The position numbers were made by a program, and so were the translations under genes. Of a stretch of 64,000 nt of DNA, positions 1 through 64,000 are shown piece by piece. The stretch comes from Cyanophora paradoxa CCMP329 (lineage: Eukaryota; Plantae; Glaucophyta). Positions within the stretch are counted from its first letter, which is position 1. The number at the start of each line of letters is the position of its first letter. The notes below the pieces were generated by a model. The model saw nothing but the letters and a program-made list of their open reading frames with translations. It made no database searches and was not told where the DNA came from. The stretch lies in contig QPMI01000407.1 of assembly GCA_004431415.1 (NCBI GenBank), positions 32,936 to 96,935 of the forward strand. The letters are read 5' to 3'.

Positions 1-980
1 TTCTGTATCTGTGTATATATATGTGGTCGTAATTCTTGTCTGGCTGATCGTAATCGTAATTCTGACCAGCTAAGCTTAAGCTTTCGTAATTGCACGACTT
101 CGACCGTGCGCGGGCGCGCCCGATCACCCGGCGCAGGCGCATTGGATCACCAGGTGCAGGCGCATTGGATCAGCGGGCGCAGGCGCGTTCGATCGACGTG
201 CGCAGGCGCCGCTGTGACAGCGAGCGTGTTGGGGTTGCTTCGCGACCTGGAGTCCGACGCCGCGCTTTCCCAGGTCGGCTCGGTTCGACACGGCGCTCAC
301 AGGGCGAGCTGATTTGGTCAACCATGGACGGCGGAAGGCGCCACCGGGCTGCATTGGCGCGATCTCGCGGTCTGTGTTGAGAGCGTGCGAAATGCTTGTT
401 CTACGCTCCAATGCATATTCTAAATAATATATCGATGTGCACTCGCGCGGCTGCGTGAGCACGCGGTAAGATATGCATGCAGCTGCAGGTCCGTCGAGAT
501 GTTTCTCAGCTGCAGTGAAGATGCCCAGCTGAGCGCCCCTTCGCTCCCACCTCAGGAGCGCATGTTTCGTTCCCGCCTCAGGAGTACATTCTCGCCACCA
601 TTCGCACCGCGCTTCCTGTCCGTGCAAGTCCATCGTCCTCTTCAAACCCGTGTTCGGGGCTTTGATTTGGATCTGATCGTGAGCCTTGAGAGCGTATCTC
701 AGAGCATACGAGTTTGATTTGAAGTACCCCCCTCAGCAGAACGTACCGCGTACACCTAGAACGCGGAGGGGCCCTGCGCCGGTTACGCCGACTCCCGAAA
801 GGAGGGCCCGGTGTATCCTGCCAGCATGTAGCTTTGCTATTGTTTGACAGGACAATGAGAATGGACTCCAGGAACCAGGTGCACACAAATCTCTTTCCAG
901 GGGGAGAATGCACAAGGCGCTACTCTTAGGCAGGTGCACCCCAGCCAGCGCGCACGTGACCAGAAAGTTTGTATGATTGC

Positions 981-1050
981 TCAGCGTACACTGCTAGCCC
1001 GAACAGCTACAGGGCTAGTCCAGATAGCACTTGTGTATATCTGAAATGCA
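981..1050 (-). repeat. ~70-bp dispersed element with CTAGCCC..GGGCTAG hairpin (copy 1)
   Basis: Reverse complement nearly identical to 14105-14174 and 19290-19359. Confidence 0.8.
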
Positions 1051-4000
1051 CACTGGAAGAGTCTCCTGCTGGGGTGTTTGAGATGATTGTGACGTCTCCA
1101 GGTGTGCAATCGGCGGCTTCGATGGACGTCCAGGACGTGACTTCTTCTTGACATCCGAACACCAGGCATTCACGTCGAAATCCAGCTGCTCTCCACCGCT
1201 CTCCACACGTTTCTGCTCTCCACTTGCATGGCCATGGTCCATTGCCGGCACCTTCCTCTTTCGCACTGATTTCTTCTTTGTTTCCGGCTCCTCACTTTTT
1301 GGAACAATCAATTCTTCGACAAGGTCAGGTGTGTGTGTGAGGCCCTGCAAATGCGTAGGCCTGTGTCAGGCCCCGCCAAGGCTGAGGCGAGGGGGGTGGG
1401 GGATGGTCATACCCGCACTGCTGTGGCCAGCCTTGAGGACCGAATTCGTGCATAGCGGTGTGGCTGTAGAACACAGTGTGATTCAAGGGAAAAAAATATT
1501 CGGCTGGTATTTCAAATTTTGCACCTGAAAATAAGAATCTATGCGGGTCTGGAACTTTTCCGATCCAGATAATGCATTCAAAATCGGCTGAAGGAGCTCG
1601 TCGGTCTTGTCGAAGGACCACATGAACTTCTCGTGGCAGAATCTGGAAGACAACTCGTTTCCAAGCAAATGCTGGATTCAGAAAGGATTAACCTCTTCAG
1701 TGCGTCAAAATCCGGTTGCCCCCACCCGAATTGAGCCATGCTGCTGTCGACCTAAAAGCCCGGATCATCAATCGAAAAAAACACGTAGCTTTTTGAGGGC
1801 ACCTGAGGCTGCATATAGGCAGCTCGCACTTCACTACTTGGGAATTGCCCACGGATGACCCAGTTGCGCTTCATGTTTCTCTGCCAGGAGTGGTGTCCCA
1901 CAAAAGAGTAGTCAAAAAAAGCACAGTAGCACACATGCTTGAACATGAAGGTTCGCTTCTTCTTCTGGGGATCAGTCGTATCATTCATCGTAGATGGGGC
2001 GACCCAATCTCCCCTGTCATCGAGATTCACAGTTTCCAGCCATCTGAGTTCTGTCAGGAAAATGTAGGGTGCACATCACAAAGCCGACACACTCTCTGAA
2101 TTCCCGCAGGCCTTCGTCTCCTCCAGGAGGAGTAAAAGCGTCCACAACCTAATCATGTTGAGGGAAGATTCTAGAATGCAAGGGATAATTGAACCTCCAT
2201 AGCATTCACGATGCCGATTCCCCTGGGACAAATACGCATAAACAAACGGGCGTTCAATATCAAAACTCGTTTCATACCGAATTCCTTCAGCATAGTCTGA
2301 GCCAAGCAGCATAGCAAGAGAAATGAGCTTCTCCCGGTCCATTCCAAGCTCGGAGCTAAAGTCCTGCGACCAGTTTGAGAGACTGTCAGGAATACATGCC
2401 ATTGCTCACGTCAGCCTTGAAATGCTCAACGAGCTTCTTCTGATCAAACATGTTGCGGTACACATTCTGCCCTCCAAACAGAAACACATCACTGCAGCAT
2501 GCAGCATGTCAAAAGATCTTCCAGGCGATAGGATGAAAGCACATCATGATCAAAATTACCTGTCATCTGTAATAATTCCGTCTACTAACCCATGCTGCTC
2601 CAATGCTGCACACTGGGCCTCAGCCTCCATGGGACTCACAATGTAGGGGCAGCCAAAGAGTCTGAGCAGCTCCTACAGGAACGACCGATTGATCAGAATT
2701 AGGGCAAAACGACACAAAGATAGCTACAGCACACTTGGGATTCTGCAAACATCTCATCGGTGACAGAGTCGATGTCCCGTTCAGCCCGGCGTTGCATAGC
2801 TTGAAGTCTCTTCCGTTCAGCTTCCAAAGATGCAACATCGCCAATATCATCACGCTCTGGCTGTTGCTGGCCCTGCTGTGCATCCAAGTGCGCTGACTGC
2901 ACGGGCTCAACAGAACCAACAGCGGAGTGAGCAGCTTCAGAAGGCCAGTCTTTCCTCACATCATGCTCAAGATCTGGAAGGCATCCGCCACCTTGTTTGT
3001 TGTGATTGTCCTGTTAGAAATTCAGTGCAGCTACCGGCCCTCGTAACGTTATTGCAGCAGACCTGATTTTCTATGAGAGAATCATCAGCTATGGAGTCAA
3101 TATCCCATTCAGCTCCATCGTGTGCCGTGTCAGAGAATGCGTCATCCAGTGCGAGCTCAGCTTGTACCTCCTGATGTGTAGGTGAGGGAGGCCTGCGTGC
3201 AACACTGCTGATGGGCCTGGAGTCTGGACCCTGGAGTTGCTGGGCATGTCCAGCACTGCTTTCGTTTTCACTGCAAGAAATACGAGCAGCAATGAGAACA
3301 CAGTCAAACCGCCCCATCATTTCATGTCGTCCGACCTTGCACAGGAATCGTAGAATGTGCCCGTTTCTGGGCATGTCTAACGTCAGCTGCCAAGCAATGC
3401 AACTGCGAATAGTTTCACCTTCCAAACTTGTGCCGACTCTCGAATTCTCGAAAATGACATGCCGGTCTTCAAGTTCAGGTGCACTTGGCGAGCTGGGCCT
3501 GCTCTGGGTTCCGCCTATCGGCCTCTCGTAGGCAGACACAGTCATATCGTGATCATTGTGGATGCCAGTGACGATGGCAGCTTCGGATGACTGATTTGCA
3601 GGACAGATTGGAGAGGCATCCAGCGCCTGGGACTGTATTTCTGTTGGGGGATCCACAGAAGGACACTTGCACGGTTGGGACAATGCCTCGACTTCAAGGT
3701 GATCAATACTGATCGAAAACTCTATCACTCCAGCCGATTCTTCATCACAAGTCTGCCAAGGCTCCAGTTGCTGTTCCCGAGTGTGTGCTTTTGTTATTGG
3801 CGCGATTTCGACGACATCCCATTCACAGTCCATCAGAACATCCTCTCCAGCATCTTGAGCAACACTTCGTGTTTGCAAGGGTTCCTTTCCCTTCCATTTC
3901 TTGATTGGAACTTCAGGTGGCATCAGAGGACCCTGCATGCACATGAGATGGCATTCTATTGCATAAGATTTTCTTTTCTAACCTCTGGTTCTGTGTTCAG

Positions 4001-5461
4001 AAAAAGAGTGTCCGATGCGTTCTCTGTTGCATGCGTCTCATAGTTCTGTTGCACGGGTGACTTTTTGTCTTGGCTGATTACATCAGTCGATCCATGGAGC
4101 AAGGCCTGTTTTGCTGTCTCAGCGGATGACCCTTTCACCAGAAGAAAACTCCGATTCTGGGAAGAAAAATCATGCTCGAGGGGCAAATGAGTGATAGATT
4201 GCGATCGCTGAGCACCTCGTCCGATGCTATACGCTGACCGTGTGCAGAGTTCAAGGCAAGTGAGCAACCAAGGGCATGGCGGGCCTCCTCCAGCGTCTTT
4301 GTAAGTCGTGTACCCTGCAAACAAGACTCAAGATCGGAACTGAATCATTAAGATCTGAAAAGGTACCTGGAGAAACTTCTCAATCTGACCAGCTGAAAAA
4401 TCATTGAGCTGGGCCTCTTTTTCAATAAGGCGGCCTCGGCCTTCAAGTCGGAAGCGCTCTCTCATCTAAGAAATTACACGATACATTCAACACGAAATGC
4501 AGTGCGTTGTTGAACTGGAAACCATTGCGTATCGGCGGACCTCCAATGCAAGCTCATATCTTATTTCTGGGGGGAGGCTGGACAGAACAATTGGGTCAAG
4601 GTCACCTGCAGGCTGGCGGATATGGTAAGTCGGTTGCAAGTTCTGAAGACCTTCAACAAATCGCACCAGAATAATGGGACCTTCTAAAATTTCTGTGGTT
4701 GGCTTCACTTTCGAATTCCATCTGTTCTCTCCCTTGCTAGTGTCTACCTCTCCGGCAGCATCACAAGCTTCCAAGTCAATCACTGCGTCACTTGCTTTTT
4801 CAACGACGAAATCGCGATCTTCTGTTCCAGGAGCAGTCTCTTGGGAACTTGAGGTGTGGGGTGATTGGGGTGAATCCGCCACAACGCTGCTGAGAAGGGT
4901 TAGAAGTCTGAAATGAGGCCTGTGTGCAGCACGACGCACCTCTGAGGGCGATCCCGGCGCTGAAGAGCCGAGACATTCTTGACAAGATTCTGAAGCGCCT
5001 TGCTCTTCAACTGGCTCAGCAGTAACTTTTCGGCTGTTCGCTGAAGATTCGCGGCTTGCTTGTCACGACGCATTCTTCTAGAGGCCTGCGAGGGGTGCCG
5101 GTTCACGTGTGCTGTGCCTGAATGCCGGCAGAAAATGCACCAGTGTACGGCGCTTAATCGCTGGCGCGCCCCCGTCGAATACGAAGACTGGCTTTACCCT
5201 GAAAAATAAGAGTTTGCACATGCGTCTGAACAGGCCGAGAAGGTGCGCATTTCGAATCATCGTTCCCTGCTGATCCCTCATGGCTTTCACGAACTGGGTG
5301 AGCCAGATGCTCGCGTCTGCATGCGCCGCGACCGGTGAACTCGGGCACACGACGCGTACAGGATCGTTCGCACCGACAGCAAGCCTCCTCTGCGCAAGCG
5401 TCTCGATCGGGATACGCCGCGCAGCTGGCGAGAGGAGCTCCCAGAGCCCATGGACGCCCAT
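1015..5461 (-). CDS. XPG: XPG/RAD2/ERCC5-family structure-specific endonuclease, multi-exon
   Basis: XPG-N motifs [42 protein letters not shown]-like [15 protein letters not shown] motifs [36 protein letters not shown] spread over exons separated by short GT-AG introns. Basic C-terminus (KKKSVRKRK). 3' end approximate. Confidence 0.92.
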
Positions 5462-5693
5462 CCGTGTGCCGTGCGCACGAAGGGGCGGTCGATATCAGCG
5501 CTGGTAGTTGTGAGTGTTGCGGATTGTTTCGCAGCCTTCGCAGGGCTTTTGTACGGCGGAGACGGGACTACCCCTACAATTTCTCGACTTTAGCAGGCGG
5601 GAAATATTTAGTAGATCGCCCAAAAACTTTTAGTACTATAAATATGCAGCCCACTAAATATTTCTAGTTCTACAGTATGCTCAGTGCACCCAG

Positions 5694-6144
5694 TGTCGGA
5701 GACGAGCTACGTGCGCCCCCAACCACGGCCAAGACCAATCCTTAGTGGACAGCCCTTGGGATGCCACAAATTTAAAAGGAGGCCCTACAACTCCACCGAG
5801 GAGTAAGGCCCCTGCTAGGAGGAGGACCCTGCGAGATGCAGAACCAGGTCCGGCTTCACGCCCTAGGAATCCAGCAGGCGGTCGGCAGTGGACGGCGTAA
5901 CAACCACGGGGGACTTTCTACATTCAACACCTCCAACAAGCTATCTAGCTTTAGCTACTACACTACACCTCTCTCGTAGTATAGTTACTTAGACTAGATC
6001 AGGCTCTGTGGACTGTGCTTTGAATCAGATCTAGATCTAGATTACCGCTTACCGGAAAAAAAGCCGGCTCGCTAACCTCAGTAAATCTACTTTACTACCC
6101 ATTAACTCACTCGGCTTATTTCTCGAATGCTAAGGTCTGCGACT
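5694..6144. mobile_element. possible solo LTR (~450 bp)
   Basis: Begins TGTCGGAGAC and ends GTCTGCGACT (8/10 inverted match). Internal AATTTAAAAGG. Non-coding. No TSD and the end is CT rather than CA, so weak. Confidence 0.3.
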
Positions 6145-6172
6145 GCTAGGGACCTAGGTGCGCATACTACCC

Positions 6173-9100
6173 AGAAAGTTAATTGCATAACTCGGTTGGG
6201 GAGTGTGTGTTGTGGCATGGCGGGGCGAGGGGGGGAGCGCGCTACGCGCCAGCTGGCATAATTAAAGAGGCCCTTACATAGAGCAGTTCGCAAGTGGTGG
6301 CGTCTAGCCCCGTTACCATCGATTTTCGACCACTGCGGGCGCGGGATTCGCGGCGCGGGATCGGCAAGACAGCTACACGAGTGCTAGGGAATCGGCGCGC
6401 ATAGGTCCTTTTTGCTAGCGGATCCGCGCTGCGCGCCCGCGCGCCAAGGTCCCGCGCGCCCGCTTGCGGAGGGGGGGGACAGCGATTCCGTCATGCAGTC
6501 CGCGCTGCTAGCGCTCTGGTCGCGTTATGCATGCGCGGTACAGCGCAACGATTGCGCTGTGTACCGCTTCGGGTCCTCCGCGCTGCCGCCGCCGCGCCAG
6601 CGCCGGTTTTGGGGCTGCCCAAAACCGGGGGGGACAGCGTTACGAGGCACCAGCTCCAGCCACACATCGCCCGGTGTGCGAAACGCTCGAGCGCGTCGCA
6701 GTCCCCAGGCGCCGCCGCTATATCTGGCGCCTCCATCTGGCCCCGCTCGCCGCCGCAGTACACGGCGACTACACGCCGCACATCGCGGCACATGTACAGC
6801 TACTGTTATAGGTCCGTGGCTCACTTTGCATCGTGCTCGGTTCGCTCACCGCGGGCGATCCGGCGCGGCGCATCTGGCGGTTCGTCGCCCTCGCGCCGCC
6901 GCCGCATGTCAACGCGATCCCGTGCGCGCTCCATCACGAGCCGAAAAGCCGGCGCTGAGGTCTGCACACGCCCGCGCCGCCGGGCCGCCCCCTGCGCCGA
7001 GCGCCGACCGCGGCCTGCCCGCGCTCATTTGCGCAGGGCGATCTCCGTTACCGCGCGTGCTCTGGGGGCACCTCGCCGTCGACGCATGGGACTCAATGGC
7101 TGCTGGCGTCTTGCGCAGTCAGATCCAGGATCGCCGATGAGCTGCAGCATGCCGCCCCCATGCCCTGCGCGCGCGCGCTTCGCCACAACCACGTATCCGC
7201 GGTGCGCGGGCCAGCCGCCTTTGCGCGCTCTTTGATATTCAATAGGAGGGTCTTTTTGAGCGTGGCGTCAGCCACGCTGGACGCTGCTCGCGCAGGGATC
7301 CCGCCCCCCGCCGCCCTGCCAACCACGTACCCCGGTACGAGGCCCGGCCCCCGCCCCCGCCCCTGGCTCTGCCCGCCGGGGCTCTAGTGCCGCGCCCGGA
7401 GGGCCGCCGAATCGCTTGGGAGGCGACGCTGAACGCTGCTCCCGCAGAGCCCCCGCCCCCCGCCTCCCCGCCCCCCCGCCAACCACGTACCCCGGTACGA
7501 GGCCCGGCCCCCGCCCCCGGCCCTGGCTCTGCCGGGCGGGGCCCTAGTACCGCGCCCAGACGGCCGCCAAATCGCTTGGGAGACGGCGCTGAACGCTGCT
7601 TCCGCAGAGCCCCCGCCCCCGCCCCCCCCCCCCCCCCAACCACGTACCCCGGTGCGGGGCCCGGCCCCCGCCCCCGGCCCTGGCTCTGCCGGGCGGGGCC
7701 CTAGTATCGCGCCCAGACGGCCGCCGAATCGCTTGGGAGGCGACGCTGAACGCTGCTCCCGTAGGGCCCCCGCCCCACACCCTGGCTCTCCGTCGCCCCG
7801 CCAACCACGTACCCCGGTATGAGGCCCGGCCCCCGCCCCCGGCCCTGGTTCTGCCGGGCGGGGCTCTAGTGCCGCGCCCGGTGGGCCGCCAAATCGCTTG
7901 GGAGGCGGCGCTGAACGCTGCTCCCGCAGAGCCCCCGCCCCCCGCCTCCCCGCCCCCCCGCCAACCACGTACCCCGGTGCGAGGCCCGGCCCGCGCCCCC
8001 TGCCCTGGATCTGCCTGGCGGGCCCTAGTACCGCGCCCGGAGGGCTGCCGAATGGCTTGGGAGGCGGCGCTGAACGCGGTTTCCGCAGGGACCCCGCCCC
8101 CCGCCCAGGTTTGGGCGCCCCCAAAACCGGGGGCTGACGCTGTGACGGGCGCGCGGAGCGCATGCAGCGGCCTTTCATAGCCATCGTGGCACTGCGTGGC
8201 AGCGGCCTGCAGCGGCCTTTCATAGCCATTAGTCGAGAACTTCGGAAGCGTGGCACTGCGACATGTTTATTGAGGTTTTAATTTGTACCAAGCTCTCGAT
8301 TAATATTCACAGCCCCCGGTGGGCACTCGTGCAGTACTAGTTTGTTGACATACTATGATACTTGCAAGGATGGCTATGTATTGCAAGGATGAGTGCAAGC
8401 TTACTTGTCGGATGTCGACATACTTGCAAGCTTAAGGGGCCCGCGGCCGGGCCTGGCCATGGGGTTCGGCGCGGGCTTTAGATCTTGATCATGATCTGAT
8501 GATCGATATCTACTAGGTACTAGGGCCCCGCCCGGCAGATCCAGGGCCGGGGGCGCGGGCCGGGCCTCATACCGGGGTACGTGGTTGGCGGGGCGGCGGG
8601 GGGCGGGATCCCTGCGCGAGCAGCGTCCAGCGTGGCTGACGCCACGCTCAAAAAGACCCTCCGATTGAATATCAAAGAGCGGGCAAAGGCGGCTGGCCCG
8701 CGCACCGCGGATACGTGGTTGTGGCGAAGCGCGCGCGCGCAGGGCATGGGGGCGGCATGCTGCAGCTCGTCGGCGATCCTGGCTCTGACTGCGCAAGACG
8801 CCAGCAGCCATTGAGTCCCATGCGTCGACGGCGAGGTGCCCCAGAGCACGCGCGGTAACGGAGATCGCCCTGCGCAAATGAGCGCGGGCAGGCCGCGGTC
8901 GGCGCTCGGCGCAGGGGGCGGCGCGGGCGTGTGCAGACCTCAGCGCCGGCTTTTCGGCTCGTGATGGAGCGCGCACGGGATCGCGTTGACATGCGGCGGC
9001 GGCGCGAGGGCGACGAACCGCCAGATGCGCCGCGCCGGATCGCCCGCGGTGAGCGAACCGAGCACGATGCAAAGTGAGCCACGGACCTATAACAGTAGCT

Positions 9101-9725
9101 GTACATGTGCCGCGATGTGCGGCGTGTAGTCGCCGTGTACTGCGGCGGCGAGCGGGGCCAGATGGAGGCGCCAGATATAGCGGCGGCGCCTGGGGAGTGC
9201 GACGCGCTCGAGCGTTTCGCACACCGGGCGATGTGTGGCTGGAGCTGGTGCCTCGTAACGCTGTCCCCCCCGGTTTTGGGCAGCCCCAAAACCGGCGCTG
9301 GCGCGGCGGCGGCAGCGCGGAGGACCCGAAGCGGTACACAGCGCAATCGTTGCGCTGTACCGCGCATGCATAACGCGACCAGAGCGCTAGCAGCGCGGAC
9401 TGCATGACGGAATCGCTGTCCCCCCCCTCCGCAAGCGGGCGCGCGGGACCTTGGCGCGCGGGCGCGCAGCGCGGATCCGCTAGCAAAAAGGACCTATGCG
9501 CGCCGATTCCCTAGCACTCGTGTAGCTGTCTTGCCGATCCCGCGCCGCGAATCCCGCGCCCGCAGTGGTCGAAAATCGATGGTAACGGGGCTAGACGCCA
9601 CCACTTGCGAACTGCTCTATGTAAGGGCCTCTTTAATTATGCCAGCTGGCGCGTAGCGCGCTCCCCCCCTCGCCCCGCCATAGCACAACACACACTCCCC
9701 AACCGAGTTATGCAATTATCTTTCT
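6173..9725. mobile_element. non-autonomous foldback-type element with ~1.2-kb inverted arms
   Basis: 6173-~7390 is the near-perfect reverse complement of ~8517-9725. The same spurious ORFs appear on opposite strands (6412.. + and ..9486 -). No transposase seen. Confidence 0.85.
7290..8100 (+). repeat. GC-rich tandem array, ~160-bp unit x5
   Basis: CCAACCACGTACCCCGGT recurs near 7319, 7479, 7636, 7801 and 7961. Confidence 0.9.
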
Positions 9726-9899
9726 AGCAGAATGCGCTCTTGTGTCCCTGATATGCGACTAGACCGACAGCTACGAGGGTGCGAACGAAATATAATGAAG
9801 AGAAGCGGCATCCAATAGCTAGACTCCCATATAGTCGTAATTTTGATCCACCTAGGGCTTGTAACTAAGCTTGTCGTTTAGACGATCGTCGTAATTCTT

Positions 9900-11165
9900 C
9901 AGTGCCAGCTATAGTGTTCGTAATCGGGGGCGCGGCGAGAGGGGGGCGCGGGGGCGGCGCACCGCGGAGGGACGTCAGCTGCCCGATGGCGCGGGGGCTG
10001 GCGCCGTTGCCGAAGGACCCGACCTCGAGGCGCACGAGCCCGGCCGCGAGCCGGGCGGCGGCGGACTCTGCGACGGCCGCGTCCATGATCCAGGCGTCGA
10101 GCCGCAGCTCTGCGAAGGGGCGTCGGCTCGGCGCGCGCGCGCGCGCCCGGTGGCGGGCGGGGAGGGGGGGCGGACCGCCGAGGGCGGGGAAGAGCGTGAC
10201 GAAGTCGCCGAGCTCGGCCGAGACGGGCCTGACGTTGCGGAGCTCCAGCTTGACGATGCGCTCCCGCGAGGCGAGGCCTAGGGGCGCCGCGTGGGGCTCG
10301 GCGCAGGGGTAGCCCGTCCTGTCGAACGCCGTCGCGTCCAGGCAGACGCGGGCGAGGCCGGCGATGAGCCCCAGGGGCGCGAGGGAGAACGCGCGCAGGC
10401 CCGTCCCGCCGACGTCCACGCGCAAGGCGTCGTACCCCCAGTCGTAGTCGAGCTCCGCCTCGTTGCGGCCCTGGCCCGCCGGCGTCGGGCGTGGTCGGGG
10501 CCGGCTGGCGGGGCGGGGCGGGGGCGGGGCGGGGCGGGGCGGGGCGGCGCACGACGGGGTGGAACTTGACGAGGAGCTCGGTGATCCCACCGAAGAACGC
10601 CCCGAGCGCCGCGCACGCGCGCTCCAGCGCGGCCGTGGCCGACCCGCGGTCGTGGAGCCGGTCCTGCATCACGTAGACCCGCACGAGAGCCCGCGGGATC
10701 ACGGCGCCTCGCAGGAGACGGTTCACCGCCTTGCATACGAGACGGGAGCGGAGCAGCACGCCGGCGTCGACCCACCCCGACTGCGGGTCTGCGAAGGCGC
10801 GGGTGGGCGGGCGGGGAGGGCGGGCGGCCGAGGGGTGCGGGCGGGTGGGCGCGGGGGAGGCACCCGCCGCGAAGGTCAGGGCCAGGATGATCTTGGCCTG
10901 CAGCTCGTCCGGCAGGTCCGCGAAGCCCGCCACGGTGGCGGCGGCCTGGCGGGAGGGCCCCCGAGTGTGGCGGGGGCGGCGCGCCCGCCTGCGCGGGAGG
11001 GGCGCACCTCGGAGCCCGTTGTCTGGCGCCTGGAGGCGCGACGTGGGCTCGGCTGCGGCGGGGCACGCCCCTGGCCCCGGAGCCTGGCGGACCGCCGGAC
11101 GGCGGCGGGGACGGCGGCGCCCTGCGGGGCGGCCCGTCCCCTTCCCAGTCAGCGCCCGAGCCCAT
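9900..11165 (-). CDS. F-box-like protein with LRR-like C-terminal part, GC-rich introns, probably 3'-truncated
   Basis: FADLPDELQAKIILAL..RLVCKAVNRLL F-box-like motif. Leucine-patterned segments (IVKLELRNV, LVRLEVGS, IGQLTSLR). CCCCG-rich introns. Confidence 0.5.
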
Positions 11166-11374
11166 ACCTCATCACCGTGCGGGGGTGCGGGGCGCCGCGG
11201 GAAGGGGCACCGGTGGCGGCGCGGCGAGGGCGGCGTCGCGCGCCGCCGCGGCGGCGGCGGCGGCGGCGACGACGGCGACGGGGGTTGCGGAGCGACTGGA
11301 AGGCGGCGACAGCGAAGCGCGCGCGGAGGAGGGGCCCGCGGCCGCGCGCTGGCGGACGTTGCCTGGTGCGCCCA

Positions 11375-11700
11375 TGGCGACTGCTTCCTTATTCTTGTGC
11401 ATTGCATCGTCTTCTCTCGGTCACAGAACCTATCCGAGAGCTGAGAGCGAAGTGGACGTGCATCAGAGTACTTCGTACCATTTTGGATTGGTGCTATTAC
11501 CATCCCGCATGCACACGTCGAAAAGGAATGAGCAGCCTGCGCCACGGCCCCACTCTAGCCTCGTTGTGTATCGGTAGTCCGGCATGTACCAGCCCCTGAA
11601 TGGAAGAGTCAGGCATCAGTCAATAGTAGCGCTTGTGCACGTACGAGTCCTGCAGCAGGCCAAACTGGATGCCTCCCGTGATCACCGGGCCCAGCTTCGG
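11375..11700 (-). pseudogene. leishmanolysin (peptidase M8) internal fragment
   Basis: Splicing two GT-AG introns gives LLQDSGWYMPDYRYTTRLEWGRGAGCSFL..C..FC, matching the M8 consensus LLxDSGWY..Y....L.WG.G.GC.F. No HExxH exon found. Confidence 0.55.
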
Positions 11701-11996
11701 GTCAGTGTACCCCAGGCGCTTGGCGTACTCCTCCAGCGTCACCGGACTCCTGCCGGGGCCCATGGCAACGCGCCCCTCCTCGTCGAGCATCTGCAGCCAC
11801 GCCCGCGGGTAAGATCGGAAGGCAGCGAGATGGAGAGAGAGAGGGGGGGCTTGCGCCGGATCGGAAGCTATGCCAAGCGCGCCAGTTAACGCGGCACTCC
11901 TCCAGGGGGAAAGCAGCGAGCGGGAGCTCCGGTCCGGCGCCGGCTGAGCTTGGTGACGTCGCCGGCGAAGCTGCGCGCCAAAGGCGGCATGCGTGG

Positions 11997-14015
11997 GTGG
12001 CCGGGGGCAATGTGGACGATGTCGCGGACGGAGCTTTTCACAGGAGGCGGGAGGACGTGCGGAAAACGGAATTCGTAGCACAGTCGCGAGGATACCAAGC
12101 TCGAGTTGCGGCACTCGAACGAGAGGTGGACACTGCGCGACTGGAACTGAAGCTCGACGATGCTGGGCTGGAACTAAAGCAACTGCACGACAGAAGAGCG
12201 GAGGAGCGTTTTGAGGAAGGTTCGACCGTCCTGCTATTTTTTGGGAATATTTTCTTATCTCCACTGCAAGAGAGGGAGCTGCTAGAGCAAACACGTCGCA
12301 TCAAATTGTCCATCGCCAAACTCCGTCAGTGCATACAGGAAGGTGGTGTTGGCCATGACTGTGCGTGTAAACTTGATCACCCGCGTTTCCAAGTTTGTGT
12401 CAGAGGGCACAGCAGACGTGGAGCGCCTTAAGTCCTGCATGGATGCTGCAGAATTCGAGCTCCTGGCTTTCCGAAATCGTCAACACTCGAGGTACGGCCT
12501 TGGCAACTTCAAACACACCGTATCCAAAGACGTGTACGGCAGATTGGATGCTCTGAATTCGGAGGAGAAGGAACTCTCTCGCGATTTGGCTGCATGTGTG
12601 AAGCGTTTCGAAGGATGGGTTCACGGCGCTCAAGATGCTGGAGGTCACAGTGCAAAGTTCGGGAAAGCGGACCAGACCGTTGATGGTCCGACCAAAGAGA
12701 TCGTCAGTGGGGATGAGCAGGATTCCGGAAGCCAGCGACAGCTTCCACCTGAAGTACTCGCATTCCAGGTCCGTGTTTTTTTGTAGAGCACCTGAGACTC
12801 GAATTGATAATCCGCAAGAAATTCCTGGATTCGAGAGGAGGGCACACAGGCGGCTGGGACCCACGTGATCATGCTGATTTTCTAAGGCTTTACTCCCGAC
12901 ACAGCAGTGCGCCAGAGGTGCTTGTAGAGCGCGCATCCAGGGAGATCATTGGACAGGTGACGACAGCCATCCAGGAGCACATCGAATGGTCCCTTGGCTC
13001 TCGCATTCACATTCGACTCTCCTTCCGACCCTTCGACAGGTACAAGCGATACTTGGAGCTTCAAATCAGACAGCGAGAAGCAATCCGGCTTTGGAAAGAA
13101 GGCAAGAAATCGAAGATCATAGCGGTCGTCGAGGACGCTGTACAGACAACCGATGCGTCATTCGAACGAAGAAGGAAGCAAGAGGCCGAAGAAGCACACC
13201 TTCGGGAGCGAGAGGAGAAGTTGCAGCGCCTTGCTGCCTGGAAGGCGAGCGAATTGTTTCTGCGTTCCAACCAATGATAGATTACAACTGCAGGCCCAAA
13301 AACGAAAGGAGGTGGAAGAAAAGTGCCAGAAGAAGATGCAACAGGACGAGGAGCACCGAAAACAGCTGACAACAGTCCAGAAACGACAGGCGTGAACTTT
13401 GTCTTCGTCTCATCGTTGAAACCTGACGAGGCACATTTCTCAGTCTGCATTGAAGGAACAAGTGACACAGTATCAGCGTGAAAAACAAGCAGCCAAACAG
13501 GCACGAAAAGAAGCAGAAGAAGCCGCAGAAGAAGCTGCAAAAGCTGCAGCAAGGGGTGTGCGGCGAGATCCAAGTGCTCTTTGGGAGCGGGTCCGAGCTT
13601 CTGATCTCAGATCTGCACTATGCTTTTGTTGATGCCATGCAGGACAAGCTTTTGGCACTCCGTAGGCAAGAGATTAAGCTCCAGGAGCTTTCGGCACAGG
13701 TGGAACGGTGTGAGAGGCAAGCCCGCATCCTAGCTCAAGTCCGTTCTCTGCATGTTAGGACCGGAATCTGTGTTTGACAGGACAAGCCGTGCAGGTGCCT
13801 GTTCCTTGCGTGGCCAGAGATTTCAATCGTCTTGTGGCCCCACAGAGAGTGAGCAGAACCGGACGACCCCTGTGCAAGCACGTGCTTTCGGGTTCCCGAA
13901 AGAGCCGCTGCTCCTCAATGCCGCTCAACGGTGCATATGTACGATGCATCTTTCGCCTTCGTGGCTTGACATTTGTCAATGCAGGGCGACGCCTTCGTGG
14001 CGGGCGGTTCTATGA
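11997..14015 (+). CDS. CCDC112-like coiled-coil protein, multi-exon (start uncertain)
   Basis: GGHTGGWDPRDHADFLRL, long K/E/R coiled coil, RDFNRLVAPT and terminal RATPSWR resemble the CCDC112 motifs GGxxGGWDxxDH, RDPxRLxxPT and RAIPxWR. Confidence 0.65.
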
Positions 14016-14104
14016 TCTGAGAGAGAGCTTCCCCCAAGGGCCCGGTGTTGGGTTCCAGCATGTGGCTTTTGCTACTGTGTGAGGAGCAGCCCACTGGCGA
14101 TTTC

Positions 14105-14174
14105 TGCATTTCAGATACACACACACGCTATCTGGGCTAGCCCTGTAGCTGTTCGGACTAGCAGTGTACGCTGA
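14105..14174 (+). repeat. ~70-bp dispersed hairpin element (copy 2)
   Basis: TGCATTTCAGATACAC..CTAGCCCTGTAGCTGTTCGGACTAGCAGTGTACGCTGA. Confidence 0.8.
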
Positions 14175-14269
14175 TTAGAAACAAATTAGCCAGCGAGGGG
14201 GGGGGGGGGGAGGGAGGGGGGGGGAGGGGGGGGGGAGGGGGGGGGGTGGGGGGGGGAGGGGGCGGGTAT

Positions 14270-14442
14270 ACCTGGAGGAATCGCGTGCAAGGCCTTTGCT
14301 TTGGTTTGTAGAACGGCGCGGCCGGCCGCTGCTCCTCCTCGGAATGAGCGAAGTAGCACTGACCGAAGTTGCAGTCGGGGGTGGAATGATGTCGGCAGCA
14401 GGCCATTTCTGCTGTCATGTTCGAAGCCCAATGGTGATCCAC
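14270..14442 (-). pseudogene. CCCH zinc-finger gene fragment (second copy ~19465-19690)
   Basis: CRHHSTPDCNFGQCYFAHS.EE.R followed by YKPKQRPCTRFLQ, then a GT donor and a poly-C intron. Confidence 0.45.
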
Positions 14443-14504
14443 TGAGGCCAGGCACAGCGGTTCAAGAACCGGGAAGAAAGTCCAGTGGAAAACCTCCGCA
14501 AGTA

Positions 14505-17500
14505 CCGTGAAAAAACTCGAAGGGACCTCGAAAGTACAAAGCGGGGTAGAGACGGCTTAGGTACCGAGTTACTTCCGGCACCGAAACCAGGATCGGCCAC
14601 CAAAACAGCGTCGGCCCGAAGTCTCGTTCAAGGCCGTAGCTAGGCGCTCCCGTTGCAGCAATGGACGCATATCGATCAATACAGGTGTCTCTGATGCCAA
14701 GCGCGCGCCCCCGAAGCGATTCAGGTGCACTCCGAGCGAACTGCGTCGTCCCACTCGTTTGACGCACTCCGAACAGCAGCCAGGTCGTCGGAGAGTACAG
14801 GCAGTCCGAATGTGGGCTAATGGCTGTCCAGCAGCGCAGGCAGGTGCTGTTTTTCAAAGTTGTCGCTAACGGTCACATTGCACTGAGCCAATTCCGGCCG
14901 CAGGCAAGCGCTCCTGCTGGCTGAAACGCATCTAATGACACTGTACAGTAGGCCAGAGTGCTGCGCCGCTGCCGCCACTGCCGATTGGGTGTGGTGCTGT
15001 CGCCGCCGCCGCCGCCCCACTTTTTTAACGAAGCGCAGATCATGCAGACCAGCCGACATGCAAGCCGTGTCGTCGGTAGAAGCAGATTCTGTCTTCTTGG
15101 CCGCCCGCCTTCATGGTCCGCCGCCCGCTTGCATGCTCTCGACCGTCCGACTGACGCACGGCCTGCACCGATTGCAGCTCGCAGGGCTGGCGGCGGCATG
15201 CTATAGCAGAGCTTTCTGAGCGGTGCAGCAATGCCGCGGTCCGTTCGGTTTCCTTTTTCCGGTTGTCCGCTCTGTCTCCGCCTGCTGACTATGATCGTAC
15301 GCAGCCAGACGGTGCTGTGCCAGTGCTGTTCTAGATCTGATGATTTAGAAGCGGTTGTGCTGTTTCGGCGGAGCTGCTGCATCGACGAGCAGCCCGGCCG
15401 CCTCGCTCCGCCGGCCGGCCGGCCGGTGCTTCTCGAACCCTGCCGCTTCTAGCTGCTGCTTGCCTCGCATTGCTAGCGCTAGATAGCGTGGCTTTCAATA
15501 TCACTGGAGCGCAACTACCGCAGCCAGGCCGCTCTAGATCTGCTGCCGTCTGGCAGGTCGCGTCCTACTTCAAAACGCCGCTTTCTTTCTGTGTGGGCGC
15601 TATTCGGCCAAGCCTAGGATTCTGTGATTTGTTCATGTTTAAGCGAAGAACACACTCTCACATGTACATCCAGTCTCAGCTCGCAGCTTGGGGCTTGGTT
15701 TGGTCTGCATCCTGGCACGCGTACGCGTACTGCAGCAGATCTGAGCATGCATATGAGCATATTATAGCTTGCCCGAGCCTTGGAGCACGCGGCGCCGCGC
15801 CCAGCAAGCCGAGGAAGCTGGTCCGCGGGGCCGGCACCCCGTCCACTGCGCACGCCGTCATTCAATGCCTGGTCCGTTGCGAGCCCCCCGAGGGCTTGCA
15901 TTGAAGAGAGAACTCACTTTGACACCGCGCGAACGCTCCGGGGATGAGCTCCGCGACGTTTCCGCGACGTGCTGATCCAGTGACTCATGATCAGCTGCAG
16001 TGACATGAGGTGCGGGGTAAGCGAGTTCGCGACGTGGAAGCTGCAGGCGAGCCGCTGAGCTGTATATGGCCGGGCCTTATTTAACTTAGTAATGTTATCA
16101 TGCTTAGTTATAGCTGCCGCCACACTCAGTGACTTGCCAAGTTGCCAACTTCTTGACCTTCTTCCATTCTGAAATGACGGGTCAGTTTCCTGCAAGTCAG
16201 ATAGGCTGTTTTGAAATATTTTGACTCAGTGATGCGGTTTTTTGGCAAGTCTTCGGAGGCGGCGCGCGCGCTTCCGCCGGCTGCTTCTATGCATTATATG
16301 CCGTAACTGATGTATTTTGGAGCTTTATAGGCTGCCGGGGCCGCGCGCGACCCTCGGCCTCCTGGCATTGGCACTGTCACTGAGCCTGGGAGCAGGAACG
16401 GTTTTCAGAGCCAAACGTTAACGCGGACATGCGGCGCGTGCGCTTCACATACATCTTCATTGCACTTTAACAAAACTCTAAAAGCCCTAAGAGTGTCCCT
16501 CGCCGCGCCCGGCCGCGCCTCCGCCGCCCCGGCCGCCAGTGCCCCACGCCGCTGGGCGGCCGCCCCGTGACACCCCAGGGCCCCGCGACGCTCCGCGCCG
16601 CCCCATGCCGTCGGGCGGCCGCCAGCGCCGCCCTGTGCCGCCCCGCGCTGCCTGTGCGGCCGCCCCGCGACGCCCCAGGGCCGGGCCCCGCGCCGCTCCG
16701 AGCCGCCCCACGCCGTCGGGCAGCCGCCAGCGCCGCCCTGCGCCGCCCCGCGCTGCCTGTGCGGCCGCCCCGCGACGCCCCAGGGCCGGGCCCCGCGCCG
16801 CTCCGCGCCGCCCCATGCCGTCGGGCGGCCGCCAGCGCCGCCCTGTGCCGCCCCGCGCTGCCTGTGCGGCCGCCCCGCGACGCCCCAGGGCCGGGCCCCG
16901 CGCCGCTCCGAGCCGCCCCACGCCGTCGGGCGGCCGCCAGCGCCGCCCTGCGCCGCCCCGCGCTGCCTGTGCGGCCGCCCCGCGACGCCCCAGGGCCGGG
17001 CCCCGCGCCGCTCCGAGCCGCCCCACGCCGTCGGGCGGCCGCCAGCGCCGCCCTGCGCCGCCCCGCGCTGCCTGTGCGGCCGCCCCGCGACGCCCCAGGG
17101 CCAGGCCCCGCGCCGCTCCGCGCCGCCCCACGCCGTCGGGCGGCCGCCAGCGCCGCCCTGCGCCGCCTGCGCCGCGACCTGCGCCGCCGAGATGGCATCA
17201 GAGGTGGCATAAACGACGCGGCGGGACAGGGCGAGGCGAGGCATCACGCCTCCGGCCGCGGCACCCTGCACGGTCATCAGTGCGCAGTGCAAAGGACATC
17301 CAGGTTGTGCCATCTAGGTGTGGACAGAATGCGATTGCCGGAAGCCGGCCGCCCGGCGCCTCACGCCCGGCATCCAGATAGAAGTGTTCTTGTATGTCCT
17401 CTTGCATGACTGGTCATCCTATGGACAGCTGCTGCGGCGCGGGGGTTAGCGCGATGCGGGCGCGCGGCGGTGAGCACGAGGCGGGGCATGCGGCATCTGC

Positions 17501-18142
17501 GAATGAGCGAACTGACCTGTCGCTAAACGTCCATCACCTCCAGCCGCTGTGAACGAGACGAACGAGGGCGAGGGCGCCCCCGGTTCCGCGCGCTCCTCGC
17601 TCTTCTGGCGCGTTGCTCCGCTTGCCAAGTTGCTGCAGGCTGCTGAAATATAGTGCTACGATAGTACGGCTTGGCGCCTCGCCGATCGCGGCGGCGGCCG
17701 CGGGCCTCGCCCGCGCCCGGCGGCCGGCCGCGGCCCGCCGCGCCCGCTGCGGCAGCTCCGCTAAGTCCAGTTTTTTCGAATTCCCGGGTTCGCGATCGCG
17801 TCGCGAGCAAATTTGACTGGCTGGCCGTCGCGATCGATAACACAGATTCGGGCGCCATAACACAGTCTTAGAGAGATTGAGACGCTCTTCCCGATGGTGC
17901 TAAGCTCGATGACGCCGCAGCTCAGGGCGAAGAGCGGCAGCTCGCCGAAGGATTCCTAGTATTCGCTACGGCGATTTGTCCCCGGGGTCCAACTTGGGGG
18001 ATTGGACTTGGGATACGTGATTTGTTTTTCCAATTTTTTCGACTCGGCTTTGACGTCAATTTGACGGTTCGACGGCAGCTCGGAGGTTTTTAGCTCCTAG
18101 ACCCGGCTCTTAGCGGTAAGTGCGACTGGAGTTTTTTCACGG
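14505..18142. mobile_element. non-autonomous TIR element with CCGT termini (Tc1/mariner-pogo-like)
   Basis: Perfect 14-bp TIR CCGTGAAAAAACTC (14505-14518) / GAGTTTTTTCACGG (18129-18142). TA on the left only. No transposase ORF recognised. Confidence 0.6.
16570..17165 (+). repeat. GC-rich minisatellite, 105-bp unit x~5.7
   Basis: 35-aa periodicity in all six translated frames. Confidence 0.92.
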
Positions 18143-19645
18143 ACGACAGCCATCCAGGAGCACATCGAATGGTCCCTTGGCTCTCGCATTCACATTCGAC
18201 TCTCCTTCCGACCCTTCGACAGGTACAAGCGATACTTGGAGCTTCAAATCAGACAGCGAGAAGCAATCCGGCTTTGGAAAGAAGGCAAGAAATCGAAGAT
18301 CATAGCGGTCGTCGAGGACGCTGTACAGACAACCGATGCGTCATTCGAACGAAGAAGGAAGCAAGAGGCCGAAGAAGCACACCTTCGGGAGCGAGAGGAG
18401 AAGTTGCAGCGCCTTGCTGCCTGGAAGGCGAGCGAATTGTTTCTGCGTTCCAACCAATGATAGATTACAACTGCAGGCCCAAAAACGAAAGGAGGTGGAA
18501 GAAAAGTGCCAGAAGAAGATGCAACAGGACGAGGAGCACCGAAAACAGCTGACAACAGTCCAGAAACGACAGGCGTGAACTTTGTCTTCGTCTCATCGTT
18601 GAAACCTGACGAGGCACATTTCTCAGTCTGCATTGAAGGAACAAGTGACACAGTATCAGCGTGAAAAACAAGCAGCCAAACAGGCACGAAAAGAAGCAGA
18701 AGAAGCCGCAGAAGAAGCTGCAAAAGCTGCAGCAAGGGGTGTGCGGCGAGATCCAAGTGCTCTTTGGGAGCGGGTCCGAGCTTCTGATCTCAGATCTGCA
18801 CTATGCTTTTGTTGATGCCATGCAGGACAAGCTTTTGGCACTCCGTAGGCAAGAGATTAAGCTCCAGGAGCTTTCGGCACAGGTGGAACGGTGTGAGAGG
18901 CAAGCCCGCATCCTAGCTCAAGTCCGTTCTCTGCATGTTAGGACCGGAATCTGTGTTTGACAGGACAAGCCGTGCAGGTGCCTGTTCCTTGCGTGGCCAG
19001 AGATTTCAATCGTCTTGTGGCCCCCACAGAGAGTGAGCAGAACCGGACGACCCCTGTGCAAGCACGTGCTTTCGGGTTCCCGAAAGAGCCGCTGCTCCTC
19101 AATGCCGCTCAACGGTGCATATGTACGATGCATCTTTCGCCTTCGTGGCTTGACATTTGTCAATGCAGGGCGACGCCTTCGTGGCGGGCGGTTCTATGAT
19201 CTGAGAGAGAGCTTCCCCCCAAGGGCCCGGTGTTGGGTTCCAGCATGTGGCTTTTGCTACTGTGTGAGGAGCAGCCCACTGGCGATTTCTGCATTTCAGA
19301 TACACACACACGCTATCTGGGCTAGCCCTGTAGCTGTTCGGACTAGCAGTGTACGCTGATTAGAAACAAATTAGCCAGCGAGGGGGGGGGGAGGGAGGGG
19401 GGGGGAGGGGGGGTGGGGGGGGGGAGGGGGGGGGGTGGGGGGGGGGGGAGGGGGCGGGTATATCTGGAGGAATCGCGTGCAAGGCCTTTGCTTTGGTTTG
19501 TAGAACGGCGCGGCCGGCCGCTGCTCCTCCTCGGAATGAGCGAAGTAGCACTGACCGAAGTTGCAGTCGGGGGTGGAATGATGTCGGCAGCAGGCCATTT
19601 CTGCTGTCATGTTCGAAGCCCAATGGTGATCCACTGAGGCCAGGC
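18142..19645 (+). repeat. 1.5-kb direct duplication, copy B (3' exons of CCDC112-like gene + CCCH fragment)
   Basis: Near-identical to 12959-14453; starts exactly at the right TIR. Confidence 0.95.
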
Positions 19646-22600
19646 GGCCCCGACAAGCACGTAGCACGTGCACTGAATTTCGAAGCACTGGTCATGATGG
19701 TCGGGTCCGAATTCGATGCTGCAGCTGGTTCGCAGTCCGAGTAAAGTGCACTGCGGCAATTGCAAGCCGCTAATCGATTCATTGGCTCGACAGCAATGTA
19801 ATGGATTGAACACATATAAGTTATTGTAATTCATAACAGGAGTAGTGTAAACATACTTTCCTGCTTTTATTTTTCCATTAAAATATGAATTGAGTTGACT
19901 GGTAAGATCTGCTTCTGTAATGCATCTACTAATAGTCGAGCTATCTGTGGGGTTCATAGCATAAAAGTTTCTTGCATAAGCATTTCCACGAACAAGTAAG
20001 GTTTTATCAAAGTAATTTTGCGAATTGTGGAAAAACCATGTTTCTTCAAACATAGGTCCTGCTGGCTCTACAATCTGACCCGATCCTACATACATTGTGT
20101 TGTTGGCTCTAATTGTGGTTGCTGTGAAGGGATCAAGAGTTGGTCTATTGGTCAAATCATTGTAGTTGCCCGAGAAAATCGCTGGTTTGTTATAAATATC
20201 TGTATTCCAATCATGAGTGTGTGCAAAATCTGTTATCTCTGCCTTTGTGTGATTGTGAGCAAAATCTGTAATCTCTGCCTTTGTGTGATTGTGAGCAAAA
20301 TCTGTAATTTCACTCTTCACATGAGTGTGTGCAAAATCTGTAATCTGTGACTTTGTGTGAGTATGTGCGAAATCTGTGATTTCAGATTTAAAATGAGTGT
20401 GAGCAAAATTCGTAATATCTGCTCTGGTGTGGGTGTGAGCAAAATCTGTAATTTGTGATTTTGTATGAGTGTGTGCAAAATCTGTGATTTCTGCCTTTGT
20501 GTGGGTGTGTGATCTATTATTCAGATCGAGAAAACTACCTGAGTATGCAACAGGGTGTAAATTGGATGGGGTGGGTTTATTGATGAGATCATTATAATCT
20601 CCTGTGAAAGAGATTATTTTCAGTTCACCCCGTCCAACATAATCGGAAGGGAGATCGATTTTAATGGGCATAATAGCAGGATCAATAGGAATCTCGTACT
20701 CAGCTCCTGGGTGAACCACAGGAAAGACTTGATCACTTTCAGTGTGAACAAAAAAGTTGTCAGCAGTCACTGTTCCATCGATAGTTCCACCTGTCAGGGG
20801 AAGATAATTGCCTGTCACAGCGAGACCAGCAATAACTAAGGCGAGTTCTGTTTCATCTACATAGTTTTGGGCTTGAAGGTAATCCTCTGTAACCACTCTG
20901 GATATAGTCTCGTTGTGAATGTTTTTTGCTGCTGCCCTCTGATTAATTTCTAAAACACCCTCGCCAACGCCACCATTATAGTTGGTTTTTATCCATGCTA
21001 TTTCACATTTCTTATAATCATCTCGGTTTCCAATTAAAGCATCTGGTAAAAGACGTTCTCGGCTGAAAACTAATTTCGGTCTTGATGAATCTAAATCGCT
21101 AACATCTGTTACGTTGATCTGGATTGCAGAATGAAAATCAGCATGAGCAAGAGGATCTAATGGAAGAGAAGGCAAAGGAGGGAGAACAGATGTCATTTCG
21201 ATGTCAGAGGCGTAGTAGTTTGTAACATAAATACTGGGAAATGTGTCCTGCAAGCCGATATTTCCACCTGCAGCAACTATCTCCATTTCGCGGGGAATCC
21301 GTACAAACAAAGAGCCTGACATGTCAGTGTTGGCACGAATTCCCTGCCTGTGGACATAGTGTTCATTCAAATATAACCTTTCAGGGGTGTTGATTGATTT
21401 GTAGAGAGAGACAGCTAGTGTGACAGGAAGCTCTGACTTTGCGAACTCGGGTTGCTCATCGATCTCACTCCAAACATGTCTGTGATCCTCAGGTGGAAAT
21501 TCAAGCGGTATATTATCAAGATCACCCCAGTCGTGTCTATGATCCTCTGGTGGAAATTTAAGCGGTCTATTGTCGATATCGCCCCAATCGTGTCTGTGAT
21601 CCTCAGGTGGAAATCTATCTGGTTTATTATCTATTTCATCCCAATCATGCCTGTGTTCCTCTGGTGGAAAATTCTCAGGTTTGTTGTTAATAGATTCCCA
21701 GTCCACTGTGAACTCCAAGGGGAAGAAAACAGGATCAAAGCCATCTGGAAGCAGCTGCTCATGCGGAATCACAGGCTGCTCGTATTCAATTTCTTGAACG
21801 TCTAATCCGTCGGGAATTAATTGCTCCTCCGGCTCTGTGTACATTTCTAGCGGGAAAACTTCGATATCAGGTGACAGGTACTCTTCGTGCGGATGCTTAT
21901 AGGGTTCTATCACTGGGCGATTCCTGACAGCCTCCCACGAAATAATATTTTGCCCGAATGGAACTGTTTCATCAGCAACTCGCTCTCGACCTGGTCCGTC
22001 CGGGGTTGGCGGCTTTGGTAGCCCTGGAAGAGGTGGTATAGGTGGTATAGGGACAATAGGTCCGAAGTAGTAGTTGAAAATGTTGATCACCTCCTCTTCA
22101 GTGCTAACCTTCTTACCATCTTGGTAAATATTTGTTCCATGAATATTTCGCCACTGCCTGGTGCGGAGCCCTAGATCGTAACTGTCATGCAACGCCGGGA
22201 GCAGGTGCCTGTCAGCCTCAATCAAGATAGAGCCAAAGGTGCATCCAGGAATATCTAACCTGGTGGCTGGCTCGGTATCGATTTGATTTACATCAAAACC
22301 GTATAAAATATTTGCTTCTCGTGCAGCTGTAAAAAGTAAATCCCAGGGAAACGGCTGGATTTGTGATGCTAGCACTGATATTCCTGCAGGCGCAGCGTCG
22401 CTGCTTGTCTGCGACTCTTCGCCAAGGAGAATTCGCCCTGTAATGTGAGCCGCAGTCTTGTTTGTGACAGCATTGGATTCATCAATTAGACGTAGAGCTG
22501 ATGTGTGGACCCCTCTATCATTTTGGAGCCTAAAGATTAATCTACCAGAATCATACTTGGAAACTGTGCCTGAGGAGGCAATTCGCAGGTGCCGCGGCAA

Positions 22601-22855
22601 CGCCCTGGATCCGATTATTTCAGCAACATAATTCTCAGCTGGACCCAGACAAAATCTCTGTGCAATATCCGGGGCGCCAACATGTGAGTTGCGCAGAATT
22701 AATGCAGCTGGACGATTAAACTCGGTCCTGTGGATGTCACGATCAGCATTGTAGTCTGCCAAGATGCTTCCAAATACGCGAATATTTATATGCCGATCAT
22801 CCACGAGATCTGGAGCTTTACGAAGTGGCACTGGCTTCTTCAAGATGTAGGACAT
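19607..22855 (-). CDS. viral fibre/spike-like protein with phage tail-fibre repeats (last ~60 codons run into host DNA)
   Basis: YDLGLRTRQWRNIH; 4x FPPEDHRHDW.. (19 aa); YLPLTGGTIDG; F(T/S)GxYNDLxNxP; 8x HTHTKxEITDFA (12 aa). Homologous to 61877-64000. Confidence 0.75.
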   Translation of the reverse strand: MSYILKKPVPLRKAPDLVDDRHINIRVFGSILADYNADRDIHRTEFNRPAALILRNSHVGAPDIAQRFCLGPAENYVAEIIGSRALPRHLRIASSGTVSKYDSGRLIFRLQNDRGVHTSALRLIDESNAVTNKTAAHITGRILLGEESQTSSDAAPAGISVLASQIQPFPWDLLFTAAREANILYGFDVNQIDTEPATRLDIPGCTFGSILIEADRHLLPALHDSYDLGLRTRQWRNIHGTNIYQDGKKVSTEEEVINIFNYYFGPIVPIPPIPPLPGLPKPPTPDGPGRERVADETVPFGQNIISWEAVRNRPVIEPYKHPHEEYLSPDIEVFPLEMYTEPEEQLIPDGLDVQEIEYEQPVIPHEQLLPDGFDPVFFPLEFTVDWESINNKPENFPPEEHRHDWDEIDNKPDRFPPEDHRHDWGDIDNRPLKFPPEDHRHDWGDLDNIPLEFPPEDHRHVWSEIDEQPEFAKSELPVTLAVSLYKSINTPERLYLNEHYVHRQGIRANTDMSGSLFVRIPREMEIVAAGGNIGLQDTFPSIYVTNYYASDIEMTSVLPPLPSLPLDPLAHADFHSAIQINVTDVSDLDSSRPKLVFSRERLLPDALIGNRDDYKKCEIAWIKTNYNGGVGEGVLEINQRAAAKNIHNETISRVVTEDYLQAQNYVDETELALVIAGLAVTGNYLPLTGGTIDGTVTADNFFVHTESDQVFPVVHPGAEYEIPIDPAIMPIKIDLPSDYVGRGELKIISFTGDYNDLINKPTPSNLHPVAYSGSFLDLNNRSHTHTKAEITDFAHTHTKSQITDFAHTHTRADITNFAHTHFKSEITDFAHTHTKSQITDFAHTHVKSEITDFAHNHTKAEITDFAHNHTKAEITDFAHTHDWNTDIYNKPAIFSGNYNDLTNRPTLDPFTATTIRANNTMYVGSGQIVEPAGPMFEETWFFHNSQNYFDKTLLVRGNAYARNFYAMNPTDSSTISRCITEADLTSQLNSYFNGKIKAGKYVYTTPVMNYNNLYVFNPLHCCRANESISGLQLPQCTLLGLRTSCSIEFGPDHHDQCFEIQCTCYVLVGAAWPQWITIGLRT

Positions 22856-22879
22856 TTTTATATAAGCCCCCTTTTAAAA

Positions 22880-24364
22880 ATGAAGGTCATTCTCTCACTA
22901 TCAGGTGGAGGTGCTCGTGGTATAATTATTGCCAGAATTCTACAGCGGATCGAGGCGATTACTGGGAAAGCAATTCCACAACTGTTTGATTTCTTTGCAG
23001 GCACCTCAACAGGGGCAATAATAGCGGCCGGTTTGGCTATCCCATCAACTCCAGGCTCTGTTCTCGCTTATCGATATTCTGCAGGTGATATCTTCAGTTT
23101 ATATCAAACGAACCTACCTGTAATATTTGCAAATCCGAGATCACTCACAAGCTTGCTCTCAGGAAGCCGCTATGATGCAAACCCTCTAGAGTCGGTGCTC
23201 ACAGACGTTGCCCTAGACTACACAATTGCAGAATCGACCAAAGACATATTAATTACAGCGTTTGATACAGTTCGGATGCAGCCCGTAGTTTTCACCAAAG
23301 ATGGGCCATACTCGAGCACGCTGATTCGTGATGCAGTTAGAGCATCTTCTGCAGCGCCAACATTCTTTCCACCGAAGGTTCTAGGAGACAAAAACCTTGT
23401 TGACGGGGCCATCGCCTGTTTGAATAATCCCTCAGTTGCTGCACTCAGCCACGCCAGCAAAATTTATGATGCAGAGGATCCAATTGTTCTTGTGAGCATC
23501 AGCTGTGGTGAGGTCCAAGCTAGTGAGCAACTGACTGCAGGCTTTTCGAATGCAGAGACGTCAGGCTGGGGCGCCCTGGGCTGGATCCTATCCCTCTCAG
23601 GCAGCCCTATTATTTCTATGCTAATGGCTGGGAGCGAGCTGGAATCGCACTTTCAAATGCAGGAGCTGCTTCCAGTTGATGCAGATAGGAATCTCACTAG
23701 ATACTGGCGTTTAAGTGTTCCGCTGCCAGCTGCAGTCATGAGCAAGCTTGATGATGCCTCGCCTTCGAATATTTCTTATTTGATTTCCACGACTGATTTA
23801 TGGCTGAAACAAATCGAAATAAATGCTAAAATAAATGCACTCTGCAGTTTTCTATTGGCGAACTACGACCTACTGAACGATGAGAGACTTATCATATCGT
23901 CTACTTTAACAGTTGAGCCTCCATTTGATGTCAACTGGTTTATAATTCCAGATGCGAATATCACAAGCAACGACTTCGAGGAATTGCACCCACCTTCTCA
24001 TGTGCGACCCAACTCTACAGGGTTTCAGGGGGGAACATTACCTAATCCCTGGATCAAAGTCGAGTTTCCCAAGCCTTTTGAGCTACATCAAATCATTATG
24101 TATGGGCCAGCCTTTGCTGCCGGAGTCCTATTTAATTTCAGCATTCTGACCAACTTAGGATATTTACGAGACGGGGCACTATTTGAAAACACGGTCCTAT
24201 CAAATGTGCTTGCTGCGAACCCAACTATGACAGGCTTCGATCTAATGCATAGTGACTCGCATTTGATCACCCCACAGGTGTATAACTATGTGCAAATTAT
24301 AACAAACGAATTTATAAATGTGAATGCGTTCCGACTTGATTTCCGGGGACGTTACATTAATTAG
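22880..24364 (+). CDS. patatin-like phospholipase with C-terminal discoidin (F5/8 type C)-like domain
   Basis: LSLSGGGARG oxyanion loop, GTSTG nucleophile, ASSAAPTFF, LVDGA. C-terminus IPDANIT..PWIKVEF..YVQI..FRLDF.G. ATG at 22880 preferred over the ORF-track start. Confidence 0.9.
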   Translation: MKVILSLSGGGARGIIIARILQRIEAITGKAIPQLFDFFAGTSTGAIIAAGLAIPSTPGSVLAYRYSAGDIFSLYQTNLPVIFANPRSLTSLLSGSRYDANPLESVLTDVALDYTIAESTKDILITAFDTVRMQPVVFTKDGPYSSTLIRDAVRASSAAPTFFPPKVLGDKNLVDGAIACLNNPSVAALSHASKIYDAEDPIVLVSISCGEVQASEQLTAGFSNAETSGWGALGWILSLSGSPIISMLMAGSELESHFQMQELLPVDADRNLTRYWRLSVPLPAAVMSKLDDASPSNISYLISTTDLWLKQIEINAKINALCSFLLANYDLLNDERLIISSTLTVEPPFDVNWFIIPDANITSNDFEELHPPSHVRPNSTGFQGGTLPNPWIKVEFPKPFELHQIIMYGPAFAAGVLFNFSILTNLGYLRDGALFENTVLSNVLAANPTMTGFDLMHSDSHLITPQVYNYVQIITNEFINVNAFRLDFRGRYIN

Positions 24365-24689
24365 GCGGCGGCATGAATGCCCAGGAAATCAAAGAGAGTC
24401 CAAGACGTGTTGGAATAGTTCTGCCAGATTTATCTTTCTCCCAAAATGGTGCTCCATTACGCCCTCCCAGTCGCCTCTTTATGTAATTCTCTCTTCGCTG
24501 ATACCAAGTTGTGTTTTTGGTTGCGAGCTCCTTTTTGATTCCGTCAGGACCAAATCGGCGGTAAGCTTGCAGAAAACCTAGGTTTGTTTGTCTGCTTGGC
24601 TTATCTCCAATCGCAACAAGTGATACTTTTTTGTCCCGCATCAATGGCAAGTACTTTTCAATCTGAGCTATGGGCATCAACTGCGACAT
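24357..24689 (-). CDS. small basic viral hypothetical protein (110 aa)
   Basis: Clean ATG ORF after AAAA, filling the gap between convergent genes; GFLQAYRR..W..RR.NYI.R..PTR..LSLI.WAF.P. Confidence 0.7.
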   Translation of the reverse strand: MSQLMPIAQIEKYLPLMRDKKVSLVAIGDKPSRQTNLGFLQAYRRFGPDGIKKELATKNTTWYQRRENYIKRRLGGRNGAPFWEKDKSGRTIPTRLGLSLISWAFMPPPN

Positions 24690-24716
24690 TTTTGATATAT
24701 TGTGCCGCTTTTAAAA

Positions 24717-25673
24717 TCAGTGCGGAGCCAAGAAGGCTCCTTGCCTTCGGCTTTCCCTAGTTATGAACTGCAGTTCACCAGACCAAGGCAGGCCGTTCAG
24801 TGATACATCATCACCATCTCTGTCTACAATGCGCAGTCGCAAGGAAGTCAACACAAGACGCTCTTCGATGGGGATCCATTCGCCGTTGTGATCCTGATTT
24901 ATGTAAACGAACTTGCCAACGTCCTGGCTCATTTGAATTCGAGCAAGCCCATAATTGCACATTGTTTTGGCCCCACGGCGAAGCTTTGAAGCAAATGGCC
25001 GTAGCTCTTCGCAGACAAGGAAGAGGTACTGGTCGCTATTCATATCGATTATCTTTGGAAATTCGACAGCATAACCAAGTGGCTCACTCCGCATTCTTTC
25101 GGTGAAATCCACGCCATATTCAGGGTGTGAAGGTGTTACTGGAATGCCTGCAACCTCTAGATATCGCTCAGCTGCAGTTACTGGTCTTTGCCCTCCTTCA
25201 ATCATGATAGGAGACAGCTGGAGGGGCTCATTTCGGTTCAGCCCTAGCAGATTCGATAGAGCTTTGAACTGGCAGGTCACTGTGCAGGAACGGTTGCAAT
25301 AGGCAGACATCTTCAGTGTCTCTGGGTCCCGAAACAATTTGAAATATGCTATTACGATTCCCCCCAGTTCAAACTTAAACGATAGGCCAAAGTTGTAAAG
25401 ATCTGTTTCGCCCATATTTGCAGTAGTAATTATACCAGGCTCAAAAACTGCCAGATTTTCCGTCCAAATGTTGGGAAAGGTGATCGAAAGATACTCATCT
25501 TTAATGCTGGTATAAAGACTATTTGCGAACTCACACTGGGTAAGTCGAACAGCAACTGGATTGATTATAGGCTCATTGATTTCGAGCACAAAGTTTGCCT
25601 CTGAATCGATCGGTCTTCTGTCTCTGCTGTCAAAGGTAAGCCTGGCGCAGCGTCGATGCTTGTCTTCGACCAT
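24717..25673 (-). CDS. minor capsid (penton-like single jelly-roll) protein 1
   Basis: FDSRDR..F.L....I.N...VRL...EF.NS.Y at the N-terminus; YLFL; L..LRLRIVD..G..V.LNG..WS.EL.F at the C-terminus. Confidence 0.8.
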   Translation of the reverse strand: MVEDKHRRCARLTFDSRDRRPIDSEANFVLEINEPIINPVAVRLTQCEFANSLYTSIKDEYLSITFPNIWTENLAVFEPGIITTANMGETDLYNFGLSFKFELGGIVIAYFKLFRDPETLKMSAYCNRSCTVTCQFKALSNLLGLNRNEPLQLSPIMIEGGQRPVTAAERYLEVAGIPVTPSHPEYGVDFTERMRSEPLGYAVEFPKIIDMNSDQYLFLVCEELRPFASKLRRGAKTMCNYGLARIQMSQDVGKFVYINQDHNGEWIPIEERLVLTSLRLRIVDRDGDDVSLNGLPWSGELQFITRESRRQGAFLAPH

Positions 25674-25699
25674 TTTTATTCTCTAACTGATATAAAAAG

Positions 25700-26656
25700 A
25701 TGCCGACGGACTACGTCTGCATTGCAAGTCACCTAGCAGATGAGCTTTTATCAACCTCAAAATTCAAGGTTAGACTGCCTAAAATTTATCAGGATGTGAA
25801 AGCTGTGCGCTTGGTATCAGCTGAGATCCCCAACACAATGAGCACAATTGATATACTCGATCCAGCAGAGGATTTGGTCTTTGACACCTATATATATTGG
25901 TGCAAATATGATCCTGCAAATGAGGGACCAGACCCACCTCAGCCAGGCTTTGGTGTGTGGAATAACATTGCGATTCCACCTGGAAATTACGACGTCACCT
26001 CGCTTGTGACTAAGATAAACGAAAGGTTGACGGGGACTGGTATCACGTGCACGTATAATTCAGCGGTTAAATTAATAGGGTTCACAGCTAGCTTCGAGTT
26101 CTTTATTGCTCTGATGTTGCCACCTAACCAGGGTGGGCGGGAAGTCAGAAACTACCAGGCCGTTGCAAGGGCTCAGCGAACTGCAAAACTTCTGGGGCTG
26201 CGATCAATTCTACCGATCCGGTCTAAGGATTTATCTGTCGATGTTCAATATATAGAGGGCGCTTATGAACCTGATGTCACTCCCGATGATCATGTGCTCC
26301 TACGCATTCCTGAAATTGGTGACCTTGTCAGTATGCCCAATACTTCAATACCTGGCTTCTTTGCCAAAATTAGCATTCCAAACAGCCTTCGTCCTGGCGA
26401 GATAGCATACTATGATTCAACTGAAGCAACTCCTTTGTATAAGTATGTGTATTCAAAGCTGGACCTCTACTCTGTGACTATTGAGATTTACGATTTTATG
26501 CAGCGAATTGCTGATTTAAATGGAGCTCCTGTCTCATTTATTCTCGAAATTCGTTATGGTCCAGACGAACCCAATGGTGATGTTGTCTACGAGCTTGCAA
26601 AGCTTCAGCTCCAGAAAAGGTCAAAGACATATCCTTGGATCAATTCGTCAAATTGA
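25700..26656 (+). CDS. minor capsid (penton-like) protein 2
   Basis: FKVRLPKIYQDVKAVRLVSAEIPN, IPPGNY....L...IN, IEIYDF....DLNG..VSFILEI. Confidence 0.8.
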   Translation: MPTDYVCIASHLADELLSTSKFKVRLPKIYQDVKAVRLVSAEIPNTMSTIDILDPAEDLVFDTYIYWCKYDPANEGPDPPQPGFGVWNNIAIPPGNYDVTSLVTKINERLTGTGITCTYNSAVKLIGFTASFEFFIALMLPPNQGGREVRNYQAVARAQRTAKLLGLRSILPIRSKDLSVDVQYIEGAYEPDVTPDDHVLLRIPEIGDLVSMPNTSIPGFFAKISIPNSLRPGEIAYYDSTEATPLYKYVYSKLDLYSVTIEIYDFMQRIADLNGAPVSFILEIRYGPDEPNGDVVYELAKLQLQKRSKTYPWINSSN

Positions 26657-26701
26657 GCTAAGCGCCCAAATTATTTTCTTTCACTGCAATTATATACTTC
26701 A

Positions 26702-28086
26702 ATGGATGTTACCCAAAACTTGCAGCGGCTCGGTCTCAAAGAGCTCCTGACAACTCCGCAGGAAGCAAAGGACTTCTTCATGAACAATGAGCTTATGTTA
26801 GGTCTAACCAGCCAAACAAAGCCTGTGCGTGTTGTTGTCAACCCAAGCAATGACTATGGAGACTGCTTCGGAAAGAGGGTTACTTATTTCCTGCCCGCTA
26901 CAATTTCCTTCAGGGGCTCGAACTCCAGTTTACCCTTCCAGAGCTGACAGCATTTACTGGTGACACTGACCTGGTTCGCACTGGGTATTTGCGGTCTGTT
27001 GGTGCTCTCGTAAAGCGAATCGAAATCAAATAGGCTTCCTACAGCTACATTGTCCCCGAGGACTGGCTTGTTCACAGCGCTCTGATTTTCAATGATGATG
27101 CTCAGCTTAAAAAGAAATACCGGTCCGGTGGCTGGCTACATGGAACACCACCTCAGGGGACAAATCGTGCTGGAGGCATTTTCAGTGTAAAAATCCCCTG
27201 TCCATGGGAGGGTTCAGTGCTACCCATTGGTGCTCTATCTGGCGAGGTGTCTGTCGAGGTTTGGTTCCGTGATCGTGCCCAGGGCTTCGTCGAAACCAGC
27301 TATGGTGGTAGGTTTGTAACAGAATATGCCATAGGCGGTGATGCTTCTAAAGAAGATGGACTCGGGAGCGTGGGAGCTGCTGCTGCATCCCTGCAAACAT
27401 TGGCCAGAATATAACCCCAATGTTCTCAGTGTCACCCCTGCCAATCCCGAGCTATCGAATCCAAAGATTATTGCTCACTGCATCAACGTTGATGAGGCCA
27501 CTTTTGCCCAGGTGATTGAGAAAGTCAAAACGTCTGGAATCGCAATTCCGCTACCGATGTCGGCTGGGTTGATGCTGATTCAATTACTTATGCAGGTGCG
27601 GGAGCGCCCACCCGGATTAATCTGTCTCAAATCAGTGGACTTTGCTACGGCCTGTTCGTTAGCATTCGTAAGCAGACAAATATGAACCAAACTGACGGAA
27701 AACACAGTGTCCTCAAAACCGAGGCAAATACTCGTGATATAACTATTTCCTGCGAATTGAATGGCCAGCGGCTTTATTCAAACGAGCCTGTTCCTCTATT
27801 GCAAGGTGCTGAACTCATCGCTGATGTCTTCAAGTGCTCAAATTTAGACGCGCCTCTTAACAGATATGTTCTGACTGGTTTGCCATTTTGCATTAGTGGA
27901 GATAAATCGATTCGAAATGCTGCTCAAACTGGTTTCGTAGATCTGACGAACTCGAGCAGCTGCTTCCTGAATATCATGAATCCTGCCGCTTACGATGCAA
28001 ACAACAAGATTTACGTCCAAATTCGCGCTCTCCTGCACACTGTCCTAATTGTTGATGCTGCGGGTCTTCGTAAGGTGAACCTCTAG
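26702..28086 (+). CDS. major capsid protein (double jelly-roll type), split by several frameshifts
   Basis: ~460 codons between penton and ATPase. Beta-rich pieces FG..V.Y.LP, F.V.IP.PW..LP.GAL..EV.V.V.F, GFVDLTN. 36 of the first 50 residues are identical to the element-2 homologue. Confidence 0.75.
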
Positions 28087-28111
28087 TCGTATCTCGGTAG
28101 TTAATTTTTTG

Positions 28112-28861
28112 ATGGATGAGTCTCAAGAACTCGCAAAGTTCCAGCCGGGAGAAATGAGGGTTCCTTTTAAGGCCCTGTTTATTTCAAAGTCTAATAGCGG
28201 CAAATCCTTCTATTGCACCAAGCATCTGCTGCGGCTGCTCTATCCAAAGATTAATCGAGTCGTCGTGTTTACAGCCACCAAATTCAATGGTGAATACTCT
28301 GCAATAACTAAAGAGCTTTACGACGATTTTCAGCCATCTATCGTTGCAGAAATCATTGATTCACAGCGCAATTTGATTGAAAACAAAAAGAAAGCGCCGC
28401 AGATATTGCTAGTCTTGGACGATCTTGTTGCCGCCTCTGAAACAGTGGATCTGCGAAATAGCAAGGCTGTAAATCGACTTTTTACGCAGGGCCGACATTT
28501 TAATATAAGTACGATTCTTATGACCCAAAAACTAACAGCATTAAGTCAATCTATAAGATCAAACAGCGATTACTGCTTTTTCTTCAGTTACAGCAACCAC
28601 ACTGAACTGGAGGCCATTTATAGAGAGTTTAGCCATCTTCCAAAAGAAGAATTTATTGCTTTATTTCAAACTTGGGCTCACGATTATCAGTGCCTAGTCC
28701 TGGATGGGACCAAATACGATACGGCCTGGTTCGTCGATAAAGCTGTTGAAGATAAGAGTTTTCGTTTTACAAAATGGGTTAAGAATGAACCTGAAGAACG
28801 TAAGACCGAAGATTCTTCGCCTGTTGTCTCTAAAAAGAAGCGTTTTAAAATCTTACCATAA
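28112..28861 (+). CDS. A32/FtsK-HerA family packaging ATPase
   Basis: Walker A SKSNSGKS, Walker B LLVLDD, GRHFNIS arginine finger, MTQ, IRSNSDY. Confidence 0.92.
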   Translation: MDESQELAKFQPGEMRVPFKALFISKSNSGKSFYCTKHLLRLLYPKINRVVVFTATKFNGEYSAITKELYDDFQPSIVAEIIDSQRNLIENKKKAPQILLVLDDLVAASETVDLRNSKAVNRLFTQGRHFNISTILMTQKLTALSQSIRSNSDYCFFFSYSNHTELEAIYREFSHLPKEEFIALFQTWAHDYQCLVLDGTKYDTAWFVDKAVEDKSFRFTKWVKNEPEERKTEDSSPVVSKKKRFKILP

Positions 28862-28870
28862 GAAAAGAAC

Positions 28871-29509
28871 ATGGGTCGCGGGATTCCTAAGAAGGGCTAT
28901 CGGGAACGACGCAAGGTTAATATATCTGAGCCGAACGCTCCACTGATTGAAAGCGGCTCAACTGTGGGTGCAGCTGTTGCTAATCCTAGTGGTGAGTTAG
29001 CTAGTGACCCCAAACTAAACGCACCCGTTGCTAAAACGATCGCCTCGGCAGCAGCTAATGCCAGTGCGGTTGACGACCGACAGAGCCAGGTCAAAATTGT
29101 AAACGAAATGCAGTCTGATATTGATGATGATGCTGCTAGAATTTTACAAGCGATGGCTAGCGAACCGAGATACTCCGGTCCAAAAATCAAGACAGCAACA
29201 GTATCAAAGAGTCAGATCGAGGAACTAACAGCTAAATTGCGAGATCTCGAGGCTCGATCGGCTAATATCGAATCATACGTTAAGGAAAAGCAAGAAAGAG
29301 CTAAGATCCGCGAGATGTTGCGAAGCGAAATGTTTAAGCACAGATCTATGGATGTGCCAGATTTACGCTATTTAAAAATCGAAAAAGAGAAGGCTTCACA
29401 AGCTCTCGATTCTGCCGAAGTAAAGCCAGCAACGCCCAATGTGTCTGAGTCCAACACTACGAGTTCTCTGATGAAGAATGCGATGGGTGGGCGGAGGATT
29501 CGTCTGTGA
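28871..29509 (+). CDS. conserved viral hypothetical protein (coiled-coil)
   Basis: TAKLRDLEA..YVKEKQERAK has a syntenic homologue in element 2 (TAKLKDLEAK..YV.EKKERAK, ~55600-55680). Confidence 0.75.
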   Translation: MGRGIPKKGYRERRKVNISEPNAPLIESGSTVGAAVANPSGELASDPKLNAPVAKTIASAAANASAVDDRQSQVKIVNEMQSDIDDDAARILQAMASEPRYSGPKIKTATVSKSQIEELTAKLRDLEARSANIESYVKEKQERAKIREMLRSEMFKHRSMDVPDLRYLKIEKEKASQALDSAEVKPATPNVSESNTTSSLMKNAMGGRRIRL

Positions 29510-30083
29510 CACATCGATCAACAGTATTTGCATGCACACACTTGGAACATCCGCATTTGTGCTTCATTTCATCCCTTTTCGCTAATACCCAGACATGCCT
29601 TCCATTTTGCATGATTGTTTTTAGATTTGGCACCCAATACCACACAACAAATCTGAACTTCAGCCACGGCGTAGATGGATTGCACTGGTTACAGTTCCAA
29701 ACTACTTTTTCACTGTATTGCAACAGCTTTTGCTGAGGTATCCAGCTCGTAAATTCATTGCACTTCGCACACTTCAAACGTGCTTCTCGGACAATTGAAA
29801 TCTTATCAAAGCATCCGTATTCCTGCTTCTCTCTCGTTTCCCCGGCATAAGAGGTTACAATCTTGTCTAATTGCTTTTCAAAACATTCGTGACACTTGTT
29901 GTAATTTCGATTCCACATTGCTTCATTTTCACAGACATCATTGCAATCTCTGCAAAGAATAGAGCGAACACATTTGCGCACCTCACAAACTTCCTCATCA
30001 CTAGACTCTGTGGCCTCTCTATAATCTGAAGTGCTAAAGAGTCCTCTTGGAGCAAGTGTGCCGAAATAGTTGTGTCCTCCCAT
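29457..30083 (-). CDS. Cys-rich (multiple CxxC) viral hypothetical protein
   Basis: CRDC, CHEC, CAKC, CNQC and CSKC pairs; ATG start. Confidence 0.6.
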   Translation of the reverse strand: MGGHNYFGTLAPRGLFSTSDYREATESSDEEVCEVRKCVRSILCRDCNDVCENEAMWNRNYNKCHECFEKQLDKIVTSYAGETREKQEYGCFDKISIVREARLKCAKCNEFTSWIPQQKLLQYSEKVVWNCNQCNPSTPWLKFRFVVWYWVPNLKTIMQNGRHVWVLAKRDEMKHKCGCSKCVHANTVDRCVTDESSAHPSHSSSENS

Positions 30084-30114
30084 TGTCTTTCACTTTTTAC
30101 AATCTGAGATCTCT

Positions 30115-30482
30115 TTAAGACAAGTCAAAATCAGGCAAATCCGGAAGATCCTCTACAGTTGGTTTCCTCTCTCGCTCTGCAAAGTCAAGCATACCGTTTA
30201 CTGTTGCCAGATCATTTGATTGACAAATTTCAAAAGCACGCTGCAATTCACGTTTGTCGTACTCACGAAGATGCGGCCAAGATAACAACCATTCCGCATA
30301 TTTTGGGTCGCTAAAAACTACTTTAAGATGAGTTTCACCGCGGTACTTCCCAAATCGAATTGTTCCTGCGGCGCAGCGACGCTGCTTGTCTGCTTCCATT
30401 CTTTGAATTATATCTCGGATTTTATGTTCGGAATTTAACGCAACACAAACCTGCGATTTATGCCATAAAAAGATTTCGCACA
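30115..30482 (-). CDS. small protein with FGKYRG..DP.Y..WL motif (DUF3820/ExoX C-terminal-like)
   Basis: IRFGKYRGETHLKVVFSDPKYAEWLL; start taken at the ATG of MCEIF. Confidence 0.65.
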
Positions 30483-30508
30483 TTGTTTGTGACGAAAAAC
30501 CCGCAAAG

Positions 30509-30784
30509 ATGGATGCTGAATCATCCCCAAAGCGTTGTGGGCGAAAGCCAATTGTTGTCACTCCTGAAATTGCTGCGGCACGAAAAGCAAAGCGTGCAGA
30601 ATACCATCGGCGTCGTTACAATGAAGATCCTGATTATCGGCAACGTCACATTGAAGCCAGTCTTAAATATCAGCAGAACAACAGCGAGAATCATTTAGAG
30701 GCCAATCGCCGGTATCGCAAACGCATCTACGATAAGCTAGCTCTTTTGGAATCTCTTCAAAATCAACTTGTTATAGTTCTTTGA
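30509..30784 (+). CDS. small basic helical protein (RYxxDxxYR motif)
   Basis: GRKP..RRRYNEDPDYRQR; similar motif at 51560 and 54884. Confidence 0.7.
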   Translation: MDAESSPKRCGRKPIVVTPEIAAARKAKRAEYHRRRYNEDPDYRQRHIEASLKYQQNNSENHLEANRRYRKRIYDKLALLESLQNQLVIVL

Positions 30785-31899
30785 CTGGTTTTCCTTCTCT
30801 CTAATATTCCACCAGGGTTTAACTTGACAGTTCCAGCTGTCGCAAGTTGCTTTTGAAGGCGAAGCAGCTTCTTATTTTTTTCTATGTCCGCTCGATCTAA
30901 GTTCTCTCGCATCAGATTTAGCTCCTTCTTTCGTCGTTGCATTGCTCTCTGTGCTGCTCCTCCAGCACGCCGCTCCTCTGAATCTAATGGGACCTTCAAA
31001 ATTTGCTGGTAGGTCACTGGTGTATCCAATCCAGCGAGTTTAAATCTAAGAAGGGGTCCAAAACCCCCAATCGACTCAATTCGAAATACTTCTTTCGAGA
31101 AGGTTGGCTTTGTCGATTTATCGAAGGTTCTCCTGGTTAGCTTAACTCGAACTAGGTCTCCTACTTTAAATTCGACCTCCTTCAGGTAGTGTTGCTGCTC
31201 GTAGACCTCTCGCTGATAATCGTTGCGTGCAATTGTCTCCTTCGGATTCTCTGCTGCAGCGTTTGGCGATGTACCAATCGACCTATGCTCTGACGAATTA
31301 TAATTGCGCACAAATGCGGGCAGCTTGTCGATGTACTTATCTGTGTCATATGCCTCCATATACCGTGCAATAATTCGCTTCAAAGTTCCATTGAATCGCT
31401 CTACTTTTCCATTTGCTTGGGGTCGATGCGCTTCCACAGCATTGTGCTTAATTCCCTCAGCTTCTAATAGACTAGCAGCTGAAGCTTTAAACTCCTGATC
31501 TGTCTGAATAATATCCGGCTTGGCTGGAAAACTATCTATGAGTTTCCGTAGTGTTGAAAGGAGTGTACCTTCGCTCTTGTTCTTCATTGGAATGCTGTAG
31601 GCTTTCCGAGTCACTACGTCCACTGCGTTCATTATAAAGTGAATGCCGCGGTTTGTTCTGGCGTACGGAGTCACGTCGATTAGGTCCACCTCGTAGTATT
31701 TCTCTGCTTTGTCGAATGTTATACTTGTGAATGGTTTCTCTTTTTGCGGTCTCGCAAATCTTTGCGCTGTCGATAATTTCTCCAGCACTGCTCTAACCCT
31801 GGCAATTGGTATTTTCAACTTCTTTGCAATACGTGAGGCTGACTGAAGCCCTGTTTCTGGATCATAGTATGCCTCCTGAATTTGGGCCGATGTACTCAT
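30763..31899 (-). CDS. rve (retroviral-like DDE) integrase, Polinton type
   Basis: YYDP..G; EVDLID (D); IQTDQEF (D); NGKVERFNGTLK (E); YNS..HRSIG.SP; FKVGDLVRV. Confidence 0.95.
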   Translation of the reverse strand: MSTSAQIQEAYYDPETGLQSASRIAKKLKIPIARVRAVLEKLSTAQRFARPQKEKPFTSITFDKAEKYYEVDLIDVTPYARTNRGIHFIMNAVDVVTRKAYSIPMKNKSEGTLLSTLRKLIDSFPAKPDIIQTDQEFKASAASLLEAEGIKHNAVEAHRPQANGKVERFNGTLKRIIARYMEAYDTDKYIDKLPAFVRNYNSSEHRSIGTSPNAAAENPKETIARNDYQREVYEQQHYLKEVEFKVGDLVRVKLTRRTFDKSTKPTFSKEVFRIESIGGFGPLLRFKLAGLDTPVTYQQILKVPLDSEERRAGGAAQRAMQRRKKELNLMRENLDRADIEKNKKLLRLQKQLATAGTVKLNPGGILERRKTSQRTITS

Positions 31900-34800
31900 G
31901 GGGAACCGTGCTGTAATAGTCATCCGAAATTATCTTGCGCTTTGTGTATTCCGTCTTATTTAATACTCTGCTGAAAGGAATTTGGATGATAGAACTAAAG
32001 CCAATCCCTGCCTCGCGTTGCTTTCCATTCGGTTTGAAGACACGAGCAAGTTTAGACTCAATTGTGCATTCTGGCTGATACCTGCTCTCGAGCATCTGCT
32101 TGAACGCTTCCAAAGCGACCCGTGACTCGAGGTGCCCTTCCTCATCTCCGGATCACTCGAAAGCCAGTTCTCTTCTATCCAGCTCTTCGGAATTCCTTTC
32201 GCACGCACATGCACGTCAGACTCCCATTCGCCTTCACAAAACGACAGCAGTAAACCTTTGGGCCAACAAAGTATGCCTCCACAATTTGCCCTTGGATGTC
32301 GTAATCTAGTTTTCCCAGCTCGTTCTCGCATATCGCCCTGTTTGCCTCTTCTTCGCTCATACCCTCCAAAGAGTATGGTCGTTTCATGCAATCAGTCACC
32401 AGCTCTGCAAATTTCCTGTGCACAACAAGAGAGTCGGTGTCCGTGTAAAACGGCATGGCTTCGATGTCTTTGTAAGAGTTCATCTTTACTAGGAACCTGT
32501 CCATGATCTCGCGACTGTAGGAGAGAATAAATGCTCCAATGAAGCAGGGCTTCGACACACAAGCATCACGTTTGCTCTCTGGTACTTCGTATGTCACATA
32601 CATCCGTGTTTCACTCTCAATTTCGATGTCTGTAATCGTAGACGTCCGCTGGAGCTCTTTAAATCGGCGGTAATTAGAAACTAGCTCCGTGGTTTCGATC
32701 ACTGCCCGCTGGGCAAATTTGCCGTAGAGACCATTTAGTTGAATCTTTGCTGTTGCGTACTGAGCTGTGCCCTTCCTTGAACGTGCCTTCATACAATACA
32801 ACTTCTCGATGTAATCTTTAAACATTCGCTCCTTGCCTTCAAATAAATACACCTCGTGAACCTCTGTTATTTCGACCCCAAGCGCTATCGCCCTATAGAT
32901 ATCGACCGATGTATACATCTCTCGCTCGATCGGTTTTAGGTTCGACCACCCCAAATTCGACTCGTGGCGTGGTAGCGGAGAAAGCACAAGGTCCTGAGGA
33001 ATTTTCGCACTGATGCTCGCAATGAACAGTTGCTCCATTTTTCGACTTAGCATGAACTTTCGAAAACGCTCCAAAGCCTCCGGTTCATTGATCACCTTAA
33101 ATTTACCTGTCGGAAACTGGTTAAAGTACATTGCGGTCGGATAAAGAGAGACCACATCCAGATCTACCAGATAGTCATCAGACCTTTTCGAGACAAACTT
33201 GCGTTTGAATGGCAAACAGCGACCTCCGTAAATAGCCCTGCGAAAAACCTGATCTTCGCTGTACTTCGGAAGGTGCAGCTCTGTCTTCATTAGCTGCCGG
33301 TAAATCTGAAATGCCATTGATGAAGCTGTAAGTGTCTGCTTAGAATTCACATTAATTCCGAATAGCTCAAAACACGTTCTCGAATATTTCATGTATAGCT
33401 CCGTCATTGATCGCACGTCGGCTCTAAGATATTCACCCCATTCCTCCTTGTGTGTCTCAACATCTGCCCACGTCTTGATCTTGCGATGGTCGAAGTCTCC
33501 TTTGATTGTCGTGCAGCCGTAGTCCTTTCCGGCTTGCTTTAGTGAACCTTGAATGTGTAGGCACGGGTCAAAACTTGTCAACTCTCCTCCAGCTGAGGTC
33601 TTCCACTTCATACTCTTAATCTTGCCCGAGGAGCGCATGACGTTCACCTGGCTGTCTGGCCGATTCTCTATCAGCCATCGGTATATGAATATCAGATCAA
33701 AACCCGCACCGTTGTAAAATACTACTGTGGTCTTCTCTGCCCAATCATCCAGCCATTGCATAAATTGATTTAATGTTTCAGGACCGTAGAACATCTTGGT
33801 CCCTACAATTTCGCCCTTGCAAATTATGTCTGTGTCAACAGCATAAGGAACGTGGGTTTTGCCATCGCAAGGAAATGTTTCAAAGTCCGCCCCTATCACG
33901 CTCTCCATAGCCGTAAATTCACTCTCCTTCTCGCAAGGGGTGATCTTTCTTCCAATGACACCTTTGTTTCTGATGGCCGCAACGCATTTGTTTGTGTGAT
34001 CTTCAACTGGATTGTAGGCGCAACGACACCTAGTACAAAACTGACAGGTTACCTTGTGCCTTTCCAGTTCCAACTGCATTTTCCCGCAGGCGTTGCACTT
34101 CTCCATTTCAGTCGTTCTTTTATCCTTAATCAGGTAGCAGTGCGCATCGACAATGCAAAGGTGAGCACGTTTTTCAAATCCTAGATCGGTTGCAAAAAGC
34201 GGCTTGAACTTTCCTTGCGAAAACTCAAAAACGCTGGTGTCTATCCTGTAAAAAGCGCTCAGCGTATTTATTGTCGGCACATCAACTGATATCATTCCTC
34301 GCTGCAGTCCTAGCTGTGTTCTAATTCCTCCATAGTCCAATCTCTGAAGCTGCTTGTAAATACGATCTAGGCTTATTCGTCCAGGGTTCAGCTTTACATA
34401 TTCAAAGCACTCTAACACGCAGTTGTCCTCTGGTGAAATCGGACAGTAGATCTTATTCATGGTCAGGGCTTTGCCGTTGAATGGGAGCTTTGGAACGTTT
34501 CCCAGTGCACCTGCAGCGTTCTCTGCAATTAGCACCTCTATTTTCACTACTGGCCAGAGGTCATTGTCTTCGTATGGCTGTTGCGCTAGCATCCATTGTT
34601 CCATCTTTTCAGCCAAGTTTGACAACAGCGAGTGCATTGTGCCCTTTTCGATTGTTGCAAGTTGAGTGCGATACATGCGAAAGTTATCGAAATGAAAGCG
34701 AATTAGGACGCTTGATCCAATCCTCTCTGGCACTCGCAGCTCTATCAGAAACACGATCGTGATCTCTTTCACACGCTCAGGCATTGGAGTCGGTTCAATA

Positions 34801-35030
34801 TCCAAAACATCCTTGGTAAATAACAACCCCGGATATGCATAGTGGGCATAATTTAACACGGTATCGCCTCGACCACTCTCGCGAAACAAATTCGAGATCC
34901 CATACTCAACAATATCATCAAACTCTCGCGTGGTTGCAATTCGAGCATTGCGTTCGCTATCAAAATGTCTTGTTATCCATGCCTCGTACAAAGGGCGCTG
35001 CGGCCGGTTCGTCTGCCTAAGTCTGAGCAA
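31862..35030 (-). CDS. protein-primed family B DNA polymerase (C-terminal frameshifts near 32100-32220; N-terminus may extend upstream)
   Basis: Exo I ADFET, Exo II YNGAGFD, Exo III YLRADV; YGGRC; DVVSLYP; KIQLNGLYGKF; YTDTDS; GPKVY; KGIP in the shifted frame. N-terminal DNC..HC OTU-like region. Confidence 0.95.
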
Positions 35031-35387
35031 TGTCGCTAGATTTGCTCGAAGATTTTGTGTGTGGGTTCCCTCTGTGGGTCAGCTAGCCGCAACAGTGTGT
35101 TCAAATATGTTCCGTTAATGTACCTAAGAGTGTGTAGCTCCTGCGCAAGGCTCCGAATTTCCGCTCTCAGATTGTTCCTGTCCATTATGAATAGGTCTCT
35201 ACAATATTGGCTGGCCGAAAACTTTTTGCGATTTAATCGCGCACAATCTCTGATTGCTAGTATGAGTGCGAGAAACCTTTAAGCCATGCAACTAACTGCA
35301 AGACTTGTCTCCGGCTCGGTCTCCGGGATCCGGCTTGGATCCGGCTTGAGCTTGGCAGCCGCTCGTTCTCGGGCTAGCAATCCGCAC

Positions 35388-35745
35388 ACTATCAGCGTAC
35401 TATCAGCGCACTATCAGCGCACTATCAGCGCCAATCTTTTGTGTGTCACGTATCTCGCCGTTTTCTCGCCACGTCACAGCGTCACGTCACGGCGTCCGCA
35501 AAGTTTTCTTAGGAACTTGACCCTCCGAATTAAAACAATTAAAACAATTAAAACAAAAGAAAGGTAAAGTCATCGACACATCTCCAGAGGCCGCAGCAGA
35601 CCGCTCTGGGGCCCGTCCTTACGTGCGGCTATAGCTTAACGCTTTTTCCTCGTTTAGCTTCTCTGTACACATCAATTACATCTAGCTAGAGCTTAACACG
35701 TTTCCTCGTTTAGCTTCTCTGTACTCATTAATATCGCCTAGCCTA
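35388..35745. repeat. clustered short tandem repeats at the right end of element 1 (probable subterminal/TIR region)
   Basis: ACTATCAGCG x4 (11-bp period, 35388-35430); AATTAAAAC x3 (35528-35554); 57-bp unit x2 (35633, 35690). Confidence 0.75.
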
Positions 35746-35810
35746 TTCTGCCACGTTGTTCTACAGACCGCGCTCAAGGGGGCAGCGCTCCTCTTCGTCT
35801 ATTCAAGTTG

Positions 35811-37558
35811 TCAGCTCTGCCCTGAATAGTCGTTAGATATTTCTTTGTTAAGACTCCGACCCGAGTCTGGTAGACCTGGGAATAAGGGTCTCGTAGACGT
35901 ACAAGGTGAATTAACTGAAGAGGGGCTGGAGGTATACACTGGAAACGCATGGAATCGGGGGCAATGGAGCGAAGCGGAATTGCCCGGGTGTGAGGTCCAT
36001 GCGTATACAACAACCGCCTCGGAAATCTCACTCGCAATCGATCTCCTGCGCGGCGGAACTCCCGAGGCGTAGAGGAATCGTCGGGATCGCCGTGAGCCGT
36101 TGGTCGCAGCAGCAGCAACGAGCCCTGACGCCTCGAGGCCGGCTGCACCGAGTGTCATCCCTGTCATGGCCTTGCCGCTGGGACTTGCTGACGCTGAAGT
36201 CGCAGCAACACTGGAGCGGCGCTTGTCGCGTCGTTCGCTCGTCGGCGACTCTGCCCCGACGGATGCGGTACTGAACTTCCTCGCCCGGCTCTCTGCCGCG
36301 GCCGCCGTCCGGGCGGCTTCGGGACTCACACTCGATCTTCTGCGAGGCGGGATTCCCGAGGCATAAACTGATCCACGGCGACCTCGCGATGGCACAGGCG
36401 GCACGATCGCCGAGACTGCGCTGAGTGCTGCAGCGCCGAGCGCCATTCCCGTCACCGCGGCACCCATCGCGGCTCCGTCTCCGCCTCCGCCGGCGCCGGT
36501 GCCACCAGCACCTCCCATTCCACCGACATCCATCTGAGGATGCAGTGTGACCAAAGGGGCGATTGCGAACGGAATGAATTCAAATGCGATTAAATCGATG
36601 CATGGGGATACCTCCACGTCGCCACCGGCTTCGAGTTGTGCCTGGCGCCGCCTCTCTTGTTGCTCGACCGCATCCTGGTCCTCTGCATCGATCTCGTCCT
36701 CATTCTGCTCTTCCTCGGCCGCCTCCGCATCGCCACCGTCAGCATCCAGGTCGCCGCCATCCCCGGCGTCGTCCCCGCCCGCATCCCCGCCGGCGTCCCC
36801 GCCCGCATCGCCGCCCATATCCCCGCCGAAATCAACCCCAACGTCGACTGAAAGCACGATGTGTTGTTAACAGAAAGGTCGGATCGCGAATCAGCTGCGA
36901 CCCACCGTTCGGAGCAGCGCTGCCCGCAGCCAAAGCTGCCGCCGAAGTTCCCGCCGCGACTGCGGCCGCCGCCGTCATTGTAGCACCGACCGCGGCGCCC
37001 AGAGCCGACGCCTCTGGCTCTGTCCGAAAGGTAAATGCCGGGAAGCACACACGCGCTAATATAAGAGAGTATATATAGGAATTGCATCTCGGCTTTCAGA
37101 TCGTAGCGCTCACCGGAAGCGGCGACCGACGGACTGGGGGGCGGGTCGACGATGAGCTCCACTTGCAGCTTTGTCTCGTAGTTGAACACGTCGACCACGG
37201 TGAGCTCAAGCACGTACGTTCCGTTCTTCAGGCCGGACGACAGCGGAACGGATACGTCGAACGCGCTGGCAGCGTCGACGGACGACTGCGCTTGATTCGA
37301 TGCGGCGAGCTGCGCCGAAATGTCCTGCGGCCCGCTGATCTGGCGCCATGTTCTTTGCAGGGCTGGGGAGACTTCGTTGTTCCCGAGCAGCGCGACGATT
37401 GTGGGCTTGCCGTCAACGTACATAAACGCCGCCCGGGAGACTGTGGGCCGAACCTGGCCGATATCTGCGCATGCAAGGAATGTGTTTACGTGAAGTGCAT
37501 TCGAAACGGAACTGCCCCATGCATGGCCAAAGCAGCCGGTGCGGGCATAGAGCAGCGC

Positions 37559-37620
<62 letters not shown>

Positions 37621-40600
37621 GGCCGAAGGAAGTTCCTCGTACGCCTGGACGCTCAGGACCGGGGCGCCAAAGACCTGCGAACGTTTCCGGCGGGCTGCTG
37701 TGAATATTCGATTGACGTGGGCGACTGTAAATGGGTGCATCGGTGATATTCACGTGGCAACAGAAAACGTTAACGCCTCTAACGAAGGCACCTGGCCGAA
37801 CGAAGCATCAGAGAGTCGAATTTGCTGCAACGCATTCCTCAGCTGCTCCTCCGTCTGCAAACGCAACGCAGTCGTCATGCGCCAGCGCAGGGTGCGCGTT
37901 GAGCCAGGGCCTGCGAGCTTGCCTGATTCGAGCCCGCGAGCCGAAGAAGCTTGAACCGGATGAGAACGCTGCCCCGCGTCACCGACAGCCCGTAGATCTG
38001 GCTCCGCTGGAACAGATTTCGCCCGGCTGTCGCCAGCAGGTCGAGTAGCCTGCCGTAGGATCCGTTGGCGAACATGGCGACAAACGCGTCGTAGTCCGTG
38101 TCGAGCTTGACCGCGATCGTCGTGTCTTTTCACCGTGGCAATTAGTCGTGAATGCAGCAATGCATGACGGTTGGCCGGACGCACTGAGCGGAGGGGTGAC
38201 TGCCAAGACCTGCGTGAGAGATGAAGCATAGCCAGCGCTATCCGTCACGGTGAGCTGTAGCAGCCAGGAGCCCAGACGCGGCTTCATCCAGAATGTCGCG
38301 CATCCCTGGGCGCTCTGGTCGCTACCGTACGCGTCGACGTCCTCGGTGCTAAATTCGATAAGGTAGTCTGCATTCGATGCGTTCAAAGGTGTCTGCGATC
38401 GCGAGTAAAGGCGTTTGCGATCAGCTGACATACACGCACACGCACGCGCTCAGCCAATGATAATAGTGAAATGAAAGCACACCAGAGCCCACTCGCATGT
38501 CTTGATAGAGGCTTTCGTCCAGGCGACGACGCCTGTGTTATCATACACGGCACTTGAGGATCCAGCAGCCAGCGCGTGCAGCTTCAGGCGCGGCAGTGGA
38601 AAAGAAACAGATTCTGGCGTAGAAAGAAGTGCCGACGGCGGGAAGTGAGAGGGGCCTGTGTGCCGGATGGCCTTCCGTAAGCAGATCGCGCTCAAGACCG
38701 CACTTATGAAGTGCGAGACCCGCACTCAGTTTGAGCGTGATGTTGACGCTTGCCAGAAGCAGCAGATCGTTCGTGGGACATGAGCAGAACTTGAAGACAG
38801 GCACAAAGATCCGCAATTCACGCCCATGGTCAGCTGCAGCAAGCGCTAGTTGATCGAGCCCACCCACAACGCGGGCCGTAATTGTGAATCGAAATCTTGA
38901 CACGTCTTGTCCGTCACCGGCCTGCAGAACCTCCACTGCAGATATGTCGAAGGCGACGGCGAGGTTCACGCCGCCGCCAAGCTCGACCATCGGCGCCCCG
39001 AGCATCTGAAGCAAAGCGCTGGCGTCCGCGTTCCGTATCTGATTGCGCATGCAGAAGCGCGCGATGCTTTAGGCGAACCGCAAACCAGGGCCACAACGTG
39101 CACAAGCGCCCGCAGAAGGGGTAGATCTAGAGCTGAAGGCAAATTCACCTTTGTGGAGGACGTGATCGTGCACGCGGTCGGGAATCCGATGTACACCGTG
39201 CTCGGCACACACTCCACTGCCGTTCTGTGCGTGTGCACCTACGTCAATTGAACACGAGAACTTATCGCCAAGCGCATGCACCTTGGGTCGACCCGAACTT
39301 GAGGGAGAACGGATATATTGCGCGAAACGAAGAACGTCGAGTTGGAGCCGGCCGCGGACGAATGGGTCGCGTTTGATCGGCCGGCAGAATTCGAAGCGTT
39401 TCTCCAGATGGCAATCACAGCGTTCGCGGGCTCCTCCAGGCTGTGATTGAAAAGGACGGCGAAGGTGAGGCTTGAGGTGCGGTTCGACCACAGGGGCGAT
39501 CGGAACGCATGCAGCGACGGCGTCGCCAGCGCCGGAGAGACTGATGTTCGACGGCAAAGCGGGGTACGGGGCGCCGGAATCGGTGCGCGGGAAGAACGTG
39601 CAGTTCAACTCCTCGCCGACGAATGTCCTATTCGAGCTGCACTCGATGGAGGATCGCTGGGCGGAGAGTTGCGGCTCAGAAACAGGCGATGGAGGCACTG
39701 CGCGAGACAGGCGAGGTTAGAAAGGGAGGGTCATGATCACGTGACTGCGTCTGAATTTGAAAAATCAAAACCAGCATGCGCGCACGGGGCGTGAGATCCC
39801 AAATCGTGACGTTGCCCTTCTCGTCGCCAGTTGCAACAAACGTGGCGTTATGAGCCAATACGACAGACCGAATGTTGACCGGTTGCGGAGTCGAGGACTG
39901 AAAGGAGTTGATTTCGATCGGACGGAATCCTGGTAGCTCCGCGCCACTCTCGACGCTCCAGAAACGCACGCGACCGTCCTCGCCTGTTCGAAATTCATAT
40001 AATCAGCGCAATCGCATTCTCAGAAGAATTTCCCATATGCGTGGCGAATTGGAATATCGACATGACGTGTAAAATTGATCGCACCTGCAGTAATGCTCAT
40101 AGACCCGTTCGCTGCGGCCGCGACCGCGTGGACTGCACCCACGCCTGCATTTGCAGTGCTGGCCCATCTTTGAGCGCCAGTCGACACCGACCACGTGCGG
40201 ATCCGTTGAGGATCATTTCTGTTCGCGACGCTGACGAGCAGCGCAGCGCGCGGAACGAACGCGATGCCGTAGATCCAGTCCTTGTGGCCCCTGAGCACCC
40301 GAAGAACGGCTCCGGAGGAGACATTCCACAGGACGACAGTCTTATCGAACGAAGCTGTGGCGACGACATCGCTGGCTCCGGGAGCAAAGGCGACTGCCGT
40401 AATTGCGTCCGAGTGGTTGTTCAGAGAACGCAGCTGCGAGCCGCCGTTGCTGAGGGACCAGACGTACGCCAGCGCAACAGTCGTGCCAGTCACGGCGAGG
40501 GCTCCGTCCGGCGAAACAGCGCCTGCATACACAGAGACCCCATCGGGATGCTTGAGGCCAAGCTGAAGAGCTCCGTCGCTGACTCGCCAGAGCCGCGCGA

Positions 40601-40928
40601 CCGAGCCCGGGCCCGCTGCCAGCACTGAGGCGCCGTCGGGCGTGAAGCAGACTGTCCGGACGCTGCCCGTGCCGTTGCTCAAAGACCGAAACAAGGCGCC
40701 CCCAGCTGCAGAGACGTTCCAGAGCTTAACGGTGCCGTCTTCGCCGCCTGAAGCCAGCAGCCGGCCTGTGCTGTCCAGAGCGAGGCCCAAGACAGGACCC
40801 ACGTGCACTAACAGGTGCACGGGAGGAGGATAGTTGAGGGCCTGTGCGCTTGCTGCGAGCGACATCAGAACTGCGACACAGCCAAAGAAATAGCTATAGA
40901 TCGCGATCGGCCAGGGAAGTCGATGCAT
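35811..40928 (-). CDS. large multi-exon host protein: signal peptide, WD40 repeats, beta-rich region, Gly/Ala/acidic C-terminal part
   Basis: LASGGEDGTVKLWNV, HSDAITAVAF..ATASFDKTVVLWNV, LRGHKDWIYGIAF; hydrophobic N-terminus; LQLTVTDSAG and LELTVVDVFN PKD/Ig-like strands. That this is a single gene is inferred. Confidence 0.65.
37561..37619 (+). repeat. (CA)n microsatellite
   Basis: About 29 CA units. Confidence 0.98.
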
Positions 40929-41805
40929 ATGTCGACAGCAACTTATTTGAACAATTTGCAAGAGCTTGCCTGTAATCATAAGGACGAGGAGGGAAAACAC
41001 TGCAGGACAAGTGAAACACGACAAGCGTTGTATACGTAACTGAAACTTCCGCGGTAGCTTGCGATTGGGCGCACGACGCGTGCGTATGCGCGGATGCGCA
41101 TCGATATCATGATCATCATCAATTTTCACCTGCAGTTCAATATCAAAAAATACTCGACGCCCCGACCCCGGCGCCGGCGGCCTTCTGCGCATGCAGCTGC
41201 TGACTTAACAATTCTATAGCTAGCATCCGATGATCCGAAATCGTGCCTGTGGGCTGTACATGCGCGTAGGCATGGCATGCGGCATTTGTAGCGAATGTAC
41301 TCGCCTGCACCGGAAGAAAAGAAGACGCGTATGCGCTACGCATGTCATTATGATCTCGACGATATGCGCGAGATGTGCGTATACGTATACATGTGCAAGG
41401 GGCCGCTGAGGGCTTCATGATCATGAACAGCTTCGCCGATAGAAATCGCGCTGCGCATGCTGCGGCTGATCATGAAATCATGGTCATTCTCAATTTACGT
41501 ATGTAGTTAAAGCCCTAGGCCTCGCGATCGGTCGCATGCATATGCACACGTGCATACGTAAATGCAGATTTCGGTAGCTAGCTATAGCTAGCTAGCGCTG
41601 GATGCCAAACCCTGAGGGCAGGCTGGGCAGCTGATCATAACTCACTGTCAGTGTCGACGTCAGTGTCCCGGGAGTCCGACGGTCAGTGATGATCGGCGTG
41701 GAGTGGGGTGCGGACCGTACGTACTGTACGGCGTCGGAGTACCATCATGGCATACCGGTTCCGTGTAACACTTATTTACTGCGCCACTGCAGCTGTAGCA
41801 GTGTA

Positions 41806-42063
41806 CCGTAAAACACTTAAGTAATGCGCCGGTAAGTAATGCGTTTTTGGACCCCGACCCCCAGTACGGTTAATTATGCGCCCCCGAATTAATGCGTTTT
41901 GAAGCCTTCTGGCTGCGTGAGGGGGTACATACCGCAGTTTTCTTAGCGCCGGCGTAGCGCTTCGATATTAATGCGCCCCCGAATTAATGCGTTTTGCCAG
42001 CGGAAAACGCATTATTTCGGGACCGCATTACTTAAGTGCCCGCATTACTTAAGTGTTTTACGG
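41806..42063. mobile_element. Tc1/mariner-pogo-type MITE, nested in an older relative (~41761-42148)
   Basis: Perfect 23-bp TIR CCGTAAAACACTTAAGTAATGCG with TA on both sides. Confidence 0.9.
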
Positions 42064-42155
42064 TAGCCGCCCGGCCACAAATTCAATGATTACTGCGTTC
42101 CAAATTACAGTAATAGCGCAGTAGTTATGTCAGGCATTGTCAGCACGGTACTGTA

Positions 42156-42425
42156 CCGTGTAACACTTAATTAATGCGCCAGAAATTAATGCGGTTTTGG
42201 ACCCGGACGGTCCGGACCCCGATCATGTAAATTAATGCAGCACCAAATTAATGCGGTTTGAAGCGTTTTGGCTGCAGTAGGGGGATACATATAGTAGTTT
42301 CTTAGCGTTTCGATATTAATGCGGTACCAAATTAATGCGTTTTGATCACAGAAAACGCATTAATTTGGTACCGCATTACTTAAGTGCGCGCATTACTTAC
42401 TAAGTTAAGTGTTACGTATACACGG
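42156..42425. mobile_element. second MITE of the same family
   Basis: TA-CCGTGTAACACTTAATTAATGCG ... CACGG-TA; internal TTAATGCG repeats collinear with the previous MITE. Confidence 0.8.
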
Positions 42426-42642
42426 TAGGTCCGGCCGCGGTACCGTAGTACTACGGTACTAGTATTACGTACTACAAGTTTACAACGAACTGCAGTATAT
42501 ATACGGAGTCTACGCCGACTCTACTCGGCTACGGTACGGTGTTCCGAGCTCGAGCGCTACTAGGCTAGCCGGCCTCGCTCCGCCGGGGCCGACTCGGCCC
42601 GGGCCCCGGAGTCGGCGAGGCTCAGAGCCGCTCAGTGAGTCA

Positions 42643-43132
42643 TAGGGCTGGGTTCAGTCACTGTCAGTCAAAGTCCGACGGTCAGAGGGTCTGACTGACC
42701 CGACTGAGTCACCAAATTGGCCGACTGAGGTTCTCTCAGTCCAATACAAAACCCTGCTGGGAGCGTGCCCCCCTGTGGGCTTTTTCCATCTGAAGCTCGA
42801 CGTGGATCGATCTAAAAAGGATCTTCTGTCGTCTTACCTCCAGAAAAACAACGAAATCTGAACGATACCGCCCGCGCTAACGAGGCTAACGGGGGCCGAA
42901 TTCCTTTCACCAGTGTTCTTAATTATAAGCTTTGCTCGCCTAATCACTCCCTACTGCCCGCGCTTTGCAACTGTGCTTGGCAACTTAGATGGATCGCATC
43001 TGGGTCATTTCTGGGTCATTTTCCTCAGTTTTTGCACGGTAGCCTGACTGAACCTCGGGTTGACTGATTCAGTCACAGTCAGGGGGGCTGAGCGACTGGG
43101 TCAGGGGTGGAGCCTGACTGAACCCAGCACTA
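42643..43132. mobile_element. hAT-type MITE (490 bp)
   Basis: 18-bp TIR TAGGGCTGGGTTCAGTCA / TGACTGAACCCAGCACTA (1 mismatch) with a perfect 8-bp TSD, GTGAGTCA. Confidence 0.92.
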
Positions 43133-43482
43133 GTGAGTCAGTGACTCCCGGAGTCCGGACCTCCGGAGTCCGGACTCCGGACCAGGCCCTGGCACTGGCT
43201 GGCAGGCTCCGGTCCGAGTCCGTCCGACGGTCCCGTCGGTCCCGAGTCCGACGGTCCCGAGTCCGACGGTCCCGAGTCCCGACTCCCGACTCCCGAGTCC
43301 CGCGAGCCCGACCGTGATCGCACCGATTCGCACGTCGACCGTCGGACCGTCCGACGGTCGGACAGACAGTCAGTCTCTCAGAGACTCATCAGAGATTCAG
43401 AGTCGACCGTCGGACGTCTGATCATGAGCCTGCGCATGCGCATGCAGGCTGCGGGCCTGCGGCGACATGATATCGCCATGAT

Positions 43483-43727
43483 CAGGGTTGTAGAAATTTT
43501 AGTCGGCCAAAACGGGACCCAAATCAAAGTTTAGTCACTGAGTCTGCCAAATTTTAGTCATCTGACTCAGTGAGCCAAAAGGCCCCGAGGCCCAAAACGC
43601 GACTATTTCGGACGTTTGTGGCGCTGCATGCCATAATGATATTTCCGAAATATTTCGCGAAATTTTGTGTCCCGTTTTGGCTGATCAGTCATGAATCATG
43701 ATCATGACTAAAATTTCTACAACCCTG
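43483..43727. mobile_element. hAT-like MITE (245 bp)
   Basis: Perfect 22-bp TIR CAGGGTTGTAGAAATTTTAGTC; no adjacent TSD. Confidence 0.75.
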
Positions 43728-45369
43728 CAGGCTGCAGCTCAGCGGCTGGCTGCGGCGCCCGGCGGCGCCGGCCGCGACGCGGCCGCGGGCGCGGGCCGGG
43801 CGGCCCGCCGGGCCGGGCGCCGGCCTGGGCCGGGGCCGCCGGGCCCGGGGCCAAGTTGAAAGATCGCCCGGCCATTGATTCTTCAATAATAATTATCAAT
43901 CACCGAGTCAAAGACTCAATCCAACGATCATCGATCATGCAGTGACATCCCATGAATCGGCCATGATGCACCAGAGACCGGAGTCGGTCCTGCTGTCGGG
44001 ACTCGGGAGTCGGGAGTCTCGGAGTCGCGATCGGGACTCCGGACTCCGGAGTACCCGGACTCCGGATCGCCAAATTAAATTGAATGCACATCTATGTATA
44101 TAGACGCGTGCACGTGCACGTGCGTTCGCGATCGCCAGTCGTCGCGATCGCTCGTCGGTGATCATGATATATATTATATATATACATTTCCCCCCGGCCC
44201 AGTGAACCGGTCCGGCGCCGGCGGCCCGGGCCCCGGGCCCCGGGCGGCGGGGCCGGCTGGGCGGCCCGGTTCCGGTACCGTACTGTCCGACGGTCACGGC
44301 GTCACCGTGGCATGCGCATAATATGTCCTTTTTGCGTAATTTCTAAGGAGGTGGACTCCGGGAGTTCGCCGTCCGTGGGACTAGTACTGTCCCGTTGGCC
44401 ATGGGGGTCCCGGAGAGTCCGGGATCGATATCCCTGGTGGTCGCCCGCCTCCTGCGCCGTCCCCTCCTGTTCTGGCCGGGCTCCTGTAGTGACCCTTGGG
44501 CCCGTCTCCATTCCTGCTCTCGCTGCCCCTCTCGACGCTCCTTTCCCCCCATTCCCTGCGGTCCCGATTCCTGTGCTCCGGGATCCTTGGCCCACGTGCA
44601 CTGGCCCCGCCTCTAGATCTATCTCCTCCCTCCTTACAACTTGCTGTCACGGGGCCTCTTCGCTTGCCTGTTCCCCGGCAGGTCCCTGGTCATCTTGCAG
44701 CTCCGTACCCCTAGGCATTCTTACCTCTTCCCCTTGCTCCTCCACTTCCGCCCCCGCGTGGCCGCGCCCTCTTTCTGACGTCCTCCTGGCTCAGCCCCCT
44801 CTTCAGCCCATCCTTCTTGCCCCCGCTTCTGCAACTGTGACGCTGGGCGGCACTATCTTTTTGCATGCCCCTCCCGCCACTACGTCCCCGGTCTCTCTGC
44901 ATCTGCATCCACTTTCCCGGGTCCGCTTGCGAGCCCCCTCGCCTCCAGAGCTCGACATCACTTCGGCCTCCCTCGCCTCCGTTCTCGATTCTCCATACCC
45001 TTCGAATAGCCGCATTCTCTCTCCTCCTCCGCCCCCCCTCCCCCCCTCGAGCTCCGGATCCTCGGCCTCTGCCCCGCTTGCGAGTGTTGGCGAGACTGTC
45101 CTCTTTTCGGCATTGACACGAAGTCCAAAAAATACTGAAGACGAAGAAATTTAAAGATGATTATAAGCTTCTGCTTTGCAATTGCAGCGGCGACTACCTA
45201 TATACACTGGACTACCGTAGTACGCCCTGCATGGTTATATTATTAGTTTGAATCAATGTCTACCACAGTTGCAAGCGCATGAAACGCTACAGTTAGGGCC
45301 TTAAATGTGTGAGACGCGAAATTCATAGGCGAGCAAACGGCACACAAATCATACATACAGATCAGCGAG

Positions 45370-45652
45370 ACACATAGTAAAATGCGGAGTTTTAACCCTC
45401 GGCTTATCTTAATTGATTTTGTTGATATATCTCGTATATTCTATTTCAATCAATCGATAATCTGTGTATATCTTATCGAATATTCAATTATTTCGATTAT
45501 TTTGTATTCTTTTCGATATTTTATCGTAAATTTCTCTTATTTTCCGATTAGTCTTACTGAGTTAATCGATAATCTGTATATATTTCCGAATAATATAACT
45601 GAATCTCAATTAGATCTTGCCTCTGGTTAAAACTCCGCATTTTACTATGTGT
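45370..45652. repeat. 28-bp perfect inverted repeat around an AT-rich spacer
   Basis: ACACATAGTAAAATGCGGAGTTTTAACC (45370-45397) and its reverse complement (45625-45652). Confidence 0.9.
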
Positions 45653-45905
45653 GATTGGTCTAAAAGTTAATTGATTTAATCGATATTATATTCATGTACT
45701 TTCTCGATTAAATTTAATTAAATTTAATTCATTTAATCGGAAATATATCGCTAAACTCGATTAAGATCCATAAATGATTCATTTGTTTATATTAACAAAT
45801 CGATCTCTTATTGAATCCAATCGTAATTATACATGAAACTTATATGATTTTATCATTGTTTTGTTGAGTCTAAGGGGGGACCCTTAGGTTTTTTGAAATA
45901 ATTGG

Positions 45906-46195
45906 GTGTGACAGGTGTGACAGGTCTATCCAAAACTTTTGATAGTTCATTTTTAGGTTATTGAAAAGTTTGGGATAGACCTGTCACACCTGTCACACAA
46001 ACCATTTTCAGTAAGATCCTCTTTTATAATGAAAAACTCAGTAACAATATGAAAGAAGTTTATCTATGTAATTCTACTTAAATAAACAAATGAAATAATC
46101 GAGTGTGACAGGTGTGACAGGTCCATCCCAAACTTTTGAGAGTTCATTTTAGTGCTATAGAAAACTTTGGGATAGACCTGTCACACCTGTCACAC
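45906..46195. repeat. two tandem iteron-like palindromes (GTGTGACAG x2 .. CTGTCACAC x2)
   Basis: 45906-45998 has 35-bp arms with 1 mismatch; second copy at 46103-46195. Confidence 0.92.
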
Positions 46196-46447
46196 AAACC
46201 ATATTCAGTAAGGACCTCATATATTGTTAAAATCTCAGTGTTAGTTGGTGTAGTTGATTCAAATAATGCATTTTATACTCTGATTCATTGTTATTTCCTG
46301 TGAAATTTGAGTCAACTCAATCCACTTAGTCAACCCTTGCATTGAATTCGTAACAAAATCCATATACTATCGATTAATATGAGTCAACCTTGAGTCCACT
46401 TTAATAATAGGGGGAATCTTGGGGAGATGCTTATTAGATGCTATTAA

Positions 46448-47833
46448 TTAGCTAGTTTTGGTCCTTTCTCTTAGTGTTCTTTGAGGTTTAGGGGCTGTAT
46501 ATGACTCCTTAGTAGTCTGAAAGTCATTATACCATCTTTGGCTATTCACTTCTGAAAGTTTCTGTGTTCCTGCTATAGTGAGCTTTTTGAGTTCCCTGTT
46601 AACTTTCCCAGCCTTCTCCTTTCTAGCCTCTATCAAAGGCTTATCTGGGACTTCATTAGCAGCTTCTATGCCTTCTCTCCTTATAGAAGCATCAACCCTA
46701 GCTTCCTCTTTAGCTTGCTCCAAGGCATCCACTGTAGGGGTTTCTAGATATTCAACTGCATTCACAGGCAACAGCTCATGGAAAGCAAACCTGTTTTCTA
46801 TGATCTCACCAGTGGGACTCCTTAGCTTAAACTTAAAGCCTTCCCTACTATCAACAGTGTAAACCATCCTAGACCAATTGTTACCCTGTTTAGCAAAGGG
46901 GTTCTTCTCAACTTTCACTCTAACAAACATGCCAGGCTGCATGGTATCAAGATAAGCTATTGATTTCTTGAATCTTTCATCTTCTAATCCCACTATATAC
47001 CTATAATGCTCCTCTGTAGTTTCACCTGGCTTCATCTTAGTAGCTGAGTGAACTGTATTATTGTAATTAAACTCAATATCACCCAACACATCAAAGAATC
47101 TAGCTGTGTTATTAGCTATGCAGTAGTTTGTGATCAGTCTCTTAATCTGCTTGTTAAAGGCTTCAATTCGACCTTGGCTTCTGTGGTCTGCAGTTCCACT
47201 CACTTGGTGTTCTATGTATTTACTAGATAAATACTCCTGGAATATTCGATTTTGGAACTCACTCCCAGCATCTGATTGAACCTTTACTATGGGTCTTGCC
47301 ACTCTCATTTCAAGCTGTTTAAATGCAGCTAATGTAGTGAGAGCTGATTTATCCCTTATAGGTATGATATACCCAGTTCTCAGTGTAGATTCCATTGCAG
47401 TCATAAAGGTATCATAGCCATTGTTTTGTTTCTTATAAGCTGGGAAAAAGAGCAAATCAATCACATAGGTATCAAGGGGTTGCCTAATTGGGACCATGGG
47501 ATCTCTCTTCCTAGATATAGCAGGTGCATTGATCTGAACAACTTCTTGTTTTTTATAGAACTCTTGCAACTGCTTATAGGATTCATCAGGTAACTCAGCC
47601 CTCATAGCTTGAAGCCCTTTGTAACCAGTTCTCACATCATAGAATCTCTTGGCAATCTTGCTTGTTTCTTTCACTGCAATAGCAACTGGGATCTCTACTG
47701 GGACAAGCTCTTTCATCTCTGACTTTTTTACAATTCGAGATTCCCCCTTTTCCTCCTTTGGAACTGTGATGGGCAGTAGGTTTCCTTGCAGTTGCTCAGT
47801 GGTTCTCCTAACTATTCTTCCAGTTGCTGGCAT
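46448..47833 (-). CDS. rve (DDE) integrase, intact ORF
   Basis: FYD..TG; YVIDLL (D); VQSDAGSEF (D); QGRIEAFN (E); YNNTVHSATKMKP; PGMFVRV. Confidence 0.95.
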   Translation of the reverse strand: MPATGRIVRRTTEQLQGNLLPITVPKEEKGESRIVKKSEMKELVPVEIPVAIAVKETSKIAKRFYDVRTGYKGLQAMRAELPDESYKQLQEFYKKQEVVQINAPAISRKRDPMVPIRQPLDTYVIDLLFFPAYKKQNNGYDTFMTAMESTLRTGYIIPIRDKSALTTLAAFKQLEMRVARPIVKVQSDAGSEFQNRIFQEYLSSKYIEHQVSGTADHRSQGRIEAFNKQIKRLITNYCIANNTARFFDVLGDIEFNYNNTVHSATKMKPGETTEEHYRYIVGLEDERFKKSIAYLDTMQPGMFVRVKVEKNPFAKQGNNWSRMVYTVDSREGFKFKLRSPTGEIIENRFAFHELLPVNAVEYLETPTVDALEQAKEEARVDASIRREGIEAANEVPDKPLIEARKEKAGKVNRELKKLTIAGTQKLSEVNSQRWYNDFQTTKESYTAPKPQRTLRERTKTS

Positions 47834-47836
47834 CTC

Positions 47837-50800
47837 TTAATTAAAAGGAACAGAATTAATACCATCTGGTAAGATGTATCTCTTTGCATCAAAGCAGTTT
47901 AGGGCAACCCTTCTACTCACAGTGTCTATTATTGTGTGATCTGCCCTTCTTTTCTGCTTTGCAGTCACAGTCTTGCTGATACCTGCAAATAAACACTGCT
48001 TAAAATCATTAAATTGGAGTTCCTCAGTGGAAGTCCCAGAGAGCTTACTCCTCTCAATCTCAGCAGTTCTGAAACTGTAAACTTTTGCTCTCAGACCCAC
48101 ATACTCCAATATAGCAGAGCCAGGCATTTCATTTTTGTATTTACCTGGGGTCATTCTGGAATCACCTCCAAGGTCTAATGCATAGGATATATTCTCTATA
48201 TCTTTTTGTAGGGTCTTAGATTCGATATATAGACAAAAGGAGTCAGTATCATGGAATAGTAACTTTGCTTTTGTCCATTGGGACCTTACAGTATCATAGA
48301 AGAACTTGTAGTTATGCAGTTTGGCTGCATCCAGAACATAAGCCCCAATAGCAACTGGCTTATCTAGCTTCACATGCTTTGTGTAAAACTCAAAGGCAAC
48401 TGCTTTTTCGTTTATGGGACTTGTTGATTTCACCAATGGGGAAGCTGCATATTTCATAAACAGTTTCTCACTGTTTGCAATCTTAACCACAGATCTACCT
48501 CTGCAAGATTCAATGCATTTCCCATAGATTGAGGTATTCATGAGTTTATAGAAATCAGCCTCGAATTTATTCACTGCTTTCCTTCTCATATCAGTATTCA
48601 GCTCAATGTAGGGTTTCATTACAGGAGCCACAGTAAATGATAGGACCCTGTGAACCTTCTTTAGTTTCACCCCTTTGTCCAACAGATACTGTAGAAGAGG
48701 CTCAGAAACTACATAGTTGGTCACAGAACCAAAGGTTGCAGTTAGCTTAGGGGTTTTATCAAGCTCTTCTCCTGAGAGATCCAATAGGCTTTTTTGATAT
48801 TGTGATAATTCGGCATATTCTACTATTTTCTTGTTAATAATTAGAGGGAAATCACTGTGATCTAGAAACAGCCTAATTGGGTAATCCAGATCAACTTCTA
48901 GGAAACTGGATCTGTTATCTTGTGGGTTGAATTCGGTCTCCCATCTAAAATCACCAACTGGGATTGGCTGACTCAAACAGTAGCCATACAAGTTGTTAGC
49001 ATCAAACAGCATAATATGGGAGTTCTCACCATCAGCCTCAGCATACCTACAAGGCATTGTTGCAAAGCCACCCCTGATTCCCCTCTCAACAAATTCGTAT
49101 TGCTCTACATCACTTATAAGCTCTATTTTTGCCTTGGTGGTCCTAAGCATAGCATCCCAAGATAACCCAGGTGCAGATACATAATGAACTGGGTCAAGTC
49201 CATATACTGAGTGTGAAAGCCTTCTAAAAGCCTGGAATTTGTTCATTAACTCATCTACATCATCAGCTCCGAAATCCATGAAATTACTTGCATCAATGAA
49301 CTTGTAAAGACCCCATTGCAATGAAAGGTATTGATCAAAGTTTTTCGAAAGGATTTCGATTCGCTTTTTATCACCCATGCCTGCTATTTTTCTGAAAATG
49401 AATGTCCCACAGTCATCCATTTGGTCAACAACAACTGCAACTTTGGTTTGCTTTGAGATTCTCCTATGGAGATTGCAGTTTCTGCATGCAGGAGCAATAT
49501 AATGACCTGTGTGGTGATCATGATCCCTGCATTTGAAGTTCTCTTTGGTGAACCTCTCACTGCAAAGGTAACAGTGTTTAGTAGCCTTGTAAATTGCTTT
49601 CTGCTCATCTGTGAGTTCATTCATGGGAATATTGGTAAACAGGAAATCGATTAGCTCTCTTGCTTTGGATTCCAAGCATTCAAACAGACCTCCCATTGGA
49701 TCCTGACCCTCAAATCGAAACTCCTGAACATCTGCCCCAGTGACTATTCTAATGTTGACTGCTGAGACTTCTCTCTTGGATTTTGATGCATCAATGGGGA
49801 TGCTTCTATGTTCAATCTTGCAGTACACCACAACAGGAAGCCACACAGTTTTCCTGAGGTTTTTCAGTCCAAACTCTATGGTGGTCTCAGGTTTAGGTGT
49901 GATTCCCTTTGAGAGTCTCCAATCAATGCATCTGTTTGAGTCCACATGAGCAGTGAGTTTAGCCTCAGACCTGAATCGAGATAAGCATGTATCACAGTAG
50001 TGTAACTTTTGATCCTTGGTTTTATCAAGGGCAACTCTGAGAAGTCTTGAAAGGACATGATAGTAATATAGTGACCATTCCCTTCATCATCATGAATGAG
50101 CATTAGATTAATCTTTTGCTTTCTGCCTGGGTTGCTGGATTGATGTAGGGGATATATAACATCTCCATCCATTCCAAATATGTTTATGCTGATGCCTGCA
50201 TTTTGAGATTCGAATTTATCAATGATTTCAGCATCACAAGGAACAGGGAATGGGATATTGTCGAAATTGAGAGCCAAAGGATTGTATGTGGTTGGTGAGT
50301 ATTTCCATTTGCGATATTGTGTAAGCTCACTTCTCTTGTGGAATTTACATCTTTCCTATGGATCCATGCCAAAATGGCATTTTCAAAGCAAGAATCATCA
50401 ATATTTCGAATATTCACTGTGGCTCTCTTGGCTGCAATTGATTCTGGTGTTTTAACATAGCAGCCACCAGTTGGGCATAACTCATAATAGCAACTCTTAG
50501 CATTTCGATTCTCTCCAATCGATAGCTATCAACAACATTCATCTGTTCCTGACACATTTGGGCTGCTTTATTCAGCTCAGTTCGAATATTTCTCGATTTG
50601 GTTAATACAAAATAATCGCTGTAAATGTATTTCGATATCCAAACCTGTGGATTGCTGACTTTTACGAACTTGCAGATAAACGACAAGCGAACTTTGATTG
50701 CCCTGAATTGATCCAGACTATCTCTTAAACGTTTTGGTAGAGAGGTTGCAATTCTATCTAAATATTCAATCACATCTACCACAACTTCCCTTCTGGCTCT

Positions 50801-51031
50801 GTATGTGAGCCAGCGATATAATTCATTCATGGCTGTTCCATCTTCTGCCTCTGGTTCTATTTGCCTCAGGCGATCGAGTTCATCAAGAGTCTCAACTTTG
50901 TCATAGAGGTTATTGGCTTTTCTGGTTAATTTTGCTAAAGTGGGTCTGCCCCTTGAAATAAATCCGATTTCCCGGTCATATTCAGCCTCTGTGATTTCAT
51001 GGGCTGCATACAGTGTTCCCAGTAATCCCAT
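47837..51031 (-). CDS. protein-primed DNA polymerase B with endonuclease VII-like insert; N-terminal part frameshifted
   Basis: CYLC..RDHDHHTG.Y...AC..CNL; YVSAPGLSWDAML; RGIRGG; DANNLYG; KLMNTSIYGK; HDTDSF; GLRAKVY. Upstream fragments N.DDSCF..AIL, FPV....I.KFE.QN.ISINIF and GHY are typical of Polinton pPolB N-termini. Confidence 0.92.
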
Positions 51032-51186
51032 GAGTTCCCATTTCTTCTCTCTAATGAGTCTGTTGCTAATTCGGCATAGTTCCTAACTTGTTCCTACTAA
51101 AAGGGAGGTTTTAAATGGGATATTCCGAACGCGAAAATACTTAAAGGAATTTTATATTGTATATATATAGAAGCCAAATAGCAAGA

Positions 51187-51522
51187 ATGAATCCGGACGG
51201 TCAAAGAACGCTTAGTATTTCAGCCATCATGAGAAGTATTAAAGAAAGAAATGAATCCTGTGAAAACTCAGAATATAAACGAATTCTATGCAGTTTATGT
51301 AAATGTGATGAGACTAGCTATGATCAGTTTGTATGTGATCAATGCTTCAAGACAGTCTGTATAGGATGCATGAAACAGCAAGAGGAAATAGTCGGAATAC
51401 AAAATGCCCATTCTGTAGAAACACATTACAGTATCCAGAGTTCACCTTGTTCAACATTCTGGACTACAATGCATGTGATGTTGAAACAATTACATTTGGC
51501 TGAGCAACAAAAAATGATTTAA
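51187..51522 (+). CDS. small Cys-rich viral hypothetical protein
   Basis: CSLC, CDQC, CIGC; preceded by an ACTTAAAG..TATATATA motif. Confidence 0.55.
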   Translation: MNPDGQRTLSISAIMRSIKERNESCENSEYKRILCSLCKCDETSYDQFVCDQCFKTVCIGCMKQQEEIVGIQNAHSVETHYSIQSSPCSTFWTTMHVMLKQLHLAEQQKMI

Positions 51523-51559
51523 AGAATTCTCTATATATATTAAGAGAGACAGAGGAAAA

Positions 51560-51810
51560 ATGCCACTCAGTGAAGCCAGAAGAGAGCTATGAAGAGATAC
51601 AGCAAACTGAAAAAGGTAAGGCTCAAATCAAAAAGTTTAACGAAAAAATAGCCACACAGCTTAGAGATCTATATCAAACGATGATACCTATAGAGCCATG
51701 AAAATAGCCAGTTCATGTCAGCGAAAGTATGCAGCCAATGCAGTCTGCTTTGTAAAATATTTATATGATGTCCCTTACTCAAATCGAGGGAGAAAATTGA
51801 AACATGTCTA
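51560..51810 (+). pseudogene. small basic protein (LYQxDDTYR motif), frameshifted
   Basis: Reassembles to MPLSEA..RAMKRY..TEKGK..RDLYQ.DDTYRAMK. Confidence 0.5.
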
Positions 51811-52019
51811 AATTATTTTTCCCAGCATATTACTAGGCTGGGATATGCTGTTTATTCGCTGAAATACCCATTCATCCTTTTGTATCTAAACCACTCGATA
51901 AGTCGTGTGGAAATATTTCGTAGGATACTTCTCGATTTCCAACAAAAAATGATTGGGGGACCCAAAACTACTTAAAGAAAAATCTTCTATATATATAAAA
52001 GGACCCCCAATCGCTGAAA

Positions 52020-54330
52020 ATGAACGCCAAACAGACTAAATCGCTCAAATCGCTCGCTAACTGCTCAGATCTGATGAGGATCTAGCCAAAAACATGATTA
52101 TCCAGTGAAACCTGACAGCAAAGACCCTGTTTTCAAGCATAAGGGAGTGCTTGGTCCTGGGAAAAGTATGAGGAAGCGCTGGCAACTAATCAGTATGTAT
52201 CTTGGGGCATTCTGCTCTCAGACAACATGATGGTTATTGACTTTGATGATGAGGAGAACTTTGAGAAATTCCGGATATGTTTCCTGATGACTTTGATGCC
52301 AATCAACCCATGGCAAAAACTAAAAAAGGCTATCATGTCTACTTTAAACGACCTGAGGAGTTCACTAAACTCAAAATCACCGATAAGGCTCCAGGCTTTA
52401 AAGGCTTTGAAAAGGTTGACCTGAAAACAATCACTGGAACTGGAACTTCTGGATTGATCAATGTGTGTCCCAGTGTCAACAAGGCTTGGGTGATCTCCCC
52501 ATGGGATGATACCTGTGATTTCAATGAGCCTACTGATGACTTCAAAAAGTGGATTATAGATAACTACATCTATAAGAGTGAGTATACTGCTAATGCTACC
52601 TCATATGATGAACTTGAAAACAATATTATCAAAGAGCTGGTGGATATGGGATTTATGCATCCCAATATAATCTCTAAAACTGAACTTGGCTTTAACTTTG
52701 ATGCTGCTAACAAGGACTCAATTGCCCATGCTGCAATGGTTCACATGAATCGAATAACTGGTATGTTATGAAAGCTAAAGGAGATGATAACAAATACATT
52801 GTGTCAAGCTACAGTGGAAATTGCAAAAAACGATTCATCTGCATTGGAATGCAATCTGATATCTTTAATCTTATAGATAAATCCGCTGGTTCTGGTGGCG
52901 CTCATTATGATGTAGTTTAGTATGCAAAGGTTCTTAAACATACATGGAGATACTCCAAAAAGTCATGGTTCAAACTCAATACTGATACTGGATTTGGGAG
53001 CTTGATGACACAAACCTAAGATTTACCTAGATATAAGCCGTCTTGTTGTCCCCCATACCTTGGAAGGGCTGTGCATTATAGTCAAAGAGCTTTAAAGGAT
53101 GAGGAACAAAGCAGCTTTCGAAGAAAGATCCAAAACATTGATGCCATTGCCAAAAATCTTAAACAATCAGGATTTCGCAAATCCCTTCTGACTGACTTGG
53201 TCCCACTGCTGAATGATGATGATTCTTTGAGAAGATTGACACTGTACCATATGTGATTGGATTCGAAAATGGTTATTGATCTACAACTATGACTTTCAGA
53301 AAGGGTAAACTGGAAGATATGGTGAGCAAGACTGTGGGTTATGACTATACTGAAAATGTAGACCCCAAGAAAATAGAGCATCTCAATCAGATTTATAAAG
53401 AGATTGTGGATGATCCAGCAGAGCGAAAGTATCTTCTGGCATCATTGCAATTGCCTTAGTGGATCAACTAAATCCCAGAAGTTCTATATGTGGACTGGTG
53501 CTGGTGCTAATGGTAAATCACTTGTTCAGGAATACTGCAAACAGATATCTGGTCGCTATTACAGCCCTCTCGAAATATCCTATTGGACTAAGCCTAAAAA
53601 GAACTCATCAGAGGCTACTCCTGAACTTGCCAAACTTCTTGGAAAGCGACTTGTATTCAGTAATGAGGCTGAAGATGGTGATAAACTGCAGATCTCCAAG
53701 ATTAAGGAGGTCACAGGTGGAAATGAAATGACTGTGAGAGCCTTGTTCAAAGACCCAGTTATCCTTACCCAATGTTTCAGGTCTACATTACAACTAATGA
53801 CAATTTGACTATAAATAAACCAGACTTTGCAATTCAAAGAAGACTTTCCTATCAGAGATTCAATAATATATTCAGAGAGAAGCCAGAAGCTGGTCAAAAG
53901 AAAGCTGACCCAACTCTGTTCACACTTCTACACAATGATGATGAGTATAAGATGGCTCACATGAAGATATTACTGGATATGTGGAAGAACAAAGAGGTTG
54001 AAGAGATCTTAAGAAGTCCCCCTCAATCGATTATTGAACAGGGAATTAACTTTATAGCTGAAAATGATAAGATTGGTGAATGGCTTCGAGATAATTTCGA
54101 GGTTACACATAATGCTAACGACTTTGTTTCCAGTGATATCATTTACAAATCATACAAAAGTGTTGATGATAAAGTTGAATGTGTATCTGTTATGAAAAGA
54201 GTAAGGGAGATCTTCAATGTTAAATCAGAGAAAACGAGTTAATGATTCTTGCCAGAGGATATATTGGACTTCGAAAGATAACAAGGGTTCAAGGAAGACA
54301 ATGAAGTGATGCCGAATATTAAACAAAACG
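52020..54330 (+). CDS. bifunctional PrimPol (AEP) fused to D5-like SF3 helicase, several frameshifts
   Basis: VIDFDD, KTKKGYHVYF and VDLK (AEP motifs); WTGAGANGKS Walker A; LVFSNEAE Walker B; ITTND motif C; AIQRR. Confidence 0.88.
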
Positions 54331-54363
54331 ATTAATGATTGAGATTTATATGTATTTTTATAG

Positions 54364-54482
54364 CCTTACTGAAAATGGTTTGTGTGACAGGTGTCACAGG
54401 TCCATCCCAAGGAAAGCCCTGGTGAAAAGTTGATTTTCAAAATCGATGGGATAGACCTGTCACACCTGTCACACCTGTCACA
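54364..54482. repeat. third iteron-like palindrome, inverted relative to copies 1-2
   Basis: CTTACTGAAAATGGTTTGTGTGACAGG is the reverse complement of 45989-46015; the right arm has CCTGTCACA x3. Confidence 0.9.
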
Positions 54483-54883
54483 ACACCTATCGAAAAAGAC
54501 CAAAATTTGACAAGAATACTTAAGGCTTACTTGATTGTGTATAGTGAAGACAAAATGGCAAAGACTCTTGATGAGATGACCATGACTGAGTTAGATAAAT
54601 GCATAAAGCATGGAGATATAGGGGCATATATCGAAATGTCACAGAGATTGATAGGTTACAATATGTATGCAGCAAACCAAAGAGAAATAGATCAGTAAAC
54701 ATTCACATAACTGTTTCAGTGTCTGAGAATGCAAACAAAAAACAACAAAAGCATATTTACAAAAGTTATCTGTGACTTGATTGCAAGTATAAAGCCAATT
54801 CCTTTGTATATATTTTTATAGCTGCCTCAGTGCATACTGAGACCGCTTTTTCTCAATTATCTTATAGACCTGGGGGTCCATTG

Positions 54884-55066
54884 CTACTTCAGTTGGCAAA
54901 TAATATTTAATCGGTCTCCTCTGGGTCTCTGCTCCTCTTTTTGGGCTTTTCTGCGATAATAGGATGCCAGGGCTTGCTGCTTTTTATACTCTCTATATGC
55001 TGGGTCCTCTCTATATCGTTTCTGCATTGCTAGAATGTGTCTAATAGACCCTCAGTAAAGGTTCAT
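54884..55066 (-). pseudogene. small basic protein (RYREDPAYR), frameshifted
   Basis: QKRYREDPAYREYKKQQALASYYRRK resembles 30509-30784. Confidence 0.55.
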
Positions 55067-55086
55067 CACTGGTAAACTCGATTAAA

Positions 55087-55359
55087 CTAATAGTATCCTC
55101 CATTTATATTCCCAGAGAAAACGTTTTCTGCTGGCAGAGAACTTCTCCTTGGATACTCCTGTTGCTCATATGTATACTCTGTGGGGTCTGCTGGCATTGA
55201 CTCCACAGAAACTGTTGATCTCCTTCTCTCTCTTGCTTCTGAGGCATTATCCTCATTATCTGACATCTCAAACTCCACTGTTGTCTCACAACATCCACTG
55301 TGGCAATTGCTCACCACATGCAGACTGAACATCTCGAAGAACTTTCGTATTATGTCCAT
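55087..55359 (-). CDS. viral hypothetical protein (90 aa)
   Basis: ORF in a gene-dense block, codirectional with its neighbours. Confidence 0.5.
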   Translation of the reverse strand: MDIIRKFFEMFSLHVVSNCHSGCCETTVEFEMSDNEDNASEARERRRSTVSVESMPADPTEYTYEQQEYPRRSSLPAENVFSGNINGGYY

Positions 55360-55379
55360 ATCTCTAATAAAACAGAGAA

Positions 55380-56105
55380 AATTAAAGCCAAACTCGTCTT
55401 TTATATACTGTTGGGGCTACTCCCTTTTCTACTTCAGCTTTGGTGGCACCAGGTTCAATGGTTCCCTTTTGGGTTTTGTTTTCATTTCATCTACTGCCTG
55501 CTCATCGATTTGGTTCTCTTTCTTAGCAATAAACTGTTTATCTGGGACACCAGTAATCCCATTTTATAAACTTCCTTTCGAAGCATCTCCTTTAGCTTGG
55601 CTCTCTCTTTCTTCTCAGTAACATACTGCTCCAAGGCACTGATTTGGCTTCCAGATCTTTGAGTTTAGCAGTCATCTCATCCCATTGAGCCTTGGGAATT
55701 CGATGAATATTTTGAGTGGGAGCAGTCTTGTATGTGACTTCACCAGCCATAGACTGATTACCTTGTCTGATTCCTTACTAAGACCTTCACCTTTGCGAGC
55801 CAGTGAAGATCTTGCAAGCCTAAACCTTTATCATCAGCAGCACCAATAATTCGCCTGGCACCCTCAGCAACAGCTTTCATTTTGAGGCTTCTGGTGAGAT
55901 GTTGAGTTGGTCACTGGTTGAAGCTGTGGGGCTTTGTCATCGACTGATTCCTCATAGGCAGCATTAAGGGGTCTTCTTGTTGTGAGGGCTTCACCTCATT
56001 CATACCATTGAATTTCATTGGTTCAGTGTTAATGGATCCATTGTTTCCACCACCTGAATAGCCAACAGCCCCAGCTGGGATCCCTATCTTTCGTTTGGGA
56101 GGCAT
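55380..56105 (-). CDS. homologue of 28871-29509, frameshifted
   Basis: Syntenic position after the ATPase; shared TAKLKDLEA and EKKERAK motifs. Confidence 0.6.
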
Positions 56106-56183
56106 TGTATCTTTATTAGAATGAGAGATAATTTTATAAACCGCGTTTATATCGCATCAATTTATTGCTATGGACTTGGCTTT

Positions 56184-56879
56184 TCACTTCTTTGGGGCTT
56201 CCTCTTTCTCTGGTGGTTTCAGTTCATCTTCTTTCTTTTTTGGCTTCCTGTGGAAGCGAGGAAATGGGAAATCTTTCACAAGCTCAGCTTTATCTACATA
56301 GTATTTAACTGAGTAGTTTGCAGAGGACCAAATGATATACTGATAGGAGTGAACATACTCTTCAAACATCTTGTAAAATCCTCTTTATTTCGCATTATAT
56401 TGTATTCTTCCTCTATGGCTTCAAGTTCTTTGCGATTAGCAGCACTTAGAAACAGCATAATCAGAATTAACTCGAATAGTCGAAGAGACTTTCTTAGCTT
56501 TTGTGTGATGCAGATAATGGATATTTTCGAATGGCGACCTCTGGAATACAGAGATCCAATTTTCTTGTGAGAATCACTATCTCATTATCATTAAATCATC
56601 TAAAACAACACACATGGTTAACAGGTTCACCTTTTTCGATTTTCTCTTGCCTTTCATCTAGCAATTTAGCAATGTAAGCATCCCATTTTCCAGTTGCACT
56701 GTTGCAACTTTCCAGAAATGATTGAAGCTGGTTCCACTCACAACTAACAACATCAATCTTTTTGGCATCATGTAATTGCTTTAACCAATACTTTACACAG
56801 CTTTTTTCCAGTACATTTTTGCCTATAAAAATGGCTCTGAACATTTCATTTCAGAAACATTAATCTTCAAATCTTGCAT
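56184..56879 (-). CDS. A32-like packaging ATPase, frameshifted
   Basis: FRAIFIGK..GKS region, GRHSKISIICITQKL, IR.NSDY, EEYVHSYQ align with the element-1 ATPase. Confidence 0.8.
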
Positions 56880-56892
56880 TGTTGTATATCTT

Positions 56893-58284
56893 CTAATAAA
56901 GACAGATAAAAATAATGCAGGGAGACTGAATATGTCTATAAATTATTCTACGAACACCTGAACCGTCTATAATGAGGAAACTATGCATGAGAGCGCGAAC
57001 ATTAACATCGATTCTTATCTGAAGGCATGTAGAGGTGAGGAATGAAGATGAGGAATTTGTCAGGTCAACAAACCACTGGCAATATTTCGAATCGCCTTTC
57101 TCCATCAATGCAGAAACTTATCCTGAAAGGACATAGCGATCTGCAACCTTATCCATGTTAGAGCATTTGAAGGCATCAGCAATTAGCTCAGCACCTTTGA
57201 GTAGGGAAATTGGCTCAGTGGCAAAAAGTCGCTGTCCATTTATTTCAGTGAATGTTATCTCTTTGGAGTTGGCATAGGTCTTAAGAACACTGTGGGAGCC
57301 ATTGGATTTGTCAACAGTTCATATCACGAACTGAAACAAGCAGAGCATAGACAAGACCTGAGATTTGAGAGAGGTTAATTCGATTGGGTTGGGCATTGCC
57401 CTTGGCAGGGAAAGCAAGCATCTACAAATCCAATATCAAGGGAGGGAATAGCCATGCCAGTAGTCTTTACTTTTTCAATTACAGTAGCGAAAAGCTCATC
57501 AGAAACATTAATAGCATGCATGTAAAGGCGAGGAGAAGTAATTGAAATACAGGGGTTGTTGCACCAAGACTGAAAGTGTGATGTTTTGACCAACATGGGC
57601 AAGTGTAGCATTAGCAGTATCACCAAGACCATCATCTTCTGTCTTATCAGCAGCTGTCCCACCAACAACAGGGAGAGAGCGACCACCATAGGAAGTTTCA
57701 ACATAACCCTTTCCAGCATCCTTAAACCAAACAGTAACAACCATTTCACCAGATAAAGCACCAAGGGGAAGGTAGTGATTTAGCCAAGGCACTGGGATTT
57801 CAACGAAAAATGAGCCACCAAGTCGGTTGGTTCCATGAGCAGGGATGCCATGAACCATGCCCATTGAGCGTTTCTTTTTAGCTAGTTGATCCTCCGAATA
57901 ATAGACCAGGGGGAAATGAGCAAGGAAATCAGAAGGGATGTGGTAGGTGTAAGATCCATAGGTAATTTCAAGTCGCTGAACTAAAGCACCAACTGGGCGA
58001 GTGTATCCATTGCGAACTAGATCTTCACCAGCAAAAGTGATGGCTGGAAGGTCGAAAGCAAGTTCGAGTTTTCCACAGAAATTGTAGCGAGGTAGCTTGA
58101 AGGAAATGCGATTTCCAACATTATTCTCAAAAGTATTGCTGGGATTCACAACAACTAGAACTGGCTTAGACTTGGATTCGAGACCAAGCATAAGGGAGTT
58201 ATCCAGGAAAAAGGCTTTCGCCTCCTCTGGGGTTGTTAGGGCTTCTTTCAGCGAAAGTCTTTGAAGAGTGGAAGTGATATCCAT
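56893..58284 (-). CDS. major capsid protein, frameshifted
   Basis: MDITSTLQRLSLKEALTTP..; LPLGALSGE; GAELIADAFKCSN; FVDLTNSSS, all collinear with 26702-28086. Confidence 0.78.
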
Positions 58285-58329
58285 TATATTCTCTTTTATT
58301 ATACTGCAACATAAAAAATCTACCAATGA

Positions 58330-59339
58330 TCCTTAATTTATGCGAAGCTTGTAATAACTGGATAGGAAGGGTGAAGCTGTGACATTCTCATCTTAAAGTA
58401 TTCATAAACTGGGTCCCTGCTGGCTCATCACCATAGCGAATTTCAAAGGTCAGATGAACAGGTTGACCCTCAAAATCAATTGGTTCATTAATAGCATTTA
58501 CAATATCAACCGAGAAAGTGGATAATCCAACCTTTTATTATAGTATTTGTAAAGTGGATGAGCCTCTGTTGAATTGTAAACAACATGCTCACCATAATCT
58601 TTGTCAGGGACCACTATTTTGTGAAAGTAACCAGTCAGAAGACCATCCCCACATTGCACCAGATCACCCAGCTCCTTTACTCTCACAAACAAAACACTGT
58701 CCCTGGTCTTCTCAGGCTCAAAAGAAGATATAATGCCATTCACTCGACCACCAGTAAAGATTCCATCAGTGAGAGCATCATAAACTTGTGATTGGATTGG
58801 GAATTCCATATCTTCCAGGATCAAGACCAAGCAGTCTAGCTGAACTCAATAGCTTTTGGATTGTTTGTTGGCTTGGGTTCACAGCACTGAGAAAGCCAGT
58901 AAAATGGTACTGCTGAGTGGAATATAATTCGTTTCAGTGATTCATCCCATTTGCAGCGAATGGATGGTTGGGGATTTCTGCCTTCGAATTTAGAGTTAAT
59001 TACATTCACCAGTTGTTGGTGGCTTTGGATGGGGGTGTTTCGACTTATAATGAATTGTTTCCATTGTTCAAGTCAGCAGCTGGGCGAACTGTTGGAATTC
59101 CTGAGCTTCCAGCTCCAGGAGTTTGTTCAGAATAATAAATGCTAAATGCATTGTCAACTGTCACATCTCCCTTTGGTTTCACCACTCACCATAGGGATGC
59201 TGTTATAAAATTCGGCTGAGACCAGTCTCACAGCCCTCACATTCTCATAACTACTGGGGAGTCTAGCCACAAAGCTTGATGTGGGACCATCACCAGAGAT
59301 TGTATTAAATGAGCTAACCTCGATGTAATCCACAGGCAT
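58330..59339 (-). CDS. minor capsid protein 2, frameshifted
   Basis: MPVDY..FVARLPSSYENVRAVRLVSAEF; YNSTEAHPLYKY matches element-1 YDSTEATPLYKY. Confidence 0.78.
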
Positions 59340-59368
59340 TCTTCTTTTATCTATATTTATATATTAAA

Positions 59369-60295
59369 ATGAACGACTTGTTAATATTGATAGCAGGGAT
59401 AGAAGCCAAGGACAAAATGAAAACTCTTACAGGGTCACCCTCACAACTCCAGTAGAGAGACCAAGGGAATGCAGGGTTCTATATGCAGAGATTCCAAACA
59501 GTATCTATAACAGTGTGGGAACTGATCATCTAACAGTTCAGTTTAATTACCAAGATGGTTCATACAATGAAATCATCACACAAAAGTGTATCCCCTTCCC
59601 AGTGGCTACATCAACAGGGTCATTTTGGGGTAACACACCCTTATAATTATGGGCTGAACTATTCAAGCTTCCAAACCATTGCAGGCAAAACAGTAGCTTT
59701 TGAGTTCAAGATATTCTATAACCCAACTACCTATAAAGTGGAGTTTTACAGTAACCATGAGTTTCGTTTTATTGCAAGCAACCAGAGAATAGGGAAGCTT
59801 TTGGGTGTGAGTTCTACTGAATACACCAATGGGTATTATAGCACTCCTCCTGTTGGTGGATCTCCCTATCGACCTGAGAACCTTTTAAAGTATGATGGCA
59901 AACCTATTACACCTGATCACCCAGCATGGGGAATCACCTTCTCAGGACCCAGACTCTCCTCTAAGCCCTTGCAATATTATTTTGACAGCAGGAAGATGTC
60001 TGATATGAATGCTGAGCAGTATCTGTACATGCATATTAAAGAGCTGTCCCCTTTGCCAGCAGACACAATATAATTCCGAAATCGCAACCACATAACCAGG
60101 GGCAATCCTTAGATTGCAATTGAGTAAAGATATAGGTGGCTATGTTTACCATAGTGGTGAGCATGCAGAATTCATTCAGATAAATGACAGAAACCTGGTG
60201 ATAAGGGAACTCACAGTGAGTTTAAAGATTACTTTGGTGAACTGATTGATATGAATGGAATCGATAATTCTTTTCAGTTGGAGTTTATCGAATAA
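59369..60295 (+). CDS. minor capsid protein 1, frameshifted
   Basis: NIDSRDR; PITPDHPAWGI.F..R.SSKPL..DMNAEQYL matches element-1 PVTPSHPEYGVDF..RSEPL..DMNSDQYL. Confidence 0.78.
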
Positions 60296-61833
60296 AGGCA
60301 CCTGTAAAGTCAACTCTCATTGTGGGAGCATTCACATACACAAGGGGATAAATGCGAATATATTGATTCTGAGAGAAAAACCTATGTAAAAAGCATCCTT
60401 GATGCTGAGAGGAAATCCACTCAATAGAGCCACATCACCTGAGTTGTGAGCATTGTTAATGTTCTCACAGACATATATTTTGTTTGCCCATCTGATCGAA
60501 TAAAAGACCAGTTGATCCCATCAGTGGATGTTGCCACATTGAAAGTCTTAATAAAAGCATTGGTGTCCCCTGATCCATAGGCAATCACAGAGGAGAGTTC
60601 AAAAGTATATGGGAAAGCAACTTGAAGGTATTCAGTGGGGGTTTCCCATATCTGCTCAGGAGCATAGGCTCCAGCTTCCCAGCCAAATGCTGAAGGTCTA
60701 GCCATGAAAGGCTCTTTACCTGTCACAGAGGATGAGGCAGTGAAGGCATCATCTGCAAGCTGATACCAATTGCATCCAAAGGAGGTGATGTAGTGAGAGT
60801 GGATGAGATGTAAGCCTTTGAAGGGTTCTTTAATTCATAGTTTGCTACTAGAAGCTGCAAAGCTTATTAATCATATCATTGTTTGCTGCAATGTATGTTT
60901 CAGTGAATGCAAGCATATCTGGGATTTTAGAAGTGTCATCCAGGGAGCTTACTATATGATTTGGAAGAGGGACTGATAGCCTATAGTATCTCCCATAATC
61001 CTGATCATAGTTGTAGGGTAACAACTCCTCCATCTTATCAAGGGCAGAAAGCTCACTTGCAGCCATGAGCATGTTAATCAATGGGCTTCCATCTGTTGAG
61101 GCAATCCATGAGAGAATGCCCCAGCTGTTGACAGTCTCATAAGCATAACCCACATAATCAGACTCTAAATGTGGGTCCACCTCTCCACAAGAGATACTTA
61201 TTACTATAATATCATCATCATCACTGTAAATCTTCTTTGCATGGCTGTAACCACACACACTGGGATTATTGTTTCCCGAAATGGCACCATCAATGAGACA
61301 GACATATACTCCCCGATTGAAATCAACAATGCTTACAGGAGAGAAATATGTAGGAGCAGCAGAAGTAGCCCTAGCAGCAATCTTACAAGGCATAAAGTTG
61401 TAATTGTTGTCATTTGTGATAAATATTGGTTTCATATTCTGAGTATCAAAGGATGTATCACAATGTCCTTTAGGGAATCCTGTATTAGTGATTCACCAGT
61501 AACTGAATTGATTGCAGTCTCCAAGGGTCCCACATCATACTTTGTATTAAAAAGGGCATTTTCGATGATATTTCGAGGATTTGCGAAAATCAAGGGCAGT
61601 TGAGTTAGGTAAATATTGTGTAAATCGTTTGCTGTCAGTTTAGGTTCACCTGGTTTATCAGGATGCCTTATATTCAAACCTATTGCAATGATCCCACCAG
61701 TGGAAGTTCCACTCACAAGATCCACAAGATCGATTATTCTCCTGCCAGTTCGATTTTCGATTTCTTTTAGCAGCCTGGTTATGATAATGCCCCTTGCACC
61801 CCCCCTGAAACTTAAAACGACCTTGAGAGGCAT
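60285..61833 (-). CDS. patatin-like phospholipase + discoidin (F5/8 type C) domain, frameshifted
   Basis: GGARG, GTSTG, ATSAAPTYF, LIDGA. C-terminal FTASSS..YLQVAF..FIKTFNVATSTDGINW..YIRIYP..MRVDF is a clear discoidin pattern. Confidence 0.88.
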
Positions 61834-61876
61834 CTTTTACTTATCAGGAATTTTATAAATCCATATAGTAAAAGCC

Positions 61877-64000
61877 ATGAGCTTCAATTACCCACCAAAT
61901 CTAGAAACCATTCAAGATGATAATGCAAGCAGCACCAAGCATGTGAACTTTGATAATATTAAAGTAAAGGGTTCAGTTTCAATTGACCACAGCTCTGATA
62001 ATTCATCAAAGACTCAATCAAGGGAGCATGCTTTATCTGTGAATCAAACCGATCCAGATAAAGAGGATGTCAGTGTTGCTTTAGTTTGGGTAATGTGAAA
62101 GCAAACCAAGTGGCAGAGATCAAAGCCACCAGAAGGAGACCTAGGAAACTGAAAACCAGTGGCACTCACCCAGATATACCTTCCAGGTTCGATAGTGGTC
62201 GATTGATTTTCAATGTTCAAGATGAGCAGGGCAAACAGAACACAGCTTTGCGAATTTACAATGAGGGCAGCACTGCAAAAGCTGAGGTCCCCCAAGTATT
62301 GCAAGTGGGTCCCATTGCCAACACAAATCAGGTCTCCTACACAAATGATGTCTACCCCAAGGATATTACATATGACTTTGCAAGGAATGAGCCTTTTGGG
62401 TTCTTTACTCCAAAAGATGTCCATCAAAAAAAGCCATCAATTACAATCAACAGTAGCCCCAGTCAACCAGTAGCAATCCATTTACATCCTGATTTAGTCG
62501 AAATGGATAGGCACCTTTTGCCTTTGTATAGCAATGTGAAAGACCTTGGAATTCGAACCAGGCAATGGCGAAATATCCATGGCAGCAATGTGTATGCAAA
62601 TGGGAGAAGCTTGTAGTGAGAACCATAAGGAGATCTTTGAGTATTATGGACCTGTCCCAGTTCCCTTCCATTTCCATGGACCACCGATTTAACACCAAAA
62701 AGCAACCTGGAGAGAATACACAGCAACTGAAGATGTAGCCTTTGGGCAGCATATTGTTAGTTGGGAGCAAGTTCGCAATAAACCTATAATTGAACCCAGA
62801 AAGCAAATAGATGAGCAGTATTTACCTCCTGAAGTCGATATATTAGAGCTTGATGAATATCAATTCGTTCCAGATGAGGAAGAGTATTTACCAGATGGTT
62901 TTGACCCACAAGAATATGAATATGATCAGTTTGACCCCAATGAGGAGGAGATACTACCAGATGGCTTAGATCCCAAGAGTTTGAGTATGAGCAGAACTAT
63001 GAACCTGATGAGGAGTATTTGCCAGATGGGCATGATCCACCAGCTGTTGATATGAGCAACCTTATGAACCCCATGAGGAATTATTACCAGATGGATTTCG
63101 ACCTGAGATCTGGGAGTTCTTTCCTGATTATGAACAAATTAATAATAAACCTGCAAAGTATCCCCCAGAGGATCACAATCATGATTGGGATGAGATCTTA
63201 GGCAAACCTCAAAATACCACCAGAGGATCACAGGCATGATTGGGGTGAAATTGATGGGATTCCAGATAGTTCCACCAAGCAAACATGAACACACTTGGGA
63301 TGAGATCAATGACCAACCAGAATTCGCAAAGTGAGCCTCTTGATAACTTGGGGGTTTCTCTTTACCAGACTTGCAATGTCCCTGAAAGAATCTTTTTGAA
63401 TGAACACTATGTACATGTGAATGGGACACTTGCAAATTCAGCTATGAGAGGACCACTTCATATTAGGACATTACCAGGCTCTTTTGAAACCCCACCACCA
63501 CCAGGAGCAACCATACCAAATATCTTTGTGTCAAGCTACATGGAGGCTGACATTCCCACAGATACATTCAGAGTCCCAACAGACCCAGCAACCTACCAAA
63601 ATTACAACTCTGCTATACAGGTTCATGTAGCAGATGTAAGCAGTTAGATGGCTCAAGACCAATGATAGTTTCAGTCGAGATAAGTATTCCTACATTCCCA
63701 TAGTGGGAACTGCAAATGATAATTATGGAGGGCAGAGCTTGCATGGATTAAAACAGATTATGGTGGGGTTCTGGAAGCCAATCAGAGGATGGCTGCAAAA
63801 AACATACACAATGAAAATATTTCGAGAGTGGTCACAGAGGATTACCTTACTGCTGTAATCTTGTAATTTCGTAACTCTTGCTATGCTTGGAATTATGTAA
63901 CAAAATGAACTTGCTGATGAATTATCTAAGTATCTTCCACTTGTTGGGTGGGACAATCACAGGAAACCTTACAGTAAATAGTAATATTTACAGTAGCAAT
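61877..64000 (+). CDS. viral fibre-like protein, frameshifted, runs off the window
   Basis: SRFDSGRLIF, DRHLLP..DLGIRTRQWRNIHG, LPDG.DP repeats, YPPEDHxHDW repeats and PERIFLNEHYVH, homologous to 19607-22855. Confidence 0.8.

Follow-up and report, generated by a model that had tools for sequence, protein, structure and literature searches.

The 64,000-nt window of Cyanophora paradoxa DNA analysed here contains two damaged copies of a Polinton-like virus (PLV), element 1 (E1) and, inverted relative to it, element 2 (E2). We consider it probable (approximately 0.8) that both belong to a multi-copy, Cyanophora-type PLV family in which an inherited virion block is joined to polymerases of two distant lineages, likely through recombination-driven replacement of a terminal block. 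The block replaced would be the one for replication and integration, and the recombination would likely have taken place between co-resident elements. Seven virion genes occur in the same order in the two copies (33–54% identity), and the overall plan is also common to both, with the virion block at one end and the replication block at the other.

Extent and setting of the two elements

Both elements are incomplete, E1 being without its left end and E2 being truncated by the end of the window (Table 1). The GC content of E1 is 0.45, compared with 0.59–0.60 in its flanks, and that of E2 is 0.38–0.41. The left edge of E1 (approximately 19788) coincides with the end of the fibre gene; related copies continue differently beyond it, and a loose contig end was found at 19788 in two of the four sequencing runs listed. 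Depth over E1 was that of a multi-copy sequence, and contigs from the sequencing runs show that related copies are numerous in the DNA of this organism. The left end of E2 lies between about 45.1 and 45.9 kb, with a single-copy junction contig at 45002–45396. With E1 and E2 each lacking an end, terminal repeats could not be paired: neither a terminal inverted repeat pair nor a target-site duplication was found within the window. The window has no tRNA genes, and ten of its proteins had no entry in an exact-sequence collection. One possible RNA run contained nine small pieces, from which no inference on expression is made.

Table 1 Features of the two elements (window coordinates; w/o strand assignment, ".")
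Element	Feature	Position	Strand	Evidence or remark
E1	Polinton-like virus copy	19788..35780	.	left end cut, right end approximate
E1	fibre, phage-tail repeats	19788..22855	-	PTR E 3e-4; PHROG tail protein E 2e-18; frameshift near C-terminus
E1	patatin-like phospholipase, C-terminal discoidin-like domain	22880..24364	+	Patatin E 5e-25
E1	110-aa gene, no assigned function	24360..24689	-	flanked by the patatin and penton 1 genes
E1	likely minor capsid protein (penton 1)	24717..25673	-	ESM features
E1	likely minor capsid protein (penton 2)	25700..26656	+	ESM features 0.97, same cluster as penton 1
E1	MCP	26702..28086	+	291/454 identical to P0001
E1	A32-type packaging ATPase	28112..28861	+	Pox_A32 E 2e-9, above cut-off
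E1	conserved hypothetical gene	28871..29509	+	last gene common with E2
E1	small ORFs, E1 only (208-aa Cys-rich, 166-aa, 125-aa)	29457..30784	.	weak ExoX-like_C match (E 0.007) only
E1	rve integrase, one open frame	30763..31923	-	rve_3 E 2e-8
E1	protein-primed PolB (pPolB), PF03175 type	31960..35078	-	DNA_pol_B_2 E 4e-59; frameshift near C-terminus
E2	Polinton-like virus copy, inverted relative to E1	45300..64000	.	runs off window end
E2	palindrome unit 1 (93 bp)	45906..45998	.	folding z -13.6 against 200 base shuffles
E2	palindrome unit 2	46103..46195	.	tandem with unit 1 at 197 bp; folding z -10.9
E2	rve integrase, one open frame	46448..47833	-	rve E 1.4e-4, below Pfam cut-off
E2	pPolB with Endo VII insert	47837..51082	-	three frameshifts in N-terminal part
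E2	D5-type superfamily 3 helicase, likely N-terminal primase, in pieces	52143..54242	+	PHROG
E2	palindrome unit 3	54382..54474	.	just after D5 gene; folding z -8.7
E2	conserved hypothetical gene and ATPase, frameshifted	55471..56841	-	frameshift-aware alignment to E1
E2	MCP, frameshifted	56944..58284	-	258/439 identical to P0001
E2	frameshifted penton 2 gene on the minus strand, penton 1 gene on the plus strand	58353..60289	.	alignment to E1
E2	patatin-discoidin, frameshifted	60300..61827	-	Patatin E 9e-10; F5_F8_type_C E 2e-7
E2	fibre, frameshifted, cut by window end	62062..64000	+	tblastn match to E1 fibre

The original prediction placed the pair in a TE-rich hotspot. We rejected this as unsupported. 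Bellas et al. 2023 (PMC10120064) list 366 MCP hits in the C. paradoxa genome (3.66 per Mb), in two Cyanophora clusters of 272 and 94 hits. At that density, the chance of a neighbor no more than 30 kb away, to one side or the other, is approximately 20%, a figure that is our own arithmetic and assumes a Cyanophora host and random placement. If the host has 3.7 MCP genes per Mb, then a distance of about 10 kb between E1 and E2 is unremarkable.

The virion block and its capsid family

Fibre, patatin-discoidin, penton 1, penton 2, MCP, ATPase and a conserved hypothetical gene follow each other in the predicted order and orientation, and E1 proteins matched E2 DNA in inverse order. In frameshift-aware alignments, identical residues numbered 209 of 477 (patatin-discoidin), 96 of 287 (penton 1), 108 of 299 (penton 2), 76 of 204 (ATPase) and 43 of 92 (conserved hypothetical protein). 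The fibres showed 33–50% identity in long tblastn segments. The MCPs shared 235 of 433 residues, and 36 of the first 50 were identical, as claimed at the outset. Alignment scores for the ATPase and the two pentons were 204–312, compared with at most 41 for four to six shuffles each. The view of a single virion module thus holds for the relatedness of the genes and their conserved order, but the blocks are not identical, and the 110-aa gene of E1 has no counterpart in E2. That gene had no Pfam or PHROG match; a likeness to Tlr6F was considered but dropped for want of a Pfam match (Tlr6F is DUF5754 in Table S6 of Bulzu et al. 2025). The virion blocks are well diverged (ATPase, 37%; pentons, 33–36%) and, therefore, any replacement could have happened long ago; nearly identical capsids combined with different polymerases were not encountered here. 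The E1 ATPase scored 168 against an outside ATPase from an IMG/VR contig (L002), nearly as high as its score of 204 against the E2 ATPase. Pattern scans of IMG/VR with the E1 ATPase and with P0008, which find close relatives only, returned none.

At its C-terminus, the E1 patatin can be aligned with that part of E2 in which F5_F8_type_C was matched. The penton labels are likely assignments and derive from language-model features only, the clusters being viral and including Sputnik V18/19 and the recognition scores lying below the reliable level. For E1 penton 1, the features (0.97) pointed to a cluster with 26% Sputnik V18/19. Penton 2 had no BLAST similarity to penton 1 within E1, and a single-sequence penton fold reached a pLDDT of only 31.5.

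The nearest MCP was a C. paradoxa protein (P0001), with 64% (E1) and 59% (E2) identity over the whole length. By length, contig name and printed residues, it is row 106 of Table S2 of Bellas et al. 2023; row 107 matches the N-terminus of the E2 MCP at 44 of 50 positions by eye. Both MCPs fall within a Cyanophora cluster as defined there (>25% identity over 30% of length to a listed member). Relatives were rare: only two were found among 1.84 billion representatives, a word-indexed protein search with P0001 returned P0001 alone, and pattern scans of IMG/VR and the JGI metagenomes, which find close relatives only, returned none.

The MCPs are predicted to belong to the double jelly-roll capsid family. 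Table S2 gives an HHpred match of 98.5% to an iridovirus MCP, and the top Foldseek matches of a low-confidence P0001 model (pLDDT 51) were viral MCPs (E 1e-14). Every one of the 12 chains with Z ≥ 8 was a double jelly-roll protein of viral origin; the highest Z was 13.0, at an rmsd of 21.6 over 265 residues. Mavirus and Sputnik MCPs ranked below NCLDV capsids (Z 8.4 and 8.0, respectively), the model being too poor for class assignment. As in Polinton-like viruses, an A32-type packaging ATPase is present, with Pox_A32 above its cut-off in E1 and a homologue in E2. The pPolB and rve integrase of canonical Polintons/Mavericks (Polintoviricetes) are also present in both elements, the E2 integrase below the Pfam cut-off. 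Their Adenain/Ulp1 maturation protease was not found in the visible parts, the element ends lying outside the view. The lack of a visible protease, as first noted, was borne out among 54 long ORFs and 97 short frames from unannotated gaps, which matched no maturation protease family; an adenain from an IMG/VR contig (L003) likewise had no match in the window.

Judged from known families, the intact virus would attach by its fibre, breach membranes with the patatin-discoidin protein, integrate with the rve integrase and copy a linear genome by protein priming. The A32 ATPase would package this DNA, and the capsid would be of the double jelly-roll kind, with pentons of two types. The frameshifts of E1 and E2 likely stem from assembly errors, or from decay of single copies, and would not be a feature of the family.

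Replication blocks and their origin

The two pPolBs were 23% identical over 197 aa (E 0.001). The motifs are as first quoted, DVVSLYP and YTDTDS of E1 sharing alignment columns with DANNLYG and HDTDS of E2. In a 24-row tree, with reference rows chosen by the two queries (one in 240 bearing an organism name) and class labels therefore based on motifs and Pfam, E1 pPolB grouped with six metagenomic relatives (support 98/97), whereas E2 pPolB grouped with P0127 (100/100; 487 of 1048 residues identical) within a clade made up of polymerases of the Endo VII type, an insect protein among them. Sisterhood of the two was rejected (AU test, P = 1.45e-51), in agreement with the original prediction that they are of different types. 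Three IMG/VR contigs with either pPolB class (L001, L002 and L003) have candidate capsids without detectable similarity to the E1/E2-type MCP; thus, each of the two polymerase classes is also combined with other capsids.

The remaining genes of the block also differ. Endonuclease_7 was matched by E2 alone, as claimed (E 1.2e-4, just under the Pfam cut-off). A PrimPol-D5 helicase had been predicted in E2 only; for its D5 helicase part, PHROG gave support through DNA primase matches (E 6.5e-25 and 1.3e-10), but the N-terminal primase part matched no library. The pPolB-integrase pair points inward in E1 and outward in E2, again as predicted, and the integrases were 26–27% identical, alignable over 349 residues.

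Three 93-bp palindromes bracket the E2 replication block in an inverted arrangement, unit 3 and its flank being inverted relative to units 1 and 2. The arms of unit 3 are 96% and 94% complementary over 46–47 nt, and 77% over 116 nt. The palindromes would likely be origin or recombination sites. No such palindromes were found in E1, and the motif had no exact matches in IMG/VR. A deletion suggested by a contig joint skipping 45888–54382 was rejected, since the joint extends over just 21–23 letters to one side and is compatible with a variant copy of the palindrome. Summed contig depth dropped about fourfold at approximately 29 kb in E1 (four of four runs) and dipped three- to fivefold over 51.0–54.9 kb in E2 (three of three DNA runs). 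Both changes fall at module borders and are weak hints in favor of block replacement; summed contig depth is not copy number, and short contigs inflate it.

It is conceivable, although doubtful, that this is an unplaced, glaucophyte-restricted lineage, with two pentons and a patatin-discoidin protein for entry, that still exchanges its end cassettes whole, and that palindromes mark off the integrase-pPolB-D5 part of E2 as a unit able to invert or move alone. If so, the cassette would let one see by what mechanism replication modules turn over in Polinton-like viruses. Another unlikely reading makes E2 a composite, in which a capsid-less integrase-pPolB-D5 transposon with inverted palindrome bounds was inserted in, or captured by, a virion block and inverts or moves as a unit. 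This would explain the opposite pPolB-integrase orientation, and units 1 and 2 do form an inverted repeat with unit 3, flanks included on both sides, around 46.2–54.4 kb. However, depth is high over the integrase-pPolB genes and the virion block and low over 51.0–54.9 kb, which suggests that copies differ in the D5 part rather than in the bracketed block as a whole. Such palindromes are absent from E1, and palindromes with non-pPolB replication genes have been reported at the termini of Halocafeteria elements (10.64898/2026.07.28.741278).

It is very unlikely that the adjacency of the modules in E1, E2 or both is an artefact of error-prone long-read assembly of a highly repeated family. One-base frameshifts are abundant (mostly missing bases), contigs of related copies carry single-base insertions at many sites, within both MCP genes and outside them, and none of the contigs listed spans a whole element. 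Against an artefact, the overall plan is the same in E1 and E2, GC content is continuous over the module border of E1 (0.446 and 0.453) and similar in E2 (0.38–0.41), and Table S6 of Bulzu et al. 2025 (PMC12220804) has mixed replication genes among glaucophyte elements. Vertical descent of both modules from one ancestor, with faster evolution of the replication genes, could account for integrases alignable at 26% but is scarcely credible, each pPolB being far closer to outside relatives (40% and 54% over the core, compared with about 23% between E1 and E2) and sisterhood being rejected by the AU test.

Relation to described elements

The likely terminal block replacement in E1 and E2 is an incremental gain, because the phenomenon has already been published, as have the gene set and capsid family. 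The suggestion of a possibly undescribed lineage did not hold: the MCP family is in Tables S2 and S4 of Bellas et al. 2023 and the gene set in Bulzu et al. 2025. The group is thus catalogued, with no name or published placement found in the counts and domain notes that these sources give, which in part fulfills a refuting condition set at the outset (an MCP falling within a described group with the same gene set). Among the 156 glaucophyte elements of Bulzu Table S6 are 0 proteases, 85 rve integrases, 89 lipases, 49 PF03175, 21 general PolB, 40 D5_N and 34 PIF1 helicases; two of the 156 matched the MCP-POL model and none MCP-VIR. The text describes patatin-discoidin fusions. In aggregate, these endogenous Cyanophora PLVs (PMC10120064, PMC12220804) share with E1 and E2 the MCP family, A32 ATPase, a likely minor capsid protein, rve integrase, phospholipase, patatin-discoidin fusion, PTR fibre, lack of a protease and mixed replication genes. 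Their table pools both Cyanophora clusters, and no comparison of polymerase classes within this MCP cluster was found there. E1 and E2 add a tangible example of probable polymerase replacement, with both states next to each other; the PLV family has been described poorly, and its host is an early-branching relative of plants. Cyanophora is culturable and has hundreds of such copies, and the end-module model is testable at scale from the existing assembly. New insight into mechanism would come only from the cassette, if palindromes do bound it.

Cases in which polymerases are swapped beneath a single virion set are in print for adintoviruses, for Halocafeteria PLVs and for nematode Polintons; in the literature searched, we found no description of this swap for the glaucophyte family and nothing joining polinton, endonuclease VII and pPolB. 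The pPolB1 and pPolB2 Polintons of C. briggsae (10.1101/2023.08.22.554363) likewise combine one genome, one virion set and two distant pPolBs, with endonuclease inserts limited to one polymerase class. There, only pPolB is replaced (MCP 92%, pPolB 16%, other genes 66–92%) and a protease is present, whereas in E1 and E2 integrase identity, orientation and D5 also differ, virion identity is 33–54%, and no protease was seen. Alpha and Beta adintoviruses (PMC8502044) have two deep PolB classes (PF03175 type and divergent type), virion modules that move between them and membrane-active accessory proteins, as here; they differ in having animal hosts and an adenain protease, and in carrying PLA2X or gasdermin where E1 and E2 have patatin. 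Judged by Pfam strength and by the insect relative, rather than named references, E1 pPolB appears Alpha-like and E2 pPolB Beta-like.

PLVs and virophages of Halocafeteria seosinensis (10.64898/2026.07.28.741278) and entomopoxvirus-associated PLVs with their end-module model (PMC11296320) have mobile replication and integration genes near one end, pPolB alongside a primase-helicase of the D5 type in one element, and palindromes tied to non-pPolB replication. We did not find 93-bp palindromes of the E2 type, bracketing a replication block in an inverted arrangement, described in the literature searched. In Halocafeteria, the palindromes lie within terminal repeats, whereas E2 has an internal unit that follows the D5 gene and is inverted relative to the two near the left end.

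Two elements with one virion gene order

Element 1 and element 2, two damaged endogenous Polinton-like virus (PLV) copies, were defined by six-frame translation of the window and by comparison of its two low-GC regions (GC content of 0.38-0.45 inside the elements vs. 0.59-0.60 in the flanks). As the original prediction held, the elements are related and share a virion gene order. Seven genes matched, running from the fibre and patatin-discoidin genes through penton 1, penton 2 and the MCP to the ATPase and a hypothetical gene. In frameshift-aware alignments, identity was 209/477 for patatin, 96/287 for penton 1, 108/299 for penton 2, 235/433 for the MCP (36/50 at its N-terminus, reproducing the predicted value), 76/204 for the ATPase and 43/92 for the hypothetical gene. 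Alignment scores for the ATPase and pentons were 204-312, and those of shuffled sequences were at most 41. Past the hypothetical gene, the low-GC region comparison gave no match at E 1e-3. An extra 110-aa gene of element 1 had no counterpart in element 2.

Positions of elements, host genes and repeats in the window
Feature	Position	Orientation	Basis
Element 1	~19788-35780	opposite to element 2	six-frame translation, low-GC region comparison
Element 2	~45300 to window end	opposite to element 1	six-frame translation, low-GC region comparison
XPG-family nuclease N-terminus, host gene	5081-5494	-	ORF domain search
WD40-repeat protein, host gene between elements 1 and 2	40023-41204	-	ORF domain search
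Large inverted repeat with 809 nt at 100% and additional arms, flanking a 160-bp GC-rich tandem array	6173-9725		
Direct duplication, 1.5 kb, 99% identity; ends 140 bp short of the element 1 cut end	12959-14453 and 18142-19645		
GC-rich 105-bp unit, 6 tandem copies	16473-17272		
Coding repeats (36 bp and 57 bp) of the element 1 fibre	20178-20573 and 21459-21686		
Palindromic ~250-bp element, two related copies, 75% identity	41802-42399		
High-copy GC-rich repeat adjoining the left end of element 2	44168-45150		
MITE-like AT-rich element, 283 bp, inverted ends of 47 bp (81% complementary), left edge of element 2	45370-45652		
Near-perfect 93-bp palindromes of element 2	45906, 46103, 54382		

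Pfam matches among the ORFs of the elements comprised patatin, F5/8 type C, Pox_A32 and rve; DNA_pol_B_2 was matched in element 1 only. PHROGs returned tail-protein matches for the fibre. A search of 1.84 billion representatives placed P0001 and then P0002 nearest to the MCP, and the remaining four of the six matches were short. The P0001 model, which is of low confidence (pLDDT 51), matches double jelly-roll viral capsids. Language-model features placed both pentons near viral clusters including the Sputnik minor capsid, which is weak evidence. Neither the 54 ORFs nor the 97 short frames searched in the window matched a maturation protease, in line with the absence first reported. Contig joints omitted repeat units of the element 1 fibre, suggesting that fibre length differs between copies.

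Replication modules

The polymerases (pPolBs) of the two elements were 23% identical over 197 aa (E 0.001), and their integrases 26-27%. The element 1 pPolB had 243 relatives, the best at 37-38% and all metagenomic proteins. The element 2 pPolB had 1816, led by P0127 at 48%; those after it mostly carried Endonuclease_7 and many came from large contigs, and one named relative was from the dragonfly Ladona fulva. Of the 240 listed proteins, 48 entered a quick tree and 22 a careful one. A long 100/100 branch separated the two pPolBs, and the AU test rejected them as one clade (log-likelihood difference of 243, P = 1.45e-51). Because the references were picked by the two queries and nearly all were nameless, we call the polymerases "not sisters", which implies no formal class assignment. 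The original inference on the polymerases holds. The Endo VII expected in element 2 only was likewise recovered there alone, slightly under the Pfam cut-off. The predicted PrimPol-D5 helicase of element 2 was borne out in part: its D5 pieces matched PHROGs DNA primase/helicase, and the primase part had zero matches in the libraries searched. Toward the N-terminus, both pPolBs carry Cys and His motifs that, as read from the sequence, may correspond to the vOTU domain reported in PMC11071308.

Candidate capsid ORFs on three IMG/VR contigs, each of which carries a pPolB of either class, bore no detectable similarity to the MCP studied here. One contig, L001, carried an Endo VII-type pPolB and a candidate capsid of this sort (33-4496 and 5862-7280); in another, L003 (14213-14662), an element 1-class pPolB was accompanied by a lipase and an adenain-like protease.

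We propose that the two elements belong to an endogenous PLV family of many copies, in which the virion block would be passed on as one unit and the terminal replication/integration block would have been replaced, most likely through recombination between co-resident elements. The virion genes differ too much for the replacement to be called recent. By gene family, the rve integrase would integrate the element, copying of the genome would be protein-primed, the ATPase would package DNA and the phospholipase would aid entry.

The palindromes, which bracket the integrase-pPolB-D5 block of element 2, had folding z values of -8.7 to -13.6 against base shuffles; element 1 had no such palindromes. 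Units 1 and 2 are in tandem. Unit 3 directly follows the D5 gene and, with its flank, is inverted relative to them. They are putative origin or recombination sites, and it seems improbable that the cassette they bound is self-mobile or invertible.

Standing of the lineage

The suggestion of a possibly undescribed lineage was not upheld: it is already catalogued, although without name or placement. P0001 is a EukProt protein of Cyanophora paradoxa listed as a confirmed MCP in Table S2 of Bellas et al. 2023 (PMC10120064), and a neighbouring row matched the element 2 MCP N-terminus at 44/50 by eye. Table S4 of that study puts the MCP hits at 366, split between clusters of 272 and 94, ~7.3% of the genome. 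Bulzu et al. 2025 (PMC12220804) found discoidin in 11 glaucophyte PLVs, either alone or patatin-fused, and a PTR fibre in C. paradoxa, and they report that the polymerase and MCP trees of PLVs are incongruent; their Table S6 (156 glaucophyte elements) counts 0 proteases, 85 rve, 89 lipases, 49 PF03175, 21 general PolB, 40 D5_N and 34 PIF1. The polymerase swap is an already known process, with replacement under one virion set described in C. briggsae (10.1101/2023.08.22.554363), adintoviruses (PMC8502044) and PLVs generally (PMC4642659). An end-module model (PMC11296320) and mobile replication modules with pPolB, D5 and palindromes (10.64898/2026.07.28.741278) have been published. A 2026 PLV framework (10.64898/2026.06.19.733378) includes Trimcap B with two pentons and several groups with phospholipases; its main text mentions neither Cyanophora nor glaucophytes. 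No dedicated description of this family was found in the literature searched, which took in few subscription journals.

Copies, element ends and surrounding repeats

Public-run contigs (one organism) covered both elements at a summed depth, which is no copy number, far exceeding that of the single-copy flanks (~100 in X1, one public sequencing run). In X1, the element 1 virion block reached ~4,900-10,900 and its replication block 1,200-2,500, a step present in all four runs. Depth in element 2 was 19,000-33,000 for integrase-pPolB and 13,500-40,000 for the virion block, dropping to 4,800-9,300 in the D5 block (51.0-54.9 kb) in 3/3 DNA runs. Because of what such depth measures, these steps count only as hints that module content differs among members of each subfamily.

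Left of 19788, related copies run on into different sequence; therefore, element 1 is truncated there. One-base insertions also turned up in related copies at many sites of each MCP gene; the frameshifts are therefore specific to the present copies or stem from the assembly. The search for paired terminal repeats gave none for either element within the window, in which element 1 is cut and element 2 runs to the end.

For the inverted repeat at the left of the window, a foldback element and an assembly feature are both possible. The GC-rich repeat adjoining element 2, probably a retroelement piece, was also present in contigs from a possible RNA run, and one end of a 3.5-kb contig from such a run held most of the MITE-like element.
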